DNA of 64,000 nt from an uncultured virus (IMG/VR IMGVR_UViG_3300015360_000031). Its lineage: Duplodnaviria > Heunggongvirae > Uroviricota > Caudoviricetes. Location of the stretch: the IMG/VR virus record IMGVR_UViG_3300015360_000031; one strand, given 5' to 3'. Each line of letters begins with the position of its first letter. The stretch's first letter is position 1. The notes beneath the pieces are model-generated. The model worked only from the letters and a program-made list of their open reading frames with translations, was not told where the DNA came from and did no database searches. Below are positions 1 through 64,000 of the stretch, in pieces. The position numbers were made by a program, and so were the translations under genes.

Positions 1-240
1 GACGTCGCGATCCTCTGACCACGACAACCACGTGAGCCGATCGTCGGGCAGCATCTCGGGCTGAGCTAGCAGCACGCCGCGGTAGAGCGGCACGGGCTCG
101 AACGGATGGCGCCGCGCCAGCTCTCCGGCGACACGCGCGATCCCCTTGGGGTCCATGCGCACGATCGAGTCGGCCTCTGGAGTGAGCCCGTAGATCGCAT
201 GCAGCACGAAATTGATGTAGAGGTCGACGTCGTTGGTCAT
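1..240 (-). CDS. Partial gene (runs off window), possible ADP-ribosyltransferase-fold protein
   Basis: Manual translation MTNDVDLYINFVLHAIYGLT...VPLYRGVLLAQPEMLPDDRLTWLSWSEDRDV. The LYRG...SWS pattern resembles the ART R/S motifs. ATG overlaps the upstream stop (ATGA). Confidence 0.45.
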   Translation of the reverse strand, partial: MTNDVDLYINFVLHAIYGLTPEADSIVRMDPKGIARVAGELARRHPFEPVPLYRGVLLAQPEMLPDDRLTWLSWSEDRDV

Positions 241-443
241 GTGGCGACCACGCAGGTGTATCCCGCGGATTCAAGGGCACGCACAATCTGAGCGATCGAT
301 CCGCGGATGATGTGCTCCTCGCCGTCGACGTCGTACGCCGCCGAGCGCGTGTCGGCAGAGATAGAGACCGCGATCGATTGGACGCGGAGATCGAATCCAA
401 CATCGATCGGCAGGACCGAGAGATCCACGATCTCGCGGCTCAC
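237..443 (-). CDS. Hypothetical protein (68 aa)
   Basis: GTG start overlaps the stop of 440..913 (GTGA); part of a chain of coupled ORFs. Confidence 0.55.
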   Translation of the reverse strand: MSREIVDLSVLPIDVGFDLRVQSIAVSISADTRSAAYDVDGEEHIIRGSIAQIVRALESAGYTCVVAT

Positions 444-913
444 GGGCGCATCTCCGAGGTGGTCACGCGGACCGCGCCGGACGAGCGACCGCTTGACGGC
501 CAAATGTTGCAGCCGCGCCCGTCGAGCAGGTACCCGTCGCGATCGATCCGGTACACGGCGCGATCCGAGTAGCCACCCTGCCGTGAGCAGCCCTTCCGAT
601 CGCGCGCGAGGTCGGCCTCGGCATCTTCGCGCGTCGCGTGCACATCGCCCCGATCGCGCACCGGCCCCCACGTGGTCCAGCGCTGCCACGGCGCCACATC
701 CGCGCGGCGATAGTACCGCGTGCGCGCGGCGCTACCGGTCGGCACGCTCTGATCGGTCACGCGCTGGTACTCGTCGCCGGGGCACGCCTCGTCGGCAGCG
801 TACCGATCGCATGCGTACGCGATCTCAACGATCTGCCCCTGATTCCGAGCCGGCACGTCCCAACGCAGGTAGCCCGGGACTTCGGCGAGCGGGCACTTGA
901 TGTAGTCGGTCAC
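440..913 (-). CDS. Hypothetical phage protein
   Basis: Protein-like composition; coupled to neighbours by 4-nt overlaps. Confidence 0.6.
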   Translation of the reverse strand: MTDYIKCPLAEVPGYLRWDVPARNQGQIVEIAYACDRYAADEACPGDEYQRVTDQSVPTGSAARTRYYRRADVAPWQRWTTWGPVRDRGDVHATREDAEADLARDRKGCSRQGGYSDRAVYRIDRDGYLLDGRGCNIWPSSGRSSGAVRVTTSEMRP

Positions 914-1146
914 GAGCGCACCGCCTCATTGACGACGGTCGTCAGCGGCATGTCGTCCCCGTCGCCGTTGGGATCCCAGTCGAGGCGGACGAGCCGCACG
1001 TCGAGGCCGGTAGCCTTGCGCGCCTCGAACTCAGCACGTGCGGTCGTCTCGTCGGTGCTCGCGCCGGTGCGCTCCCAGCGCGACCCCGGCATGGTGAGGT
1101 CGGCTGTCTTGCGGATCTCGACGTAGTGGCTAAGTGGGCAGGTCAT
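910..1146 (-). CDS. Hypothetical protein
   Basis: AAGGAA RBS before ATG; coupled stop/start. Confidence 0.6.
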   Translation of the reverse strand: MTCPLSHYVEIRKTADLTMPGSRWERTGASTDETTARAEFEARKATGLDVRLVRLDWDPNGDGDDMPLTTVVNEAVRS

Positions 1147-1249
1147 GGCTTGTTCCTTTGGGTGTGGGGCGATGCCACCGGCGTGATTGCCGGCGTGGTG
1201 CGCTGCGAGGTCTCGATCCTCGGGACGGCTGGCCGTCAGCGCGAGCTAC

Positions 1250-1543
1250 TCACATGCCGTCGCAGTCGTGACCGCCGCACGAGCGGCCCGAGCCAATCGA
1301 CGAGCAGTTGCCGTCCGTCTTGCACGCGCGGCGGAATCCACCGCGAGCCGAGCCGCGGCCGCGGAACATGTTGGGGTCCCAGTTGCGGCTCGGCGTCGCG
1401 GCGGCGGGCCGCGAGGCGACCGGAGACGACGCGCAGGCCACGTGGCGAGCCGGGCTGCCCTTGCTCCACTCGACCTTGGATCCGACGGCGATACGGACCG
1501 AGCAGCAGGGGCAGATGCTGGAGAATTTGGCGGTGATGGTCAT
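1250..1543 (-). CDS. Small Cys-rich (zinc-binding-like) protein
   Basis: CPCC...HVAC and C-terminal CKTDGNC...CGGHDCDG; GGAG RBS. Confidence 0.6.
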   Translation of the reverse strand: MTITAKFSSICPCCSVRIAVGSKVEWSKGSPARHVACASSPVASRPAAATPSRNWDPNMFRGRGSARGGFRRACKTDGNCSSIGSGRSCGGHDCDGM

Positions 1544-1712
1544 CTGGTAGCTCCGTGGGTGCCGTCGAGTCCGTCTCGCCGGGCTGCGCGCAGCTCAGGC
1601 TCGGTCACCGTCGCGAGCCCACGCGATCCGAGGTTGGCCAGCAACGTTGTGGCGCGCTTGCCTGTGAGCCCGGACGCGAGCAGCAGCGCGAGATCCTCGG
1701 CGCGATCGGTGA

Positions 1713-2201
1713 TCACGACGCGCCCCCGATCTCCTTGGCGCGGCGCTCGTAGTCGACGCCGGTCCGGGTGTGCCCCGCGGCGATCTCATCGTCGCCGAGC
1801 TGACCCCGAGCGCGCAGGGCGAGCGCTTGCGCGTGCTCGCGGATTGCCCGGAGGCGGCACTCGTCCGCGGTCACCTCAGAGCCCTGGGCACGCTCACCGC
1901 ACGCGATCGTGAAGATCTCGCCGATCAGGATGTTCGTCGCCGTGCCGCTCGCGCCGCAGCGCGCACACTCGATCGCGGTGCCCTGTTGCAGCGTAAGGTG
2001 CCCGAGGCGCTGCAACGTGTCGTGCTTGAGACGCTGGGTGTACTGCACCAGCTCATTTGTGCGCCAGCTCAGGATCGAGCGGCACGTGCTCGCGTAGTCG
2101 ACGCGCAGGTCTGCAACGTCATGTGCCTGCAACTCGGCGGGGGTGTAGTGCGCTCGCGGCGTGTGGCGCTTGGTCGTGCGGGGCTTGATCGTGCGGGGCA
2201 T
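1713..2201 (-). CDS. Hypothetical protein with CxxC
   Basis: AAGGACACGCCCC-ATG leader, the same as before 4573; IECARCG motif. Confidence 0.6.
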   Translation of the reverse strand: MPRTIKPRTTKRHTPRAHYTPAELQAHDVADLRVDYASTCRSILSWRTNELVQYTQRLKHDTLQRLGHLTLQQGTAIECARCGASGTATNILIGEIFTIACGERAQGSEVTADECRLRAIREHAQALALRARGQLGDDEIAAGHTRTGVDYERRAKEIGGAS

Positions 2202-2239
2202 GGGGCGTGTCCTTCGTTCGGGTCGGGGTGGCGGCTGTA

Positions 2240-2308
2240 GTGAGCCCACGACGTAGCGGGGAGCCCGATCGATCGGGTGGGGATCGGTCGGTCCGTGGTG
2301 GGCTCACG
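2240..2308. terminator. Intergenic stem-loop (possible terminator or processing site)
   Basis: GTGAGCCCAC...GTGGGCTCAC inverted repeat with further internal pairing, between two minus-strand genes. Confidence 0.4.
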
Positions 2309-2344
2309 ACAACCGGCGAGCGGTGCGCCGCTCGCGTTGCGTGC

Positions 2345-4573
2345 TCAGCTCAGGGGGCGGGCGTAGAGCTCAAGCATGGCCGCCTGTTGATCCACGGTTG
2401 TGCAGGTCGGGGTCAGCGCGGCGGCGAGCGTGGCGATCGTCGCCTTGATGTCGGCCACCTTGTCGTCGCCGAGCGTAGCGGCGTAGCCATCCACCTTGGC
2501 GGCAGCGGCGGCGAGGTCGCCGAGCAGACGGGCACCAACCTCGGGCGAGATGCACGCCTTGCTCTCGGCGGACGCCACCGCGGCGGCGATCGTCATAGCG
2601 CAGGTCTCGTCAGTGACCGGGTGGCGCACCTTCGAGAGCCGCACTTCAGCCTCGATCGTTGCGGCCTTGCGAGCGCGCTCGCGAGCCACCTCGACGAGCG
2701 TGTTGTACTCCTTCATGACGAGAGCCACCTCATCGCCGAGCCCGCGGGTCAGGTTGCGGAACAGGTCAGCGCCCGTGGTGACGGGGATCCGATCGTGGTC
2801 CCCCCACAACGGCTCGATCGCTTCGAGAAGCACGCGAGCCGCGACCGCCTCACCCGGTGGGACGTACCAGTGTGGGCCACGCTTCACCGAGTAGTGCGCC
2901 TTGTGGAGCAGGGCGCCGAGCCACGCGGTCATCACGTCGGAGTGCAGCGTTTCGGCGCCGGTCGCCGCGATGTAGTGCGCCTCGCACGCGCCAGCCAGAC
3001 TCGCGTCACCCTCGAATGACAGCCGATCGTTGTCGCGGAGCGACACGATCAGGAGGGCCGTACCGTACGACGCACCCGCGGTCACCGCGGCGCCGGTCAG
3101 TTTGCGACCGACCAACCACTGTGCTCGGACCCCGGCAGGGAGCGAGCGAGCCGGGAGGCGCGCCGTGTCAAACTCGCGGTTGCGGAGCGAATCGACCGCA
3201 CGGCCGGCGTGCTTCTCGGCGCTCGGCGCCTTGGGCGCGTCCAGCTCGCGGCCGATCGCGGTGAGCGCATCGCGCACCGTGCGCAGCGTCGTCTGACCCC
3301 CGCCGACCCATGCAGCCTGAAGAAACGAGCCGTCACTGACGATACCGGCAATCAGCGACGACTCGGTGATCAGCTTGCGCATGGTGGTGCGGGCCTCCTC
3401 GCCGACCTTGCGCAGCGCGCGCCGTTGCGCCGGCGTCATGTCCGCGTAGGACGGCCCGACGGGCGCGTGCGTGATGCCGGGACCGACGGGGAGATCGTTG
3501 CCCGCACCGAGCTGGGGACCGGGGAGCGCGAGCGCCTCGATCATGGCGTCCGAATGGCTGTACTGACCCCGGAGCGTAGCCAGGTAGCTGGCATGGGTCG
3601 CGGCGGTGACTCCGCGGCGGATCGCCGTGATGTAGCCCTCGGCCGACGCGAACCCGACGACCCGCAGCTGACCCCCGGCGAGCGAGCCGATCGGCGCGGT
3701 GCTCGCGTTGTGCGCGGCTTCCGTCGCGATGCTGCCGAGCGCCGTGGCGAGCGTCTCGACGTTCTCACCGGCCGGGGGGCCGTCCTCGGTGACGGGCGTC
3801 CACTGGCCGGTCGGGGCCGTGTGCTGCGCAGGGGAGGCGAGCGGATCGACGGGCGCGGCGATCGGCGCGGCGATCGGCGCGGCGATCGGCGTGGCGATCG
3901 GCGCGTTGCGCGTGGTGCTGATGGCAAAAACGACGGCGCCGCGCTCCGTGACGTGCCGCGCCGCCAAGTAGCGCCGATCGGGGCGCCGGCGCGCGGTATC
4001 CTTGTTGCGGTACACGTCCACCGCGTCACCCACGCGCGCCCCCTCGGGCACATCGAGACGCACGCCCCACGGGGAGGCGCCCAAAGGCATGGCGGCCAGC
4101 ACCGCGGCGGGGAGCATGCACCAAGCACCGCCCAGCAGGGGGCGCGTGGCCGGGAGCTCAACCGTGGGGGGCACGAGCGCGAGCACGGGCACCGCCGCGA
4201 CGGGCGCGGGGGCCTCGGGGGCCGCCTCGGGGGCCGCCTTGCACGCGGCGATCACCGCGTTGATCTCGGCGAGCACGCCGGCCATGGTCGCGCGGACCGC
4301 GACCTTACCGGGGCCGTCCACCTGGATCCCCGCGGGCTGGATGGCCGCCTTCAAGGCCACGAACGCGGCGTCAGCCGTGGCAACGGTGACGCCGACGACG
4401 ATCGCGCGAATCGCGGCGATCACGGCGAGCGCCCACGCCGGGAGCCCGGGCTCCGGGAGGTCGAGTTCGAGCATGGCGACACGATCCACCTCGGGGGCAG
4501 CCTCGGGGGCGGGGGCGGCCTCGGGGGCGGGAGTGGCATCGAGCGCGGGGGTACCGGTGGCGGGAGTGGTCAT
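2345..4573 (-). CDS. Large Ala/Pro-rich early protein with helical C-terminal domain
   Basis: 742 aa ORF with RBS; APEAAP and PIAA low-complexity repeats. Confidence 0.7.
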   Translation of the reverse strand: MTTPATGTPALDATPAPEAAPAPEAAPEVDRVAMLELDLPEPGLPAWALAVIAAIRAIVVGVTVATADAAFVALKAAIQPAGIQVDGPGKVAVRATMAGVLAEINAVIAACKAAPEAAPEAPAPVAAVPVLALVPPTVELPATRPLLGGAWCMLPAAVLAAMPLGASPWGVRLDVPEGARVGDAVDVYRNKDTARRRPDRRYLAARHVTERGAVVFAISTTRNAPIATPIAAPIAAPIAAPVDPLASPAQHTAPTGQWTPVTEDGPPAGENVETLATALGSIATEAAHNASTAPIGSLAGGQLRVVGFASAEGYITAIRRGVTAATHASYLATLRGQYSHSDAMIEALALPGPQLGAGNDLPVGPGITHAPVGPSYADMTPAQRRALRKVGEEARTTMRKLITESSLIAGIVSDGSFLQAAWVGGGQTTLRTVRDALTAIGRELDAPKAPSAEKHAGRAVDSLRNREFDTARLPARSLPAGVRAQWLVGRKLTGAAVTAGASYGTALLIVSLRDNDRLSFEGDASLAGACEAHYIAATGAETLHSDVMTAWLGALLHKAHYSVKRGPHWYVPPGEAVAARVLLEAIEPLWGDHDRIPVTTGADLFRNLTRGLGDEVALVMKEYNTLVEVARERARKAATIEAEVRLSKVRHPVTDETCAMTIAAAVASAESKACISPEVGARLLGDLAAAAAKVDGYAATLGDDKVADIKATIATLAAALTPTCTTVDQQAAMLELYARPLS
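3851..3905. repeat. 12-bp tandem repeat (GGCGCGGCGATC, about 4 copies) encoding PIAA
   Basis: Seen directly in the sequence. Confidence 0.8.
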
Positions 4574-4639
4574 GGGGCGTGTCCTGGGCAGGGGGGCAAA
4601 AATGGGCGGACCGGCCGGGCCGCCGCATCGTCGAGTCGC

Positions 4640-4690
4640 ATTCTCACCATATCCAATCTATAGGCCAAAGGCAATATCCAGTGCAAGTAC
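4640..4690 (-). promoter_or_regulatory. Sigma70-like promoter(s) for the leftward early cluster
   Basis: Minus strand TTGCAC-N18-TATAGA and TTGCCT-N17-TATGGT in an AT-rich tract. Confidence 0.5.
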
Positions 4691-4952
4691 CTGTTTTTAC
4701 TAGGGGATACCCCGGGATCTGACTCGGATTGACTCGGATAGTGTGACGACCTGTTCACAGGGGGTGTTGTTTAACGGATACAGGGCTCCAGGTCAAGCGG
4801 ATCCGAGTCCCATCCGAATGGATGCCATAACTATCCGTAATCTAGCGGTAATTCGGTTATTTGCAGCGTTTGACGAGATCCGCTACATACAGATCCGGGC
4901 GTCGGAGCCCGCGCAACTTTTACTGAAATACCAGCCGAGAGGGCTTGACAGC

Positions 4953-5255
4953 ATGGCCACCGATTATGTGGGTTTCCGACTAGCAGCCGACATGCGCGCG
5001 CAGATCGAGCAGATCTGCTTGACGCACGGGATCACGCTCTCCGAATGGATCCGATCCGCCTGCGTCGCCGCGCTCGGCAACACGGCGATGGGGCTCGGCG
5101 GCGTCGAAGAGGGCTACGCGCAAGCGCGCGGTCTCGCGACGCAGCTCGCGCACTCGCTGATCAACCACGCGCGCGATCTGCTACCGTCGACGTACGAGGA
5201 GTTCCTCGCGCGCTACGGGATCGCGGGACCGGGCCGCGATCCGAACGCGGGCTGA
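4953..5255 (+). CDS. Ribbon-helix-helix (CopG-like) DNA-binding protein
   Basis: YVGFRLAADMRAQIEQICLTHGITLSEWIRSAC fits the RHH pattern. Confidence 0.6.
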   Translation: MATDYVGFRLAADMRAQIEQICLTHGITLSEWIRSACVAALGNTAMGLGGVEEGYAQARGLATQLAHSLINHARDLLPSTYEEFLARYGIAGPGRDPNAG

Positions 5256-5297
5256 TCCGCGCGCGCGGGCTGGGGTGCTTCGAGCTCGCTTCGAGCT

Positions 5298-5320
5298 CTG
5301 TCAGTCCCGCGAGCTAGAGT
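5298..5320 (+). promoter_or_regulatory. Viral promoter motif copy
   Basis: CTGTCAGTCCCGCGAGC-TAGAGT, 6 nt before ATG 5327. Confidence 0.7.
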
Positions 5321-5326
5321 GCCTCG

Positions 5327-5554
5327 ATGCTCTCGATGATCGCTGTCGTCCCTGGGATCAACCCTGCCGTTCCGCCGTGCCCGATCAAGTGGGTCGGCCG
5401 CCGCGGGCTCTCCGTCAGTGCGGTCACGTACTGCGGCAACACCGTCAGCGTCGGTGACGGCGTCTCGCAGGTGCCCTCGCACACACGCGTGTGCACGAAG
5501 TGCGAGGCCGCGATCAGCGCGCAGTATCCGGCGGCAACGACGACCGCAGGCTAG
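5327..5554 (+). CDS. Small Cys-containing protein
   Basis: Start directly after motif; TYCG...VCTKCE. Confidence 0.55.
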   Translation: MLSMIAVVPGINPAVPPCPIKWVGRRGLSVSAVTYCGNTVSVGDGVSQVPSHTRVCTKCEAAISAQYPAATTTAG

Positions 5555-5603
5555 CCCCCGGCTCGGGGCTTCCGAGGCCGCGAGCAGGGCAAGCGCTTCG
5601 AGC

Positions 5604-5711
5604 TCAGGGCGTCGAAGGGGCGTCAACCGGTGCTGGCGGGGTCGGCTTGCGCACGACCACGTTGTCACCGCACGCCGCGAACAGAACGACGAGCGCGAGG
5701 ATGCAGCGCAT
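5604..5711 (-). CDS. Tiny lipoprotein (35 aa)
   Basis: MRCILALVVLFAACGD lipobox followed by a Pro-rich tail. Confidence 0.5.
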   Translation of the reverse strand: MRCILALVVLFAACGDNVVVRKPTPPAPVDAPSTP

Positions 5712-6157
5712 CACGCGCCGATCTGACCCGGGATCTCGATATCGAGATAGCCCGACTGCGCGACGGCCGAGTTCGCGACCACCGAGACGCCGCACGTCTG
5801 CTGATCGGCGGGACCACGTGCAACGTTCACCGTGAAGTTCTGCGTCGCGCCTGTGCGTGGCGTGAAGCGGATGATCGCGGTTGGCACGGTACCGATGAGC
5901 GACAGTGCGTTCTCGCTGAGCCACAGCGCGCGAGCGATCGCGTCGCTGCTGATCCCGCCGGCGGCGATCTTGCCCCAGCCGGTCGCCTTCGCGTTGGCGA
6001 GCTGCTTGATCAGCCCGCCGGGGGCGTCGGTGAGCATGTCGGGCGTCGCACCGCCTGTGCTGGGGATGTCGACCTGCTCACCGCTGCCGACGGTGGCGAC
6101 GATGAGGTAGCGGAGGCGATTCGCCTTCGCATAGACGATGGTCGCGGTGATCGCCAT
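5711..6157 (-). CDS. Beta-rich putative virion protein, paralog A
   Basis: MAITAT..NRLRYL..TPD...TPRTGATQN...YLDIEIPGQIG shared with 6161..6589. Confidence 0.7.
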   Translation of the reverse strand: MAITATIVYAKANRLRYLIVATVGSGEQVDIPSTGGATPDMLTDAPGGLIKQLANAKATGWGKIAAGGISSDAIARALWLSENALSLIGTVPTAIIRFTPRTGATQNFTVNVARGPADQQTCGVSVVANSAVAQSGYLDIEIPGQIGA

Positions 6158-6160
6158 GAC

Positions 6161-6589
6161 TTAGAATCCAATCTGACCCGGGATCTCGACATCGAGATAC
6201 CAGGAACCAACGGTGTTGCCGGTGACGGTGAGGCCGAATGAGCCGTCCCCGAGGGGAGCGTCGACCACCGCGTTCTGCGTCGCGCCCGTGCGCGGCGTGA
6301 GCCTGCAAAGCGCGGTCGGCACAGCCGCACCGATCGCGGCTGCGGCGAGATCCGAGAACAGCAGCGCACGCGCGTTGGCTGTCGATGGGACACCAGCAGC
6401 GAGCTTGCCGTAGCCCGCTGCGGTGACCTTCGAGATTCGCTTGACCGGCCCTGCGAGGGAATCCGTCTGGAGATCCGGCGTTGCCGCGCCAGAAGACGTG
6501 ATGCTCACCGACTCGGTGCCAGCAGTGGCCACGACGAGGTAGCGCAGGCGGTTGCTGCCGGCGAAGACGAGGGTTGCGGTAATAGCCAT
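6161..6589 (-). CDS. Beta-rich putative virion protein, paralog B
   Basis: Tandem paralog of 5711..6157; AAGGAG RBS. Confidence 0.7.
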   Translation of the reverse strand: MAITATLVFAGSNRLRYLVVATAGTESVSITSSGAATPDLQTDSLAGPVKRISKVTAAGYGKLAAGVPSTANARALLFSDLAAAAIGAAVPTALCRLTPRTGATQNAVVDAPLGDGSFGLTVTGNTVGSWYLDVEIPGQIGF

Positions 6590-6722
6590 GTGATCGAGCT
6601 CCTTGACCACGACCCTACACGCACAATTCCAATTAGATCAAACAGACTTGCACGCGCCGATGCACATGATCATTGACGATCCGCAACCACGTGAAAGCCG
6701 GTTAGCGTTCGAGCTCGACTGA

Positions 6723-6917
6723 TCACCAATCGTAGAGCTGCCTGGCCTCTTCGGTCGCGCACTCGATGTGCTTGCGTGCGGCTTCGAGCTCGCCGAGCAA
6801 CATCGGCGTCACGCTCACGGCGCGCAGCCGTGTGATCACGACGGTGAGCTGCCGTGTAATCTCTTCGAGATCGTAGGCGAGCTGCTCGTCGTCGATGTCC
6901 TTGTCCGGGTCCGGCAT
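6723..6917 (-). CDS. Small acidic helical protein
   Basis: Start 8 nt after motif copy 6926..6948. Confidence 0.6.
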   Translation of the reverse strand: MPDPDKDIDDEQLAYDLEEITRQLTVVITRLRAVSVTPMLLGELEAARKHIECATEEARQLYDW

Positions 6918-6925
6918 ACTTGCTG

Positions 6926-6948
6926 AAACTACCGTGTGGGGCTGACAG
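6926..6948 (-). promoter_or_regulatory. Viral promoter motif copy
   Basis: CTGTCAGCCCCACACGG-TAGTTT. Confidence 0.75.
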
Positions 6949-6955
6949 TCAACGC

Positions 6956-7846
6956 ATGGGCGCAGTCGAGGTCAACACGGGGTATGCAGCGCGGCTCGGG
7001 TGGACTCCTGGCGACTTCGGCCAGCAGTGGTTCGACACGCAGCTCGTCCAAGCGATCGCGACAACGCAGACGCAGCTCGGGCTGCCTGTCATTGATGGAA
7101 TCTGCGGCCCCAAAACGTACGGCGCCGTGCTCAAGCAGCAGTACGCGACCTTGCTCGCGCCCGGGTCAAGCACGACGCTTGTCGAGCTCGGGCAGGCCGT
7201 CGTGTGCTCGGCGAAGATCGTGTGGTTGACCAACATCATTGACGGCAAAGCACCCAACGCTGAGAGCCGTGTCGCCATCACCGAGATGATCAACTCGGTG
7301 CGCGGCCTTGGCTGGGCGTGGGAGGCGTCGTACACCGGTGACGGCGACTTCGAGTGGTGCGGTGCGTTCGCGGCGTACGTCTGGGCGCGGTCGGGTATCC
7401 GCCTCGCGATCCGCAAGACCTACTTCGCGTCAACGTATCGCCTCGATCGGTGGGCACGCTACATGCGCGTCGACACCTCGATCCCGAACCCCAGGCCGAG
7501 CGTGACACAGGCCGATCCACGCATGATCATCAACCTCGACGAGACCGCGCGGCCGAACGACGCGAAGATGCCCGACGGCAGCTTGCCGCGCGCGGGCGAC
7601 ATCGTGATGGTCGGTGGTGTCAACACCGGTCCCGGCAAGCACATCACGATCGTAGAGAGCTTCGATCCCAAGAGCGGCGTGTTCACGACGATCGAAGGCA
7701 ACGGCTTCGGGCTCTTGCCGAGCGGCTCGCCTGCGCAGGGCGTCATCCGTGCCACGCGACGGGTCGGGCTCAGCGCGGGCGCGAAGCCGTCGACCTACTT
7801 CGTGCGCCGGATCATCCGGCCTTCGCTACACGACGTGATCGACTAG
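6956..7846 (+). CDS. Endolysin: PG-binding domain plus CHAP-like amidase
   Basis: QTQLGLPVIDGICGPKT (PG_binding_1); EWCGAFAAYV, GDIV, KHITIV, TIEGN (CHAP/NlpC-P60 motifs). Confidence 0.8.
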   Translation: MGAVEVNTGYAARLGWTPGDFGQQWFDTQLVQAIATTQTQLGLPVIDGICGPKTYGAVLKQQYATLLAPGSSTTLVELGQAVVCSAKIVWLTNIIDGKAPNAESRVAITEMINSVRGLGWAWEASYTGDGDFEWCGAFAAYVWARSGIRLAIRKTYFASTYRLDRWARYMRVDTSIPNPRPSVTQADPRMIINLDETARPNDAKMPDGSLPRAGDIVMVGGVNTGPGKHITIVESFDPKSGVFTTIEGNGFGLLPSGSPAQGVIRATRRVGLSAGAKPSTYFVRRIIRPSLHDVID

Positions 7847-8625
7847 AACAGCGTCGGGAAAAACGGGCGCCCGAGTCGCAGCATGTTGTGCACGAGCCGA
7901 TCGAGATCGAAGCCGTTCGGTGCCGCGCGTGCTTTGGTCACCCACGTGCGATCGATGACGACGAAGCCTTCATCGACGTGCGTGCTGCACCAGAAGTCAT
8001 CGAACACGATACGCCGCCGCCAGCTCACCGAGTGCCAACGATCGCGCTCGTAGCCGGTGAGGATCCACGCATGACCGCCGAGTGACCGCACGATGTCGCG
8101 TGCATCGCGCTTCGCGGGGACAAACCACGTGTCGCCCTGCTCGGCGATGCGCTTGGGCAGATCAGCGCCGATGTAGACCGAGCCGAACGCGTGCACTGCG
8201 GCGCGGAGCTCGACCTGATCGTGGACGTTGACGCGCATCCAGATGAGGTCACGCCCGTAGGCGCCGAGCCCGCCGTCACGGCACTCCTTGAGCGCGTCGC
8301 GGTTCTGCCCACCTTGATCGGTGTGCGGCTCGCCCGCCCGGTAGCCGGTCGCACGCGAGTAGTGGTCGACCACCTGCTCGACTGTGATCGTGCACTTCTC
8401 ACCGATGAGCGCACACCGCTGCTGAAACATGTTCGCGAGCCCGACCGACGTGCAGTTTTGCAGCCGATCATTGCCGAACATGTTGTATTCGATCGAGCCC
8501 GTCCAGTCATCGAACGGTGGCGGCGCATCGTAGAACTGCGGCAACGCGAACTGCCCAAGCCAGAACGCACCGCGCTCGTGCGGTGACCGCCCGCTGCGTC
8601 CGAGCTTGCCGATTGTGGACGTCAC
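7843..8625 (-). CDS. Papain-like cysteine peptidase
   Basis: MFGNDRLQNCTSVG (catalytic Cys), GGHAWILTGY (His), then VSW. Confidence 0.65.
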   Translation of the reverse strand: MTSTIGKLGRSGRSPHERGAFWLGQFALPQFYDAPPPFDDWTGSIEYNMFGNDRLQNCTSVGLANMFQQRCALIGEKCTITVEQVVDHYSRATGYRAGEPHTDQGGQNRDALKECRDGGLGAYGRDLIWMRVNVHDQVELRAAVHAFGSVYIGADLPKRIAEQGDTWFVPAKRDARDIVRSLGGHAWILTGYERDRWHSVSWRRRIVFDDFWCSTHVDEGFVVIDRTWVTKARAAPNGFDLDRLVHNMLRLGRPFFPTLF

Positions 8626-9047
8626 AGGCGAACGCGCCGCCCATCGATGACCGTCTCGAAGGTCGCCCCGCCGGCTTCCTTCTCGCGGAACGTCTTGAGC
8701 GTGTTGTACGGCCGCCAACTAGCCTCGGCGCTCGACGCGATCGGCCCGCCACGCTGACCGAGCACCCACTGCACGAGCTCGGCGATGATGCAGCCACCAA
8801 TCTTCACGCCGATCTCTTTACCTTTGGTGACGACGTAGCTCTTGCTACGTGCGTAGACGTCATCCCAACTCATGGTGCCGGCGAGGAGCCTCGCCTTCTG
8901 CTCGGCGACGTCGGCGGTGATCGTCGCGCGCGCGTCGGCCGTCGAGCAGTCGATGATCGAGGCGACCCGCGCGGGTGCGTCCGGTGGCATCTTCGGCGGA
9001 CACGCGCTGAGGAACGAGAGCAGCAGAACGAGAACGATGTAGCGCAT
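8622..9047 (-). CDS. Lipoprotein (possible lysis accessory)
   Basis: MRYIVLVLLLSFLSAC lipobox; adjacent to the holin-like gene. Confidence 0.65.
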   Translation of the reverse strand: MRYIVLVLLLSFLSACPPKMPPDAPARVASIIDCSTADARATITADVAEQKARLLAGTMSWDDVYARSKSYVVTKGKEIGVKIGGCIIAELVQWVLGQRGGPIASSAEASWRPYNTLKTFREKEAGGATFETVIDGRRVRL

Positions 9048-9328
9048 CACGTGGGCTCCTGCGGGGTGACGACGGTGTTCGTGGTGACGTTGGTGGCGCC
9101 CTGCACCGGTGCCGGCGGCTTGTGTGCGATCGCGGTCGCGATCACGGACGTGCCCCCCTGGACGGCCTTGCCACCCACATAGATCCCGAAGATCCATTGA
9201 GTGTAGGACTGCCAGTCCGAGACGGTCATGTGACCGAGTGCGGTGAGGATGGTTGCGGCGACGACGAGGACGCCGCCAGCGATCGCCTTTTCGCTGTGCA
9301 GCATTGCGGTGAGGGCTCCAAACATCAT
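9047..9328 (-). CDS. Holin-like two-TM membrane protein
   Basis: Two hydrophobic segments, IFGIYVGG motif; lies in the lysis cluster. Confidence 0.55.
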   Translation of the reverse strand: MMFGALTAMLHSEKAIAGGVLVVAATILTALGHMTVSDWQSYTQWIFGIYVGGKAVQGGTSVIATAIAHKPPAPVQGATNVTTNTVVTPQEPT

Positions 9329-9359
9329 GCGGACCACGCTACTACTGAAGCTGAGTTAG

Positions 9360-9382
9360 CTGTCAGCCCCTCGCGCTACCGT
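9360..9382 (+). promoter_or_regulatory. Viral promoter motif copy
   Basis: CTGTCAGCCCCTCGCGC-TACCGT, 8 nt before ATG 9391. Confidence 0.75.
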
Positions 9383-9390
9383 CGGGTAGC

Positions 9391-10485
9391 ATGCACGTTC
9401 GATACTACGCACCATTCAGGCAACGTTCAGGATTCGGCCAGGCCGCAGACGGTTATGCGCTCGCGTTTGGCACAACAGCCCTCAACGTCACCTACAGCTC
9501 AACCTCAACCTTCGAGGTGTTGCGGGCAGATCGCGATGCCGACAGTGTGGTGATCGTGCATCTTCCACCGATCAGTGCCGGTAAAGTAGGCGCCGCGCTC
9601 GCTGACAGCCTGCACCTAGGCACGCAGCGCCCCATCAAAAGGATCGCGATGACGACGGTCGAGACGCTTGACGTGCCTGATCAGGTGCTGAGTGCGCTCG
9701 CGTGCTTCGATGAGATCTGGGTACCGAGCAAAGTCGCACAGAACGCATTCCTGCCCCCCTACCGCCGACGTGTGCATGTTGTGCCGCATGTCGCGATGGA
9801 GCCGATCATCACCGAATACACGTCGCCCAAGCACCGCCCGTTCCGGTTCTACTGGATCGGTGCGTGGGACCCACGCAAGAATCCGACAGGCATCATCTCC
9901 GCGTTTTACCGGACCTTCGACACGACTGAATCCGTCGAGCTCCACCTACTCACGAACGCCGACGAGGTGCAGCGCACCACCGCACTCGCACGCACTGGAT
10001 TCTCGATCACAAACGGTCAGCGCAATCTCCGCTGGTACGCGCCCGATAATGGGCGATCTATCGTCGAATGGCTGCACATGACCGGCGATTGCTTCGTAAG
10101 CGCGCCGTACGGCGAAGCGTGGAACCTGCCTGCGTTCGAGGCACTACAACACGGACGAATGATCATCACGACCAAAGGCATCGGCAGCGATCAGTACCTC
10201 GCCGGCACCAACGCGATTAGAATCCCAGCACGGCCAACCCCGGCGCAGCTTGGTGTGGACGTTCGCGCGGATGAGGGTGAGCTCGTGTTCGAGACGCTCG
10301 GTGTTGAGGGGCAGAACGTGTGCCAGCGCTGGCTGGATCCCGACCTGATCGCACTCGGGTTGGCAATGCGCCGCGTGTTCACCGCCCGCACGCGAACGAT
10401 CAAAGCAACGTACGACCCGCGCGCGCGCTACAGTCCGGCCGCGATCGGCAAACTCATGGAGCGTCGACTTACATCGTTCCGATGA
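9391..10485 (+). CDS. Glycosyltransferase, GT-B (GT4-like)
   Basis: SGFGQAA, DEIWVPS, WDPRKNP, GDCFVSAPYGEAWNLPAFEA (ExxxxxxxE). Confidence 0.85.
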   Translation: MHVRYYAPFRQRSGFGQAADGYALAFGTTALNVTYSSTSTFEVLRADRDADSVVIVHLPPISAGKVGAALADSLHLGTQRPIKRIAMTTVETLDVPDQVLSALACFDEIWVPSKVAQNAFLPPYRRRVHVVPHVAMEPIITEYTSPKHRPFRFYWIGAWDPRKNPTGIISAFYRTFDTTESVELHLLTNADEVQRTTALARTGFSITNGQRNLRWYAPDNGRSIVEWLHMTGDCFVSAPYGEAWNLPAFEALQHGRMIITTKGIGSDQYLAGTNAIRIPARPTPAQLGVDVRADEGELVFETLGVEGQNVCQRWLDPDLIALGLAMRRVFTARTRTIKATYDPRARYSPAAIGKLMERRLTSFR

Positions 10486-12148
10486 GGCCGATGTAAGGGC
10501 GAATAAAGGGCGAAGCCCCATCGCCGACGTGACTGATCTCGGAGACATGGATTGATACGCCAGGCCGCTCCGCAACCACACCGAGCCCGTGTGTGAAATA
10601 CAGGTACGTAGAGACTGCATTCGTAGCAGCAAGCTGCCATGATACGCCGCCAATACGCGGGGCATTCGCGCCGTTGGAGTTCGCAAGCTCGATCGCGAGT
10701 AGGTAGTCACCGGGTGTGATCGACCATGTGCCAAGGGTCATCGTCATGCGATCGAACCCGGTGACCGACACCGAGCTAAAAGTCTGACTCGCTGAGAACA
10801 CGCGGCTCGCCGTTGAGCCGGCCATTGTGTAAACGGACATGCGCATGCTGACGTCTTCAGAGGCGGTCACGTAGGACGCCATGAGTTCCAGCTGCGTCGC
10901 GTCGATACGATTCGGGAATGCCATACGGAGAAACGTCACGCGAGTCAACGTCGATTGCTGGATCGCCGTGAACGCGCCCGGCACGATGCCGTTGTCGATC
11001 GCACTGATTTGGACCGCAGCTGCACCGGCCGCAACGGATGCTGTGATCGTCTGGCCGTTGATACCGAACGACACACCGTTACCGTTGGCGAACGACGCCG
11101 TGCCACTCGTGATCGTGCCACCAACAGCTGCAATCGCCGCCTGCATTGTCTGCGCGGCGAAAGTTGCGGTTGCCGTCACTGTCGAGCCGTTCAAGCCGAA
11201 CGTGATGTTGTTCGAGTTCGAGAACACGATCGTACCTGCGGTCACCGAACCAGCGGCGTTGATCGCGATCGCGTTGGGTGCGGTCGACTGTGAGTAGCTC
11301 GCCGTGATCCGCGATGAACCGCTCATCCCGAACGTGACGCCATTGCTGTTCGAGAACACGAGCGTGCCCGTCGAGATCGACTGGGTGCCAGCGCTCAGAC
11401 CGAACGGGGTCTCTGCGGCGAAAGTTGCGGTTGCCGTGATCGTCGATCCGTTGAGCCCGAACGAGACGTTGTTCGAGTTCGAGAACACCGTCGCGGCGAT
11501 CGTCGCGGTCGCCGTGATCGTCGACCCGTTGAGCCCGAACGAGACGTTGTTCGAGTTCGAGAACACAGCGGTGCTGAACGACGCGGTGACTTGCGAGCTC
11601 CCTGACATACCCCAGGTGAGGCCGTTGGAGTTCGCGAGCCGCACGACGCCGGTGTCCGCGCTCTGCGTGCCGGCCGAGAACCCGACGCCAGTTGCGGTGC
11701 CGCCCGCGGTCTGCACGCTCGCGGTGAGCGTGTTGCCGACGAAGCCCCACGTGATGCCGCCACCGTTGGAGAACACGACGCTCGGACCCGTTGCAGTGAC
11801 GGTGACGGTGCCACCGATGATCGACCGAATGCCGCCCGCGCCGCCACCGGATCCGCCACCCTGCACGACGAACGGGAACAGCGAGGTCGCGATACCGTTT
11901 GGCAACGGCTCGCTGTCCTCGATCGAGTGCCACAGCTCGCAGTTGATGTTGACTGCGGCATCGGCGCTCGAACCACGCGTCACGGTGACGTTGGTGGCGT
12001 CAGCCGTGATCGTGAAGCCGGCGCCATCCGCTGAGAGCACCCGTGGGACCTTGGCTACCCCATCAATGTTGAGGAGGTGGGGCTGCGCCGAAGGCGCGCC
12101 GACCACAAGACCCGTGAAGCTGAGGATGTTCTTGAGGACGGTTGCCAT
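10469..12148 (-). CDS. Spike/fibre protein 1 with beta-repeat shaft
   Basis: Repeated VFSNSNNVSFGLNGSTITA and GTQSISTGTLVFSNSNGVTFGMSGSS units; poly-Gly hinge; distinct C-terminal head. Confidence 0.7.
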   Translation of the reverse strand: MATVLKNILSFTGLVVGAPSAQPHLLNIDGVAKVPRVLSADGAGFTITADATNVTVTRGSSADAAVNINCELWHSIEDSEPLPNGIATSLFPFVVQGGGSGGGAGGIRSIIGGTVTVTATGPSVVFSNGGGITWGFVGNTLTASVQTAGGTATGVGFSAGTQSADTGVVRLANSNGLTWGMSGSSQVTASFSTAVFSNSNNVSFGLNGSTITATATIAATVFSNSNNVSFGLNGSTITATATFAAETPFGLSAGTQSISTGTLVFSNSNGVTFGMSGSSRITASYSQSTAPNAIAINAAGSVTAGTIVFSNSNNITFGLNGSTVTATATFAAQTMQAAIAAVGGTITSGTASFANGNGVSFGINGQTITASVAAGAAAVQISAIDNGIVPGAFTAIQQSTLTRVTFLRMAFPNRIDATQLELMASYVTASEDVSMRMSVYTMAGSTASRVFSASQTFSSVSVTGFDRMTMTLGTWSITPGDYLLAIELANSNGANAPRIGGVSWQLAATNAVSTYLYFTHGLGVVAERPGVSIHVSEISHVGDGASPFIRPYIGLIGTM

Positions 12149-12199
12149 CCCACGATCAGTAACATGACCCCCCAGTTAGAAGCCAAAACCCTCTACGGA

Positions 12200-12889
12200 C
12201 TAGATCGTGCCGGGCAGCTTGGGCAACGGGTCAGGCGTCCCAGTCACCGAGCCGGGCTTGATCGCCTTGAGCTCAGCCACCCAGTCGATCGTGGTGTTCC
12301 AGTAGTTATTGAACATCCGCTGCTGCACGTCGGGGTGGAACGTGTTGAGGTTCGAGTCGATCGTGGCGTTCGCGCTCACGAGGAAATTGCACTTCGCGTT
12401 GTAGTGATCAAGACCGTTGATCTTGCGCCACTCCTCGACGAGATAGAGGAACGTCTCACCGACGATGAAACGCTGATGCGTCGGATCTTGGAAGCCGCGG
12501 TTGCTACGTGCGCTTGGGGCGATGATCGAAGCGAAACCGTCGGGCACGAGGATGCGCCAGACCTCATCGAAGAACGCAAAGAACGGGTTCTGCTCGCGAC
12601 CGTCAGCGGTGATCACCATCGGGTAGTGCGGGATGTGCTCGATGTAGTGCGAGCAGTGGATCGCGGAGACGCTGTTATCCTCGAACGGCCACGGGAACTT
12701 CTGGAGGTTGACCTGATGCTGCGCACCCGGCCAGATGTCGACGCCCTCGAAGCCTTCACGCGGGCGCTGGCCTGCTCCGAGGTCGAGCTTGCGTGTGACC
12801 GGGGGTCGCGCCATCACCGGAGCCGCGGGCGCAGGGAGTGCATGTTGTGGTTGCCGAGGAGTGGGTTTCTTTGCCTTCGCCATGTTCAT
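12200..12889 (-). CDS. SAM-dependent methyltransferase
   Basis: KLDLGAG motif I, PWPFEDNSV, SHYIEHI, FFDEVWRILVPDG, DPTH. Confidence 0.85.
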   Translation of the reverse strand: MNMAKAKKPTPRQPQHALPAPAAPVMARPPVTRKLDLGAGQRPREGFEGVDIWPGAQHQVNLQKFPWPFEDNSVSAIHCSHYIEHIPHYPMVITADGREQNPFFAFFDEVWRILVPDGFASIIAPSARSNRGFQDPTHQRFIVGETFLYLVEEWRKINGLDHYNAKCNFLVSANATIDSNLNTFHPDVQQRMFNNYWNTTIDWVAELKAIKPGSVTGTPDPLPKLPGTI

Positions 12890-13938
12890 GCACCCTTCTG
12901 ATCGAGGTAGAGCCAGCGACGGTTCTCGTCGCGGAGAAACCATCGCACCGTGCGCGCGAGGCTCTCTTCGGTGTTGAGCGGTTGCTTCCAACCCATCCCG
13001 CGGATCATCGAATCGTCGAGCGCGTAGCGCAGGTCGTGACCTGGCCGCGAGCTGTGGAAGTCGACGAGCTCGTAGTTGAGCGGCTTGCCGACGATCTCGG
13101 CGATCATCAGAGCGAGCTGCGCGTTCGAGATCTCGCGCTCACCCGAGACGTGGATCTTGAGCGGCAGTTGCAACGTAGATGAGAGGCCAAGGCGCCCGTC
13201 GTGCTCGATCAGCCACGTGATCGCGCTCGCGTAGTTCCGACAGTGGATGTAGAACCGCGTGCCCGATCGAGTCTTGGTCGGGTCAGCATGGATCTGCACC
13301 TGCTCGCCGCTGAGTGCGCGCCGGATGACGAGCGGAATGTACTTCTCGGGGTGCTGGCGCTCGCCGTAGAGGTTCATCGTGTTGACGATCGTGATCGGCA
13401 GCTTGTACGTGTTCGCGTACGCCATGCCAACCGCCTCGCCGCCAGCCTTCGCCGCCGCGTACGGGTTCGCGGGGCGAAACATATCGGTCTCGACGTTGCC
13501 GGTCGACTCCCAGCTCGCGGGGCCGTACACCTCGTCGGTGGAGACCAGGAAGATCCGCTTGGGCATCTTGCGCGCCGATCGCGCCCACCACAGCAGATGA
13601 TGCGTACCGAGCACGTTCGACTTGAGGAACGGCAACGGATCGACGATCGAGTTGTCGACGTGCGTCTCAGCCGCCGCGTGGATCACGTAGTCGACGTCGC
13701 TGATCTCGTGTGCGACGCCTTCAGGGATCGGCTGAGACAGATCGCACCCCAGTATGTGGACTCGGCCGCCCGCGGTCAGGTTCGGATTGCTGTTGGTGAT
13801 GTCACGGAGCCGATCGAAACCGGCACTCGCGTACGTGAGCTTGTCGAGGATGACGAGCTCAGCGTCCGTGGTTTTGAGGAGATGTTCGACGAGGTGCGAG
13901 CCGAGAAACCCACAACCCCCTGTGATGAGGATTCGCAT
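12886..13938 (-). CDS. rmlB: dTDP-glucose 4,6-dehydratase-like NAD-dependent epimerase/dehydratase
   Basis: ITGGCGFLGS, DKLTYA, HAAAETHVDNSI, STDEVYG, PYAAAK, RPGHDLRY. Confidence 0.85.
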   Translation of the reverse strand: MRILITGGCGFLGSHLVEHLLKTTDAELVILDKLTYASAGFDRLRDITNSNPNLTAGGRVHILGCDLSQPIPEGVAHEISDVDYVIHAAAETHVDNSIVDPLPFLKSNVLGTHHLLWWARSARKMPKRIFLVSTDEVYGPASWESTGNVETDMFRPANPYAAAKAGGEAVGMAYANTYKLPITIVNTMNLYGERQHPEKYIPLVIRRALSGEQVQIHADPTKTRSGTRFYIHCRNYASAITWLIEHDGRLGLSSTLQLPLKIHVSGEREISNAQLALMIAEIVGKPLNYELVDFHSSRPGHDLRYALDDSMIRGMGWKQPLNTEESLARTVRWFLRDENRRWLYLDQKGA

Positions 13939-13947
13939 GTACGTCGC

Positions 13948-13970
13948 ACCCTACGACGTGGGGCTGACAG
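13948..13970 (-). promoter_or_regulatory. Viral promoter motif copy
   Basis: CTGTCAGCCCCACGTCG-TAGGGT, 9 nt before ATG 13938. Confidence 0.75.
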
Positions 13971-13971
13971 G

Positions 13972-14832
13972 CTAGTAGACGATCCCCGATCCGAGATCAA
14001 GGTGTCCGACCCGCACGCGCATGTCGACGGCGAACCGCTTGCCGCGCTCCTTGGCGTGCTTGCAGAAGTAGAGATCCTGCGTGAACCCGACGGGCGCACC
14101 GTTCACGATGTCGGCAACCGTGACGAACCACGGTGGCTCAACCTCGCGGAACAGGCCCATCCGGTAGAGCGAGCAGCCCATCGCGATCCCGTTCACCTCC
14201 ATCACGTGGCCGCTCGCGAGCGCGTTCCGGACATCACGCGGCTCGAACTTGAGCACCCCAGTGCGGCGGTACTCGTCCGGATCGCCGTACGCCATCGGCA
14301 TGTTGATGTCGCCTTTGGTCCAGTAGAGCCCGGAGACGCCATCGAAGTTGTACTGATCGATCGTTTCGAGCAACCGAAGATGCGCGTCGGGTGGCGGAAG
14401 GTTGTCCGACTCCAACGTCATGATGTACTTCCACGTCGACAACTCCTTGTCGGCGAGGATGTTCCTGATCGTGTTCGTGTACGCGACCCCGACCTCATCG
14501 CCAACAACGATGAACTTCGCGCGCTTCTGGTTCATCGGTGCGATCAACGCCTCCCACGCGGAGAGCACGCGGTGATGGATCATCGGGTCGCGCGTCGGGA
14601 TGATGATGATCGTGCTCGTGTCTTTGTACGTGCTACCTGACACGATCTGCACGCGATCGAAGCCGAGCCCATCGCTGAGCTTGGCCTCCACCTGATCGAT
14701 CGAGACCAAGCCCCGGTTGTCTGGGGTGACGGGCGGCAGCACGGTCTGCATCACCGCAGGCTGAGGACTGGTGGCGCGCGAGCTCGCGGCCTTCGCTGCT
14801 TTGATCGCCTTCGTGCTCGTGCGCTTCTTCAT
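13972..14832 (-). CDS. Glycosyltransferase, GT-A-like
   Basis: IIIIPTR, MTLESDN (DxD-like), GIAMGCSL, TQDLYFC, VRVGH. Confidence 0.75.
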   Translation of the reverse strand: MKKRTSTKAIKAAKAASSRATSPQPAVMQTVLPPVTPDNRGLVSIDQVEAKLSDGLGFDRVQIVSGSTYKDTSTIIIIPTRDPMIHHRVLSAWEALIAPMNQKRAKFIVVGDEVGVAYTNTIRNILADKELSTWKYIMTLESDNLPPPDAHLRLLETIDQYNFDGVSGLYWTKGDINMPMAYGDPDEYRRTGVLKFEPRDVRNALASGHVMEVNGIAMGCSLYRMGLFREVEPPWFVTVADIVNGAPVGFTQDLYFCKHAKERGKRFAVDMRVRVGHLDLGSGIVY

Positions 14833-14840
14833 GACCACGC

Positions 14841-14863
14841 ACGGTAGCGCGTGGGGCTGACAG
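14841..14863 (-). promoter_or_regulatory. Viral promoter motif copy
   Basis: CTGTCAGCCCCACGCGC-TACCGT, 8 nt before ATG 14832. Confidence 0.75.
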
Positions 14864-14869
14864 GCTGTA

Positions 14870-15361
14870 CTAGCCGAGGTATGAGCGCTGGCGAATCGGA
14901 CGGACCTTCCACGTCACCGCCACCACCTCACTGATCGAGATTGCGCCGAAGATGCCACCGACGGATAGCTTGTCGTAGTTCGCCGCGTACGAGACGATCT
15001 GCGCGAAGCCGACCGTCGCCGAGATCACCGGAAGCTGCGGCATGACCCCGCCGAGCGGGTAGCCGAGCACGCCGAGCAGGTACTTGCCGACACCATCGAT
15101 CTCACCGAACAGCCCGATCGCCTGTGCGATCGAGCCGTTACCGATCGTCACAAGTGCCGTACCGAACGCCTCGACCACGATCGCGCTGTATGGTGACGAG
15201 CCCGCCGCTGTTTTCCAGGCACCAACGCCTGTGTAGACGCCAGCGAGCCCGCCGCCGAGCTCCAAGGCACCCGGAGCAATTGCGAGCGTGATGATCTGAT
15301 CCAGCTCAGCAGCACCGGCCGCGGTCTGCGTCGCGCGTGGGAATCGAGTGTCGATCGGCAT
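14870..15361 (-). CDS. Beta-rich putative virion (vertex-associated?) protein
   Basis: Gly/Ala/Val-rich, downstream of spike 2; start follows TGG-TAGCTT by 6 nt. Confidence 0.6.
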   Translation of the reverse strand: MPIDTRFPRATQTAAGAAELDQIITLAIAPGALELGGGLAGVYTGVGAWKTAAGSSPYSAIVVEAFGTALVTIGNGSIAQAIGLFGEIDGVGKYLLGVLGYPLGGVMPQLPVISATVGFAQIVSYAANYDKLSVGGIFGAISISEVVAVTWKVRPIRQRSYLG

Positions 15362-15398
15362 GGCTTGAAGCTACCACCGTCGCCGCCCCCAAAACCGA

Positions 15399-17075
15399 TC
15401 AGATTGTCCCGGCAAACCCGATGTACACGCGGCACGCAACGACGCCAGCGCCGCCGGTGACTTGAGAGATCACAAACGAATCAGCCGAAAGCCCAGTAAG
15501 CGCACCATCCCGGAAAGCTGGGAACGTACTCTGATACCCCAGCGAAACGATACCACGGGGGAACATAAACAGCCCCGCGCCCTGGCTACCTCCAAGCCCA
15601 ACCATGTATTCACCCGCCGTCAACGTCCACGCGCCGATCGAAAACGATATCAGACTTGCAGTGCTTGATGCGGCCTGCTGTGGCGCCACAGTGAATGACC
15701 CCATTGATGAAGCCATCGACGCCGTAGATCCACCCATCGTGTAGATGCGCGGGTACAACGTATACGTATTCCCGGCGTTTTGACCGGCAACGAAGAGATC
15801 CATCCGGGTCGCAGTCATGTTGAACGGGATGAGAATCCGTTGCACGAACGCCTGGCCCGCCGCAACGTATATAGATGCGTCTGAATGTTGGGCAGGAAGG
15901 GCACCGTTATCCCAAAACCTGACTGTAGGTGCACCTGCGGCGACGGTAACGCTCGCCGTGATCGTCGATCCGTTGAGCCCGAACGTGACGTTGTTGCTGT
16001 TCGAGAACACGACCGTGCCTGCCGTGACGGATCCGGCTGCGTTGATCGCGATCGCATTGGGTGCGGTCGACTGCGAGTAGCTCGCCGTGATCCGCGAGCT
16101 CCCCGACATCCCGAACGTGACGCCGTTCGAGTTCGAGAACACCATCGTGCCAGTCGAGATGCTCTGCGTGCCGGCCGAGATGCCGAACGGGGCCCCTGCG
16201 GCGACGGTAACGCTCGCCGTGATCGTCGATCCGTTGAGCCCGAATGTGACGTTGTTGCTGTTCGAGAACACCGTCGCGGCGACGGTAACGCTCGCCGTGA
16301 TCGTCGATCCGTTGAGCCCGAACGAGACGTTGTTCGAGTTCGAGAACACCGCGGTGCCGGCTGTGACGGACCCAGCTGCGTTGATCGCGATCGCATTGGG
16401 CGCGGTCGACTGCGAGTAGCTTGCCGTGATCCGCGATGAGCCCGACATCCCGAACGTGACACCGTTCGAGTTCGAGAACACCATCGTGCCCGTCGAGATC
16501 GACTGAGTGCCGGCCGAGATGCCAAACGGAGTCTCAGCTGTTGCGACGACGGTAACAGAAGCGGTCAGCGTCGATCCGTTGAGCCCGAACGTGACGTTGT
16601 TCGAGTTCGAGAACACGACGGACGAGAAGCTCGCCGTCACGCGAGACGAGCCTGACATCCCGAACGTGACGCCGTTCGAGTTCGAGAACACGAGGGTTCC
16701 CGTCGAGATCGACTGAGTGCCAGCTGAGAGGCCGAACGGCGTCTCTACCGCGGCTGCGATGCTCGCTGTGATCGTACCGGCGTTGTAGCCGAACGAGACA
16801 CCACCGCCATTCGCGAACGAGACGGTGCCCGTGCTCTGTGAGCCACCCGCGGCACTGAGCGCGAACGGCGTCTGCACGAAGCTCGCGCTTGCAGTGATCG
16901 TGCTTCCGTTGAGCCCGAACGAGACGTTGTTCGAGTTCGAGAACACCACGGTGCCAGTCGCCAGCGTCGTGCCCGGCACAGCAAGGCCGATCCCGGCATC
17001 TGACACGGTACTGCCGCCACCGCCGCCACCACCGACGCTGGGGATGAACGCCTGGCCATCGAGGAAGTTGGGCAT
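15399..17075 (-). CDS. Spike/fibre protein 2 with beta-repeat shaft
   Basis: Same FSNSNxVxFG repeats as spike 1 (about 10 units); N-terminal poly-Gly; divergent but related head. Confidence 0.7.
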   Translation of the reverse strand: MPNFLDGQAFIPSVGGGGGGGSTVSDAGIGLAVPGTTLATGTVVFSNSNNVSFGLNGSTITASASFVQTPFALSAAGGSQSTGTVSFANGGGVSFGYNAGTITASIAAAVETPFGLSAGTQSISTGTLVFSNSNGVTFGMSGSSRVTASFSSVVFSNSNNVTFGLNGSTLTASVTVVATAETPFGISAGTQSISTGTMVFSNSNGVTFGMSGSSRITASYSQSTAPNAIAINAAGSVTAGTAVFSNSNNVSFGLNGSTITASVTVAATVFSNSNNVTFGLNGSTITASVTVAAGAPFGISAGTQSISTGTMVFSNSNGVTFGMSGSSRITASYSQSTAPNAIAINAAGSVTAGTVVFSNSNNVTFGLNGSTITASVTVAAGAPTVRFWDNGALPAQHSDASIYVAAGQAFVQRILIPFNMTATRMDLFVAGQNAGNTYTLYPRIYTMGGSTASMASSMGSFTVAPQQAASSTASLISFSIGAWTLTAGEYMVGLGGSQGAGLFMFPRGIVSLGYQSTFPAFRDGALTGLSADSFVISQVTGGAGVVACRVYIGFAGTI

Positions 17076-17086
17076 TCAATGATCCT

Positions 17087-17596
17087 TTACGCGCTTGCGC
17101 GATCGCGCTGCTTCCACTGCTTGTGTGCCCACATGAACCCGATCCCCGCGAGGATGCCAAGCCCGAGCTTCTGCCAAGTCGCGAGGTTCTTCCACGCAGC
17201 CATGAGCGACGTGCTGACCCCGGCGCCCGGCACGACTGGCATCATCGCGTTGGTCATGTTGGTCATGATGCTGACCGCCGAGTTCCTGATCGGTGGCAAC
17301 ACCTGCGGCAACTTCAGCAGCTGCGCGGCGTAGTTGAGGAAACCGGCGAGCGGCCCCGCATTGACCGCGAGCACCGGTATGCTCGTCGTCGTCTTGGCCG
17401 CGAACATCGCCGCCTGATCGGAGACCGACTCTGGGATCGCGTCATCGGTGATGACGGAGAGGAAATCGAGCGCGCGACGTGCACCGAGCAACGTCTGCGT
17501 GCCGACCACACCATCGACGGCAACCTTCGCATAGCCCGCAGGCACGGCGAACCGGTTGATCGCGCTCTGTAGGGATACGGCGTTCGTGTCGGCCAT
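17087..17596 (-). CDS. Membrane-anchored protein with PG-binding-like N-terminus
   Basis: LQSAIN...AVDGVVGTQT; C-terminal TM then basic tail. Confidence 0.6.
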   Translation of the reverse strand: MADTNAVSLQSAINRFAVPAGYAKVAVDGVVGTQTLLGARRALDFLSVITDDAIPESVSDQAAMFAAKTTTSIPVLAVNAGPLAGFLNYAAQLLKLPQVLPPIRNSAVSIMTNMTNAMMPVVPGAGVSTSLMAAWKNLATWQKLGLGILAGIGFMWAHKQWKQRDRASA

Positions 17597-17639
17597 CTTG
17601 GTTCGACCGTATCACCACTCCTGGGTTACCGTTCCACCT

Positions 17640-18572
17640 ATGAGTTGTTACCCCTGGTGGCACACGTCGATGTCTGCGTTTGCGGGGCAGGCTTGGGCCA
17701 AAACGATCGTCCCCTCGGGTTGCAGCATCGACGAGACCGGCAACATCCCGTGCACCCCAAGCTCGATGCGCGCCACCGCGGAGAAGTGGCTGGCGTTGAA
17801 CGTGCCCGCGATGCTGACGCTGATCGGCGGCAAGCTCGATCAGACCGTCTACACGTTCGCACGCTACATGCACAGCGAGGTCGGCTCGGGCACGATCGAG
17901 GAGCGTGTTGCTGTAGGTGAGGCCGCGATCAATCAAGCCAAGTCGCGCGCCGGGGCTCTCGGTGACTGGATCTCGAAGCTCAACACGATGCTGACCCCGA
18001 ACGGCAAGTACGGCGCGATTCACGCCCCGGCCGCGTACTGCGCAGCGCTCGGCACCTGCGGTACCGCCTGCAACTGCGCGGGTCGCTGGGCAGCAACGAC
18101 GCGTGATCCGTCCGTGCTTGCGATCGTCCTCGCGAATCTTGTCGTCTCTGGGGGTAGCGGTGGCTTCGCGCGGGGCGCGATGACGCAATGGGGTCCTGAG
18201 TACCTGGAGAACACCAACGGCTCGCGCATGGGTACCGGCACGACCCGAGCTCGTGTCGAGAACTTCGTGCGCTACGCTGCGTCATCAAAGGGCGGACGTT
18301 ACTTCTGGATCGGCCCGCTCGCGGGTGTGGATCCATGGCACACGTGGCTCGCAGGGAAGAAGCTACCGATCGGTGTCAACGCAGAGACCGCGATCCAGTA
18401 CGGGATCGAAGGGCTCGCGCTCGCCGCTGATGGCCGACCAAGCCGTCCGCTATGGCCGAAGGATCTGCCGATCTGCGGTAAGCCGATGTCTGGGGGCGGC
18501 GCAGCGCTCGCGCTCCTGCTCGGGATCGGCGTCGGTGCGTGGGCGTTTCGTCGGTTCGGCGAACCTCGATGA
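17640..18572 (+). CDS. Membrane-anchored cell-wall-hydrolase-like (SleB-like) virion protein
   Basis: FARYMHSEVG...ERVAVGEAAIN resembles Hydrolase_2; Cys-rich; C-terminal TM; ATG follows TACCGT by 7 nt. Confidence 0.5.
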   Translation: MSCYPWWHTSMSAFAGQAWAKTIVPSGCSIDETGNIPCTPSSMRATAEKWLALNVPAMLTLIGGKLDQTVYTFARYMHSEVGSGTIEERVAVGEAAINQAKSRAGALGDWISKLNTMLTPNGKYGAIHAPAAYCAALGTCGTACNCAGRWAATTRDPSVLAIVLANLVVSGGSGGFARGAMTQWGPEYLENTNGSRMGTGTTRARVENFVRYAASSKGGRYFWIGPLAGVDPWHTWLAGKKLPIGVNAETAIQYGIEGLALAADGRPSRPLWPKDLPICGKPMSGGGAALALLLGIGVGAWAFRRFGEPR

Positions 18573-18800
18573 GCGACGCCCTGACCGTCATCGTGGTGCT
18601 GTTCCTCGCCGCCGTGTCGTTTGCCGCGATCACAGTGAACTGGCCCAAACCCCCGCAGCCATAGTAGCCTCGTGGGTATGTCTCGGAGGCCCCCTCCCCC
18701 ACCAAAGACTTGCTGCACGCGTCCGGTCATCCGGCCGGCGGTTCAGCCGACGCGACCGGTCAAACCGGTGCGCACCGTCCACCGCTGAAAGGAATCCGTC

Positions 18801-19070
18801 ATGGCTCGAAAGAAGAAGCGCTCGTCCTCCGCGTGCCGCACCGCGAACATCAAGTTCAAGACCAAGCGTGGCAAGGTCATCACATTCAAGGGTCACAGCG
18901 GCAACGGCTGCGCCCCGCGCCCCAAGCCGAGCACAGCGCACCTGCGTCCGTACAAGACCGAGTTCGCTCGGCAGGCGAGGGCGTGCAAGGGCAAGACGCG
19001 CGGAGCGTTCCTGTCGTGCATGAGCCGCATGAAGCCGAAGCGCGGCTCGCGGCTGCTACCCGCGCGCTGA
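18801..19070 (+). CDS. Small highly basic protein (DNA-condensing/core candidate)
   Basis: K/R-rich, four Cys; AAAGGA RBS; followed by a terminator. Confidence 0.65.
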   Translation: MARKKKRSSSACRTANIKFKTKRGKVITFKGHSGNGCAPRPKPSTAHLRPYKTEFARQARACKGKTRGAFLSCMSRMKPKRGSRLLPAR

Positions 19071-19102
19071 TCTTTCCGATCTACCGCCGGTAGTGTGGAT
19101 GC

Positions 19103-19142
19103 GGGGCCGTCGAGGATGAACCCTCGGCGGCCTCAGTTTTTT
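19103..19142 (+). terminator. Rho-independent terminator
   Basis: GGGGCCGTCGAGG-loop-CCTCGGCGGCCTC followed by a T tract. Confidence 0.75.
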
Positions 19143-19146
19143 CGCG

Positions 19147-19938
19147 CTACCTGATCGCGTTGATGATCGCGCCTAAGCTCGCAATCACACCGGCGATGAA
19201 CGCCGAGATCCAGCCCATACGGCGGCGCTCGGACTTGCTGACCGCCTCGGTTTGCAGCTTCACGTCCTCGTTGACACGTTCGAGTGCGGTGGTGCGTGTG
19301 CCCATCACGGAGATCTGTATTGCATGAGCATTCGCAACCTGCTCGGTTGCGTTGACCCGCGCCACAAGCACACCATGAGTCGACGCAAACCGCTCACCCT
19401 GCACGCGCATGTCGGTCTCTTGGCGATCTTGCGTGCGCTCGATCCGGCCGATGCGATCGACGAGGAGCTCGAAGCTCTTCGTAAACCGTGGCCAATCTTG
19501 CTCGTAGAACACCTCTTGGCGCACCTTGCTGCCCTCGTGGTACGTGAGCAGCACGTCGATCCGCGCCATCGACGCCTTGAGTCCTGGCATCACGAAGTCG
19601 TGCAGCAACGCGCCGATCGCGGCATTGTCTTGCAGGTTCGCGGTCAGCGACTGCTCCATGCGATCGATCCGCGCATTGTTGTGTCGGTTGTCCCACGTGC
19701 GCTGTGATGCCTGTGTCAGATCGACGACGCTCGCCGAGAGCTGCTTGAACTGCTCTCGGATCTCTGTGGGGATCAAAGTGAAGCCCGCGATCGATTCTGG
19801 CTTGGGCGGATCCTGCGGGGGCGGTGTCGGCTCCGGGTCGATCTCGGGTGCAGGTACACCACTGGGTGGTGTACGGCGCCGATCGCGCTCATCCGAGAAT
19901 GTCCCAGGCCGGCGATGCTTGTTGCGCTCTTCTGTCAC
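19147..19938 (-). CDS. Coiled-coil protein with C-terminal TM
   Basis: Pro-rich N-terminus, heptad region, WISAFIAGVIASLGAII. Confidence 0.7.
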   Translation of the reverse strand: MTEERNKHRRPGTFSDERDRRRTPPSGVPAPEIDPEPTPPPQDPPKPESIAGFTLIPTEIREQFKQLSASVVDLTQASQRTWDNRHNNARIDRMEQSLTANLQDNAAIGALLHDFVMPGLKASMARIDVLLTYHEGSKVRQEVFYEQDWPRFTKSFELLVDRIGRIERTQDRQETDMRVQGERFASTHGVLVARVNATEQVANAHAIQISVMGTRTTALERVNEDVKLQTEAVSKSERRRMGWISAFIAGVIASLGAIINAIR

Positions 19939-20049
19939 ACGTCAACGTAACGCGCCTCACCTAGTTACAGCTAGATTGGCGTGAGAGCTAGAGTACATGC
20001 GCACGCGCTTCAGCCAAACAAGCGGCGCACGTACGGCGCACGCGCTTGT

Positions 20050-20409
20050 TCAGCGGTTCGCGATCGCAGCGGACGAGAGCAGCTGGTAAAGCTCATCGTC
20101 TGGGATCGAACCCTCGATCTTCTGCGGTTTGCCGTTGCGCGTCAGTAGCACGGTGGTCGGCATGGCCGACACACCGTACTGCTCGCATAGCGCCTGCACA
20201 CCAGCATCCGAGCTCGCACCGTCGTACACGAGCACCGGGATCTGACCACGCTGGATCTTGCCGTTGTTGTAGATCAGGAACGGCACACCATGGCGTTTGA
20301 AGCCTTCGATCATGCGGAACAGCCGCGGGCTGTAGTCCTCGCATGCCGAGCAGCCAGGCATCGCGAACACGATGATCAGGCTCTTCACGTCGTGTAGATC
20401 AGCGCTCAT
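20050..20409 (-). CDS. Thioredoxin-fold protein
   Basis: IIVFAMPGCSAC (CxxC), YGVSAMPT (cis-Pro loop). Confidence 0.75.
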   Translation of the reverse strand: MSADLHDVKSLIIVFAMPGCSACEDYSPRLFRMIEGFKRHGVPFLIYNNGKIQRGQIPVLVYDGASSDAGVQALCEQYGVSAMPTTVLLTRNGKPQKIEGSIPDDELYQLLSSAAIANR

Positions 20410-20503
20410 TTGCTCGGCCCCCTCAGTAGCTCAGCTGTTGCGATGATCAATACGACGCCGATGAACGCGATCGCAAGTGCCGCCATGATCCATCCTGTGG
20501 GGG

Positions 20504-21409
20504 TCACTGCCTGGGTGGGTTGATTGCGTGCTCGACGCTTTCCGGGAGCTCGAACATCGGTCGACCTTCACGCTTGCGCTGCCAGATCTTGAGCGCGGTG
20601 ATCGAGGCTGCACCGGCAACCACCGTGAAGCCGATCCACTGCAACATGCCCCACTTCGTGGGCGTGCCGGGGATTCTGATGTTCGGCTTGTCGACGAGCC
20701 TTTTGCAGACCTCGACGCACTGCTCGGTGCTCTTGCCTTGCTGCGTGCACGACGCGTAGCAGGCAAGCCGTGCCGCGGTGTATGTCGCGAACGCGTCAGC
20801 CTGCATCTTGGTCTGCGCCGTGTTGGCCTCCTGCACCTTGGAGACTTCGAGATAGTGCATGATCGCGGTGACCGCGACCGCCACGGTGATCAAAGCACCG
20901 GCGATCACGATGATCACACCGACCACGCCAAGCCCGGCCTCACGCGTCTGCGTGAGCGCGGCGAGCGTGGCGAACGATGGCGAATTCTCAGGTGCGAACA
21001 CAAACGGATCATCAGTCACGACATCGATCTCGTTCGTCGAGAGGTACTGCGTCGTCCCCTCGTTCGGACCGCGTAGCGCGACCTTCATCGCGCCCGACAA
21101 GCTCGTTGCCTGCCCTGCGCAGTTGATTTGCACCGCGTCTTGGCCGCGCACGCCCTTCCACCCGAACATCGTCGGTGCGTCTGGCAGCTCGCGAACGTTC
21201 TGCTCGCCGTTCGCGCGCAACGTCGCGAGCATGCCGCGCTGCGTGTTGTAGACGGCGATCGCCCACAAGTTGTACGCCTTCACCTCGTCGCATGTTGCAC
21301 GGCCAACCTTGAGCAGCCCACCGATGTTACTCGCCGCGCGCCGCAACGCCTGGTAGGTCGCTTCGAGGTTGCCCGTGATCGTCTTGAGCCGCTGCGCCTG
21401 ATCAGCCAT
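20504..21409 (-). CDS. Two-TM, Cys-containing putative virion membrane protein
   Basis: AGLG directly before TM1; CxxxC...CxxxC between the TMs; ATG 7 nt after TAGGGT. Confidence 0.7.
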   Translation of the reverse strand: MADQAQRLKTITGNLEATYQALRRAASNIGGLLKVGRATCDEVKAYNLWAIAVYNTQRGMLATLRANGEQNVRELPDAPTMFGWKGVRGQDAVQINCAGQATSLSGAMKVALRGPNEGTTQYLSTNEIDVVTDDPFVFAPENSPSFATLAALTQTREAGLGVVGVIIVIAGALITVAVAVTAIMHYLEVSKVQEANTAQTKMQADAFATYTAARLACYASCTQQGKSTEQCVEVCKRLVDKPNIRIPGTPTKWGMLQWIGFTVVAGAASITALKIWQRKREGRPMFELPESVEHAINPPRQ

Positions 21410-21644
21410 AGGTCCTACCCTATCGCAAAACCCTAGAAACCAGCCGGCATAAAACAATGGGGTCTCTCCCTCCTGTCACCGCGCGGATCACAGTCCCCTG
21501 CGGTTGGGTCGCTCACGTTGATCCGTAACGTCTACGTCGGAGCCGGGTCGACTTCGAGGCAACAATCTGAGCGCGCACAGCGGCAAACACCCCCAAACGG
21601 GTGCGGGCGACGGTGCTTGCTGGTTCCCGGGTTGCTGAAACGCC

Positions 21645-21667
21645 AAGCTACTACGGGGGGCTGACAG
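21645..21667 (-). promoter_or_regulatory. Viral promoter motif copy with no adjacent start codon
   Basis: CTGTCAGCCCCCCGTAG-TAGCTT. Confidence 0.7.
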
Positions 21668-21796
21668 CTTGTCGAAACCACCGGAGCCATGAGAGAACGC
21701 TCGACCGTGATCGACGACAAAATGAGACGTGGCCTCTGCGAGCTGATGGACTGGGCCGAGCCCATCCTGTCAGCCCGCGAGGCCGCGACCGATCAG

Positions 21797-22135
21797 CTAC
21801 CGAGCGTAGTCGGGCAGTGCGTCGGAGATCGCGCAGCTGACCCGCGTATCCTCACCGTCGGAGATCACGTAGAGCCCCTGTCCCGGCGCGCAGATGAACT
21901 CCTCGCTCATGCCAGGGGGGATCTCGAACGATCCTGATCCGACCGGCCACTTGTCGAGCTCGTTCTGGCTGTGGGAGACCCACACCGAGTTACCGAACGA
22001 GATGTTGCGCACGAGTACGCGCGTCGGTGACTGCGCGTGCTTGACGATCGTCACCGCAGCTTTGGCTGTCGGGGTGCCGTCATTGACCGCCGCAGGTGCG
22101 GTGGTCGTGAACGTCCGTGAGTCCTGCATGGGCAT
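21797..22135 (-). CDS. Small beta-sandwich virion protein (penton/minor capsid candidate)
   Basis: RVLVRNIS...VWVS...FEIPPG...GLYVIS alternating beta pattern; downstream of the capsid candidates. Confidence 0.5.
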   Translation of the reverse strand: MPMQDSRTFTTTAPAAVNDGTPTAKAAVTIVKHAQSPTRVLVRNISFGNSVWVSHSQNELDKWPVGSGSFEIPPGMSEEFICAPGQGLYVISDGEDTRVSCAISDALPDYAR

Positions 22136-22154
22136 GGCCTGTCATCCCCGCGCG

Positions 22155-22646
22155 TTAGGCTACCGGGGTGCCGAGAACCAGCAGGAAGCCCTCGAACGTG
22201 ATGCACACCCGCAGCTGCAATGCGGCCGGAACGAACGTCGGGAACGCCAGCGCGTCGAGGACGACTTGCAGCTGAGCGTTGTTGGGCAGGTAGTGAGGAT
22301 CGGCCCACTCCCAGGTGCGCTCGCTCGAACCCTTGAGCAACGTACCGAGGAGCGTCGCGCTCTTCGTGATCAGCTGATCGAGCCCGAGGTCCACGATACG
22401 CGCGCGGATGAGACCGAGCAGCAGCTCCTGATCGGGCTGCGTCACGACCATCACACCGTCATTGAAGGCGTAGATCCGCGGGATCATCCGGTGGATCTCG
22501 AACGGCTTGTTGACGTTGTTCTGGAACGTCGCGTCCGGGTATTGCTGGTTCTGCAACAGCGTGGTGAGCGTGAACTCGCCGGCGAGCGTGTACGGGATGC
22601 GCTGCATGATGGCGCGATCACCAAAAGTAGAGGGAAGTCGACCCAT
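22155..22646 (-). CDS. Candidate small single-jelly-roll capsid protein (163 aa)
   Basis: GAGGAG RBS; beta-rich; ends LRVCITFEGFLL. Confidence 0.45.
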   Translation of the reverse strand: MGRLPSTFGDRAIMQRIPYTLAGEFTLTTLLQNQQYPDATFQNNVNKPFEIHRMIPRIYAFNDGVMVVTQPDQELLLGLIRARIVDLGLDQLITKSATLLGTLLKGSSERTWEWADPHYLPNNAQLQVVLDALAFPTFVPAALQLRVCITFEGFLLVLGTPVA

Positions 22647-22723
22647 TTTCTGTATCTCCTCGTCGCCGTTTAATTGATGACGACGGAGATCAGCGTCCCC
22701 CCACACCCGGAGTTAGGTCAAAA

Positions 22724-23069
22724 GATGATGAGCGCACCCGTGATCAATGAGCTGGTTTTCCTCGCGCCCGTGATCGGCCCGAAGGTCTACATGGCTCGCG
22801 GCCCGTCCGGGTGGGTGGAGACGTTCCTTCGCCCGAAGCTCGACGCGGAGCTCGCGACGTTCGCAGTGCCACTCGAAGTGGACGAGATCGTCGACATGTT
22901 CGTGGCCACGCGTGACCTGGCCGAGAAGCCGGTGCCGATCGACTGGTTTTCGATCATCGGGTTCCTCGGCCGCACCATGGACTGCTCGCCGCTCGCCGTG
23001 CCCCACACCGTCGGGATCGCGTTCTGGGCGCACGTGATCATGGCGCGCCGCGCGGCCACGGCGAACTGA
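22724..23069 (+). CDS. Hypothetical protein between the capsid candidates, opposite strand
   Basis: Protein-like ORF, followed by a coupled ~51 aa ORF (23069..23224). Confidence 0.5.
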
Positions 23070-23222
23070 TGCCACCGCCCACCAGCAGGCCCGGATTCAT
23101 CGACTTCGCCCGCGAGCTCAAGAAGCTGGCCGCGAACGAAGGCCCATGTGCAATCGACTTCATCATCGAGCCTGACGGTCAAGCTCGCCTGACGTTCCGC
23201 AAGTTGAGCCGCACCACAACGT

Positions 23223-23254
23223 AAAAAGGCCGGCGCCACGAGGGAACCGGCCTT
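23223..23254 (-). terminator. Rho-independent terminator after the major capsid candidate
   Basis: Minus strand AAGGCCGG...CCGGCCTTTTT. Confidence 0.7.
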
Positions 23255-23291
23255 GTCCCGCTCACGCTGAGCGGCGGTGTAGCTGCGTCGC

Positions 23292-23999
23292 TTAGACGAC
23301 GTTGCGGCGGATGAGGCCGTAGAGGTACGTCTTGACGTCGCAGAACGTCAGCGCCGTCGAGCCGTCGGACGCGGCCTGGTTGATCACCAGGGCCGCCTCG
23401 GGCGCGAACGACATCTTGTACGCGAGGTTCTCACGCAGCCAGATCGGCAGCACGAGCGCGTTCCGATCGCGGGGCGACGGCGTGCCGTTCTGGGCGAGCT
23501 CGAAGTTCGAGTTCGTCGAGAACACGTTGAAGCCGTGGCCCTGCGGGTAGTCCTGCATCACGCCGAACGTGTACCGCTTGTCGTTGTACGAGAACTCCAG
23601 GTAGGTCACCCGGTCCACGTTGAACAGCGTGCGCAGCGTCGGAGGATCCGACAACGCGCCAGAGCCGTCCGCGAGTACCGGGGCGACGCCGCCGGTGGCA
23701 ACGCGCATCACGCGCGTCATCTTGACGCCGATGCCGTAGATGTACATCTCCCACGACATCGGGAGCCCGGTGTCACCCGAGCGAGGGACGTTCGTGTCGA
23801 CGCGAGTCGACGCGCGCTGCCCGCCGGGGATCGGCTGCGAGCGACCAGAGACGAACGCCTCGACGGGCGACGTCTGGCCGTTCGTGAACTGGATCGTGGA
23901 GTAGAGCTTGTCGTCGATCCAATCCTCGATCGAGACGGTCTGCCCGTTGGGCAGAGTGATGGTGGTGGTTCCAGGTGCAACGCCAACGGTGCCGGACAT
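23292..23999 (-). CDS. Candidate major capsid protein, single jelly-roll type (235 aa)
   Basis: GAGGAG RBS, own terminator, beta-rich; LYST...DTNVPRSGDTGLP...WEMYIYGI...LVLPIWL...YLYGLIRRNVV; no HK97-like features. Confidence 0.55.
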   Translation of the reverse strand: MSGTVGVAPGTTTITLPNGQTVSIEDWIDDKLYSTIQFTNGQTSPVEAFVSGRSQPIPGGQRASTRVDTNVPRSGDTGLPMSWEMYIYGIGVKMTRVMRVATGGVAPVLADGSGALSDPPTLRTLFNVDRVTYLEFSYNDKRYTFGVMQDYPQGHGFNVFSTNSNFELAQNGTPSPRDRNALVLPIWLRENLAYKMSFAPEAALVINQAASDGSTALTFCDVKTYLYGLIRRNVV

Positions 24000-24115
24000 G
24001 TCGATCTCCTCGAAGAAACACCGGCGGAAAGTGGCCGGCACACTGGTTTGCGTTGAGGGGTCGTCCCCTAGACGCGTGGGATGTGGGTGCGAACACCGCA
24101 CCGTGATTCCCGGTT

Positions 24116-24143
24116 GGGTGATCGAGCAGCTGCTCGATCACCC
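24116..24143. repeat. Perfect 28-bp palindrome upstream of the capsid gene
   Basis: GGGTGATCGAGCAGCTGCTCGATCACCC with imperfect outer arms (24103..24154). Confidence 0.85.
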
Positions 24144-24161
24144 CGCGGGGTCACGCTGTGG

Positions 24162-24734
24162 TTAGCGACCGCCGCCGAGCAGCGTCGCGCCGTACGCGGC
24201 CGACAGACCGTGGACCGACGGGCCACCGATGCCCTTGAGGTGCGCCGCCTGCGGGCTCATGTTGCCGAGCAGCGAGACCGGCGGGGCAGAGAGCCCGCCG
24301 TGCGACAGCTGGTTGCCGGCGACGCCGACCGGTGCCTGGCTCTGCGAGATCATCGGGATGCCGAGCCCGTTGAGGTTGCGGATCATCGGGACGCCGAGCC
24401 CGTTGAGCGCGCGGATGTTCGGGATGCCGAGCCCGCCACCCGAGAGCAGCCGCTCGAACAGCGAGATGCCGGTGGCGAGGAACGCACCGACCGCCGACGC
24501 AATCGCCGCGTGGCGCGTGCTCCGCATCGCATACATGCCGCCCGAGACCGCGAGGCCCGTGAGCAGACCGAACGCCTCGGGATAGCCCTTGCCGATGCGG
24601 CGTAGGGCGATCGACGTGACGCCGGCGACGCCGCCACCGATCAGGGTGCCCCAGATCGGGCTCATACCCGGGTTCTGGCCGAACGAGTTGAGGCCGAGGA
24701 GATCGACCGATCCGAGCATGCGACGACGAGACAT
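24162..24734 (-). CDS. Gly-rich multi-TM virion membrane protein with three GLG(I/V)P repeats
   Basis: Three hydrophobic segments, then 11-aa repeats GLGIPNIRALN / GLGVPMIRNLN / GLGIPMI. Confidence 0.7.
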   Translation of the reverse strand: MSRRRMLGSVDLLGLNSFGQNPGMSPIWGTLIGGGVAGVTSIALRRIGKGYPEAFGLLTGLAVSGGMYAMRSTRHAAIASAVGAFLATGISLFERLLSGGGLGIPNIRALNGLGVPMIRNLNGLGIPMISQSQAPVGVAGNQLSHGGLSAPPVSLLGNMSPQAAHLKGIGGPSVHGLSAAYGATLLGGGR

Positions 24735-24781
24735 GTGATTGTTCCTTTGCTGGGTTCTTGGGCGGGGTTAACGAGAGCCCT

Positions 24782-24967
24782 CTATCGAGGGCAGTGCTGG
24801 CTTCCGCCCTTGACGAACTGCCAGCCGCTACGGTTCTTCGCGCTCTTGCCGACGAAGCACAGCCGCGCGGATCGCTTGGTTCGCGGGTTGTAGACGCACT
24901 TGCACTTCTCGCCGGGCGCGCCGAGCGAGCGCTCCGAGGAGCCTGAGAGCGTCATGATCTTCGCCAT
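24782..24967 (-). CDS. Small basic Cys-rich protein
   Basis: KCKCV...LCF...HCPR; co-oriented with the capsid genes. Confidence 0.6.
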   Translation of the reverse strand: MAKIMTLSGSSERSLGAPGEKCKCVYNPRTKRSARLCFVGKSAKNRSGWQFVKGGSQHCPR

Positions 24968-24973
24968 CGCTGA

Positions 24974-25453
24974 TCAGCCCGCTCGAAAGTAGGAATTCCA
25001 GCGGCGCGTGGCCGCCTCGTACGCGGCGACCTGCGGCCCACCACCCGCGTTCGGCGCGAGGTGCGCGAGCATCTGAAACTGCTGCGCGATCTGCGGCGCG
25101 ATCATGCGAGCTTCGTGGACGGCGGAACCGTAGCGATTCCCTGAACCATGACCACCGGGGGCCGCGATCGGCATACCGGCAGTGCCACCGGCCGCCATGA
25201 ACTTGCGCGCCTTGTTCGCGGCGAACCACGACTTGATGCGGAAGCCGAAACGCTGAAACGGTCCGGCCGCGCCGAGCCCGCGAAGACCGCCGAGGCCCAT
25301 GCCGCTGGGTGGGCCGCTCGTGAACGAGCTCGCGACCGCTTGCACATCACCGTGCGGGTTCCAGCCGAACATCGACGACAACACGCCGGTTCGGTAGACG
25401 CGATCGGGGCGCATCGAGTGCGCCGAGTCGCCGTGACGGATGATGAGTGCCAT
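24974..25453 (-). CDS. Gly/Ala-rich putative virion protein
   Basis: Contains GMGLGGLRGLG; preceded by TTGACG-N18-TAGCGT-N7-ATG. Confidence 0.65.
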   Translation of the reverse strand: MALIIRHGDSAHSMRPDRVYRTGVLSSMFGWNPHGDVQAVASSFTSGPPSGMGLGGLRGLGAAGPFQRFGFRIKSWFAANKARKFMAAGGTAGMPIAAPGGHGSGNRYGSAVHEARMIAPQIAQQFQMLAHLAPNAGGGPQVAAYEAATRRWNSYFRAG

Positions 25454-25692
25454 GGCGATCACGCTATGCGCGACTGCCTAGTTTCGTCAATTATTTCAAT
25501 TGCTTAGGTAGGCCGTTGAGCATCCATGATCATGAGAGCTGGGCTAACCATCGGGGATCGCGATCTCAAGCCCGCAAACTTTTGATCACGAGCGATCAAT
25601 CGTCGTAGACTGGTTGCGGGTCGGGGGCGACTCAGCTGGTGAAAACCAGCATGTTGCCCATGCTCATCGTCTCCCCATCCACCGCTTCCGCC

Positions 25693-26193
25693 ATGGCGCT
25701 CCACGCCACGTCGAGCTCGTGGGTGATGTTCGTCCAGGTCAACCCACCGTCGGGCGGTCCGGGTCCGATCAAGATCGAAGGTGTGAAGGGCACCAACATC
25801 GCGCAGCGGCTGCGCGCGATCGTCAGCGACAACCCGTTCGAGGCGATGTTGATCGGGCTCATCGCGACGCCGACACCGACGGAGCACGCGAGCGCGATCG
25901 CGGAGCAGTACGGCAAGGCGCTTCACGATGGTTGGTACGAGGCGACCGCTGATCTGATCGCGTTCGTGCAACACGTCGCGCAACTTCCGTTGCAGGAGCT
26001 GCTCGCGCAAACGCACCCGGGCGCGATGTCCGATAGCCCGGTGGATGTCGAGGACATGGCGAAGATCCTCGACGTCTCGGTGCCGACGGTGCGCCGCATG
26101 GTGCACGCGAACGAGATCCCGTATCTTCGATTCGGCCGCATGCTCCGGTTCGTGCCTGCCGACGTGCTCGCCAGTCTTCGACGGGGCCGGTAG
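25693..26193 (+). CDS. Excisionase-type HTH (HTH_17) protein with a degenerate T5orf172/GIY-YIG-like N-terminus
   Basis: VEDMAKILDVSVPTVRRMVHANEIPYLRFGRMLRF; N-terminal MFVQ...GPIKIEG; start uncertain (25639 possible). Confidence 0.65.
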   Translation: MALHATSSSWVMFVQVNPPSGGPGPIKIEGVKGTNIAQRLRAIVSDNPFEAMLIGLIATPTPTEHASAIAEQYGKALHDGWYEATADLIAFVQHVAQLPLQELLAQTHPGAMSDSPVDVEDMAKILDVSVPTVRRMVHANEIPYLRFGRMLRFVPADVLASLRRGR

Positions 26194-26194
26194 C

Positions 26195-26217
26195 CTGTCA
26201 GCCCACCACAGTATGGT
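26195..26217 (+). promoter_or_regulatory. Viral promoter motif copy
   Basis: CTGTCAGCCCACCACAG-TATGGT, 6 nt before GTG 26224. Confidence 0.75.
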
Positions 26218-26223
26218 GGGGGT

Positions 26224-26520
26224 GTGCCGAAGAACCGCCGCGTCCGCGCGCCCGCCCCTATCGACAATGAGCTGACCCCTCGCGAAGCCGCAGTCGCGGA
26301 CCTGCTCTGCATGGGGCACTCGAACAAGATCATCGCCGACGAGCTCCACGTGTCACAGCACACGGTGAAGTTCCACATCATGGGCCTGACGCGGAAGCTC
26401 AACGGCCCGAAGAACGGAAGTCGCGTGCTCGCCGCGGTGCGCTGGGCACTAAAGCGCACGCACGAGCAGCTCAACACGCAGCCCGAGGAGGTGCTCGAAG
26501 CGCCGCGAGTGACCGCGTGA
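26224..26520 (+). CDS. LuxR-type HTH transcription regulator
   Basis: LTPREAAVADLLCMGHSNKIIADELHVSQHTVKFH. Confidence 0.85.
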   Translation: MPKNRRVRAPAPIDNELTPREAAVADLLCMGHSNKIIADELHVSQHTVKFHIMGLTRKLNGPKNGSRVLAAVRWALKRTHEQLNTQPEEVLEAPRVTA

Positions 26521-26699
26521 CCTGCGCATGTGGGAATGCGGCCCGCTACATCGACGCAACCGGCGCTTTGGTTTGCGGTATCTGCCCGATCAAGGCCAAG
26601 CTCGATTCGATCCGGATCGCAGATGTACCTGCGTTGCTAGCGTGGGCACGCGAGGCATCCCCAGATGCGACGAACATGATTGTTGGAAGGAAACCGTGA
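26517..26699 (+). CDS. Small zinc-finger-like protein
   Basis: CACG...CGIC; coupled overlaps. Confidence 0.5.
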   Translation: MTCACGNAARYIDATGALVCGICPIKAKLDSIRIADVPALLAWAREASPDATNMIVGRKP

Positions 26700-27067
26700 G
26701 CAGTAAGACACCAACGAAGCGCGCCAAGCGGATCGCCAAACAGCCCACGCAGAAGCGGCTCACGGTTCAGCAGCGGTTGCAGATCTTCGCTGATGCAACC
26801 GCGGTTGCACTGCATGGCGCGAACTTAGAGGAGCTCAAGACGATCTCCGAGGAGTTGGTCATCGTCGGTAGTGGCATCACCGCAGTGCTGCGTCAGCTAC
26901 CCGAGCATGCCGAGCCGGTCCTGATGTTCACGAGCGAACCTGAGTGCCGCCTCGTCACCGTGATCCAACAGTACGCGGAGCACACGAACGTACCGATCGA
27001 GCAAGTCATCGACGAGATGATCATGCGCATCGGCCCCCACGCTGAAACCCAGCATCGTTGGAACTGA
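26696..27067 (+). CDS. Hypothetical protein
   Basis: GTG overlapping the upstream stop; GGAAGG RBS. Confidence 0.55.
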   Translation: MSSKTPTKRAKRIAKQPTQKRLTVQQRLQIFADATAVALHGANLEELKTISEELVIVGSGITAVLRQLPEHAEPVLMFTSEPECRLVTVIQQYAEHTNVPIEQVIDEMIMRIGPHAETQHRWN

Positions 27068-27378
27068 TGATCACCTGTCCAGCATGTGGAGGCCCGACAG
27101 GGAGTCGTGAGACGCGCACGGTGTCGAACTACGTTCGTCGGCGCCGTGCGTGCCTCAACACGAGCTGCGGTGAACGTGTCACCACCGTCGAGGTGATCGT
27201 CGACTCGACGCGCCAGCTCAACGATGCCGTCGTCGTCCCACAGCGCGATCTCGAACGCATGCTCAAGCTCGTAGGCAGCCCGCTCGTCGCCAAGTTCGGC
27301 ACGATCGCGGTCAGCCAGATGCTTGAAGAGGTCGAGCCGCCGCAACCAGTCGCCGTCAAGCCTGATCTGGACAAATGA
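27067..27378 (+). CDS. NrdR-N/Ogr-like zinc-ribbon protein
   Basis: CPACG...VRRRRACLNTSCGERVTTVE. Confidence 0.65.
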   Translation: MITCPACGGPTGSRETRTVSNYVRRRRACLNTSCGERVTTVEVIVDSTRQLNDAVVVPQRDLERMLKLVGSPLVAKFGTIAVSQMLEEVEPPQPVAVKPDLDK

Positions 27379-27515
27379 CGCAGCGGTGGCGCGTGATCAC
27401 GTTCATGCTTGGGTTCTGCTCGGTGACGGGAAACACGCGCGCTTTCCATGGACATCTCGCCGATCTGACGGCGTGGTGTGCGCACGCGGCTGAGCGCCGG
27501 TTCCCCGTCGCGTAG

Positions 27516-27538
27516 CTGTCAGCCCCGCACCGTATCGT
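27516..27538 (+). promoter_or_regulatory. Viral promoter motif copy
   Basis: CTGTCAGCCCCGCACCG-TATCGT, 6 nt before ATG 27545. Confidence 0.75.
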
Positions 27539-27544
27539 CGTCGA

Positions 27545-27970
27545 ATGCAAAACGACGAGTACCAGCAGCAAGCGCTGCGCACCGAGTACACCCCGGACTG
27601 CGTGAACATCAACCGACAACGCGAGGTTGGGGTCACCCCACACGACCTTGATCGTGCAGACGCCGCCGATTCACGGCTCGCGCGAATCCTTCACGGGATG
27701 ATCGGGGCCGCGACCGAGGTCGGCGAGCTCCAAGACGCGGTGAAGAAGCACCTGATCTATGCGAAGCCCCTCGACATGGTGAACGTGATGGAGGAGTGCG
27801 GCGACATCCTCTGGTACGTCTCGCTAACCTTGCACGCCGCGGGTTTCACGATCGGCGAGTGCATGGATCGCAACATCGAGAAGCTCCGCGCGAGGTTCCC
27901 CGACAAGTTCACGAGCGAGCTCGCGAACAACCGCGACCTGAGCGCCGAGCGCGCCGCACTCGAAGGCTGA
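27545..27970 (+). CDS. MazG-like NTP pyrophosphohydrolase
   Basis: GAATEVGELQDAVKK...EECGDILWY...NIEKLRARFP. Confidence 0.85.
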   Translation: MQNDEYQQQALRTEYTPDCVNINRQREVGVTPHDLDRADAADSRLARILHGMIGAATEVGELQDAVKKHLIYAKPLDMVNVMEECGDILWYVSLTLHAAGFTIGECMDRNIEKLRARFPDKFTSELANNRDLSAERAALEG

Positions 27971-28004
27971 TCCCGTAACTCAGGCTGCGTGGTAGCGTCG
28001 CTGC

Positions 28005-28469
28005 ATGTTCATGATGCGGAACCTGAGCGGCCCGGCAACGATGTTCGAGGTCGACACATCACACAACACGTCGAACATGATGCTCTGGCAGAGCGAGGTG
28101 CGGCTAAGGCGGCCAGCGTCGTCATGCCCGACGGGCTACGTCATGACCGAGTTCGGCTGCGCGTTGCTGAACCAGCCGACCGGCGGCGTCGGGTACGACA
28201 AGCCGTGCCCCGCCGGCTACCTCCAGACCGGCACCAGCTGCCTGCCTTCGCAGCTACCGCAGACGGAGCCCGCCTACCCGCAGATCTACAACCCGCCGGC
28301 GCCGACACCGCCGCCGCTGGATCAGCCGAGCCCAGGCACGATCGTCTACCCAGCGATGCCTCAGCCGCTACCGCAGATCGGCTCGATGATGCCGAAGTGG
28401 GCGCTCATCCTCGCGGGTGGCGGGACGCTGCTCGGGCTGCTCGCGCTCGTGCTTCTGCGCCGCCGCTAG
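28005..28469 (+). CDS. Cys/Pro-rich membrane-anchored virion protein
   Basis: Two CPxGY...C modules, Pro stalk, C-terminal TM plus RRR. Confidence 0.7.
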   Translation: MFMMRNLSGPATMFEVDTSHNTSNMMLWQSEVRLRRPASSCPTGYVMTEFGCALLNQPTGGVGYDKPCPAGYLQTGTSCLPSQLPQTEPAYPQIYNPPAPTPPPLDQPSPGTIVYPAMPQPLPQIGSMMPKWALILAGGGTLLGLLALVLLRRR

Positions 28470-28747
28470 AGCTGCCAACGCTTGCCGTCGCAAGACGCGA
28501 CCAAGCGTCCGCCGTGGTTCTTCCACTTGGTGCCGTCGCTCGTGTACTGCCCGCGGATCACAACTGACGTGCCCGCCGTACACGCCTCTTTCGCACGGCT
28601 CATCGCTGAGGCGATCGACGGTGCTGGTTCAAGACACTTCGTTCCCGCGCGCGTCGTCATGCACGCGCGGAACGTCTCACCCTTCGGGAACTTCGTTGGG
28701 TGATCCTGAATTACCCGCAGTCGGCGCTTCCTCCGCGCAACACTCAT
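28466..28747 (-). CDS. Small basic Cys-containing protein
   Basis: MSVARRKRR...; co-oriented cluster. Confidence 0.55.
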   Translation of the reverse strand: MSVARRKRRLRVIQDHPTKFPKGETFRACMTTRAGTKCLEPAPSIASAMSRAKEACTAGTSVVIRGQYTSDGTKWKNHGGRLVASCDGKRWQL

Positions 28748-28757
28748 CGGCGACTGC

Positions 28758-29018
28758 TCATCGCAGCACCGAGGCAACACCGAAGAGGAGCAGCGCGAGC
28801 CCGCCGAGCACGATCGGCTTGCGGTACTGCCAGAGCGGCGACTGGAACAGATCCATCATGCCGGCGAGCTGCTGCTCAGCCACGATGGGATCCGGTATGA
28901 CGGGCAGCGCGGTGTTCCGCGGGATCTGCACGTGCGCGTTGATGTTGATGTCGGGCGACGAGCTGATCTCGAAGCTCCAGCTCGGTGCCATTTCTGATCC
29001 GGATCGCGTGATCAACAT
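28758..29018 (-). CDS. Small C-terminally membrane-anchored protein
   Basis: PIVLGGLALLLFGVASVLR. Confidence 0.6.
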   Translation of the reverse strand: MLITRSGSEMAPSWSFEISSSPDININAHVQIPRNTALPVIPDPIVAEQQLAGMMDLFQSPLWQYRKPIVLGGLALLLFGVASVLR

Positions 29019-29354
29019 CTAGCGGCTCCGCTTGCGGCGCTTGGGTGGGCGCACGACAGCGCCGTTACCGCGCCAGTCGGCAAAGTCCTGCGTGCCTTGC
29101 GACGAGAACGAGATCGCCGCGCGTGCGGCCGAGATCATCGCACGAGGATCATCAACAGAGAGCCGCTTGCCGTGACGGCTCCGCGGCCCTGCGCCGGGCA
29201 ACCCAACGGAGACCGTCTCGCACGGGTAGCTCTTCCGGCCGTGCTTCGCGAGCGCGCTCGGGAATGGGCAGAGCTTGACCTTGTACTGATCCATTCGATC
29301 GTTGAACGCGACCTGGATACGTAGCTTGCCGCTCACGAGGTTGGTTTTCGCCAT
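29019..29354 (-). CDS. Basic protein
   Basis: Ends PPKRRKRSR; AAGGGG RBS. Confidence 0.6.
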   Translation of the reverse strand: MAKTNLVSGKLRIQVAFNDRMDQYKVKLCPFPSALAKHGRKSYPCETVSVGLPGAGPRSRHGKRLSVDDPRAMISAARAAISFSSQGTQDFADWRGNGAVVRPPKRRKRSR

Positions 29355-29356
29355 GG

Positions 29357-29611
29357 CTAGTTGTTCCCCTTGTAGATCTTCGTGGTCAGAAACTTCTTCG
29401 CGTTCGCGAACGCCTCCGTCGGCGTGCGCGCGTCTCCGACGGAGACCGGCAACTTGTTGCGGCCCACGACGAGGTTGACCGTGAAGCCGTGCGTGTTGCC
29501 CTCGACGCAGAGCTTCATGTTGTTCGTCCACGGCTCGCACTTCTTGTAGCCGACGAACTGCTTCGCGAGCGGTGCGCGCTCCGACGAGCCGAGGTTCTTA
29601 CGGCGCGCCAC
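29357..29611 (-). CDS. Small basic protein
   Basis: GTG overlapping the upstream stop; MARRKNLGSSER. Confidence 0.55.
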   Translation of the reverse strand: MARRKNLGSSERAPLAKQFVGYKKCEPWTNNMKLCVEGNTHGFTVNLVVGRNKLPVSVGDARTPTEAFANAKKFLTTKIYKGNN

Positions 29612-30021
29612 TACGCGCTCCTGCGCTGGCCGAAGCCCTGCGCGACGCCGATCACTGGGGTGATGACGGGGAACACGGTGCCCATGAGGAACCACCACGC
29701 GGCCCAACCGATGGACTGGTTGCGCTTGTAGCCGTGGTACGCGCTCGCGGCGCCGCTCACGATCGTGAGGATGCCGAACAGGCCCGCCGGGTTGTACCGA
29801 TCGGACGCGCTGAGCCACATCATCGACGAGCTGATGGTGGCCGCCGAGACACCGCGCGCGATCAGTAGTCGCGCCACGTCAGGGCGATCGGCTTTGCTGT
29901 ACAGCTTGAGGAAGTTCGAGACGTCCGACGAGCTCGGGCTCGGCGCCTTGAGCAAGAACCCGTCGATCTCCCTGTCGAGACCGGTGGGTGCAGGGTCAGA
30001 GAAGCCGAGGAGCTGGAACAT
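29611..30021 (-). CDS. Two-TM virion membrane protein
   Basis: MFQLLGFSD start; AYHGYKRNQSIGWAAWW...AQGFG. Confidence 0.7.
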   Translation of the reverse strand: MFQLLGFSDPAPTGLDREIDGFLLKAPSPSSSDVSNFLKLYSKADRPDVARLLIARGVSAATISSSMMWLSASDRYNPAGLFGILTIVSGAASAYHGYKRNQSIGWAAWWFLMGTVFPVITPVIGVAQGFGQRRSA

Positions 30022-30065
30022 CTCGCTAGCCTACACGAGCAGGCCAGGTTTCAGCACGATCAAGC

Positions 30066-30770
30066 TCACGCCGGAAAGTCGATCTTCTTTGCGAACCGTG
30101 CCTCGATGCCGAACTTGTCCGAGCCTGGGAGCGTGGTGTCGAGCGCGACGAACCGGCCGGTGTCGGTGAAACCCGCGTAGATGTGCGACCAGTCGGGATC
30201 ACCCTTCGCGCGGACCACGCGCAACACCGGGGTGAGCCCGTTGAGCGCGAGGAGGGTCGCGTTGAGGATCGAGTTGTCGTCACAGTCACCGCCACCGAAC
30301 TCCCACGTGCGCCGCGCGCTCTGGTAGAGGTCGATGCCTTCGACGCCGCCACCTGGATGCTTGATCGGTCCGATGTCGCCGGTGTAGCGAACGCGGCCCT
30401 TGACCGCGCGGTAGATCGCCTTCGCCTCGCACGCCTTGTCGCGCTCCTGACACTGCGCCGTGATCTGAAGCGCGAGCTTGCGCATCTGCGGATCCTGCAC
30501 TGACTTGTGCACGAGGTCTTGGATCGTCGCGAGCCGCTGCTCGATCGGCATGCCCGCGCTCGCACGCATCTGCGTTTTCATCCGGCCATCGTTGTACGCG
30601 CCGATCACCGGCGCTTGGCGCGTCGTGCGCCCGAGACCTGCCATCATGCCGTGCGCCGGTACGCCGGCGAGCGCGAGCACTTTGCGCTCTCGGTAGTACA
30701 TCGCACCACCGAGCGCGAGGAGGCCGAGACCGCTGATGGCTGAGAACCAGGCGAGGCGTTCGTTCTGCAC
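30066..30770 (-). CDS. Transglutaminase-like cysteine protease with N-terminal TM (maturation protease candidate)
   Basis: VRYTGD, GGDCDD (Cys), WSHIY (His), VALDTT (Asp) triad pattern. Confidence 0.8.
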   Translation of the reverse strand: MQNERLAWFSAISGLGLLALGGAMYYRERKVLALAGVPAHGMMAGLGRTTRQAPVIGAYNDGRMKTQMRASAGMPIEQRLATIQDLVHKSVQDPQMRKLALQITAQCQERDKACEAKAIYRAVKGRVRYTGDIGPIKHPGGGVEGIDLYQSARRTWEFGGGDCDDNSILNATLLALNGLTPVLRVVRAKGDPDWSHIYAGFTDTGRFVALDTTLPGSDKFGIEARFAKKIDFPA

Positions 30771-30806
30771 GTCTTGAAACTAACACAGCGTGATAGATCT
30801 TGACCC

Positions 30807-32237
30807 ATGCTCCTTTTTGGCCTCGGGAACACTGCGGCACGGGCTGCGATGCAGTCGACATACAACGTGGAGCTCGTCCAAGGCGGCGCGGGAACGGTGT
30901 TCGATCCCAAGCACGGCGGGGGCTTCACGATCCAGCAGCACCACTTCGTCTCGGTCTACAAGGAGGTCAATCCGTACTGGCCGCCCCCAGCCGATAGCGT
31001 GGCCCGCGCGGCATGGGCGAAAGAAAACACCACCGCGCAGGAGGCATGGCGCACGAAGGTTCGCGCAGCGTCCACCATTTTTCCCACCTGCGCTGCGGAT
31101 ACTGTCACCGGCCCCAACGCCTGCCACCAGGAGATGGGTGAATACGCGGCGGCGCATCACTTCGATCCGATCGCCAGCAAGCGCGTGACAGACCCGATCA
31201 GCTTCATACCGCCCGGCGTGTTCGAGTTCTATCGTGTCCCGTTCGTACTCAAGGATTTGGCTGAGGGGCGTTTCAAGCGCGTCTACGCACCCACGCCTGA
31301 GCAACGGCGTGATGCTGAGCTCGCGATCATCCTCGCCTCGCAAGTTCACCTGTTCGGATCTGGTGGCTGGCCGAGCGCCATGGACAGCGGGCCTATCACG
31401 CGCCCGCTCGTACACAGCTCTTTGGCGAACTACGCTGCCGGTGGTGACGCAATCTTGCGTGGAATGCGCGCTGCCGTGCGGACGAGCGCCAGCTACGTCA
31501 CAACCGCGGATCTGACAGCGCTCGCAAGAAAAATGTCCGTCGATCAAATGCTCGCGATCGTCCCCGACATGGCGTTGTTCCTTGTCAACTTCGTGCGCAA
31601 CCCGATTCAGCCGTCCTACGCGCAGCGGACTGAACCTGGTGGATGGGCGTCGTGGCTCGCAAGTGGTGGCTACCCACTCTCGCGTGCGGTTGCCGCAGGA
31701 CAGATCACTACGGGCCGCGGTGTTCCTCAGTTCTGCATGACATCCCTCTGCCAATGCCCCGCAGTTGAAGGCACGTGGGGTGGATTTGCTGCATGCGCTG
31801 CGGGCTGCCTCACACGCAAAGGCACGATTGGCAGCTACCGCAACAAGGATGATTGCGCAGCATTCAGCGCCTTCGTTGCGGTCTCTCAGGATCTGACCAA
31901 TCCGTACCCCTTCATGCTGACGCTCGTCAGCGAAGATCCGCCTTCCGTTTGGGAGCGCATGAAGCGCGCGGTCGGTGGAGTCTTGGAGCGCGATCTTCCT
32001 GCGCTCGTTTGCGGTCCCGGCACAGCAGCCGCGCAAGGATCTGCCAACCCAACCACGAAAGCGTATGGCGCGTACTTGAGCTGGGTTTGCGGTCGATTCA
32101 CGATGCCGGATGCACCGGTGCCATTGCCGGCGCCAGATCAAGATGAGCCACCACCGTTGGTGTCATTCAAGATTCCATGGTGGCTCGTCGTGCTCGGTGG
32201 TGTCAGCGCAGGCGCCTACGCGTTCTCGCGCAAGTAA
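30807..32237 (+). CDS. Large Cys-rich C-terminally anchored virion protein
   Basis: MLLFGLGN start; multiple Cys; IPWWLVVLGGVSAGAYAF TM. Confidence 0.7.
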   Translation: MLLFGLGNTAARAAMQSTYNVELVQGGAGTVFDPKHGGGFTIQQHHFVSVYKEVNPYWPPPADSVARAAWAKENTTAQEAWRTKVRAASTIFPTCAADTVTGPNACHQEMGEYAAAHHFDPIASKRVTDPISFIPPGVFEFYRVPFVLKDLAEGRFKRVYAPTPEQRRDAELAIILASQVHLFGSGGWPSAMDSGPITRPLVHSSLANYAAGGDAILRGMRAAVRTSASYVTTADLTALARKMSVDQMLAIVPDMALFLVNFVRNPIQPSYAQRTEPGGWASWLASGGYPLSRAVAAGQITTGRGVPQFCMTSLCQCPAVEGTWGGFAACAAGCLTRKGTIGSYRNKDDCAAFSAFVAVSQDLTNPYPFMLTLVSEDPPSVWERMKRAVGGVLERDLPALVCGPGTAAAQGSANPTTKAYGAYLSWVCGRFTMPDAPVPLPAPDQDEPPPLVSFKIPWWLVVLGGVSAGAYAFSRK

Positions 32238-32265
32238 ATTCAGACCCCGTGATAGGGTTCTGGGG

Positions 32266-32793
32266 ATGCTCATGGTCAACCCCACCCACGGGCTCCGCGG
32301 CCCTTCTTTCCTGAACGGCCTCAACGCAGCAAACGCCAGCATCGAGACGTTGCAGCGTGCGCTGACCAACCTCGCGATCTCGTCGGGCCGCCCCGCCATC
32401 AACCCCGGCCCGATCAACGGCGTGCTCAACGACTCAACGATGGTTGCGGTGAGCGCCGCACACGGCATCATCACCGAGCAGCTGCCGAGCTGGATGTATC
32501 TCGCACTGCAAGCCGCGATGATGGTCGGCGCCACGAACTCCACCGCGAAGAGTTACGTCACGCAGTATGCGCCGCAGCTCACGATCGCGATCAACACCGC
32601 CGCGGTGAAGTACAAGCAGCAGCAGCCGAGCAGCAACGTGATGATCTATCAGCCGGCCGCCACGCAGCCGCAGGGCGTCTTCGCAGCGCTGTTCCCTGTA
32701 GACTGGTACAAAAAGCCAACGTGGGGCCTCGCGCTCGCACTGATCGGCGCGTTCGGGTTCTACAAGTTCTTCATCGCGGCCCCCTCGAAGTAA
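32266..32793 (+). CDS. Membrane-anchored protein with PG-binding-like domain
   Basis: IETLQRALTNL...NPGPINGVLNDST; WYKKP then TM. Confidence 0.65.
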   Translation: MLMVNPTHGLRGPSFLNGLNAANASIETLQRALTNLAISSGRPAINPGPINGVLNDSTMVAVSAAHGIITEQLPSWMYLALQAAMMVGATNSTAKSYVTQYAPQLTIAINTAAVKYKQQQPSSNVMIYQPAATQPQGVFAALFPVDWYKKPTWGLALALIGAFGFYKFFIAAPSK

Positions 32794-32810
32794 CCCGGAA
32801 GGATCTGCAC

Positions 32811-33089
32811 ATGTTCCAGCTACGCGGCCTCGGTGATTGCACCGCCACCCCGAACGATCCAGTCTGCATGGCGTTCTACAACACCTCCTCACCTACGATG
32901 GTGCTGTGGCAGGGGTTTCATGCGAACACACCGCCCGGTGCCAGCGTGCAGCAGCCAACGCCTGACAAGAGCATCACCGTAACGCAACCCGCGAGCTCGG
33001 CCTGGTACAAGTCATGGTGGGGCATCGGCCTTCTCGCGATCGGCGCGTTCGGGGCCTACAAGTACAGCCGCCCGAAGGCGAATCGCTGA
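32811..33089 (+). CDS. Small membrane-anchored virion protein
   Basis: MFQLRGLGD start; WYKSWW then TM. Confidence 0.7.
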   Translation: MFQLRGLGDCTATPNDPVCMAFYNTSSPTMVLWQGFHANTPPGASVQQPTPDKSITVTQPASSAWYKSWWGIGLLAIGAFGAYKYSRPKANR

Positions 33090-33093
33090 GCCC

Positions 33094-33468
33094 ATGGCGC
33101 AGCTGCGCGGCATAACGGATGATCTCTTGACCCTGATCAATCAGGGTCCCGCGGTCGCACAGAACCTCGCAGCGATCATCCGCCGCGTGAATCCGTACAT
33201 CGGCACCGTGCGTCGGGTTGTCGACGATCCAGCGTTCCCGACTTTGATGCAACGGGTCCAGACGATCACGAACATGACCCCAAGCTCTGGCGGTGGCGGT
33301 GGCGGTGGCGGTAGCGGGAGCATCGGGCTCGCGAAGGCCGTGCCACTGCTCGACGGCTACATCTACGCGCTACGCAACCCATGGGCGCCGTGGCTCGCCG
33401 GGCTCGGCATCCTCGCGCTGATCGGCGGCGTCGGGTATCGTATGGGGCAACGGAAGGCCGGTCGATGA
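33094..33468 (+). CDS. Small membrane-anchored protein with poly-Gly linker
   Basis: MAQLRGI start; SSGGGGGGGGSGS; C-terminal TM. Confidence 0.7.
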   Translation: MAQLRGITDDLLTLINQGPAVAQNLAAIIRRVNPYIGTVRRVVDDPAFPTLMQRVQTITNMTPSSGGGGGGGGSGSIGLAKAVPLLDGYIYALRNPWAPWLAGLGILALIGGVGYRMGQRKAGR

Positions 33469-33683
33469 TGCACTTCACCAACACCGTCGGCGTCGCACCG
33501 GGGACCACCACCATGCAGCTCGCAGGCACCAACGTTCGGCTCTGGGGCACACTCAACCAGCAACCGCTCGGCGCGATCGACACACGCGCGCGGATTCGCT
33601 GGGACATCATCGGGTTGATCGGAGGCATCGCGCTCATCACGGCGACGCTGACTGGGCTGATTGCCGGCTCGCTCGGCAAGTAG
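33465..33683 (+). CDS. Small membrane protein sharing its N-terminal peptide with the capsid candidate
   Basis: TVGVAPGTTT identical to residues 4-13 of 23292..23999; C-terminal TM. Confidence 0.65.
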   Translation: MMHFTNTVGVAPGTTTMQLAGTNVRLWGTLNQQPLGAIDTRARIRWDIIGLIGGIALITATLTGLIAGSLGK

Positions 33684-33718
33684 TGATCGAACCCGCGGGC
33701 CGGTGGTAGGCTGATCGC

Positions 33719-34099
33719 ATGATCATCGTCAACCCCGATCCGACCTTCACGCAGTACAGCCCCGCGGGTCGCGTCACAGGTAACCTGCGCATCGGTCGCG
33801 CGCAGCCGAGCTACCTCAACGATGATCCGATGTGGAACGAGCGCGGCGAGGGTGGCTACTACCACGACACGCAGCTCGGCGGGCGCCGGCGCGGGCGCGG
33901 GCTGTTCTCAGCGTTGCGTGCGAAGCTCGGGCTCGGCGACGCCGTGCCGGCGACCACCGATGATGTCGTCTCGATGATGAACGCGCACAACGATCGCGTG
34001 TTCGCGCTCACCGTCGTGTCGACGACCGCCGTTGCGGTCTCCGCAATGCTGACCGTGTTCCGCACGCTCAAGCTGATCCGCGAAGACGCACGCAGCTAG
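33719..34099 (+). CDS. Membrane-anchored virion protein
   Basis: KLGLGDA; C-terminal hydrophobic helix; ATG 6 nt after TGG-TAGGCT. Confidence 0.65.
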   Translation: MIIVNPDPTFTQYSPAGRVTGNLRIGRAQPSYLNDDPMWNERGEGGYYHDTQLGGRRRGRGLFSALRAKLGLGDAVPATTDDVVSMMNAHNDRVFALTVVSTTAVAVSAMLTVFRTLKLIREDARS

Positions 34100-34374
34100 T
34101 TCTTCGCCTTCCGTTTTGCAGCATCGAGCTGCTTTGCAAGGTCCGGGTTTGCCGCGAGCAGCTCCTTCGATCGCCGATCGATGTCAGCGTAGCTGATGAA
34201 CCATCCGCGACCAGGCACGTGAAGGAAGAGCTCGCAGCCTGGGCAGATCCAGATTGCAGGGATCATGCGCATGCTCCCCGCGGTGCCCTCCGCGATCGTG
34301 AACTCCTGCGGGCCGGCGCATACATCACACTGCGGGCAGTGGTTGTACTCGCAGATGGTGTGTGGTTCAGCCAT
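34096..34374 (-). CDS. Small zinc-binding-like protein
   Basis: HCPQCDVC...ICPGC. Confidence 0.55.
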   Translation of the reverse strand: MAEPHTICEYNHCPQCDVCAGPQEFTIAEGTAGSMRMIPAIWICPGCELFLHVPGRGWFISYADIDRRSKELLAANPDLAKQLDAAKRKAKN

Positions 34375-34382
34375 CTGTTGAC

Positions 34383-34640
34383 CTATCCCAACTTGCGCAG
34401 CCACGCAACCGCGGCATTGACGAGCTTCTGTTTCCAGCCACGCCCGATGAACGCCGCCGATCTCTTGTTCTTGAAGCTGCCGATCGTGGTAATGCCCGCG
34501 CGAAACCCTCGACGCTCCCAGTCGATCGTGGCCATGCAATGGGCAGGCGACGTCACGATAGAGCAGTCGCGCCCATAGATGTCATTTTGGATCCTCCAGC
34601 CATCGGGGACTTTGAGGGCGTCGTTATTCGACATCATCAT
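34383..34640 (-). CDS. Hypothetical protein
   Basis: Protein-like 3' part of ORF 34383..34865. Confidence 0.45.
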   Translation of the reverse strand: MMMSNNDALKVPDGWRIQNDIYGRDCSIVTSPAHCMATIDWERRGFRAGITTIGSFKNKRSAAFIGRGWKQKLVNAAVAWLRKLG

Positions 34641-34932
34641 CCTGATCAAGCACGAGCGGGCGATCCGTAGGGAGCCCATCCTCATCGAGCTTGGGTGGCG
34701 GTGCCGCCTTCTGTTGAGCTGTGAACGCGCGGTGCTCGCGGCCTGTGTTGAGCTGGATGTCGACGGTGCTTTGACTGCGGAACGCGCGCTTGCGCTCCAT
34801 GCGCCGCGACGCCTTGTTCGGCTTGAGCGTGATTCGCTTCGCCGCGTCGAGGGTGAGCACGACACGGTTACCCACGCGCACCTGGTTTGCTTGCAGCTTC
34901 GAGAGTGGCGGTGAGTTTTTCTTGCGCTTCAT
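34624..34932 (-). CDS. Basic hypothetical protein
   Basis: Directly follows the glycosyltransferase gene. Confidence 0.5.
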   Translation of the reverse strand: MKRKKNSPPLSKLQANQVRVGNRVVLTLDAAKRITLKPNKASRRMERKRAFRSQSTVDIQLNTGREHRAFTAQQKAAPPPKLDEDGLPTDRPLVLDQDDDVE

Positions 34933-34935
34933 GAT

Positions 34936-35634
34936 CTAGCCCACGCTGTAGAGGGGGAATGGCCGTGAAAGATGCCCGGTACGGATGCGGGTGTCGACGA
35001 AGATCGTGCCCTCGTTCGCGCGCGTTTGCCGACAGAACTCCATGTCTTCGGAGAGCCCACCGGCGAACTTGAACAGCGCCTCGTGCTTCACGGCACGCTG
35101 CACGTTGAACGCGAACACCGCGGTCGCCGCCGCATCAATCTCGACGAGCCCGCGCTGCTCAGGCTTGAACGGCAAGAGCTTGCCGAACACGTACGGGGCA
35201 CCCTCATCCATGAAGTGCTCACGTTGCATCTGAGCCTTGTAGATCATCTGCTCGTAGTCGCCGACAATCGTCGCCTGCCGTCGAGCCACCGGTGCAACCA
35301 CCACCGATGCCCCCCAACGATCGGCGTCGGAGAGCATGCGGAGGAGCAGAAACCCCGCGTCAGTGCCGGCTTGCTGATCCTGACCACTCGGCTCGACCCA
35401 GGTGTCTGCGTCGACCATCAGCAACCAGTCCGCGCCCGCGGTGACCGAACGTGCGAAGAGATAGTTGCGGGCCTGATCCACACCGTTGATGTCGGCCGTA
35501 TCGAATGCGACGAGCTCGAACCGCTCATGCGAGCCACCTAGCGTGTTCCCGAACTCCATCCACATGCGCGCGTGGTGCATCGAGATGTACCCGCCGTAGG
35601 CCGGGATACCGATCGCCAATCGTAACTTGCTCAT
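34936..35634 (-). CDS. Glycosyltransferase, GT-A-like
   Basis: IGIPAYG, ARN, LLMVDAD (DxD), SEDMEFC, RTGH. Confidence 0.8.
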   Translation of the reverse strand: MSKLRLAIGIPAYGGYISMHHARMWMEFGNTLGGSHERFELVAFDTADINGVDQARNYLFARSVTAGADWLLMVDADTWVEPSGQDQQAGTDAGFLLLRMLSDADRWGASVVVAPVARRQATIVGDYEQMIYKAQMQREHFMDEGAPYVFGKLLPFKPEQRGLVEIDAAATAVFAFNVQRAVKHEALFKFAGGLSEDMEFCRQTRANEGTIFVDTRIRTGHLSRPFPLYSVG

Positions 35635-35662
35635 ACTTCAGGGCTCCTTGTAGTCTCGTGAG

Positions 35663-35962
35663 ATGGCTCAACCGTCATTGCCCACGTATGCAACCGCCGC
35701 GAGTGTGCTCGAAAGGGACAAAGGCTCGGGCATCCGGTTGATGGGATGGACGCTCGCGCGGACGATTATGATCGGACCGCCGATGATGGTGGTCGGCGTC
35801 CCCGCCCGGCAGGCATTCGCCGGCGCGTTCTTCGCGTCGGGTTTGATCAGCCTGTTCACGTTGCTGCGCATCTTCGATGCACGCTCGACGGGACTCGCGG
35901 GAATCAAGGGCGCTCGTCGGTACGCACGCGGCGGTACGCGCCGTTCCACGCGACGGCGATAG
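35663..35962 (+). CDS. Small membrane protein with basic tail
   Basis: ATG 6 nt after TAGTCT; hydrophobic segments. Confidence 0.6.
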   Translation: MAQPSLPTYATAASVLERDKGSGIRLMGWTLARTIMIGPPMMVVGVPARQAFAGAFFASGLISLFTLLRIFDARSTGLAGIKGARRYARGGTRRSTRRR

Positions 35963-36206
35963 GCCCGAGCGGCCAGAACAGGCCGAGTACGATCCCGAGT
36001 GCGAACGACAACACGAACCAGTACGGCTCCGGTGCGATCTCAGGATCCGTGTTGAGGATGTCACGGGCTGCGACGGTGGCGAGCAGCCCGAGGATGACCA
36101 CGGTGATGACGCCACCGATCAGCAGGTAGAGCCCGGGGCCGATCAGCATGAACACCATCGCCGACGTGGCGAGCGTGATCAGCGCCTGAAAGACGAAGGT
36201 GATCAT
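35904..36206 (-). CDS. Multi-TM membrane protein
   Basis: Three hydrophobic segments; coupled to the J-domain gene. Confidence 0.55.
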   Translation of the reverse strand: MITFVFQALITLATSAMVFMLIGPGLYLLIGGVITVVILGLLATVAARDILNTDPEIAPEPYWFVLSFALGIVLGLFWPLGPIAVAWNGAYRRVRTDERP

Positions 36207-36850
36207 CCCTTCACCGTGGTCACGGCGAGGTAGTTCTTCGCATCATCGAATGCTTCGTTGATGAGCATCATCTGCTCGGTAGATCCGCCATGGTCCGGGT
36301 GTGCGATCTTGGCGAGCTTGCGGTAGCGGCTGTTGACGATCGCGCCCAAATCCTCGGATTCGAGCTCGAACAACTCCTTGTCGATCTCCAACGTCACCCA
36401 CCAATCGATCTTCTCGACCGGCGCCGACCCGGCAGGCAACGCACGGAAGCCCTCAAACGCGCGATCGACGACCTGGCTCGCACCCCACCGTGTGATGCCA
36501 CGCAACGATTCTAGCGACTTCGCGATCGCCTTCAGGTTTTCGCCGGGGGTGAGCCAGCGATCGCACGCCATGACGCGCTCGACGTTGCCGCTCTGCATCC
36601 ACCACACCGCAACACCTGGATCCGCGAGTCGTGACGCCTCCGCACGACCGTCTGGTGTGCCCTTGTTGTTCAAGGGCAGATTGCTCGTGACGATGATGTT
36701 CGCGCCGCGAATGCGTGCGATCTCGTAGCGAACCGCGTCACGGGCGAGGCCATAACCACGCGCGAACCGCGAGCTCGTGCGCGTGAACGACTTCGTTCGG
36801 ATCCACCCCTCAGGCCAAGCGAGCGGGAACGGGTCACGAGGGGTTGCCAT
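36203..36850 (-). CDS. Phage J-domain (DnaJ-like) protein
   Basis: PLAWPEGW...DPGVAVWW...ACDRW, C-terminal YRKLAKIAHPDHGGS...INEA (HPD). Confidence 0.85.
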   Translation of the reverse strand: MATPRDPFPLAWPEGWIRTKSFTRTSSRFARGYGLARDAVRYEIARIRGANIIVTSNLPLNNKGTPDGRAEASRLADPGVAVWWMQSGNVERVMACDRWLTPGENLKAIAKSLESLRGITRWGASQVVDRAFEGFRALPAGSAPVEKIDWWVTLEIDKELFELESEDLGAIVNSRYRKLAKIAHPDHGGSTEQMMLINEAFDDAKNYLAVTTVKG

Positions 36851-36856
36851 ACCCCC

Positions 36857-36879
36857 GTTGTAGCGCGTGGGGCTGACAG
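36857..36879 (-). promoter_or_regulatory. Viral promoter motif copy
   Basis: CTGTCAGCCCCACGCGC-TACAAC, 6 nt before ATG 36850. Confidence 0.75.
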
Positions 36880-36882
36880 CCC

Positions 36883-39057
36883 TTACGTCGTCGCCGGCTT
36901 GGGTGCCGGCTTCTTCACGGGCGCCGGACGTACTGCTCCCTGATGCATCACGAGCTCGTCCTCGTCGTCCTCGTCGTCCTCGTCGTCCTCGTCGTCGTCA
37001 TCCTCGTCGTCCTCATCCTCGTCGTCCTCGTCGTCACCTTCGGTGCCCTCTTCACCCGCGCGCGGCTTTGGTGTCGCTGCCTGCCCGGTGAGCTTCTGGA
37101 GGAGCTCGATCACACCCACGACAACATCATCACGGAACTTCTGCGATGCGTCAGGGAGCAACACGTCCACGAAGTCGGCGAACCGCTCCGGGAAAAGCAG
37201 CTCCTGCATGACGGGGACCTGCACGCCCTGCTGCATGACCATCTGCGCCGCCTGCACGATGCCCTGACATGCCATCGCCGGGCTCACACCTTCAGGCTGC
37301 TTTGTCTTCTCGTCGAGCCGCACGGGGTCCATCGAGAGCGACTCGACGAAGTGCGCGACACCTTCGCGAAGACTCTCGACTTCCTCGATCAGCACCGGGC
37401 CGAACCATTCGTCGTCGGTCTTACCGAGCCGCTTCACGATCGAGCTCGTAGTCGCGGGCGCGAGCCCCTGCTTGATGGCGGCTTTGGCCGCCTTCCGCTT
37501 CTTCTTCCGTCGCGCCGCGGTGATCGGCGTCACCGTACCACCGCCGAGCCCACTGGAGGCGAGCGCCTCGATACGCGGAGGCATCGGCGCCTGCGGGTTC
37601 GCCGCGACGTTTGCCGCATACGCTTGCGCCTCGATCCCACGCGCCTGCGCGTCAGCGACCTGGGCCTGTGCCTGGTACGCGAACCGCTCGGACTGCGACT
37701 TGGCGCCGACGTACTTCTCAGCCAGCTCCTTGAACGACGAGACGCCATCACGCACGACGTCGATCACGCCCGAACCGCCGGGCTGCATCTGCAACGCGTT
37801 CTCGGTCACGCGCTGCTGCATCTCGACGACCTTACCGAAGAAATTCGTCACGCGCTCGGTCGCCTGCTCGGCGCCGTTCGCCGACTCCTTGGCCAGCATC
37901 AGGATGTCGCGCGGGTTCATCATCGACGTCTGCATGCGATCGATCGTCGCCTGGTTCGAGCGCGCGATCTCCTTGAGCGCCTCGCTGTGTTGACGCGTCT
38001 GCTCCTGCATGAACGAGAGCATCTGATCGGGCTTGTTGTTGCTGCTCGCCGCCGCCGCGAGCTGCGTCTGCATCGTCGCGAGCGTCTGCTCGTGCTGGCG
38101 CTGCAACATCTCCATGCGTCGGTTCGACTCGTCGGTCTGCGACTTCACCAAATCACGCAGCTGCGCATCCCGACGCTCGGCCTCACGCTCGCGCTTCTCG
38201 TCGGCGGCCTGCTGGGCGAGCAGCTTGTTCTGCTCGCGCAGGGCTTCGATCGCCGGGTCGGGGCCGCTCGGGCGCATGGTGGCGGCCTCCTTGATCGACG
38301 TCGTGAGCCCCGAGATCATGCTGCGCATCTCGGCGAGCTGGGTGTCGACGGTGCGCTGCTGCGCCGCCGCCTTCGCGTCGTTCTCGGTCCGGATCCGGTC
38401 GAGCTCGGCCCGGTGCCGTGCCTCGGTCACCTCGCGCTCACGCTGCGCGTTCTGCTCGCGCAGGGCCTTGAGCTCGTCCTCCTGCTTGCGCTTGTCCGCC
38501 TCGGCCTGCCATTGCGACCACGCCGGCGTCCCCACCGGGGGCGGGTTCGGCATCGGGTAGTAGCCCGGCTGCTGCTGCTGAAACGCTACCGGCTGGGTGT
38601 AGATGGGGGAGTTGCCTTGCGGGAGACCGTTGGGGAAGGACATGGGGCGCTGCACCTGCATCGTGGGCGGTTGAGTGATCTGCTGAGGGGTGGACGCTTG
38701 CTGCGCTCGCGCTTCTGCGAGTGGCGGCGGAACGCGCTCGGGGTACTCCTTCGGATCCCAGAACGGCTGCCACTTCATGACGAGCGGCTGGGGCACCGAC
38801 GAGTCGGTGACCGTGATCTCGTAGAGGCCCCCACCGGACCACTGAGTCACGATCCAGCTCTCGATCCCGCGGAGGTCTTCCTTCGTCCAGTTAGTGCCTG
38901 GTGCGGTGTCCTCCCCCTCGGGTTGAGGCATCGGGATCGGCGTGCGAGAGGAGCCCTTGAGCCGGTCCACGCGGACGGCCAGGGGTTCCACCATCGCAGC
39001 GAGCTTGCTGTCATCGAAGGATCGAGGGGCTGTTTGCATCGGGCGTCCGCCTGCCAT
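36883..39057 (-). CDS. Large Gln/Ala-rich coiled-coil protein with acidic tail
   Basis: 724 aa; long heptad region, RRKKKRK patch, poly-D/E tract. Confidence 0.75.
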   Translation of the reverse strand: MAGGRPMQTAPRSFDDSKLAAMVEPLAVRVDRLKGSSRTPIPMPQPEGEDTAPGTNWTKEDLRGIESWIVTQWSGGGLYEITVTDSSVPQPLVMKWQPFWDPKEYPERVPPPLAEARAQQASTPQQITQPPTMQVQRPMSFPNGLPQGNSPIYTQPVAFQQQQPGYYPMPNPPPVGTPAWSQWQAEADKRKQEDELKALREQNAQREREVTEARHRAELDRIRTENDAKAAAQQRTVDTQLAEMRSMISGLTTSIKEAATMRPSGPDPAIEALREQNKLLAQQAADEKREREAERRDAQLRDLVKSQTDESNRRMEMLQRQHEQTLATMQTQLAAAASSNNKPDQMLSFMQEQTRQHSEALKEIARSNQATIDRMQTSMMNPRDILMLAKESANGAEQATERVTNFFGKVVEMQQRVTENALQMQPGGSGVIDVVRDGVSSFKELAEKYVGAKSQSERFAYQAQAQVADAQARGIEAQAYAANVAANPQAPMPPRIEALASSGLGGGTVTPITAARRKKKRKAAKAAIKQGLAPATTSSIVKRLGKTDDEWFGPVLIEEVESLREGVAHFVESLSMDPVRLDEKTKQPEGVSPAMACQGIVQAAQMVMQQGVQVPVMQELLFPERFADFVDVLLPDASQKFRDDVVVGVIELLQKLTGQAATPKPRAGEEGTEGDDEDDEDEDDEDDDDEDDEDDEDDEDELVMHQGAVRPAPVKKPAPKPATT
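36955..37035. repeat. (TCGTCGTCC)n low-complexity repeat encoding the D/E tract
   Basis: Seen directly in the sequence. Confidence 0.8.
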
Positions 39058-39088
39058 TGACGTGCATGATGGCCACGTGCTCGGGTGG

Positions 39089-39104
39089 CGTCAAATATTT
39101 GACG
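39089..39104. promoter_or_regulatory. Palindrome CGTCAAATATTTGACG giving -35 boxes to two divergent promoters
   Basis: Plus: TTGACG-N17-TACTCG-N7-GTG 39135; minus: TTGACG-N17-CATCAT-N8-ATG 39057. Confidence 0.55.
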
Positions 39105-39134
39105 TAGCCCATACGGACGGTTACTCGTTGGGTT

Positions 39135-39590
39135 GTGACCACACACATCGCTACGCCCAAGGATCGAACGTTCTCGCGAACCCAAGGTTGTTGGAATTGC
39201 AAGCATTCAGGCTCAGCCACCGCGTTCTGGACTGAAGCTCGCCAGCGTGACCTCGCCACCGCGATCGGCATCGCGCAAGACGACCCACAAGGTGAGGAGT
39301 CGCTCAAGGTGAAGAACATCCGGCACATGATCGACACGACCGATCATCAGGTCGCGCTCGGCACGTTGATCCGCTGCTCGCACGGCCGGAAGCCCAACGG
39401 CGATCCGGTCGGTGACCTCGTTGCGCACAACTACCTGTGCAGCCGATGGAGCGCCAAGGCGACCGGGCTCGATCGCGACATCGGCAAGACCGACAAGCTG
39501 CCCGAGGAGCTCGTGGAAGATCTCGACGGTAAGGGGCCGAAGGAAGTCTCGAACCTCGCCGGGCTGCTTGGACGAAAGATCGTGACCTAA
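39135..39590 (+). CDS. Cys-containing hypothetical protein
   Basis: GCWNCKH...RC...YLCSRW. Confidence 0.65.
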   Translation: MTTHIATPKDRTFSRTQGCWNCKHSGSATAFWTEARQRDLATAIGIAQDDPQGEESLKVKNIRHMIDTTDHQVALGTLIRCSHGRKPNGDPVGDLVAHNYLCSRWSAKATGLDRDIGKTDKLPEELVEDLDGKGPKEVSNLAGLLGRKIVT

Positions 39591-39940
39591 TGCAGACCTT
39601 GCTCTTGTTCGCGTTACTCTGCGGCGCGCTCTACTACCTCGGCACACGCGCGCTCCTGACCTCGTGGTTGTGGAGTCGCTACCCGCCAACGTTCGCGCGA
39701 TTCATGGATTGCTCGGCGTGTACAGGCTTCTGGTACGGCGTCCTGCTCACGCTCGGCGCGGGCTGGATCGATCATCCGCTCCCGTTCGATCTTCCGTTCG
39801 ATGGGCTCTCGATGGTTGTCATCGGGCTGTGCATGCTTGTGGTCACCCCGCTCATTGCCGGTGTCATGCAAATCACGCTCGAATACGTCGGCTCCACGGC
39901 ACCCGAGCATGGGAATCCCACCATCGCGCCCGAGGACTGA
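39590..39940 (+). CDS. DUF1360-like membrane protein
   Basis: TM-CxxCxGFW-TM pattern (MDCSACTGFW). Confidence 0.55.
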   Translation: MQTLLLFALLCGALYYLGTRALLTSWLWSRYPPTFARFMDCSACTGFWYGVLLTLGAGWIDHPLPFDLPFDGLSMVVIGLCMLVVTPLIAGVMQITLEYVGSTAPEHGNPTIAPED

Positions 39941-39969
39941 TGCTCAACATCTTCCTCGGCTGATCGAGC

Positions 39970-39992
39970 CTGTCAGCCCCGCGCCGTACGCT
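39970..39992 (+). promoter_or_regulatory. Viral promoter motif copy
   Basis: CTGTCAGCCCCGCGCCG-TACGCT, 7 nt before ATG 40000. Confidence 0.75.
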
Positions 39993-39999
39993 GGCCGCC

Positions 40000-40440
40000 A
40001 TGGGAACTTCAGGTCAGATCACGATGTCGCTCGAAGAGTACGAAGCCGCCAAGCTGCTACGTATCACCGCCGAGAACGAGGCCGCCGCGTTGCGAGCCGA
40101 GCTGGTCGCCCTTCGTGCGGATGCCCTCGGGCGCGCCACGAAGGATGCTCAACAGCTCATCACCCTTGTCGACGATTCACTCACGGTGCTGAAGTTCGCG
40201 GTCGCGAACCTTCCGCCCGAGATGATCCGCGGCTGGCCGGTGGCCGCACTTCGTAGCGTCGCCGCGAAGATCCCGTCACTTCCTGCGTTCGACACGAACG
40301 ATCACGATCTCTGCATCGAGCTCGAAGCGTTCGCGCGCGAGTGTGATGGCATGGAGCGCCGGCGCATGAACGCTGAGCCGCCAGCGAAGATCAACGCGGG
40401 GGCGGATGACATCGATCCATCCTTCAACTATCGAGGTTGA
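40000..40440 (+). CDS. Hypothetical helical protein
   Basis: Start directly after motif. Confidence 0.65.
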   Translation: MGTSGQITMSLEEYEAAKLLRITAENEAAALRAELVALRADALGRATKDAQQLITLVDDSLTVLKFAVANLPPEMIRGWPVAALRSVAAKIPSLPAFDTNDHDLCIELEAFARECDGMERRRMNAEPPAKINAGADDIDPSFNYRG

Positions 40441-40656
40441 TCAAAGATTTGCGGTAACCCGGCATGTTGCCGTAGAACGAGAAACAGAATCGCGAAGCTG
40501 TCCCGACGCCGGTGACGTGATTTTAGGCGACCCACTCTTGGCCCCCCTCGTGGTGGGTCGCCCCTGTTCCTTCTGAGGTGTGCGCGATGTCGTCGCGTGG
40601 ATCCGTCCGCTCCTAGACGCTTGGAGCCACCTCGCCATGTGCGATACGCTCAGCGC

Positions 40657-40908
40657 ATGAACATTCCGCAGGTCGAGACCGGAGCTCCATACATCCCAGG
40701 GCCGCAATTCGTGCAGCCCGGTCCGCTCAACACGATCAACCATCAGGCCGCCGGCATCGAGCTCGGTTGCACCGGGTGCGCGTCGGAGAGCCTTCAGTTG
40801 AAGGACGCTGGCACTGCGCTGCCGGCCTGGGCGAAGGTACTCACGGTGATGGTGGCGATCGGGATCGTCCTCGCAATCGTCAACGCGGTCGCCGGCTCGA
40901 AGGCTTGA
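40657..40908 (+). CDS. Small C-terminally anchored membrane protein
   Basis: ATG 6 nt after TACGCT; LGCTGC; C-terminal TM. Confidence 0.6.
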   Translation: MNIPQVETGAPYIPGPQFVQPGPLNTINHQAAGIELGCTGCASESLQLKDAGTALPAWAKVLTVMVAIGIVLAIVNAVAGSKA

Positions 40909-40931
40909 TCAGAGCTGGAAGTCCTACGAGC

Positions 40932-41267
40932 TCATATGCTCAGCTCGCCATCCTTACCGACCGGGTACAGCACCTGTGCACGTGCACACTCTGTCATCGT
41001 GTTGTAGCTGTAAAGCGACTTTGCGACGACCCCACTCTCGAACTTCGCATGCGCCTCCCAACTATGCGCGTCCTCCCATGCGCGTGCTGCTCCAGCAAGC
41101 CGCATTGGGTGAATGTCCTCGGGTGCAACAGTCACCCCAGGGAAGCGTGGTTGATCGTCCTTACCGACGATCGATCGCATGTACTCAGTGAGTTTTGCCG
41201 CAAGTTTCGTGCGTGTGCGGCCGACCGTGTTCCACCGGTTTTTAGCTGACCTCATCAGCCGCGCCAT
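40932..41267 (-). CDS. Hypothetical protein
   Basis: Member of a coupled minus-strand cluster. Confidence 0.5.
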   Translation of the reverse strand: MARLMRSAKNRWNTVGRTRTKLAAKLTEYMRSIVGKDDQPRFPGVTVAPEDIHPMRLAGAARAWEDAHSWEAHAKFESGVVAKSLYSYNTMTECARAQVLYPVGKDGELSI

Positions 41268-41500
41268 CCGGTGCGGAGGAGGGACTCGGCTTCCGCGAGC
41301 GCGTCACGCCAGGTCGCTCCACATGGCCTCTCCGCAACCAGCGCGTGCCGATGTGCAGCATCCGCCACCAACCTCCCCATGCCATGCCAAGCGAGTTCAA
41401 GGCAGGCCACAGCTTCCCCCTTGCCGAACTTGCCGTCACTACTCGCCCACAGCGCGCAGATCATCGCGGCCTGCTCTCGCGTCTGCTTCGAGATCCTCAT
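41255..41500 (-). CDS. Hypothetical protein
   Basis: Coupled ORF; ends ALAEAESLLRTGW. Confidence 0.55.
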   Translation of the reverse strand: MRISKQTREQAAMICALWASSDGKFGKGEAVACLELAWHGMGRLVADAAHRHALVAERPCGATWRDALAEAESLLRTGWRG

Positions 41501-41679
41501 GAGCTGATCACGAAACCCGCATCAGCGAGCAGCTGGATTACCTCGTCGCGCCTCTCGGGCTGGCAACGCACCTGTACTCCGGTCTCTATTTCGATGAGCT
41601 TCGCGCCGAGTTGATTCAACTCAACTTTGAGTTTGGCTAGTTCAATCTTACGTTGGCTGTCACCGTCGTACTTCCACAT
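41497..41679 (-). CDS. Hypothetical protein
   Basis: Coupled overlaps at both ends; GAGG RBS. Confidence 0.5.
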   Translation of the reverse strand: MWKYDGDSQRKIELAKLKVELNQLGAKLIEIETGVQVRCQPERRDEVIQLLADAGFVISS

Positions 41680-42326
41680 CAGCTACCTCGGGTATTGAGG
41701 GTTGCCCCGTCATGCTCAATGACGTCACTGCCGGCATGCTCGGTGACGTCACTGTACGGATCCTCGTACACGTGCGAGGTGTTGACCGTCTTCGAGTATT
41801 CGAGGATCAGGCGGGCAAGCTCCTCGTCGGTGCCCTTCTCGCCGCGTGCGCGCCACGCCGCGATGTCGATCTCAAGCTCACCGTACGGTAGCCGGTGCTC
41901 CTTGTAGTAGAGCCGGCGCTTCCACGCAGCCTCCTCGGCAGAATCGAACTGCCCCACGTAGATCTCGCTGCCTTTGATCCTCGCCATCGCGCGGAAGCCG
42001 CTACCGTTCACGTACACGCCCACAAAGCCGCTCCTCGTCTTGGTGCTTCGATGCAGCAGCAACAGATCGATCGGCGGCCCGGCGTTGATGACGCCGAAGT
42101 TATCCTCACGCAGAGCTTTGAGCTCGCGCCCCCATTGCGGGCCAAGGAATCCGCCCTGCCCGGTTTCGAGCAGTGCGCTGATCTGCCCGAGAAACATCCG
42201 AGTCGCTGCGCGGTCGGAAATGCCGATGGTTTTAGCCATCCGAGACAGCAGCTGATAAATTGGCCGGGGTAGTGAGACCTTAACGGTGACACTTCCGTCA
42301 TCTTTTGGGGCCGAGTGCTTGCTCAT
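41679..42326 (-). CDS. AP2-domain DNA-binding protein with RHH-like N-terminus
   Basis: TRSGFVGVY...FRAMARIKG..IYVGQFDSAEEAA (AP2). Confidence 0.7.
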   Translation of the reverse strand: MSKHSAPKDDGSVTVKVSLPRPIYQLLSRMAKTIGISDRAATRMFLGQISALLETGQGGFLGPQWGRELKALREDNFGVINAGPPIDLLLLHRSTKTRSGFVGVYVNGSGFRAMARIKGSEIYVGQFDSAEEAAWKRRLYYKEHRLPYGELEIDIAAWRARGEKGTDEELARLILEYSKTVNTSHVYEDPYSDVTEHAGSDVIEHDGATLNTRGS

Positions 42327-42625
42327 ATGCACCGAATGAAGCACGGCGCCATGCTTATTTCAAGCCTGATTATCAGCCAACGCACCGTAGCCGAGCAGAT
42401 CTGGTAGGGTCGCCACAGGTTTGGATCTGAAAAACGACGCCAGATGCATCGTGGATTACCATTGAGTCGGGGCTATCACATACTTACACGAGCAACGTTA
42501 CTACTTTTGTTTTTCAGCAATCTTTTAGAGGACCTCTTCATGAAAAAGGCTTATATTCTAATTTCAAATGGGTAGAGCTTAAAATAGTTTGTGAAAACGA
42601 AAACAATAACGTTGCCCGTGTAAGT

Positions 42626-42955
42626 ATGCCAAACCTGGTCGCTGACTACCTCCTCGTCCTCACCGCCACCACCATGCGCCAAGTGATGATCACGCGCTGT
42701 AAGCTCGTCGGTAAGCGCTGGCGCGAGGTGCAGGCTGCCTCCCCCGACAACCTTGTGATTCACGCGTGGGCGGGTGGCTACGGCCACTTCAGAGACCCGC
42801 TCGTCACCATGCTGCAAGCGCACTGGAACCACCACGAGTGGTACAACACCGAGGCGCTCACGCTGATCGAGAAGCACGTGCCGCCCGTCGAGCACAACGC
42901 GCTGTGGGCTGAGTCGGCCGTACTGAAGCGCTGGCTTGAAGAGACGTTCCCTTAA
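42626..42955 (+). CDS. Hypothetical protein
   Basis: Follows an AT-rich intergenic region. Confidence 0.6.
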   Translation: MPNLVADYLLVLTATTMRQVMITRCKLVGKRWREVQAASPDNLVIHAWAGGYGHFRDPLVTMLQAHWNHHEWYNTEALTLIEKHVPPVEHNALWAESAVLKRWLEETFP

Positions 42956-43797
42956 CGGGCGCGCATCACGGCGCCGCCGACGATCCCGACGATCCCAGCC
43001 GAGATCACGCCGGGGTGGCGATACCAGGGCTTCCGCTTGGGCGGTACCGTCGGCACGTTCATCCCGTTGCCGGTCAGGAACGACTGCACCGCGAGCGAGG
43101 CAAGCATGGCGAGGTCAGTACCCACACGACCCGCCGCCGACGCTGACAGCGCTTTGAGCGTCAGCCGCGAGGCCAGGTCGGCCACCTGGCTGTGACTCCA
43201 CACCGTCGTCGCGAGCCGCGAGTCGAGCTGCTCGAACGTACGGAAGCTCGACGCCGATTCGAGCCAGATGACCGGCAACGCGAGGTCACGAAAGATCCGC
43301 AGCGCCGCCGCGACCACGCCTGGGTTTGGGTCACCTGCGATCGCACCGTTGATCGCGCCGGCCGATACCGAGGCCGAGTGCAGCCACGACGTCACACCCG
43401 ATCGGTCACTCGGCGAGAACAGCCCACCCACGCCTGCGTTCCAGATCTCGTCGAGCATGATCTGCCGGGGCGGGCGCTGATCGGCGTCAGCCACTTGTAG
43501 GATGGCCGCAGCAACACCACCGCGAGCTGCCGCGAACACCTTCGTCGTCGTGTCGGTCCCCTCACCTACGAGCGCCTGCTCGAACACTGAGCTCGCCGCG
43601 AACACCTGCGCACGCACGTGCGGGTTCATGGCGGCGGCCTTGACGAGCTCCTTCATCGCGCGCATCGCATTGGCGAGCGGTTGGATGAGGTCAGCAGCAC
43701 CCATCAGCATGTCGTTACGTCCGCCGGGGAGCCGAACCGCGTTGGCGGCCTTCCAGTACGCACGAAGGGTCAGCACGTTCTCGTTCGGTGTTGCCAT
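42952..43797 (-). CDS. Ala-rich C-terminally anchored membrane protein
   Basis: KPWYRHP then TM; ATG 6 nt after TGA-TAGCTT. Confidence 0.7.
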   Translation of the reverse strand: MATPNENVLTLRAYWKAANAVRLPGGRNDMLMGAADLIQPLANAMRAMKELVKAAAMNPHVRAQVFAASSVFEQALVGEGTDTTTKVFAAARGGVAAAILQVADADQRPPRQIMLDEIWNAGVGGLFSPSDRSGVTSWLHSASVSAGAINGAIAGDPNPGVVAAALRIFRDLALPVIWLESASSFRTFEQLDSRLATTVWSHSQVADLASRLTLKALSASAAGRVGTDLAMLASLAVQSFLTGNGMNVPTVPPKRKPWYRHPGVISAGIVGIVGGAVMRAR

Positions 43798-44180
43798 CCG
43801 ACGAAGCTATCACGGGGGCGAGATTACCCGCCCAGCCAAAAAACCAGCCGCGAACACGCGCACAAGCGACACCACCTCATCAAACGATGCTGCGCGATTC
43901 GGCACGAGTGCCTTGCTTGGTCCGCGAGCATCCAAGATCCCGACGAGGAACGGGCATCGCAGATCTGTTGAGATACCGATGACCACGTACAGTCGATCTT
44001 CGCCAACGTACAGCTCACGTAGGTACAGCTCACTCAGGTTCGATCCAACTGGCGCGGTACGAACGCCTTCGATACGACACAGCTCCACGATCAATTCAGG
44101 CATGCGCGCAAACTCGGCGGCGTTGTGGCTGCGCAGATCGTCAGTGTTATCCAGCGTTGCTGGCCAATTCACTTTGGGCT
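43787..44180. repeat. Direct repeat copy A (about 390 bp) of 44577..45007
   Basis: Near-identical sequence with substitutions and in-frame indels. Confidence 0.9.
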
Positions 44181-44283
44181 GCCGGCCACCGGAAGCCACG
44201 GCCTGAAACCAGCAATGCCGATCGCGCACTGGCATGACGGGCTGCTTGCGCTTGGGCGGCTTGCGACGTTGTACCTTCGGCAC
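43810..44283 (-). CDS. Chimeric hypothetical protein
   Basis: N-terminus shared with 46273..46884; C-terminus shared with 44599..45207. Confidence 0.55.
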   Translation of the reverse strand: MPKVQRRKPPKRKQPVMPVRDRHCWFQAVASGGRQPKVNWPATLDNTDDLRSHNAAEFARMPELIVELCRIEGVRTAPVGSNLSELYLRELYVGEDRLYVVIGISTDLRCPFLVGILDARGPSKALVPNRAASFDEVVSLVRVFAAGFLAGRVISPP

Positions 44284-44289
44284 GCAACC

Positions 44290-44312
44290 GTTCTACCGCG
44301 TGGGGCTGACAG
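44290..44312 (-). promoter_or_regulatory. Viral promoter motif copy
   Basis: CTGTCAGCCCCACGCGG-TAGAAC, 6 nt before GTG 44283. Confidence 0.75.
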
Positions 44313-44318
44313 CCTATG

Positions 44319-44573
44319 TTACCTCCTCTGGCACCCGACGGTGCGGAACTCGCCGCGGACGTGGCGGTCGGCTTCGCTCCACGACTTCCGCAGCTCGCGG
44401 ACCTCCTGCACGGTGGCGAGGAGCTTGCCACCCTCACAGACGCCCTGACCTCGATCGCTACTCGAGTGCGTGACGCATCGGCGGACGCCGGCATGGCCGT
44501 GGTTGCGGCAGTACGGATCCGAGCCGCCGTAGATCTCAGGGCAGGTACAGCAGTAGCAGGGCTTGGCGGTCAC
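44319..44573 (-). CDS. Cys-rich small protein
   Basis: Ends FRTVGCQRR, as does 45209..45484. Confidence 0.4.
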   Translation of the reverse strand: MTAKPCYCCTCPEIYGGSDPYCRNHGHAGVRRCVTHSSSDRGQGVCEGGKLLATVQEVRELRKSWSEADRHVRGEFRTVGCQRR

Positions 44574-44576
44574 TTG

Positions 44577-45007
44577 GTGTTGCCATCCGACGAAGCTATC
44601 ACGGGGGCGAGATTACCCGCCCAGCCAAGAAACCAGCCGCGAACACGCGCACAAGCGACACCACCTCATCAAACGATGCTGCGCGATTCGGCACGAGTGA
44701 CTTGCTTGGTGTGATGCGTCCGCGTGCATCCCAGATCTCGACGCGGAACGGGCGGCGCAGATCTGTCGAGATACCGATGACCACGTACAGTCGATCTTCG
44801 CCAACGTACAGCTCACGTGGGTACAGCCCACTCAGGTTCGATCCAGCTGGCGCAACGTCGCCGACCAATTCAACTTGGGTGCCGCCTGCGGTACGAACGC
44901 CCTCGATACGGCACAGCTCCACGATCAATTCAGGCATGCGCGCAAGCTCGGCGGCGTTGTGGCTGCGTAGATCATCAGCTGACGTTGCCGACCAATTCAA
45001 CTTGGGT
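44577..45007. repeat. Direct repeat copy B
   Basis: Partner of 43787..44180; carries an internal ~27-bp duplication. Confidence 0.9.
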
Positions 45008-45207
45008 TGAGTGGCTGAGCATGCGCAGCCACAGCCACGATCAAGCAGGACGCCGTAGATCGCACCACCGTTAGGCCCTTCATCGGTGACCTGCGTGATC
45101 CTGTAGCGCCGATTGCCAACCTTGAAAAAGTCACCAACAGCCAGCACCCAGTGTGTCGGTCTGGCTTCATGAGCACCCAGTAAAAGCTCAGCTACTTCGC
45201 TCGACAT
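44599..45207 (-). CDS. Hypothetical protein (paralog of 43810..44283)
   Basis: GAGGAGG RBS before ATG 45207. Confidence 0.6.
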   Translation of the reverse strand: MSSEVAELLLGAHEARPTHWVLAVGDFFKVGNRRYRITQVTDEGPNGGAIYGVLLDRGCGCACSATQPKLNWSATSADDLRSHNAAELARMPELIVELCRIEGVRTAGGTQVELVGDVAPAGSNLSGLYPRELYVGEDRLYVVIGISTDLRRPFRVEIWDARGRITPSKSLVPNRAASFDEVVSLVRVFAAGFLAGRVISPP

Positions 45208-45208
45208 G

Positions 45209-45484
45209 TTACCTCCTCTGGCATCCGACGGTGCGGAAGTCGACGACGATCGGCAGCGAGCCGCCGGTGCAGTAGATGCGCGACGTGATGCGCCCCGGGC
45301 GCTCTGGTGAGTCGTTCTCGTGCCCCGTCGGCGTGCGCTTGCAGGTGAACACGCCCGATCGCGGGATGCCCTCAACATACCACATCCGGGTAGGCTCAGG
45401 GCACGTTGCGCGTGCGGGCCGGACGACCATCGCCGCCAACAGGAGGAGGATGCTCACGAACGATCCGAGTACCTCCGCGATCAT
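45209..45484 (-). CDS. Secreted/membrane Cys-rich small protein
   Basis: Signal-like N-terminus (ARA-TC), four Cys. Confidence 0.6.
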   Translation of the reverse strand: MIAEVLGSFVSILLLLAAMVVRPARATCPEPTRMWYVEGIPRSGVFTCKRTPTGHENDSPERPGRITSRIYCTGGSLPIVVDFRTVGCQRR

Positions 45485-45948
45485 GACTCGCGCGTCCTAC
45501 TCCGGTGCTCCGCGAGGTGGTTGTCAACGTGCTTCCGCGCGTGCTGTGCGCTCATCTTGCTGATGAAGTTGTACGCGTCGGTGTCCGCCTCGAAGTGCTG
45601 GTTTGCCAGTGCGGGCGTGAAGATCGGGCGGTGCGGCCCGGACATCACGATGTAGTTCCGCTGCCCGACCGCATACCCGAGCTCGATGTACGCGCCGACG
45701 GTGTTGACCCCGAGCGCGGGGAGCAGCAGCCACAAGATATTGGCCTCGGCCACCTCGGCGAGATCACGCAAGGTCCACGCAGTGAGCTGCTCGATCGTGG
45801 CGTTCGCGGGGTTTGCAGTGCCGATACGTCCGATCACGTCGACCCACGTCGAGGTCAGCATGATGTCAATGTCGCGCAGCTTCTGCGCCCACATCTTCGC
45901 GCGATCGAGCTCGCTTGATGCGCCAGCTAGGTAGAGCTTCGTGATCAC
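45481..45948 (-). CDS. Nucleoside 2-deoxyribosyltransferase-like protein
   Basis: KLYLAG...DLAEVAEANIL...GAYIELGYA. Confidence 0.7.
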   Translation of the reverse strand: MITKLYLAGASSELDRAKMWAQKLRDIDIMLTSTWVDVIGRIGTANPANATIEQLTAWTLRDLAEVAEANILWLLLPALGVNTVGAYIELGYAVGQRNYIVMSGPHRPIFTPALANQHFEADTDAYNFISKMSAQHARKHVDNHLAEHRSRTRES

Positions 45949-46271
45949 TTCTTTGCTTCCTTCTTTGCCGGCGATGCTTCGACCTCGGGCTCGGGCTGCT
46001 TGGTGTGAAGCATGTTGTACGCGTCGAGCACGGTCTTGCCCTTGACCCGCTCGAAGTCAGCGTCGGAGACGTCTGCGCCAACGATCGGCGACTCGCCGCG
46101 CCACGCTGCGCGAATCTGCGCCTCCTTGGCGACCGCCAGCACCATCTGCTCTGACGGCGGTAGCGCATCCGATGTGATCAGCTCAAGCGCCGCAGCTCGT
46201 GCAGCCTCGGGCGACTCGGCAACCACGTAGACGTCGTAAACGATGATCGTGTTGTAAATTCCCAGTGCCAT
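45945..46271 (-). CDS. Hypothetical protein
   Basis: YVVAESPEAA; coupled to neighbours. Confidence 0.6.
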   Translation of the reverse strand: MALGIYNTIIVYDVYVVAESPEAARAAALELITSDALPPSEQMVLAVAKEAQIRAAWRGESPIVGADVSDADFERVKGKTVLDAYNMLHTKQPEPEVEASPAKKEAKK

Positions 46272-46272
46272 C

Positions 46273-46884
46273 TTAGAGATCCTTCGCTTGAGGTAGTGCG
46301 TATGCCGCGTGGTAGAGCCCACGTCGCCACGCGATCACGAACGCGCGTCGTAGCCGATCGTTTGCGTCGCCGACGAGGCCGGGATTGACTCCGGTCACGT
46401 CGTGGCAACGGTGCTGGATGACTTCGTTCTCCAGTACCGTCTCGTCGAGTTGCTTGAGTAGATCGTTGTAGACCTGCCCTCCACCATCAGATCTCGCAAT
46501 CGAGATCTGCGCGCACCGAAGCCCGACACGGATCGTTGCGAACCCGGTGTGATGCTGGCTGGTGCTCAACACCTCGTCGATGCGCTCGTAGGTTCGGCGC
46601 GATCGGTTACGTGCATGAATCGACTGGATGACGCGGAGGAACGCGTCGGTCTCCGTGCGTGGGGTGGTGCGTGGGATGGTGCGCTGCCACACGGCGATCG
46701 CGAGGCTCGCAGCATTGAACCCATCACGCCACGGTAGTGTGAACCAGCCCTCCTTGTTCTTGTAGAGCTTGTACTCGTCGATCATCAGCGCGAGCTCGAC
46801 AAGCTCCTTGTCGGCGGTGAGCCAGTCGTCAACCTTGATGGGCTGCTTGCGCTTGGGCGGCTTGCGGCGTTGTACCTTCGGCAC
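46273..46884 (-). CDS. Hypothetical protein
   Basis: GTG 6 nt after motif. Confidence 0.65.
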   Translation of the reverse strand: MPKVQRRKPPKRKQPIKVDDWLTADKELVELALMIDEYKLYKNKEGWFTLPWRDGFNAASLAIAVWQRTIPRTTPRTETDAFLRVIQSIHARNRSRRTYERIDEVLSTSQHHTGFATIRVGLRCAQISIARSDGGGQVYNDLLKQLDETVLENEVIQHRCHDVTGVNPGLVGDANDRLRRAFVIAWRRGLYHAAYALPQAKDL

Positions 46885-46890
46885 GCAACC

Positions 46891-46913
46891 GTTCTACCGC
46901 GTGGGGCTGACAG
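46891..46913 (-). promoter_or_regulatory. Viral promoter motif copy
   Basis: CTGTCAGCCCCACGCGG-TAGAAC; its TAG is the stop of 46894..47142. Confidence 0.75.
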
Positions 46914-47142
46914 CCTCGTGGGCGGCCTTGAGGCACAGCGCGCATCGCGCCGATGACAGCGGCAACTTGGTATCCCAGTTGATCTCTCGACCACACAGCG
47001 CTTTGGGCTTGTTGGAGTGCCCCGATAGCCTGATGGGGTGCTCGTCGGTCACCCTGCGTAGGTGCGGCGTGATTGCAGCCACCGTCTCGCAAACTACAAT
47101 ACGTTTCAAATACTGGCTCAAAATGCCTAGCCTCCTATTCAA
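46894..47142 (-). CDS. Small Cys/His protein
   Basis: ALCG...RCALC; overlaps the end of the helicase gene. Confidence 0.5.
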   Translation of the reverse strand: MNRRLGILSQYLKRIVVCETVAAITPHLRRVTDEHPIRLSGHSNKPKALCGREINWDTKLPLSSARCALCLKAAHEAVSPTR

Positions 47143-49753
47143 CCAACGCTAGTTTTGTGTCGTTGTGCCGCCAGAACCGATACGACTTGTGGCCGCCGGC
47201 GTTCACCTGCTCGACGCGAAATTCACGCTCGATGTGCGTCGATCGCAGCTTCTGCGCGAGTGAGCGCGCGGAATCCTTCCACTGGATGCTGTGGGCTTGC
47301 GCGAGTGTTTCGAGCTCGGCGTGCAGCTGGAACACCTGCACCAAGCGGCCCACGTTGCCCGGCCCCACGCGAGCCTTGTAGCCGACCCACTTCTGCAACA
47401 GATCGACGAGCGGATCCTCCTCGTTCACGAACGCATCACGCTCGCCCTGAAGCGCGAGCATCAGCTCGGCAACCACCGTGGGCTCCCACCCGAGCACGCG
47501 CCCGACGATGGAGCCGAGCGCTGCGAAGTCGGCCATACGGTGCGTCGAATCGCCGGCGATGGTGCCCGCCAAGGTGTCAGCGCGCAACTCTTCGATGATC
47601 CGCCCCACGTACCAGAGGTACTCGCCGAACAGGCGCGGGCGATCGTCGAGGATGCCTTGCTGTAGCTGCTGGAAGCTCGTGAACACCTCACGCCGATCGA
47701 GCCGCAGGATCACGCACCGGTCGGCGACGTCATCACGGCGGAAGCTGGCTGGGTTGCGCGTCGCGATCGCGATGAACGCGTGCGGCTTGATCGTCATCGA
47801 TTCGTCGTCGCTGTAGAGCCGGCGCTTCGTCCACACACCCGCGGTGCAGTACGCGCAGATCGCATCAGGCACCCACTCGATGTAGGAGTCGGTGTTGTCG
47901 AACAGCGCGATCGGTGAGCGCAGCAACACCACGCCGAAGTCGTCCTCCTTGTTGCGCTGGAGGATCATCGGTCGCGAGATCCCCATGAGTGCGAGCTGCA
48001 ACAAAACTACGGCACTCGTGTTGTGCGTGACCGTGAAGTCACCGAGCAAGAATCGGCCATCACCGTCGAGCGTGAAGCCGTAGTAATCACCCTCGCCGAT
48101 CGCCTCAATCTTGAACCCAACGTGCAACACGTTCTTGACTTGCTCGCATGGCTTCGCTTGCTTGCATGGCACCTTGCACGGGATGCGATCAAGGTCTCCT
48201 GAAATTGTGATCCGATGGTAGAGCCCTTTGAACCCGAGCGATTTGATCGTTCCGATCTTTTCGGTGGAGTACGCGGCGAAGCCGAGGCTACGTGCAAGGA
48301 ACAAGATGTCATCACGAAGCCCGGCGTACTTCGTGATGATCTCATAGCCCCCCTGGTAGTGCCCGTCCGTGTCGAGCAACCCGGCAAGAACATCAAGACG
48401 TGTGCGCTCATCGTTGATGAGGTACTCACGTGGAATGCGCTTCTCGTCGTTGACGATGAGCGTTCGCACGAAGTTCAAGATCGGGTTGCGATCTGCGCGT
48501 GCTTGTCCAGTCTGGTTGCCCGTCGTGAAGCACAACCCCTCGCATCCAGCACCAGCGTGCACACGCAGCTGAAGACCGTATGCGGCTGCAAGTGTCTTGC
48601 AGAAAGCCTTAATTTCCGGCTCTGGCGACGTGATCTCAGCCTTACCGCACGTGCCATCACCAAGCCATGCACCAACGAAGTAGGGATCCATCAGCACAGC
48701 GCTCGACGGGAACGTAACTGGCGTACGCAGCTGCATTGCGTACCCACGACCCTTGACGCTCGTCCCCCACTCTGACGGGTAACAATTCATCAACGGCACA
48801 TCAATCACCTGGTGTCGATCCTCAGGATGTTGCGTCGTGCCGCTGAGCACCACGGTCAAGATGTGATCCTCGTTGCAAACCCATGCAGCGCCCTTCGTTG
48901 GGGTGATGCGGTAGAGCGGTCCGTGGCCGACGGTCACCCCGTCAACGTTGCGAGGCTTCGAGTCAGGCCCCATGACTTGCTCACCTGCACTGATTTGCTC
49001 GACAGGCTTGATCAACCCATCCGCCATCATCACAGGTGTTCCGCGTCCAAGGCACTTCCCCGACCCCTTCGTTCCTTCGAGCAAGAGGATCGGCTTGGTC
49101 GGCATGAGGTCGGGGAACGCGAGCGAGAAGATCCAGATGATGAGCGCCATCTTCTGCTGCGCGGGCGTGATCCCGGAGAGCCCCGACGCGGCGAAGTGCA
49201 GATCGGTCAGCTTGTCGAGGAGGATCCCGTGATTGCCGATGTCGGGCGTGCAGTGCACCCCGTTGTCGTCGTCGGCGAAGAACACGCCATCCTCACCGCA
49301 CGGTAGCGTCACGATGTCGTCGGAACCGGCGATGCGAAACATCCTGCCGTCATACGCTGAGATGTACGTCGTCTGCGTCTCGTGCGAGTACACGGCGAAC
49401 CGACGGAGCTCGACCTTGGTGCCGTGCTCGTAGACGTAGTGGCGCAGCACGTCGTAGATGAACTTCGCTTGATCCTCGTGCTCGCTCATACCGTAGAGCG
49501 TGTGGAAGTAGCTGAACCACTTGTCACCGCCGCGACCTGTGCGGGGAAGCTGCAACACCTGCCCGGTGGAGCCGATCACCGCGTACAAGGATCCTTCCGA
49601 CGTCACAAGGAATTGTGTGCCGCTCTGGATCTCGTATTCGAGGATGTAGTTCCACAGCGATTGCTTGCGCGCGCGCACGTTCTGCCGCGGGTCGTTCATG
49701 ATCCGCCCGATCCGAAGGCGATGCTGCGCGGCGTGTACAGGTGAGATCGGCAT
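47135..49753 (-). CDS. P-loop DNA helicase (SF3/D5-like, primase-associated) with intein
   Basis: KPILLLEGTKGSGK/T Walker A split by an intein; IALFDN Walker B; DVADRCV. Confidence 0.7.
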   Translation of the reverse strand: MPISPVHAAQHRLRIGRIMNDPRQNVRARKQSLWNYILEYEIQSGTQFLVTSEGSLYAVIGSTGQVLQLPRTGRGGDKWFSYFHTLYGMSEHEDQAKFIYDVLRHYVYEHGTKVELRRFAVYSHETQTTYISAYDGRMFRIAGSDDIVTLPCGEDGVFFADDDNGVHCTPDIGNHGILLDKLTDLHFAASGLSGITPAQQKMALIIWIFSLAFPDLMPTKPILLLEGTKGSGKCLGRGTPVMMADGLIKPVEQISAGEQVMGPDSKPRNVDGVTVGHGPLYRITPTKGAAWVCNEDHILTVVLSGTTQHPEDRHQVIDVPLMNCYPSEWGTSVKGRGYAMQLRTPVTFPSSAVLMDPYFVGAWLGDGTCGKAEITSPEPEIKAFCKTLAAAYGLQLRVHAGAGCEGLCFTTGNQTGQARADRNPILNFVRTLIVNDEKRIPREYLINDERTRLDVLAGLLDTDGHYQGGYEIITKYAGLRDDILFLARSLGFAAYSTEKIGTIKSLGFKGLYHRITISGDLDRIPCKVPCKQAKPCEQVKNVLHVGFKIEAIGEGDYYGFTLDGDGRFLLGDFTVTHNTSAVVLLQLALMGISRPMILQRNKEDDFGVVLLRSPIALFDNTDSYIEWVPDAICAYCTAGVWTKRRLYSDDESMTIKPHAFIAIATRNPASFRRDDVADRCVILRLDRREVFTSFQQLQQGILDDRPRLFGEYLWYVGRIIEELRADTLAGTIAGDSTHRMADFAALGSIVGRVLGWEPTVVAELMLALQGERDAFVNEEDPLVDLLQKWVGYKARVGPGNVGRLVQVFQLHAELETLAQAHSIQWKDSARSLAQKLRSTHIEREFRVEQVNAGGHKSYRFWRHNDTKLALVE
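48020..49054 (-). mobile_element. Intein (class 1) with LAGLIDADG homing endonuclease, 345 aa
   Basis: CLGRGTPVMMADG...NEDHIL...GAWLGDG...LAGLLDTDG...YYGFTLDG...VTHN/T. Confidence 0.9.
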
Positions 49754-49766
49754 CTGACGGTTGAGC

Positions 49767-49789
49767 AGTCTACCTTGCTAGGCTGACAG
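49767..49789 (-). promoter_or_regulatory. Viral promoter motif copy (variant)
   Basis: CTGTCAGCCTAGCAAGG-TAGACT, upstream of the helicase ATG 49753. Confidence 0.65.
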
Positions 49790-49844
49790 GCTGCGAGCTA
49801 GCGTAGCTGTTGATCAAGTACGCTACCGTTGGTGCACATGATCG

Positions 49845-49867
49845 CTGTCAGCCCCACGCCGTAGGGT
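49845..49867 (+). promoter_or_regulatory. Viral promoter motif copy
   Basis: CTGTCAGCCCCACGCCG-TAGGGT, 7 nt before ATG 49875. Confidence 0.75.
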
Positions 49868-49874
49868 GCTCAAC

Positions 49875-50276
49875 ATGTCGCTGACTTTTGAAGTTCTTCG
49901 TAACGCCTGCATTGCCAGGCTCCCCACGTTCAAGAACGCGAAGGGCGAGCCCGCGCACTCGAAACCCGACGGCTCGGACTGGTCCCTCGGTCAGTGGATG
50001 ACCGCACTCACCGGTGAGGTCGGTGAAGCCGCGAACGTGATCAAGAAGGTGTTCCGCGGGGACATGTCGCTCGATGAGGCGCGGCCCGCGCTCGCGAAGG
50101 AGCTCGCCGACATCCAGATCTACCTCGACCTGCTCGCGTTGCAGTGCGGTATCAATCTCGGTCAGGCGACGATGGAGAAGTTCAACGAAGTGAGCCGTCG
50201 CGTCGGTAGCCCGATCCTCATCATCAACGGGCACGGCATTGGAAACGCGTTCGTTATCGATGAGCGCAACGGGTGA
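49875..50276 (+). CDS. MazG-like NTP pyrophosphohydrolase 2
   Basis: ALTGEVGEAANVIKK...KELADIQIYLDL...KFNEVS. Confidence 0.8.
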   Translation: MSLTFEVLRNACIARLPTFKNAKGEPAHSKPDGSDWSLGQWMTALTGEVGEAANVIKKVFRGDMSLDEARPALAKELADIQIYLDLLALQCGINLGQATMEKFNEVSRRVGSPILIINGHGIGNAFVIDERNG

Positions 50277-50494
50277 CGCCGAAGAAGCCTCGAAAGCGAG
50301 CACAGCGTACCGCGAGGCTCTCAGTGAAGTCACGCGAGATCCTTGCCCGTACAAACGCTGAGCGAACGCGTCGCGACGCCATCATCGCGACGGGCACTCC
50401 GATGCCTGCTATCGACGCGCTACCGGTAGTCGAGTTCGGGTCGCCACACCCAAAGCTGCGACCGCGGCGGCATGAAGGAAGCGACGCTGAATGA
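50273..50494 (+). CDS. Small basic protein
   Basis: Coupled overlaps on both sides. Confidence 0.5.
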   Translation: MTPKKPRKRAQRTARLSVKSREILARTNAERTRRDAIIATGTPMPAIDALPVVEFGSPHPKLRPRRHEGSDAE

Positions 50495-53076
50495 TCGCCA
50501 AACACCCAACGAAGCAAGACTGGTTTCGTGTCGATGTCGAGGACGCGAAGCCACTACTCGGGCTGCCCGGGCTGCACATTGAAGGTGCACGGTTCATCGC
50601 GCATCGCGGGCTGCTCACGTTGCTTGATCACCCGACGGCGCGATCGCTGCTCGCGGAAGCCGCGCCGAAAACAACGTGGGCCGCACGCAACATCTGGACG
50701 GGGATCCGCGGGTTCCAGCTACGTACGACGCAGCATCAGGCGATCGACTTCATCGAGCCGCGCAAAGGCGTGTTGCTCGGCGACGACATGCGGCTTGGAA
50801 AAGGCCAGGTTGTTGGTTCACGGTTACTCGGCCCGCAAGGTTGGTTTCCGATTGAGGCGGCCAGGATCGGAGATCTGATCATGGGATCAGACGGTGAGGC
50901 ACACCTTATCACTGGCGTGTTCCCGCGAGGTTTGTTGCCCGTCTATCGTGTGACGTTTTCTGACGGTACATCAATTGTTGTTGACGGCGAGCATCTGTGG
51001 GCGACGTGGAGCCACAACGATTGGCATCGGCACAAGCCTCATCGTGTGATGCGGACGCGTGACCTCATCAAGCTGCGAGATGCTGCAAACAACATGCAGT
51101 GGCGCATCCCACTCGTGAAGCCTCTCAATTTGTGGGGATGCCCGGATCCTGCGCTTGATCCATACCTGCTCGGTGTCTTGCTTGGTGATGGTTATTTTGG
51201 TGAAAGCGTCACGTTTTGTTGTGGTGACGAGGAAACGCCTCAACAGGTTTCAAAGGTGCTGCCACCTGGTGTGCGCCTTGTGCGTGGGGATACCGTAGGC
51301 CGTACATCAACGTGGCGCCTATCTCGCATTGATGCGTCGAAACGAAACCCGCTCAAGTCAGTTTTGACTCGCCTGGGGTTGTTCGATACGCGCTCGTGGT
51401 CGAAGTTCGTGCCTGATCGCTACTTGTTCGCGAACAATGAGGATCGGTTGGCGCTTCTTCAAGGGCTGCTCGATACCGACGGAGAATACTCTGGTGGAAC
51501 CCTTGCGTTCTCATCTGCATCAGAGAAGCTGCGTGACGCAGTACGATTTCTCGTCGAGAGTCTTGGAGGTGTTGCTCGTGTGAGTACACGCGAAGCACCG
51601 CGCTACATGTACGATGGTGAGACACGTATCGGTCGGCCATCGTATCGATTGACGATCGCGATGCCTGACAACATCAAACCGTTCCGAGCACGCAAGGGCT
51701 ACAAGCAACGCGAAAAGTTTCGGCCAGCACGGCACATTGCGAGCATCGAGCCCGCTGGTGAGGCTGAGGTGATCTGCATCTCTGTAGATGCGCCGGATCA
51801 GCTCTACGTGACCGAGCACTGCATCGTCACACACAACACGCTTACGGCCATCATGTGCCACGACCCGGCGCGCGGCCCGTTCGTCGTGGTCGCACCACTC
51901 TCGACGCGTGGGGTGTGGCTTGGCTGGCTCAAGCGCGTGTTCCCGGAGCACGCGGACAACATCGGCGTGCTGCGTGGTCGCAAGTTCGATCCTGAGCTCG
52001 TGAAAAAGCCGATCGTGTTCGCTCACTACGACATCATCGCGCAGTGGATGAACGCTACGAAGATCGGCACGCTCGTGTTCGACGAGGCCCACGTGCTCAC
52101 GAACCGCACCGCGAAGCGATCGCTCGCTGCGATCTACCTGCGCACGCAAGCGGAGCGCGTGATCGCGCTGACCGGCACACCGATCTGGGATCTGCCGTCC
52201 GATCTGTGGAACATCGTTGGGCTCGTCGCACCCGGCGGGTGGGGCAGCTACCACGATTTCTGCCAGCGCTACGGCGCGCCCGAGAACACCGCTTACGGGG
52301 TCGTGTACACCGGGCTCTCGCACGGCGCTGAACTGAAAGAGCGCATGACCGAGATCATGCTGCGCCGTCGATGGGCCGACGTCTCCGAGGACGTGCCGGC
52401 GATCACGCGCTCGGTCGTGGTCTCCGAGGTTGATGACGCCGCGCGCCGTAGGCTCGACATCCTGTCGGCGAAGATTCAGAGCGAGCGCACGAACACCGCG
52501 GGCAACCTCGCCGCGTACCGGCGGCAGATCACCTCGACGAAGCTCAGCACGGTGAAGCACGAGATCACCAAGGTGATCAGCCGTAACGAGCCGGTCGTGG
52601 TGTGGACCTGGCACAAGGATTACGCCGACGCGATCGCGAAGGAGTTCCCCGAGCGAGCACACGTGATCCACGGTGACGTTGCGCCTGAGGAGCGCGAGAA
52701 GCGCATCGAAGCATGGAGGGCGAGCTCGGCGAACGTGCTGATCGCAACGATGGCGGTCGCACAGGTCGGCGTCGATTTCTCACACGCACGGATCGCGATC
52801 TTTGCCGAGATTGACTACACGCCGGCGATCATCGGCCAGGCTGAGATGCGTACGTTCGCGCCGACCCGCGGCATGGATGTGATCTTCATCGTCGCGAACC
52901 ACCTTGTCGATCAGCGGATCGTGCGCGCGCTCGTACGCAAGCTGTCCGCGGCTGATCCTCTCGGTGTTGGCGCCGCAGTAGATGCGATCGACGCGCTTCG
53001 TGATGCTGTCATCGGCCCCAACGAAGAGGGTGATCTTGATCGGCTGCTCGAAGATCTACTAGCGAGCGCGGCATGA
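50491..53076 (+). CDS. SNF2-like (SF2) helicase with intein
   Basis: GDDMRLGK/T, VFDEAH, ALTGTP, GVDF, QAEMR. Confidence 0.85.
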   Translation: MIAKHPTKQDWFRVDVEDAKPLLGLPGLHIEGARFIAHRGLLTLLDHPTARSLLAEAAPKTTWAARNIWTGIRGFQLRTTQHQAIDFIEPRKGVLLGDDMRLGKGQVVGSRLLGPQGWFPIEAARIGDLIMGSDGEAHLITGVFPRGLLPVYRVTFSDGTSIVVDGEHLWATWSHNDWHRHKPHRVMRTRDLIKLRDAANNMQWRIPLVKPLNLWGCPDPALDPYLLGVLLGDGYFGESVTFCCGDEETPQQVSKVLPPGVRLVRGDTVGRTSTWRLSRIDASKRNPLKSVLTRLGLFDTRSWSKFVPDRYLFANNEDRLALLQGLLDTDGEYSGGTLAFSSASEKLRDAVRFLVESLGGVARVSTREAPRYMYDGETRIGRPSYRLTIAMPDNIKPFRARKGYKQREKFRPARHIASIEPAGEAEVICISVDAPDQLYVTEHCIVTHNTLTAIMCHDPARGPFVVVAPLSTRGVWLGWLKRVFPEHADNIGVLRGRKFDPELVKKPIVFAHYDIIAQWMNATKIGTLVFDEAHVLTNRTAKRSLAAIYLRTQAERVIALTGTPIWDLPSDLWNIVGLVAPGGWGSYHDFCQRYGAPENTAYGVVYTGLSHGAELKERMTEIMLRRRWADVSEDVPAITRSVVVSEVDDAARRRLDILSAKIQSERTNTAGNLAAYRRQITSTKLSTVKHEITKVISRNEPVVVWTWHKDYADAIAKEFPERAHVIHGDVAPEEREKRIEAWRASSANVLIATMAVAQVGVDFSHARIAIFAEIDYTPAIIGQAEMRTFAPTRGMDVIFIVANHLVDQRIVRALVRKLSAADPLGVGAAVDAIDALRDAVIGPNEEGDLDRLLEDLLASAA
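50803..51837 (+). mobile_element. Intein (class 3-like, Gly1) with LAGLIDADG homing endonuclease, 345 aa
   Basis: GQVVGSRLLGPQG...GEHLW...LGVLLGDG...LQGLLDTDG...VICISV...VTHN/T. Confidence 0.85.
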
Positions 53077-53330
53077 CCTGGGCCTACCTCCTCACCGAGC
53101 TCGTCGGGCTGCTCGCGACGGCCACCAACATCTGGGCGAACATCCTGCTCGCGCACAAGAGCGAGCGCGGGTGGGTCGTGCGGCTGCTCGCGAACGCGCT
53201 GTGGCTCACGTTCGGTATCGTCTCGGGCAGCCTCGCGAACACGCTCAACTCGCTGATCTTCGCTGGCATCAACATCTACGCGCTCCGTCGCTGGCGTCGC
53301 GAGCGGCTTGCATCAAAGGATCTGAAATAA
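53073..53330 (+). CDS. Small PnuC-like membrane protein
   Basis: Three TMs; GWVVRLLANALW...NIYALRRW. Confidence 0.55.
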   Translation: MTWAYLLTELVGLLATATNIWANILLAHKSERGWVVRLLANALWLTFGIVSGSLANTLNSLIFAGINIYALRRWRRERLASKDLK

Positions 53331-53656
53331 TGGTGGCTATCCGCTTGTCAGGCAAATGCCCGGACTGCAATGACAAGCTGGTTCGTCGAGAACGTAGGTC
53401 TGATGGTGCACCGTTTTTGGGTTGTAACTCGTACCCGGCTTGTGGGTTCACAGAGCCGCTAGATTCGTGGCTTGCTGGGATAGCTAACGAGGTGGCGAAG
53501 TTGCAGACAGAACTTGCACAGCTCAAGAAGGCCCCGGCGGTGCCGAAAAAGGTGGTGGCGGCGAACGCAGACGTTGAGGCGTTGCGCGCAAGGCTCGACG
53601 CAGTCGAAGGCTTGGTGGCTGAGCTTCAGGACAACCTCAATCTGCTTTTTCAGTGA
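53330..53656 (+). CDS. Topoisomerase-type C4 zinc finger plus coiled coil
   Basis: CPDC..LVRRE...FLGCNSYPACGFT. Confidence 0.75.
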   Translation: MVAIRLSGKCPDCNDKLVRRERRSDGAPFLGCNSYPACGFTEPLDSWLAGIANEVAKLQTELAQLKKAPAVPKKVVAANADVEALRARLDAVEGLVAELQDNLNLLFQ

Positions 53657-53679
53657 GTGTCAGCCCCTCGCAGTAGGGT
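53657..53679 (+). promoter_or_regulatory. Viral promoter motif copy
   Basis: GTGTCAGCCCCTCGCAG-TAGGGT, 6 nt before ATG 53686. Confidence 0.75.
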
Positions 53680-53685
53680 TGCTCG

Positions 53686-53916
53686 ATGGTGCGGATCAAG
53701 TTCGAGCTCAAGTTCGTGTTGGAGATCGAGGGGGATGCAATCCCGGAGATGACCGGCATCAACGATCTGGTTATGGAGGGCGCGATCGCTACGATCACCG
53801 GCGTACAGGCGATTGAGGGTGGTGCGCGCTTGAAGATGACGAACCTCAGCATGTGCCGCACCGGGCGCACAACATCAACCTCACCACCCCGCAAGCCGAG
53901 GCTCAAGCTCGTATGA
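53686..53916 (+). CDS. Hypothetical protein
   Basis: Start directly after motif. Confidence 0.6.
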   Translation: MVRIKFELKFVLEIEGDAIPEMTGINDLVMEGAIATITGVQAIEGGARLKMTNLSMCRTGRTTSTSPPRKPRLKLV

Positions 53917-54188
53917 TCAGCCAGACACCGAGGAGGAGAGATCGACCGTTCCCGATCTGGGAGCACGGCAAGCGCGTGCATGGATACTGGCTCGACGGCC
54001 AACGCATGGGGCATGTCGGCCTCTCACCTAGAGGATTCAAGATCGTGTACTCGTGGGCAATCGACGCGGATTCGGTGCTCACTGGCGAGGCAGTCACGCT
54101 GCGAGCCGCCAAGCGGCGAGTCGAAGTTGCATACCGCCGCGCCTACTCGTGGATGTACCCCGAGAGCAGAGTTCGGCGGGGCTTCTGA
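53913..54188 (+). CDS. Hypothetical protein
   Basis: ATGA coupling; TLRAAKRRVE. Confidence 0.55.
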   Translation: MISQTPRRRDRPFPIWEHGKRVHGYWLDGQRMGHVGLSPRGFKIVYSWAIDADSVLTGEAVTLRAAKRRVEVAYRRAYSWMYPESRVRRGF

Positions 54189-54210
54189 TGGGCATTAACC
54201 AGAGCGTCGT

Positions 54211-55251
54211 ATGATCAGCCTTTGTCTACTGTGTGGGCGCGTGCTCGCACCAGCCCCGAGCGGGCTCTATCAGGTGCATCCGCCCGTCGAGGATTGCCTC
54301 GTCAACTACACCGACTTGTTCGGGGTCGCGCTCGATGATCCACCCGTCGGGGAAGAGCCGGCGATCCCGCAAACGTACGTGCACGATCCGGATCTGCTGA
54401 TCCAAACGTACCCGCTTGTCGACGTCGTGCTCAACGAGACCTTCGCGTCGCGTGGGCTCACGCGGCTCGGCGGTGCGTCATCAGGCCGTGGCTGGTCTTC
54501 GTTCTCAACGTTCCAGGCGTGCCCGTACAAATGGAAGCGGCGCTACATCGAGAACGCGAAGCCGTTGATCTTCGTCGAGAGCCCGAGCCTAGCGATCGGC
54601 TCGATCTTCCACGCGTTGATGGCACTGTACTACGAACACATGATCGAAGGTTCGCCGTATCGCGTGCTCGAACCCAAGGAGCTGTACGATCGGCTGCTCG
54701 CGCGTGCGAACCCGGTGTTCGTGCAAGAGGGTTGGCGGATCTTCACCGCATACGCGCTGTACTACAAATTCGAGCGCATCGAGCCGCTCTGCACCGAGCT
54801 CGACCTTCGCGATCCACGCACCGGCGAGAGCTGCCGGTACGACATGATCGCGTTCTTCCCTGACGAGGCGCCGATGCGCGTGCCCGGCACGTACATCGTC
54901 GAGCACAAGAGCGCTTCGCGATTCGACCATGCGACGCTGGCGGGCTGGCCGAACGATGGCGAGGTTCTCGGGCAGGTCGCGCTCTGGGATCGGCTCGGGC
55001 TTGATCGACGGTGGGGTCCGCTCAAGGGCGTGATCGTCAACATCACCGGCAAGCAGAAGGAGCCGCAGTTTCATCGCACGATCGTCGCGCCACCGAGCTG
55101 GCAGATCGAGCAGCATCTCTCCGACCTCAAGAAGTGGGAGGGCTTGATCCAGCTCGCACGCAGCACCGACTCATTCCCGCGAGCTCGACAGTCGTGCAAT
55201 GGACGCTACGGCTTGTGCGACTGGTTCGAGCACTGCGCGACTGGCGATTGA
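54211..55251 (+). CDS. PD-(D/E)XK Cas4-like exonuclease
   Basis: SSFSTFQACPYKW, GSIFH, RYD...IVEHKS, C-terminal C...CDW..HC. Confidence 0.8.
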   Translation: MISLCLLCGRVLAPAPSGLYQVHPPVEDCLVNYTDLFGVALDDPPVGEEPAIPQTYVHDPDLLIQTYPLVDVVLNETFASRGLTRLGGASSGRGWSSFSTFQACPYKWKRRYIENAKPLIFVESPSLAIGSIFHALMALYYEHMIEGSPYRVLEPKELYDRLLARANPVFVQEGWRIFTAYALYYKFERIEPLCTELDLRDPRTGESCRYDMIAFFPDEAPMRVPGTYIVEHKSASRFDHATLAGWPNDGEVLGQVALWDRLGLDRRWGPLKGVIVNITGKQKEPQFHRTIVAPPSWQIEQHLSDLKKWEGLIQLARSTDSFPRARQSCNGRYGLCDWFEHCATGD

Positions 55252-55297
55252 GTGTTGACGACTAACTAGCCCACTACCTACAGCATGAGGTGAGTGG

Positions 55298-55320
55298 CTG
55301 TCAGCCTCACGCGCTAGTGT
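55298..55320 (+). promoter_or_regulatory. Viral promoter motif copy
   Basis: CTGTCAGCCTCACGCGC-TAGTGT. Confidence 0.7.
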
Positions 55321-55597
55321 GGTTTGTGCGTGCGCGTGACCAACAAGAAACGAGGCCCGGCCCCTAAGCCGCCTGATGTGCAGGGCAACGCGTGTTGCCA
55401 GTCCATCGGCACCGAGCATCGCTTCGATTGTCGGGTTGCGTCACCAAAGAAACGCGGCGCCGGTCCGTTTCTTCCCACCTACGATCCGCCGACAGAGTTT
55501 CTTCGATGCTGTGGCGGCATGCAGGTGCATCGCGCGTACTGCGTCTCGTCGATGCCCGTCGAGCTCCGTGCGCCTACCCCCCACATCACGAGGACCA

Positions 55598-55831
55598 ATG
55601 GCTGTTGATCCAATCGAGAAGCCGATGAAGCCTGCGAACCACCGCGCGCTGATCGAAGCACGGCGCGTGCTCTGGCGTAACGACGTGAACCCGGACAAGA
55701 GCGTTGATCTGATCGAGACGCTTGCGGCGCTCGTGCGCGAGTACGAGATGAACATGCCAGGCGTGAACGCGCGCGTGAGTAAGCTCATCGATGAGACGCC
55801 GTGGGCGTTGGCTGTCAGCCCCGCGTTGTAG
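55598..55831 (+). CDS. Hypothetical protein
   Basis: GAGGA RBS; ends inside the next motif copy. Confidence 0.55.
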   Translation: MAVDPIEKPMKPANHRALIEARRVLWRNDVNPDKSVDLIETLAALVREYEMNMPGVNARVSKLIDETPWALAVSPAL

Positions 55832-55834
55832 AAG
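55812..55834 (+). promoter_or_regulatory. Viral promoter motif copy
   Basis: CTGTCAGCCCCGCGTTG-TAGAAG, 7 nt before GTG 55842. Confidence 0.7.
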
Positions 55835-55841
55835 TACGGGC

Positions 55842-56081
55842 GTGGCGAAACAGATTTGCTTCGGTGGCTTCATCCCCTGCCGGGATGAACGTTGCAAAGA
55901 TCGAATCGACGTTCACCCCGAGCACGTCATCCCATCACAGAAAAACCGAATCGACGCGTGCCCGCGCTGTGATGGGGACGTGTTTCCACTACCCAAGCAG
56001 CGTGCTGCATGCACTGCGTGCACCTGGCGCGGTAGTCGCCTCGTCCCGAAGATCAAGAAAGAAGCTCGCCCGCATGCGTGA
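55842..56081 (+). CDS. Zinc-ribbon small protein
   Basis: CPRCD...CTAC. Confidence 0.55.
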   Translation: MAKQICFGGFIPCRDERCKDRIDVHPEHVIPSQKNRIDACPRCDGDVFPLPKQRAACTACTWRGSRLVPKIKKEARPHA

Positions 56082-56967
56082 CATCCCGCTCAACGACGCG
56101 CCCGGCAAGTTGCCGATCTTCACGATGCTCAACTACGGCGACACCCGTACAGGCAAGACGGAGTTCGGCGCGACGTGGCCGCGCCCGATGATCCTCGCAG
56201 ATGTCGCCGAGCGTGGCTACACGACGATCAAGACGATGGATCGCGAGAAGTGGTTCGAGCCCAACGTCGAGCCGATGATCAAGGGCATCGAGAACATGAA
56301 CGATCTGGCGAACATCTTGCCGATCATTCAGGCGCTGATCGCGAGTGGTCGGATCATGACGGTCGTGTTCGATGCGTTCACGTTCTACACCGACTTTTTC
56401 CTCAACGGGATCATCGCGACGCAGAGCAAGCCCGACAACCGCGCAGCGTACGGCACGCTCGGGCTACATCTGCGCAAGGTCCGCACGGATCTCCACAGCC
56501 TCAAGACGAACGTCGTTTGGAACTGCCTCGCGCGGCACCCCGACACCGACAACCTGAAAGGCGGCCCGATGATTCCGGGCCAGCAGGCGGACAAGTTCGC
56601 GGCCGGTGTCGACTTCCTCGTGCATTCACGCATCGAGCAGATCAAGGACGGCGGCAAGATCGTAGGCGAGGAGTTCCAGCTTCGCACGCGCCAGTACAAC
56701 AGCTACATCTGCGGCAACCGGCTCGGTACGGACGCGCAGTACCTGCCGGATCCGTTCATCGGGACGTACAGCGATCTCATGGTGCAGCTCGGCTACGACG
56801 TGGAGGCGCTGCGCAAGTCGCTGCCCTCGCCGAAGATGCCGACGATCGCGGCACCCGTGGTGGTGAAGCCACCCGTCAACAATTCAGCACCGAAAGTGGC
56901 AGTTGTGCCGCCGAAGGTGGGGAACAACCCGGTGGCTCACAAGGCCACCAACAACGTGAAGGACTAG
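56074..56967 (+). CDS. AAA_24 / Sak4-like ATPase
   Basis: YGDTRTGKT Walker A, LADVAERG, TVVFDAFT; between exonuclease and SSB. Confidence 0.8.
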   Translation: MRDIPLNDAPGKLPIFTMLNYGDTRTGKTEFGATWPRPMILADVAERGYTTIKTMDREKWFEPNVEPMIKGIENMNDLANILPIIQALIASGRIMTVVFDAFTFYTDFFLNGIIATQSKPDNRAAYGTLGLHLRKVRTDLHSLKTNVVWNCLARHPDTDNLKGGPMIPGQQADKFAAGVDFLVHSRIEQIKDGGKIVGEEFQLRTRQYNSYICGNRLGTDAQYLPDPFIGTYSDLMVQLGYDVEALRKSLPSPKMPTIAAPVVVKPPVNNSAPKVAVVPPKVGNNPVAHKATNNVKD

Positions 56968-56974
56968 AAGCGTC

Positions 56975-57499
56975 ATGGCAAACAACGAAGCACCTGCCGA
57001 GTTCACTGATTTCGAGATTCACCAGGATCTCTCCGAGGTCGACGCATGGGGTGGCGAACAGCGCCCGCTCGTGCCAGCTGGCGAGTACCAGCTGACGATC
57101 ACCCACGTCGAGCAGAAGCCGAGCTCGAACAACAACCCGATGATCGTCGTGACCTTCGAGGTGGCCAGCGGCCCGGAGAAGGGCTCGAAGGTGTGGGGCA
57201 ACTACGTACTCACGCAGAAGGCGATGGGGCGCATCAAGGCGCTCGTCGTCGCGTGCGGTGGATCGCTCGATGTGATCCGCGCGAGCGAGCTGATGGGTGC
57301 CACGATCGAGGCCACCGTCGTGCACAACGAAGGTCAGGCGAAGATCGGTCCCGATGGCAACCCGGGCGCCACACCCGTCTACGCCAACGTGATCAACGAG
57401 CGCGCGCCCGAGCAGGCGGCGCCCGCGCCGACGCCGGCCCCGCCGGTCACCCGCGCCACGCAGGCCAAGCCGCAGAACGGCGCCGCGCGGCGGGCGTAA
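56975..57499 (+). CDS. DUF669-like single-stranded DNA-binding protein
   Basis: LVPAGEY..TI..VE.K.S..NNPMI.V.FEV..GP..G.KVW. Confidence 0.75.
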   Translation: MANNEAPAEFTDFEIHQDLSEVDAWGGEQRPLVPAGEYQLTITHVEQKPSSNNNPMIVVTFEVASGPEKGSKVWGNYVLTQKAMGRIKALVVACGGSLDVIRASELMGATIEATVVHNEGQAKIGPDGNPGATPVYANVINERAPEQAAPAPTPAPPVTRATQAKPQNGAARRA

Positions 57500-57584
57500 A
57501 CGACTCGCGGCGCGGCGCGGAGCCTCCTCGACCCTGATCCGCGGTGCGTTTCCCCCCGGGTGCTGCCCCGTCGAGAATGCAGCA

Positions 57585-57615
57585 CGACGAGCCCTTTCGG
57601 GGCTCTTCGTCTTTT
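57585..57615 (+). terminator. Rho-independent terminator
   Basis: GACGAGCCC-TTTCG-GGGCTCTTCGTC-TTTT. Confidence 0.7.
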
Positions 57616-57947
57616 CGGCGTAGGTAGTGCCGGCTGTGCGATCCCGTCACTACAGGCTGCGCGCCTACGCGCAGTGATTGCGAGATCACTTACGTGCGGG
57701 ATCTCGTCACGACGTGTTGGCTGCCTGTGGATTGTCGATTTTTCTCGCGTCGATGTTCGCGTGTTGCTTCGAGAAGATCTCACTCCCGCGACTCCACAGG
57801 AAAGTCACAGGCATAAAAAGTTGCGCGATCTCGACATCGTACTCTAAGGGTTAGGCATACACGTCTCACTGAGCGTCGGCGCGCGGCGAGACCACTACCA
57901 TCACAAATTTGCGGTCCCACGGGATCGCGTCCAGGGGGCTGGAATAG

Positions 57948-58382
57948 ATGTCTGAAGTTGAGTCAGGGTCGATCTGTCGTGATGAGTACTGCGACCGCAT
58001 GGGGGTGCATCCGTGGCATCCAATGGGCGCGAACCGCGAGGTCAAACCACACCACCGGCCAGGCAAAAAGCCGGTGTGGCAGCTCGATGATCCAACCGCG
58101 CTAACCGGTGCCGTCGCTCGCGCGACGAGCAAAGCCTACCCGACGCACTTCGCCGCCATCGTGCGCGATGTTCGCGACGACTACGGCACGGTGACGGAGC
58201 GAACCGTCTACCGCCACATCAAGAAGCTAGTCGCCCGCGGGCACATCGCGAAGGTCGACATCGGCTTCGCGTTCGCGGCGTACATCCGGCCGGGCAGCCG
58301 CATGTTCAAGACCGCGGACGCGATCCGCGACTACATCCTCGGCACCGTCGAGATGACTGCGTGCACGCGCGAGGTTGGCTGA
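57948..58382 (+). CDS. Winged-HTH DNA-binding protein
   Basis: VTERTVYRHIKKLVARGHI. Confidence 0.65.
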   Translation: MSEVESGSICRDEYCDRMGVHPWHPMGANREVKPHHRPGKKPVWQLDDPTALTGAVARATSKAYPTHFAAIVRDVRDDYGTVTERTVYRHIKKLVARGHIAKVDIGFAFAAYIRPGSRMFKTADAIRDYILGTVEMTACTREVG

Positions 58383-58666
58383 TGCCCTACTCCTGCGCTA
58401 GTTGCGGGCGCGAGAGCCTGTTGGCTCGAACTCTGCGCTGCGCGCAGTGCCAGCCCACCAAGCCAGTCGATCGCGTGGATGCGCTGCACCATCAGCTCAC
58501 GCAGCACACGAAGGTGCACCCGAATTGGTTGCTCGTCACGGGATCGTTCGCCTCCGAGGAATTTGATCGCCTCTACTGCGCTTGGATCTGCGCGCGCTGG
58601 GATGCGGGCGACCCCTGGGTGCGCGAGTGCTGGCCTACACGCCCGGTTGTCAGCCCCACGCAGTAG
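58382..58666 (+). CDS. Zinc-binding-like small protein
   Basis: CASC...CAQC; ends inside a motif copy. Confidence 0.55.
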   Translation: MPYSCASCGRESLLARTLRCAQCQPTKPVDRVDALHHQLTQHTKVHPNWLLVTGSFASEEFDRLYCAWICARWDAGDPWVRECWPTRPVVSPTQ

Positions 58667-58669
58667 TGT
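58647..58669 (+). promoter_or_regulatory. Viral promoter motif copy
   Basis: TTGTCAGCCCCACGCAG-TAGTGT, 7 nt before ATG 58677. Confidence 0.75.
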
Positions 58670-58676
58670 GCTGGCG

Positions 58677-59099
58677 ATGAGAGACCCACGGATCGCAGAA
58701 GCAAAAGCCCGCCTCACCGCGTGGACGATCCCTGAGCTGAGACATGTCTGCGTTGAAGGCATGCTGGCTGGCGGGTGGATCCGCTTCCGGTACGATTGCG
58801 ACGGGAACATGGAGATCTGCGCGATGTCCGACAACGTGCAGTACATCGAGAAGAAGACCGGGAAGCCTTGCCCGCCGTGGTGGGAGACCAATGCCGCGTG
58901 GGATCTCGCGTACGAGCTGGTCCCGAAATCTGATCAGCACATCTCCAAGACGCAACCGATCGGCACCGAGGTAGCACTCGGAGACGTGGCAGGAGTCAGC
59001 GGCATGGGCACGGTCATCGAATACGCCGGCAGTTGGTTCACTGTCCGGTACGCGGACGGTCAGGAGCGTTCGATCTCGATGCCAAGGTGCAAGGTATGA
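58677..59099 (+). CDS. Hypothetical protein with SH3-like C-terminus
   Basis: Start directly after motif; GTVIEYAGSWFTVRYADG. Confidence 0.55.
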   Translation: MRDPRIAEAKARLTAWTIPELRHVCVEGMLAGGWIRFRYDCDGNMEICAMSDNVQYIEKKTGKPCPPWWETNAAWDLAYELVPKSDQHISKTQPIGTEVALGDVAGVSGMGTVIEYAGSWFTVRYADGQERSISMPRCKV

Positions 59100-59326
59100 A
59101 TCGCTGGCCTTGCGGGCACGCGCTGCATAGCGCCACGGAAGCCGCGGAATGCGCGGCGTACGCGCGGCGCGATGCACGACACATGCGTTGGTTCACGATG
59201 TTTTTCTTTCTCGTGATCGCAGCGATCTTGGTTGGTGTCGAGCTAGGCCGCGCGGCGTGGATCTACGGCGATTGGCGCTGCGCGTTTGCTGACTGTCGCA
59301 TCGTGGTTGTCAGCCCCGCGCAGTAG
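59096..59326 (+). CDS. Small single-TM protein
   Basis: ATGA coupling; WFTMFFFLVIAAILVGV. Confidence 0.55.
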   Translation: MNRWPCGHALHSATEAAECAAYARRDARHMRWFTMFFFLVIAAILVGVELGRAAWIYGDWRCAFADCRIVVVSPAQ

Positions 59327-59329
59327 CGT
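59307..59329 (+). promoter_or_regulatory. Viral promoter motif copy
   Basis: TTGTCAGCCCCGCGCAG-TAGCGT, 9 nt before the polymerase GTG. Confidence 0.75.
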
Positions 59330-59338
59330 GGTTGGCTA

Positions 59339-62300
59339 GTGGAGGACGAGATCCCGATCAGCTTCGCCCCACTGTATCGTGGGACCGCAGAGGGCGCTGA
59401 CTGCCCGAGCTGCCCGTTCGCGACGAACGGTGAGCCGACGCGGCCGGTGTTCTCAGAGTTCCCCGAGGATCCTGCGTGGATGGTGATCGGTGAAGGGCCA
59501 GGGTTCAACGAGGTCCGGCAGAGCCGCCCGTTCATCGGCGCGGGCGGGCAGGTGGTCGACAAGGTGCTCGTCAAGATCGGGCGCGCGCGGCGTGACCTCT
59601 ACGTCGGCAACGTGATGCTGTGCATGCCTCCGCAGGGCACACCCGAAGCGGCGCGGCAGCGCGCGGCGATCGCATGCCACCCGCGGCTCGTGCGCGAGCT
59701 CGCCGAGTTCCCAGGCAAGCCGATCCTGACCCTCGGCGCAGTGGCTGCGCGTGCGATCATCCCCAAGCCGGCGCTCGATGCGATCGATCCACCCGACGCA
59801 CCCAAGTCGATCCGCAAATCGCAGAAGCTGCGCCAGCAACCGCAACTGAAGAACGCGATCGCGCGGCGCAAGCAGATCGACAAGATCGGACAACGCCGGC
59901 TCAAGAAAATGATCACGCACCTGCGTGGTCAGATCAAAGCCGAGCTGAAAAAGAAGCAACGCGCGCGGCCCGATGAGCCGTACCTGCAAGCCGAGGTTGC
60001 CCGCGTCCAGCCACGGATGGAGCTGAAGGCGCGCGAGGACGCGATCAAGGAGTTCGAGCTCGCGGTGAAGACCCGCGATGCGAAGAAGAAGGTCGACGCG
60101 CTCAAGCCCAAGGCGAGGAAGCCCAAGCCGATCAAGATCTCGGACATCGTAAGCACGCTGTTCGAGATCGATGTCGACGGTACCGGCCCTCGACCGTTGA
60201 TCCCGGGCATCCATCCGGCATCGCTGCTCCGCGGGGGTGGCGCGTCGATCGGCGGCTCGCACACGCCCGACCTCGCGTACGTCAACCTGATCTACGACGC
60301 TGGCAAGGTCGATGCGCTCTCGAAGGGGAAGGACATCCGGCTCAAGCTCAACGTCGAGTACGAGCTGACCGACGTGGATCGCACGGTCGAGCTGTTCCTC
60401 AAGGTCTACCGCGATGCGCTTGAAGAGGACGCATGCTCGCTCGATCTTGAGACCTACGTTGACGACCCGGATCGCCACACCGCGCTGATGGCGTACGTGG
60501 CGAAGATCCGCGTGGTCGGGCTCGCGACGCAGAAGCACGCGATCTCGCTAGCGTGGGATCTCTTGCCGTCGTGGTGTCACTCGCTGTTGCAGCTGTTGAT
60601 CGGCCGCGTCGAGATGACGTACCACAACGGGCTCTACGATCGCACGGTGCTGCTCGCGCAGGGCTTCATCATGGGGCCGCGATGGTTCGACACCTTGCTC
60701 GCGCACCACGCAGCGTTCCCGGGCAACTCGCACCGGTTGCAGACGGTGACCGCGCAGTTCTACGGCGTGACGCCGTGGAAGAGCGAGTTTCGTAACGCCG
60801 AGGAGAACGGCGAAGACCTCGCGATCTACAACGCGAAGGACACCGGCGGCACGCACGCGCTCCGGGCGCCGCTGACCTTGTGGATGAAGCGCACGAACAC
60901 GTTGCGCGTCTACGAGCTCGATAAGAAGATGTCCGCGATCGCAAGCGACATGCACATCGCGGGCATGCCGGTGTCGCGCGAGGTCAACTCCGAGCTGCTA
61001 GCTACGTTCACGAAGAACGTCGTGGAGTCACGACGCGCCGTCGAGGACATCGCGCGCGATCCTAAGCTGCGCGAGCAGATCTGGCACCACCTGGCACTGC
61101 AACAGGCCCGCAAGCAGCGCAAGGTCGACCCCGATGACTTAGAGGCCCGCTACGACGTCCGCCTAGCAGCGATGAAGCTGGATCCCGATTGGAAGTGGAA
61201 GATCGGCGCCAGTAAGCACGTCGCGGCGCTGCTCCAAGCGATGGGCGTCGGGCTCTACCAGACCACCGAAGGCGGCGACGTCTCAACGAAAAAGGACGTG
61301 CTAGAGGCGCTGACCGAGGTTCCGATCGTTCGCGAGATCCTCACGTTCCGCGAGAACGACAAGCTGCACTCGACGTTCGTGTGGGGCCTCTTCGATCGCA
61401 CGAACCACACCGGCGAGATCGTGCAATACGGCTACGCCGACGGGAACGATCGCATTCATCCGATCTGGAACGTCCATCGGATCTCGGGCCGCTGGGCCTC
61501 ACAGTGGCCGGTGGTCTCCAACGTTCCGAAGGACAAGTGGAAAAAGGTTCTCGACTTCGCGCTCTCGGTGCTTCGTGGCAGGCTGGACACGAGCGGCATC
61601 ATCCCGCCGGCGAAGGGCAGCTTCGAGCTCGACGGGTCGCACTACCGGTTCAGCGATAAGGACAGCTCGTTCTCAAAGATGGTGCGGCCGAACCTGCGTC
61701 GGCAGATCCGCGCACCCAAGGGGCGAGTCCTCGTCGGGTTCGACTTCGCGCAGATCGAGGCTCGCGTGATCGCGCTCATCTCGGGCGATCCGTTCCTGTG
61801 CGCGATCTTCGCCGAGGGTCGCGACCCGCACATCGAGTGCGCTCGGATCATCTTCGCAGGCTTCGACACGTTCGACAAGGCCACGCAGAAGCAGCTACGT
61901 GAGCAGACCAAGCCGATCGAGTACGGGGCGATGTATCTCGCGCAGGTCGAGACGCTGCACAAGCAAATGCTCAAGGAGGGGCATTTGATCAAGCTCGTCG
62001 ACCTTGCAAAAGCGATCGCGAAGCTGCTCCACGCGATGGCGGGCCTCGTACGTTGGCAGCATCAGACCGTTGCGAACGCGTCGTGCCCTCCGTACGAGGT
62101 GAAAGACTTCGTGATCGGCCGCCGCCGTACGTGGCCGATGGGCAACGTTGAGGGCACCGAGGCCGTCAACTTCGGCGTTCAGACCGCGGCGGCGTCGATC
62201 ATGAACACCGGTATGGCGCAGATGGCCGATCGGATGCACGAGTTCACCCAGGCGCACATGATCGCGCAGATCCATGACGCATGCGTGTTCGAGTGCTGGG

Positions 62301-62425
62301 AGGACGAGGCTGAGCGGCTCGCTGAGGTGATCAAGGTGGCGTACACGCAAGAGTACGAACGCGACGGCCGAACGATCCCGTTCCCTGTTGACGTGCGGAT
62401 CGGCCAAGACTGGAGCGAGGTGTGA
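59339..62425 (+). CDS. polA: Family A DNA polymerase with N-terminal uracil-DNA-glycosylase (family 4-like) and 3'-5' exonuclease domains
   Basis: UDG: CPSCP, IGEGPG..E...PFIG, HPAS. Exo: LDLET, HNGLYD, YNAKD. Pol: SGRWAS, DFAQIEAR, KPIEYGAMY, QIHD. Confidence 0.9.
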   Translation: MEDEIPISFAPLYRGTAEGADCPSCPFATNGEPTRPVFSEFPEDPAWMVIGEGPGFNEVRQSRPFIGAGGQVVDKVLVKIGRARRDLYVGNVMLCMPPQGTPEAARQRAAIACHPRLVRELAEFPGKPILTLGAVAARAIIPKPALDAIDPPDAPKSIRKSQKLRQQPQLKNAIARRKQIDKIGQRRLKKMITHLRGQIKAELKKKQRARPDEPYLQAEVARVQPRMELKAREDAIKEFELAVKTRDAKKKVDALKPKARKPKPIKISDIVSTLFEIDVDGTGPRPLIPGIHPASLLRGGGASIGGSHTPDLAYVNLIYDAGKVDALSKGKDIRLKLNVEYELTDVDRTVELFLKVYRDALEEDACSLDLETYVDDPDRHTALMAYVAKIRVVGLATQKHAISLAWDLLPSWCHSLLQLLIGRVEMTYHNGLYDRTVLLAQGFIMGPRWFDTLLAHHAAFPGNSHRLQTVTAQFYGVTPWKSEFRNAEENGEDLAIYNAKDTGGTHALRAPLTLWMKRTNTLRVYELDKKMSAIASDMHIAGMPVSREVNSELLATFTKNVVESRRAVEDIARDPKLREQIWHHLALQQARKQRKVDPDDLEARYDVRLAAMKLDPDWKWKIGASKHVAALLQAMGVGLYQTTEGGDVSTKKDVLEALTEVPIVREILTFRENDKLHSTFVWGLFDRTNHTGEIVQYGYADGNDRIHPIWNVHRISGRWASQWPVVSNVPKDKWKKVLDFALSVLRGRLDTSGIIPPAKGSFELDGSHYRFSDKDSSFSKMVRPNLRRQIRAPKGRVLVGFDFAQIEARVIALISGDPFLCAIFAEGRDPHIECARIIFAGFDTFDKATQKQLREQTKPIEYGAMYLAQVETLHKQMLKEGHLIKLVDLAKAIAKLLHAMAGLVRWQHQTVANASCPPYEVKDFVIGRRRTWPMGNVEGTEAVNFGVQTAAASIMNTGMAQMADRMHEFTQAHMIAQIHDACVFECWEDEAERLAEVIKVAYTQEYERDGRTIPFPVDVRIGQDWSEV

Positions 62426-62427
62426 CG

Positions 62428-62450
62428 CTGTCAGCCCCTCGTCGTACAAC
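62428..62450 (+). promoter_or_regulatory. Viral promoter motif copy
   Basis: CTGTCAGCCCCTCGTCG-TACAAC, 8 nt before ATG 62459. Confidence 0.75.
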
Positions 62451-62458
62451 CATCAACC

Positions 62459-62860
62459 ATGGAATTCATCGATGGCCGGCTCACACCGGGCACATGCCCG
62501 GACTGCCCGCCCACATACATGGGGGTTGTTCATCATGTGGCATGCACGCGGGCAGGTGGTGAGCTGATGCTCGCGCTTCAGGGTGAGCGTGATGCGTTCC
62601 TGGCGCAGCTACCAAACCGCCAACACCAAACCTCTGGTGTTGTCACTGATCCGGTGAACCCACCGCACTATCAGGGCGATCTCGTGATGCGCATCATCGA
62701 GCACTTCGGGCTCGAAACATCGTTCTATCTCGCGAACCTCATCAAGTACGTGCTGCGCCACGGCAAGAAAGCAGGGCTCGAAGATCTGCGAAAGGCCCGC
62801 TGGTATCTCGATCGCGCGATCGCACGCGCCGAAGGCAAACACGTGGAAGGTGTGAAATGA
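62459..62860 (+). CDS. DUF3310-domain protein
   Basis: DPVNPPHY...FYLANLIKYVLRHGKK..LEDLRKARWYL. Confidence 0.85.
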   Translation: MEFIDGRLTPGTCPDCPPTYMGVVHHVACTRAGGELMLALQGERDAFLAQLPNRQHQTSGVVTDPVNPPHYQGDLVMRIIEHFGLETSFYLANLIKYVLRHGKKAGLEDLRKARWYLDRAIARAEGKHVEGVK

Positions 62861-63033
62861 CCTGGCCTCAAATCGTCATCACACTCTGGTTTCTCTTGAA
62901 CGTCGGGTTCGTGGCCATCACTGTCACGCGCGACACGAAGATCAGCGTAACAACCGCTACAACCACTGTGCTGCTGTTCATGGTGGTCTACGGTGCACTT
63001 TCGTGGGTTCTGCGTGCAGGAGGTTTCTGGTGA
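62857..63033 (+). CDS. Small two-TM membrane protein (58 aa)
   Basis: Manual translation MTWPQIVITLWFLL...LRAGGFW; 4-nt overlaps at both ends. Confidence 0.6.
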   Translation: MTWPQIVITLWFLLNVGFVAITVTRDTKISVTTATTTVLLFMVVYGALSWVLRAGGFW

Positions 63034-64000
63034 GCGAGGCACAGCGCACGGACATCGAGCTGCTGACCGACGCTGACGGGCACATCTTCGCCCAACAGCC
63101 GATCGAAGGTGGCGCATCGATCATCGTGCGCATCATCGCCGATTCGATCACCGACGGCGGCTCGCGGCTCATCACGTGGTGCTGGGAGTACCAGCGGATG
63201 ATCCACGCGGAGATCATGACGCACCGGGCGCTCAGCCGTAACGCGTCCAGCTCGCGCGCCATCCCGGCGAGCAAGCTGCGCGAGCGCGTGCTCAACGCGC
63301 CGGCGATCCCCGTGCACTGGGGGCAGAACCAGGCCGGCATGCAGGCATCAGCTGAGGTGACGGACATCGACGCCGCGCGCGCGTGGTGGCTCGAAGGCCG
63401 CGACCTGATGGCAGCGCACCACGCGAAGGGCGAGGCACTGGGGCTGCACAAGCAGATCGTCAACCGGCAGATCGAGCCGTGGATGATGATCTCGACGATC
63501 ATCTCGGCGACCGACCACTCGAACCTGTTCCATCTTCGCAAGCATGCGATGGCTGAGCCGAACTTTCAGGTGGTTGCGAGCCTCGCGTGGGAGTTGTTCC
63601 ACAACCACATGCCGGTGTTCATCCAGATCAACGGCTGGCACCTACCCTACGTCAACGCGAGCGACATGGAGGTCTCGAAGAGGACTGAGGATCTGCTCAA
63701 GTTGTCGACGGCACGGTGCGCGCGCGTCTCGTACCTCACGCACGATGGCAAGCGTGATCGAGCGAAGGACTTCGAGCTCCACGACACGCTCGCGGCAACG
63801 GCAACCAAGGGTGAAGATCCGATGCACGCGTCCCCACTAGAGCACCCGGCGTTGGCGGTCGGTGGGCGCGCTCGGATCGGCAACTTCGAGGGTTGGAAGC
63901 AGTACCGAAAGTTCTTCCCACACGAGAACGGCCCCGACGTCAGCGTGCGTTGCTACCGCTGCGGCTGCTGGGGTGGGCGTCACGTTCGGGACTGCCCGTA
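63030..64000 (+). CDS. thyX: Flavin-dependent thymidylate synthase (open at window end)
   Basis: Manual translation IIADS...RLIT...IHAEIMTHRALSRNASSSRAIP...HKQIVNR..EP...STARCARVSY...HASPLEH. Confidence 0.9.
   Translation, partial: MSEAQRTDIELLTDADGHIFAQQPIEGGASIIVRIIADSITDGGSRLITWCWEYQRMIHAEIMTHRALSRNASSSRAIPASKLRERVLNAPAIPVHWGQNQAGMQASAEVTDIDAARAWWLEGRDLMAAHHAKGEALGLHKQIVNRQIEPWMMISTIISATDHSNLFHLRKHAMAEPNFQVVASLAWELFHNHMPVFIQINGWHLPYVNASDMEVSKRTEDLLKLSTARCARVSYLTHDGKRDRAKDFELHDTLAATATKGEDPMHASPLEHPALAVGGRARIGNFEGWKQYRKFFPHENGPDVSVRCYRCGCWGGRHVRDCP

What the first reader, a model, noticed from the sequence alone, without database searches (positions are those of the whole stretch)
20504..34099. 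Shared [LM]xG[LI]G motif in virion proteins matches the adenovirus protease consensus and sits beside a transglutaminase-like protease
Seen: exact [LM]xG[LI]G hits in LFGLG (30807), LRGLG (32811), LRGLG (24974..25453), LNGLG twice and LKGIG (24162..24734), and MAGLG in the protease itself (30066..30770), just after its TM helix. Looser versions: AGLG before TM1 (20504..21409), KLGLG (33719), N-terminal LLGFS (30021), LRGIT (33094), LRGP...LNGLN (32266). Hits tend to be near N-termini or next to TM segments. Known: adenovirus protease cleaves (M/I/L)xGG/x and (M/I/L)xGx/G, and transglutaminase-like Cys-His-Asp proteins can be proteases. Inference: a bacterial virus with adenovirus-like proteolytic maturation of many membrane proteins by a non-homologous, possibly self-releasing protease. 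The motif could alternatively be a sorting or assembly tag.
Basis: partly seen in the sequence, partly recalled or inferred. Interest (0 to 1): 0.82.

Follow-up and report, generated by a model that had tools for sequence, protein, structure and literature searches.

The report
Shared Leu-x-Gly-Leu-Gly tag beside viral protease
Many unrelated particle proteins of a large, uncultured, apparently tailless membrane virus of bacteria carry the same short Leu-x-Gly-Leu-Gly signal, and a conserved cysteine-protease-like enzyme sits among them, so the virus may trim its proteins during assembly much as adenovirus does, although no cutting has been shown.

Summary
[LM]xG[LI]G occurs 8 times against 0.75 expected in 24 proteins of 20504-34099, and 2 against 1.14 in 50 other proteins. 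It is commoner than every reordering of the same letters.

Twelve related uncultured virus contigs confirm it: 61 sites, against 8.4 expected and 19 for the reversed motif. Sites are conserved at matching positions in at least 10 unrelated protein families. Only 7 of 71 sites lie in membrane helices.

Gene 30066-30770 encodes a membrane-anchored enzyme of transglutaminase fold with invariant Cys163, His196 and Asp211. Its nearest solved sequence relative is the protease LapG. Its flexible linker carries the tag. It is homologous to gp34, a structural protein of the cultured membrane phage SSIP-1.

The shell candidate is predicted as a jelly roll, and no terminase or HK97 capsid was found in complete relatives.

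Cleavage is the best reading (about 0.45) but is untested. An uncut docking tag is a serious rival. Earlier notes of this scan report the same signal on other genomes.

The parts
30066..30770 (-). Membrane-anchored transglutaminase-fold Cys-His-Asp enzyme, the candidate processing protease. Predicted helix at residues 2-34; disordered linker at 36-50 holding MAGLG (residues 43-47, DNA 30630-30644). Catalytic candidates: Cys163 (30282-30284), His196 (30183-30185), Asp211 (30138-30140).
   Evidence: Pfam Transglut_core matches 12 of 12 family members at E up to 10 (best 5.8e-8; the window's own protein 0.018, 15.7 bits, below the 23-bit cut-off). C163, H196 and D211 are invariant in 12 of 12. 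AF2 mean pLDDT 78.9, with the linker under 50. Foldseek and VIA give transglutaminase-like proteases and transglutaminases, Z 9-12. LapG is the best solved sequence match, E 0.0095. hhalign to SSIP-1 gp34: 98.4%, E 9.6e-15.
24162..24734 (-). 190-aa membrane protein with several tags: N-terminal MLGSVDLLGLN (24687-24701), GGLGIP (24423-24437), LNGLG twice (24393-24407 and 24360-24374), LKGIG (24225-24239), and the C-terminal HGLSAAYGATLLGGGR.
   Evidence: In 11 orthologs the N-terminal VDLLGLN, the LNGLG(I/V)P repeats (2 to 4 copies) and the C-terminal box are conserved.
24782..24967 (-). 61-aa basic, Cys-rich protein (possible core or DNA-binding protein) with the N-terminal tag MAKIMTLSG.
   Evidence: The I-M-T-L-S/G/A-G stretch is conserved in most of 11 orthologs, followed by a variable spacer and a conserved Cys-rich basic body.
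24974..25453 (-). 159-aa protein with GMGLGGLRGLG (25268-25300) between a conserved N-terminal domain and a basic amphipathic helix.
   Evidence: About 8 of 10 orthologs have an L-x-G-L-G or L-x-G-L-R form at this place, next to a region of variable length.
29611..30021 (-). 136-aa membrane protein starting MFQLLGFSD (tag at 29998-30012).
   Evidence: Orthologs start with QLLG, LLGLG, LSGLG or AGLG within about 20 residues. A promoter-like TAGGCT lies 6 nt before the ATG.
30807..32237 (+). 476-aa protein with a C-terminal membrane anchor, starting MLLFGLGN (30813-30827).
   Evidence: 4 of 5 orthologs have GLG within the first 8-20 residues (MLFHRGLG, GFGGLG, FFGLG, LCGLG). The gene runs divergently from the enzyme gene, with a 36-bp gap between them.
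32266..32793 (+). 175-aa protein with a C-terminal anchor. N-terminus THGLRGPSFLNGLN (32311-32325).
   Evidence: Orthologs have L-x-G forms here, for example PLSGLGS in L010.
32811..33089 (+). 92-aa protein with a C-terminal anchor, starting MFQLRGLGD (32820-32834).
   Evidence: Other genomes have small proteins with the same start: MFQLRGLS, MLQLRGSGLG, MMFLGLSGLGD.
33094..33468 (+). 124-aa protein with a C-terminal anchor, starting MAQLRGITDD (33103-33117). A second LAGLG (33394-33408) lies inside the membrane helix and is probably compositional.
33719..34099 (+). 126-aa protein with KLGLGD (33926-33940) just before the conserved C-terminal helix and anchor.
   Evidence: Orthologs have LRGLG, LSGL, LRGLAEGE or LGLGD at the same place.
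20504..21409 (-). 301-aa protein with EAGLG (20924-20938) directly before its first membrane helix.
   Evidence: GLG is invariant at this place in 5 orthologs, but the Leu two places before is absent. Two other genomes have LWGLG and LAGLG at residue 218 of 329-aa and 321-aa proteins; I did not check whether these are orthologs of this gene.
23292..23999 (-). 235-aa candidate major capsid protein (context). It carries no tag.
   Evidence: 62-87% identical in relatives. 443 homologs, none named. AF2 mean pLDDT 62. Fold matches are almost all viral jelly-roll capsid proteins: Foldseek E 1e-4 with TM about 0.3, VIA Z about 7.

Best explanation
Leu-x-Gly-Leu-Gly (core G-L-G with Leu two places before, plus an N-terminal form M-x-Q/K-L-x-G) is a short linear signal shared by at least ten unrelated proteins of the particle module of a widespread family of large, apparently tailless, jelly-roll-capsid membrane viruses.

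The most likely reader is the module's own enzyme (30066-30770). It is anchored by one membrane helix and has a transglutaminase fold with a Cys163-His196-Asp211 triad. The proposed mechanism is that it cuts at or next to the signal during particle maturation. This would remove short N-terminal leaders, free soluble domains from their membrane anchors, and cut its own linker to release its catalytic domain.

Shown here: the motif's enrichment, its conservation, its position in flexible segments, the enzyme's fold and invariant triad, and its homology to a virion protein of a cultured phage.

Inferred: that the enzyme is a peptidase, that it reads this motif, and that any bond is cut.
For: 1. 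Enrichment and conservation of the motif; alignments.
2. Sites lie mostly outside membrane helices (64 of 71), in variable-length linkers or at N-termini. [LM]xG occurs within residues 2-14 in 9 of 18 module proteins against 5 of 55 others. One of the 9 rests on a start codon that I set wrongly, so the figure is 8 of 17.
3. In three families the tag sits between a soluble domain and its membrane anchor: the enzyme, 33719 and 20504.
4. The enzyme has an invariant C-H-D triad, a transglutaminase-like fold and LapG as its best solved sequence match. [quoted passage not shown]
5. One ortholog has an intein inserted immediately before the catalytic Cys. Inteins tend to sit in essential sites (recalled).
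6. The enzyme's own linker carries the tag: 57 of 88 homolog linkers contain G[LFM]G and 76 of 88 contain [LFM]G[RKH], in an otherwise variable linker of 38-66 residues that is disordered in the model.
7. One diverged relative has shifted from GLG to GFG in several proteins at once: 6 GFG against 2 GLG, where the other 12 genomes have 7-14 GLG. This fits a single common reader.
8. The capsid and enzyme families are about equally large, 443 and 446 homologs. No other protease family appeared in the Pfam and PHROGs scans of 77 window proteins.
9. The homolog gp34 of the cultured phage SSIP-1 is annotated as a structural protein. Adenain is likewise packaged in the virion (PMC5409498, passages read).
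Against: - No cleavage data exist for any member. The SSIP-1 paper, which may give N-terminal sequences, is not held.
- The fold does not decide the chemistry. Transglutaminases (Z 10.3), PNGase (9.8), the pseudomurein isopeptidases PeiP and PeiW (9.5, 8.4) and LapG (9.5) are tied within about 2 Z units of the putative proteases (11.9, 11.5).
- The window's own protein misses Pfam's cut-off (15.7 against 23 bits).
- Two to six tags spaced 11 residues apart in the 24162 family would yield tiny peptides if all were cut. That pattern suits multivalent binding better.
- Some N-terminal tags would remove only about 6 residues.
- SSIP-1 has no strict motif (0 sites). Its relaxed hits, 8 against 2.9 expected, lie mostly in membrane segments.
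- The reversed motif is also above its shuffle expectation (19 against about 8), so part of the excess comes from local composition.
- Counts across relatives are not independent events.
- In 14 of 88 enzyme linkers no form of the tag was found.
Confidence: 0.45

Rival explanations
1. The tag is an uncut docking or assembly signal. It is a short peptide by which membrane and core proteins bind one common site, on the capsid protein or on another hub, and so tie the inner membrane to the shell. The transglutaminase-fold enzyme is just one more tagged membrane protein, with a separate job.
For: - Tags sit at termini and next to membrane anchors, where a tether would be expected.
- The 24162 family has 2-6 tags at about 11-residue spacing, as expected for multivalent binding.
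- A second shared peptide exists in the same module: the capsid protein's N-terminal VGVAPGTTT is copied on the small membrane protein 33465-33683. This virus family therefore does reuse short peptides.
- The joint GLG-to-GFG shift fits any single reader.
- Encapsulin cargo-loading peptides are a precedent for Gly/Leu-rich docking tags (recalled, not checked here).
Against: - A conserved Cys-His-Asp enzyme inside the module then has no explained substrate.
- The capsid candidate has no modelled groove to test, because its model has pLDDT 62.
- No binding test could be run.
- In viruses, a short motif shared across many structural proteins together with a virus-encoded protease is the usual signature of cleavage sites, as in adenovirus and phage T4 (recalled).
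Confidence: 0.3
2. The enzyme and the motif are unrelated. The enzyme would be a virion-borne cell-wall isopeptidase used at entry or exit (like PeiP and PeiW), or a true transglutaminase that cross-links particle proteins. The motif would be read by a host factor, or would be a structural Gly turn.
For: - PeiP (Z 9.5), PeiW (8.4) and animal transglutaminases (Z about 10) match the model about as well as proteases do.
- SSIP-1 gp34 is a virion protein, as entry enzymes are.
- Some N-terminal tags have Gln or Lys at position 3: M-F/A-Q-L-x-G in 7 instances over 4 genomes. These are the two residues that transglutaminases join (recalled).
Against: - The window already has a separate candidate wall-binding lysin, 6920-7846 (PG_binding_1, E 8e-5; weak endolysin PHROG).
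- The motif's fixed letters are L, G, L, G. Gln before L-x-G is only 1.6-fold enriched.
- The tag in the enzyme's own linker would be a coincidence.
- No host factor reading such a motif is known to me (recalled).
Confidence: 0.17
3. The motif is a by-product of Gly/Leu-rich composition and of picking a pattern after looking.
For: - The proteins are Gly-rich (up to 20% Gly).
- The reversed motif is also about 2-fold above shuffles.
- 7 of 71 sites lie in membrane helices.
Against: - The excess is 7-fold over per-protein shuffles and 3-fold over the reversed motif in 12 independent contigs.
- Sites are conserved position by position across families with 30-70% identity, while the flanks vary.
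- 44% of GLG tripeptides are preceded by Leu at -2, against 8.2% background.
- Sites cluster around the capsid gene in complete genomes.
Confidence: 0.03

Closest known systems
Adenovirus protease (adenain/AVP, MEROPS C5, clan CE) and its precursor sites (M/I/L)XGG-X and (M/I/L)XGX-G
   Same: - One short Gly-containing consensus with Leu or Met at P4 recurs on many unrelated particle proteins.
- L-x-G-L-G fits the second adenovirus pattern letter for letter (consensus recalled).
- Several capsid and core precursors (pIIIa, pVI, pVIII, pVII, pre-mu, pTP, L1 52/55k) are trimmed by an enzyme that is itself in the particle (PMC5409498, passages read).
- The main shell protein carries no site.
   Different: - The enzyme here has a transglutaminase fold with triad order Cys-His-Asp and a membrane anchor. 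No clan CE fold appears among the fold matches.
- The host is bacterial.
- The capsid candidate looks like a single jelly roll.
- Cleavage has not been shown.
LapG and other bacterial transglutaminase-like cysteine proteinases (BTLCP, Pfam Peptidase_C93)
   Same: - LapG is the best solved sequence match to the family profile (4u65_E, E 0.0095). Its fold match is Z 9.0-9.5.
- The boxes around the catalytic Cys are alike: GDCDD here and GDCED in LapG in the printed alignment.
- Both have a C-H-D triad.
- LapG cuts a short motif of small residues (Ala-Ala, new N-terminus AGPSAAGTGG) and so releases LapA from the cell surface (PMC3032545).
   Different: - Peptidase_C93 matches only 2 of 12 family members (best E 0.0022).
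- This enzyme is viral and membrane-anchored, not periplasmic and soluble.
- No LapD-like partner was seen.
- The motif differs.
[quoted passage not shown]
   Same: - It is a true homolog of the enzyme: hhalign probability 98.4%, E 9.6e-15, 131 columns, with Cys, His and Asp aligned.
- It is the only hit in 50,697 phage records.
- It is membrane-anchored.
- GenBank annotates it as a structural protein of a cultured, tailless, membrane-containing phage (PMC6356626, passages read).
   Different: - Its anchor is C-terminal rather than N-terminal.
- The SSIP-1 genome is 44 kb.
- No strict L-x-G-L-G sites are present.
- Its capsid candidates gp45-47 show no similarity to this capsid profile.
- The function of gp34 is not stated in what I could read.
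Phage T4 capsid targeting sequence and prohead protease gp21 (recalled)
   Same: A short N-terminal tag shared by unrelated internal proteins both loads them into the particle and is then removed by the virus protease. This would reconcile the cleavage and the docking readings.
   Different: T4 is a tailed HK97-fold phage, its protease is of the herpesvirus-assemblin type, and its motif is L/I-x-E. Nothing of this was tested here.

Membership tests
Transglutaminase-like superfamily (Pfam PF01841 Transglut_core; papain-like clan CA) | Significant match to the family profile | tested here: met
   12 of 12 family members match at E up to 10, best 5.8e-8. The window's own protein scores only E 0.018, 15.7 bits, below the 23-bit cut-off. 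PF01841 is precomputed on many of the 120 listed homologs.
Transglutaminase-like superfamily (Pfam PF01841 Transglut_core; papain-like clan CA) | Cys, His and Asp in that order, all conserved | tested here: met
   C163, H196 and D211 are invariant in 12 of 12. They align with the Cys, His and Asp of SSIP-1 gp34. Whether they lie close together in the model was not measured.
Transglutaminase-like superfamily (Pfam PF01841 Transglut_core; papain-like clan CA) | Transglutaminase-core fold | tested here: met
   Foldseek: 3isr 1.2e-4, TglA, 3kd4, LapG, PNGase. VIA: Z 11.9 (3kd4), 11.5 (3isr), 10.3 (TG3), 9.5 (LapG, PeiP), over 126-154 aligned residues.
BTLCP / Peptidase_C93 (LapG type) | Match to the Peptidase_C93 profile | tested here: inconclusive
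   2 of 12 members match, best E 0.0022. LapG is the best solved sequence hit, but only at E 0.0095.
BTLCP / Peptidase_C93 (LapG type) | Peptidase activity dependent on the catalytic Cys | not testable with these tools
   Needs an assay. It was shown for LapG C135A (PMC3032545).
BTLCP / Peptidase_C93 (LapG type) | Periplasmic soluble enzyme partnered with a LapD-type receptor and a large adhesin substrate | tested here: not met
   The enzyme here has an N-terminal membrane helix and lies in a virus particle module. No LapD-type or adhesin family appeared in the Pfam and PHROGs scans of the window.
Adenain (MEROPS C5, clan CE) | Ulp1/adenain fold with a His-Glu/Asp-Cys triad | tested here: not met
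   The fold is transglutaminase-like and the order is Cys-His-Asp. The triad order of adenain is recalled.
Adenain (MEROPS C5, clan CE) | Substrate consensus (M/I/L)XGX-G or (M/I/L)XGG-X on several particle proteins | tested here: met
   At pattern level only. L-x-G-L-G occurs on at least 10 protein families. Among 64 sites outside membrane helices, position 1 is L in 59 and M in 5. The consensus is recalled.
Adenain (MEROPS C5, clan CE) | Cleavage at these sites in maturing particles | not testable with these tools
   No cultured member and no proteomics.
Tailless jelly-roll-capsid membrane viruses (context of the claim) | Jelly-roll major capsid protein, and no HK97 capsid or terminase | tested here: inconclusive
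   The capsid model has pLDDT 62. Its matches are almost all viral jelly rolls, but weak: TM about 0.3, Z about 7. Terminase_6N, TerL_ATPase and Phage_capsid were found in 0 of 5 relatives, 3 of them complete. There is one weak FtsK-like hit, E 0.0046. A membrane in the particle is inferred only from the many small membrane proteins.

The most novel reading that the evidence does not exclude
A widespread, undescribed family of large (77-178 kb) tailless membrane viruses of bacteria matures its particles by an adenovirus-like cleavage code (Leu-x-Gly-Leu|Gly). The code would be read by a protease of a different fold, a membrane-anchored LapG-like transglutaminase-fold enzyme that also frees itself. 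This would be a convergent invention of consensus-site maturation in jelly-roll-capsid viruses of bacteria, with SSIP-1 gp34 as a cultured handle.
Probability: 0.4. Interest if true: 0.8.

Novelty: new variant of a known kind. Interest (0 to 1): 0.62.

Why it matters
If the enzyme cuts at this signal, it would be, to my knowledge, the first maturation protease and cleavage code described for membrane-containing, jelly-roll-capsid viruses of bacteria. PRD1 and PM2 have none (recalled). It would also be a case of convergence with adenovirus, using an unrelated protease fold.

My five literature searches on these topics found no such description. One of those searches, asked only about TglA.

The motif also gives a practical way to recognise particle proteins among the orphan genes of this virus family. 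That family has more than 440 capsid homologs in public metagenomes.

If the tag is instead an uncut docking peptide, it would still show how dozens of membrane proteins are tied to a protein shell.

SSIP-1, which is cultured, makes the question testable.

Tried and rejected
- **Close relatives among known phages.** None by DNA or by the capsid protein in 50,697 records.
- **Whole genome for the window.** None is held, and there are no earlier notes on this genome.
- **Complex prediction** (enzyme residues 50-234 with residues 96-140 of the 24162 protein). The queue was full and the tool was then declared unavailable. No result either way.
- **SSIP-1 paper** (PMC3344969 / doi 10.1073/pnas.1120174109). 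Not held, so I could not see whether virion proteins there have processed N-termini.
- **SSIP-1 motif check.** 0 strict sites. Relaxed sites number 8 against 2.9 expected in late genes, mostly in membrane helices. SSIP-1 does not reproduce the code as defined here.
- **SSIP-1 gp45, gp46 and gp47 against the capsid profile.** Probabilities 0.3%, 1.0% and 0.2%. No link shown.
- **ESM Atlas for the capsid.** The nearest named clusters are PM2 P2 and PRD1 P3 at 0.75-0.77, which the tool rates as leads only. Not used as evidence.
- **Intein-bearing 872-aa protein as terminase.** Its terminase PHROG hits fall in the intein region (residues 223-493). The exteins form a P-loop ATPase of undetermined kind.
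- **Membrane-helix composition as the cause of the motif.** Rejected, because 64 of 71 sites are outside predicted helices.
- **Gln at -1 as part of the motif.** Only 1.6-fold enriched overall, so I kept it as an N-terminal subclass only.
- **Literature.** The searches for a transglutaminase-like maturation protease in phages, for large tailless jelly-roll viruses, and for TglA returned nothing relevant.

Full report
**What the window is.** The window has about 63% G+C and no tRNA genes. It carries phage-type replication genes: family A DNA polymerase with a uracil-DNA glycosylase domain, a PD-(D/E)XK nuclease, a Sak4-like ATPase, DUF669, MazG and thymidylate synthase. It has no match in 50,697 phage records by DNA or by the capsid candidate, and no whole genome is held for it.

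Searches with two of its proteins found 12 related IMG/VR contigs of 39-138 kb with conserved gene order. Three of them are complete, with terminal repeats: 85.2, 85.7 and 137.9 kb.

**Genes of the region.** I chose reading frames by third-position G+C, by homologs and by start-site context. Most proteins between 20.5 and 34.1 kb are orphans with membrane helices and have no Pfam or PHROGs family.

The most conserved gene is 23292-23999(-), 235 aa.
- It is 62-87% identical in relatives and has 443 unnamed homologs on contigs up to 178 kb.
- Its AF2 model is of middling confidence, pLDDT 62.
- Its matches are almost all viral jelly-roll capsid proteins, though weak: Foldseek E 1e-4 with TM about 0.3, and VIA Z about 7, including SPV1, HHIV-2, HCIV-1 and FLiP.
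- Terminase_6N, TerL_ATPase and HK97 Phage_capsid were found in 0 of 5 relatives.

In the window:
- [LM]xG[LI]G occurs 8 times in 24 proteins of the region against 0.75 expected from per-protein shuffles.
- It occurs 2 times in 50 other proteins against 1.14 expected.
- It ranks first among all reorderings of its five slots. The reversed motif scores 4 and 2.

The pattern was chosen after looking at the sequence, and two of the sites form a tandem repeat. I therefore put more weight on independent data:
- **Twelve relatives:** the module proteins hold 61 forward sites, 19 reversed and 8.4 expected in 64,322 aa. One contig has none, and one has 1 against 0.85 expected.
- **Three complete genomes:** 15 sites against 2.4 expected lie within 15 kb of the capsid gene, and 8 against 4.2 elsewhere. 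Gene calling by G+C was incomplete in the genome with the lowest G+C.
- **Membrane helices:** of 71 sites, 7 lie in predicted membrane helices.
- **Letter preferences:** among the 64 sites outside helices, position 1 is Leu in 59 and position 4 is Leu in 61.
- **Context of GLG:** 61 of 139 GLG tripeptides have Leu two places before, against 8.2% background. After L-x-G, the pair LG follows in 61 of 642 cases.

**Conservation.** This is the strongest evidence.
- **24162 family:** the N-terminal VDLLGLN, the LNGLG(I/V)P repeats and the C-terminal box are kept in 11 orthologs while the spacers vary.
- **24974 family:** about 8 of 10 orthologs keep an L-x-G-L-G or L-x-G-L-R form next to a variable-length gap.
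- **30807 family:** 4 of 5 orthologs have GLG within 8-20 residues of the start.
- **29611 family:** orthologs start with QLLG, LLGLG or LSGLG.
- **33719 family:** L-R/S-G-L-G lies just before the C-terminal anchor.
- **20504 family:** GLG is invariant right before the first membrane helix, but without the Leu.
- **24782 family:** this small basic Cys-rich protein keeps I-M-T-L-S-G at its start.
- **N-terminal subclass:** M-F/A/L-Q-L-x-G opens proteins of at least four families, 7 instances in 4 genomes.
- **N-terminal [LM]xG overall:** it occurs within residues 2-14 in 9 of 18 module proteins against 5 of 55 others. One of the nine rests on a start that I set wrongly, so the figure is 8 of 17.
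- **Start codons:** several are backed by a promoter-like GTGnTAGnnT element 6-7 nt upstream. It occurs at 15 ORFs against 4.4 in shuffles.

**The enzyme.** Gene 30066-30770(-) encodes 234 aa: a helix at residues 2-34, a linker at 36-50 with pLDDT under 50 that holds MAGLG, then a well-modelled domain.

Family and fold:
- Transglut_core matches all 12 family members (best 5.8e-8), but the window's own protein only at 0.018, below the cut-off. Peptidase_C93 matches 2 of 12.
- C163, H196 and D211 are invariant, as is the GDCDD box.
- A family profile finds LapG as the best solved sequence, E 0.0095.
- Fold searches give putative cysteine proteases (Z 11.9, 11.5), transglutaminases (about 10), PNGase, PeiP, LapG (9.5) and CPR-C4 (8.8). 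The fold is certain. The chemistry is not.
- One ortholog has an intein inserted immediately before the catalytic Cys.

Linker and relatives:
- Of 120 listed homologs, 88 had a recognisable membrane helix and domain start.
- Their linkers contain the strict motif in 18, a relaxed form in 22, G[LMF]G alone in 17, [LM]xG alone in 17, and none in 14.
- [LFM]G[RKH] is present in 76 of 88 and G[LFM]G in 57 of 88.
- The only phage-record hit is SSIP-1 gp34 (E 0.3). hhalign confirms it as a homolog: 98.4%, E 9.6e-15, with Cys, His and Asp aligned.
- GenBank calls gp34 a structural protein of this cultured, tailless, membrane-containing phage.

**How it most likely works.**

*Cleavage (about 0.45).* The enzyme cuts at the tag during maturation.
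- For: a virus-encoded cysteine enzyme sits beside a consensus shared by many particle proteins, the tags lie in flexible segments and between soluble domains and anchors, and the tag lies in the enzyme's own linker.
- For: LapG, its nearest solved relative, is a Cys-dependent protease that cuts a short motif of small residues to release LapA from the cell surface (PMC3032545).
- For: one diverged genome shifts from GLG to GFG in several proteins at once, which points to one common reader.
- Against: there are no cleavage data, the fold is ambiguous, repeats 11 residues apart would give tiny products, and SSIP-1 lacks the strict motif.

*Docking tag (about 0.30).* An uncut tag would explain position, repetition and co-variation equally well. 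The module reuses at least one other peptide: the capsid N-arm VGVAPGTTT reappears on the small membrane protein 33465-33683.

*Unrelated enzyme (about 0.17).* The enzyme might be a wall isopeptidase or a cross-linker with no link to the motif.

*Composition alone (about 0.03).* This is largely excluded.

A T4-like case, where a tag first loads a protein into the particle and is then removed, would merge the first two readings.

**Comparison with what is known.** The system resembles adenovirus maturation in logic and in the letters of the site. It fails the membership test for adenain, because both the fold and the triad order differ. It is a member of the transglutaminase-like superfamily. 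Membership of the LapG/BTLCP family is inconclusive. Its closest characterised relative by sequence is SSIP-1 gp34, whose function is not stated in what I could read.

My searches found no paper describing this virus family or a transglutaminase-fold maturation protease in phages.

Earlier AI notes of this scan report the same kind of signal and enzyme on other genomes, and supplied the SSIP-1 lead. I re-tested that lead here.

**Verdict.** I rate it as a new variant of a known kind, consensus-site virion maturation, with moderate-to-high interest.

Noticed in passing
window 21409(-), 25453(-), 28005(+), 30021(-), 30770(-), 32266(+), 33719(+) and 8 further starts: A promoter-like element GTGnTAGnnT lies 6-7 nt before the ATG or GTG of 15 ORFs of at least 40 aa, against 4.4 (maximum 11) in 50 shuffles. 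This spacing would give leaderless mRNAs. The enzyme gene and 30807 are divergent, with only 36 bp between their starts; 30807 has a TAGATC variant.
   Followed up: partly
window 47135-49753 (-): An 872-aa P-loop ATPase has an intein inserted inside its Walker A box (GSGK | Cys ... His-Asn | Thr). The terminase-family PHROG hits fall in the intein region, so the kind of ATPase is undetermined.
   Followed up: partly
L012 3638-5308 (+): The ortholog of the transglutaminase-fold enzyme carries an intein of about 330 residues, inserted exactly between GGGD and the catalytic Cys.
   Followed up: no
window 33465-33683 (+) and 23292-23999 (-): A small protein with a C-terminal membrane anchor begins with a copy of the capsid candidate's N-terminal peptide (T/S-VGVAPGTTT). 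The copy is conserved in 5 orthologs.
   Followed up: partly
G001, G004, G005 (complete relatives); L017: No Terminase_6N, TerL_ATPase or HK97 capsid family was found in 5 relatives, including 3 complete genomes of 85-138 kb. The only packaging-type signal is a weak FtsK-like P-loop hit (E 0.0046) in a 353-aa frame of G004.
   Followed up: partly
L006 (contig c843): The most diverged capsid-bearing relative has GFG (6) rather than GLG (2) outside membrane helices. Three of the GFG sites are in its 24162 ortholog and three are in two other proteins.
   Followed up: partly
window 24782-24967 (-): A 61-aa, highly basic protein with conserved Cys residues and a tagged N-terminus. It is possibly a DNA-condensing core protein, comparable in role to adenovirus pVII or mu.
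   Followed up: no
window 20050-20409 (-): A thioredoxin-fold protein (Thioredoxin_2, E 3.4e-7) is encoded at the edge of the particle module, next to several Cys-rich particle proteins.
   Followed up: no
protein P0229: One homolog of the enzyme sits on a 3-kb contig that NCBI labels as a Tepidisphaeraceae (Planctomycetota) metagenome bin. This is a weak hint at the host.
   Followed up: no
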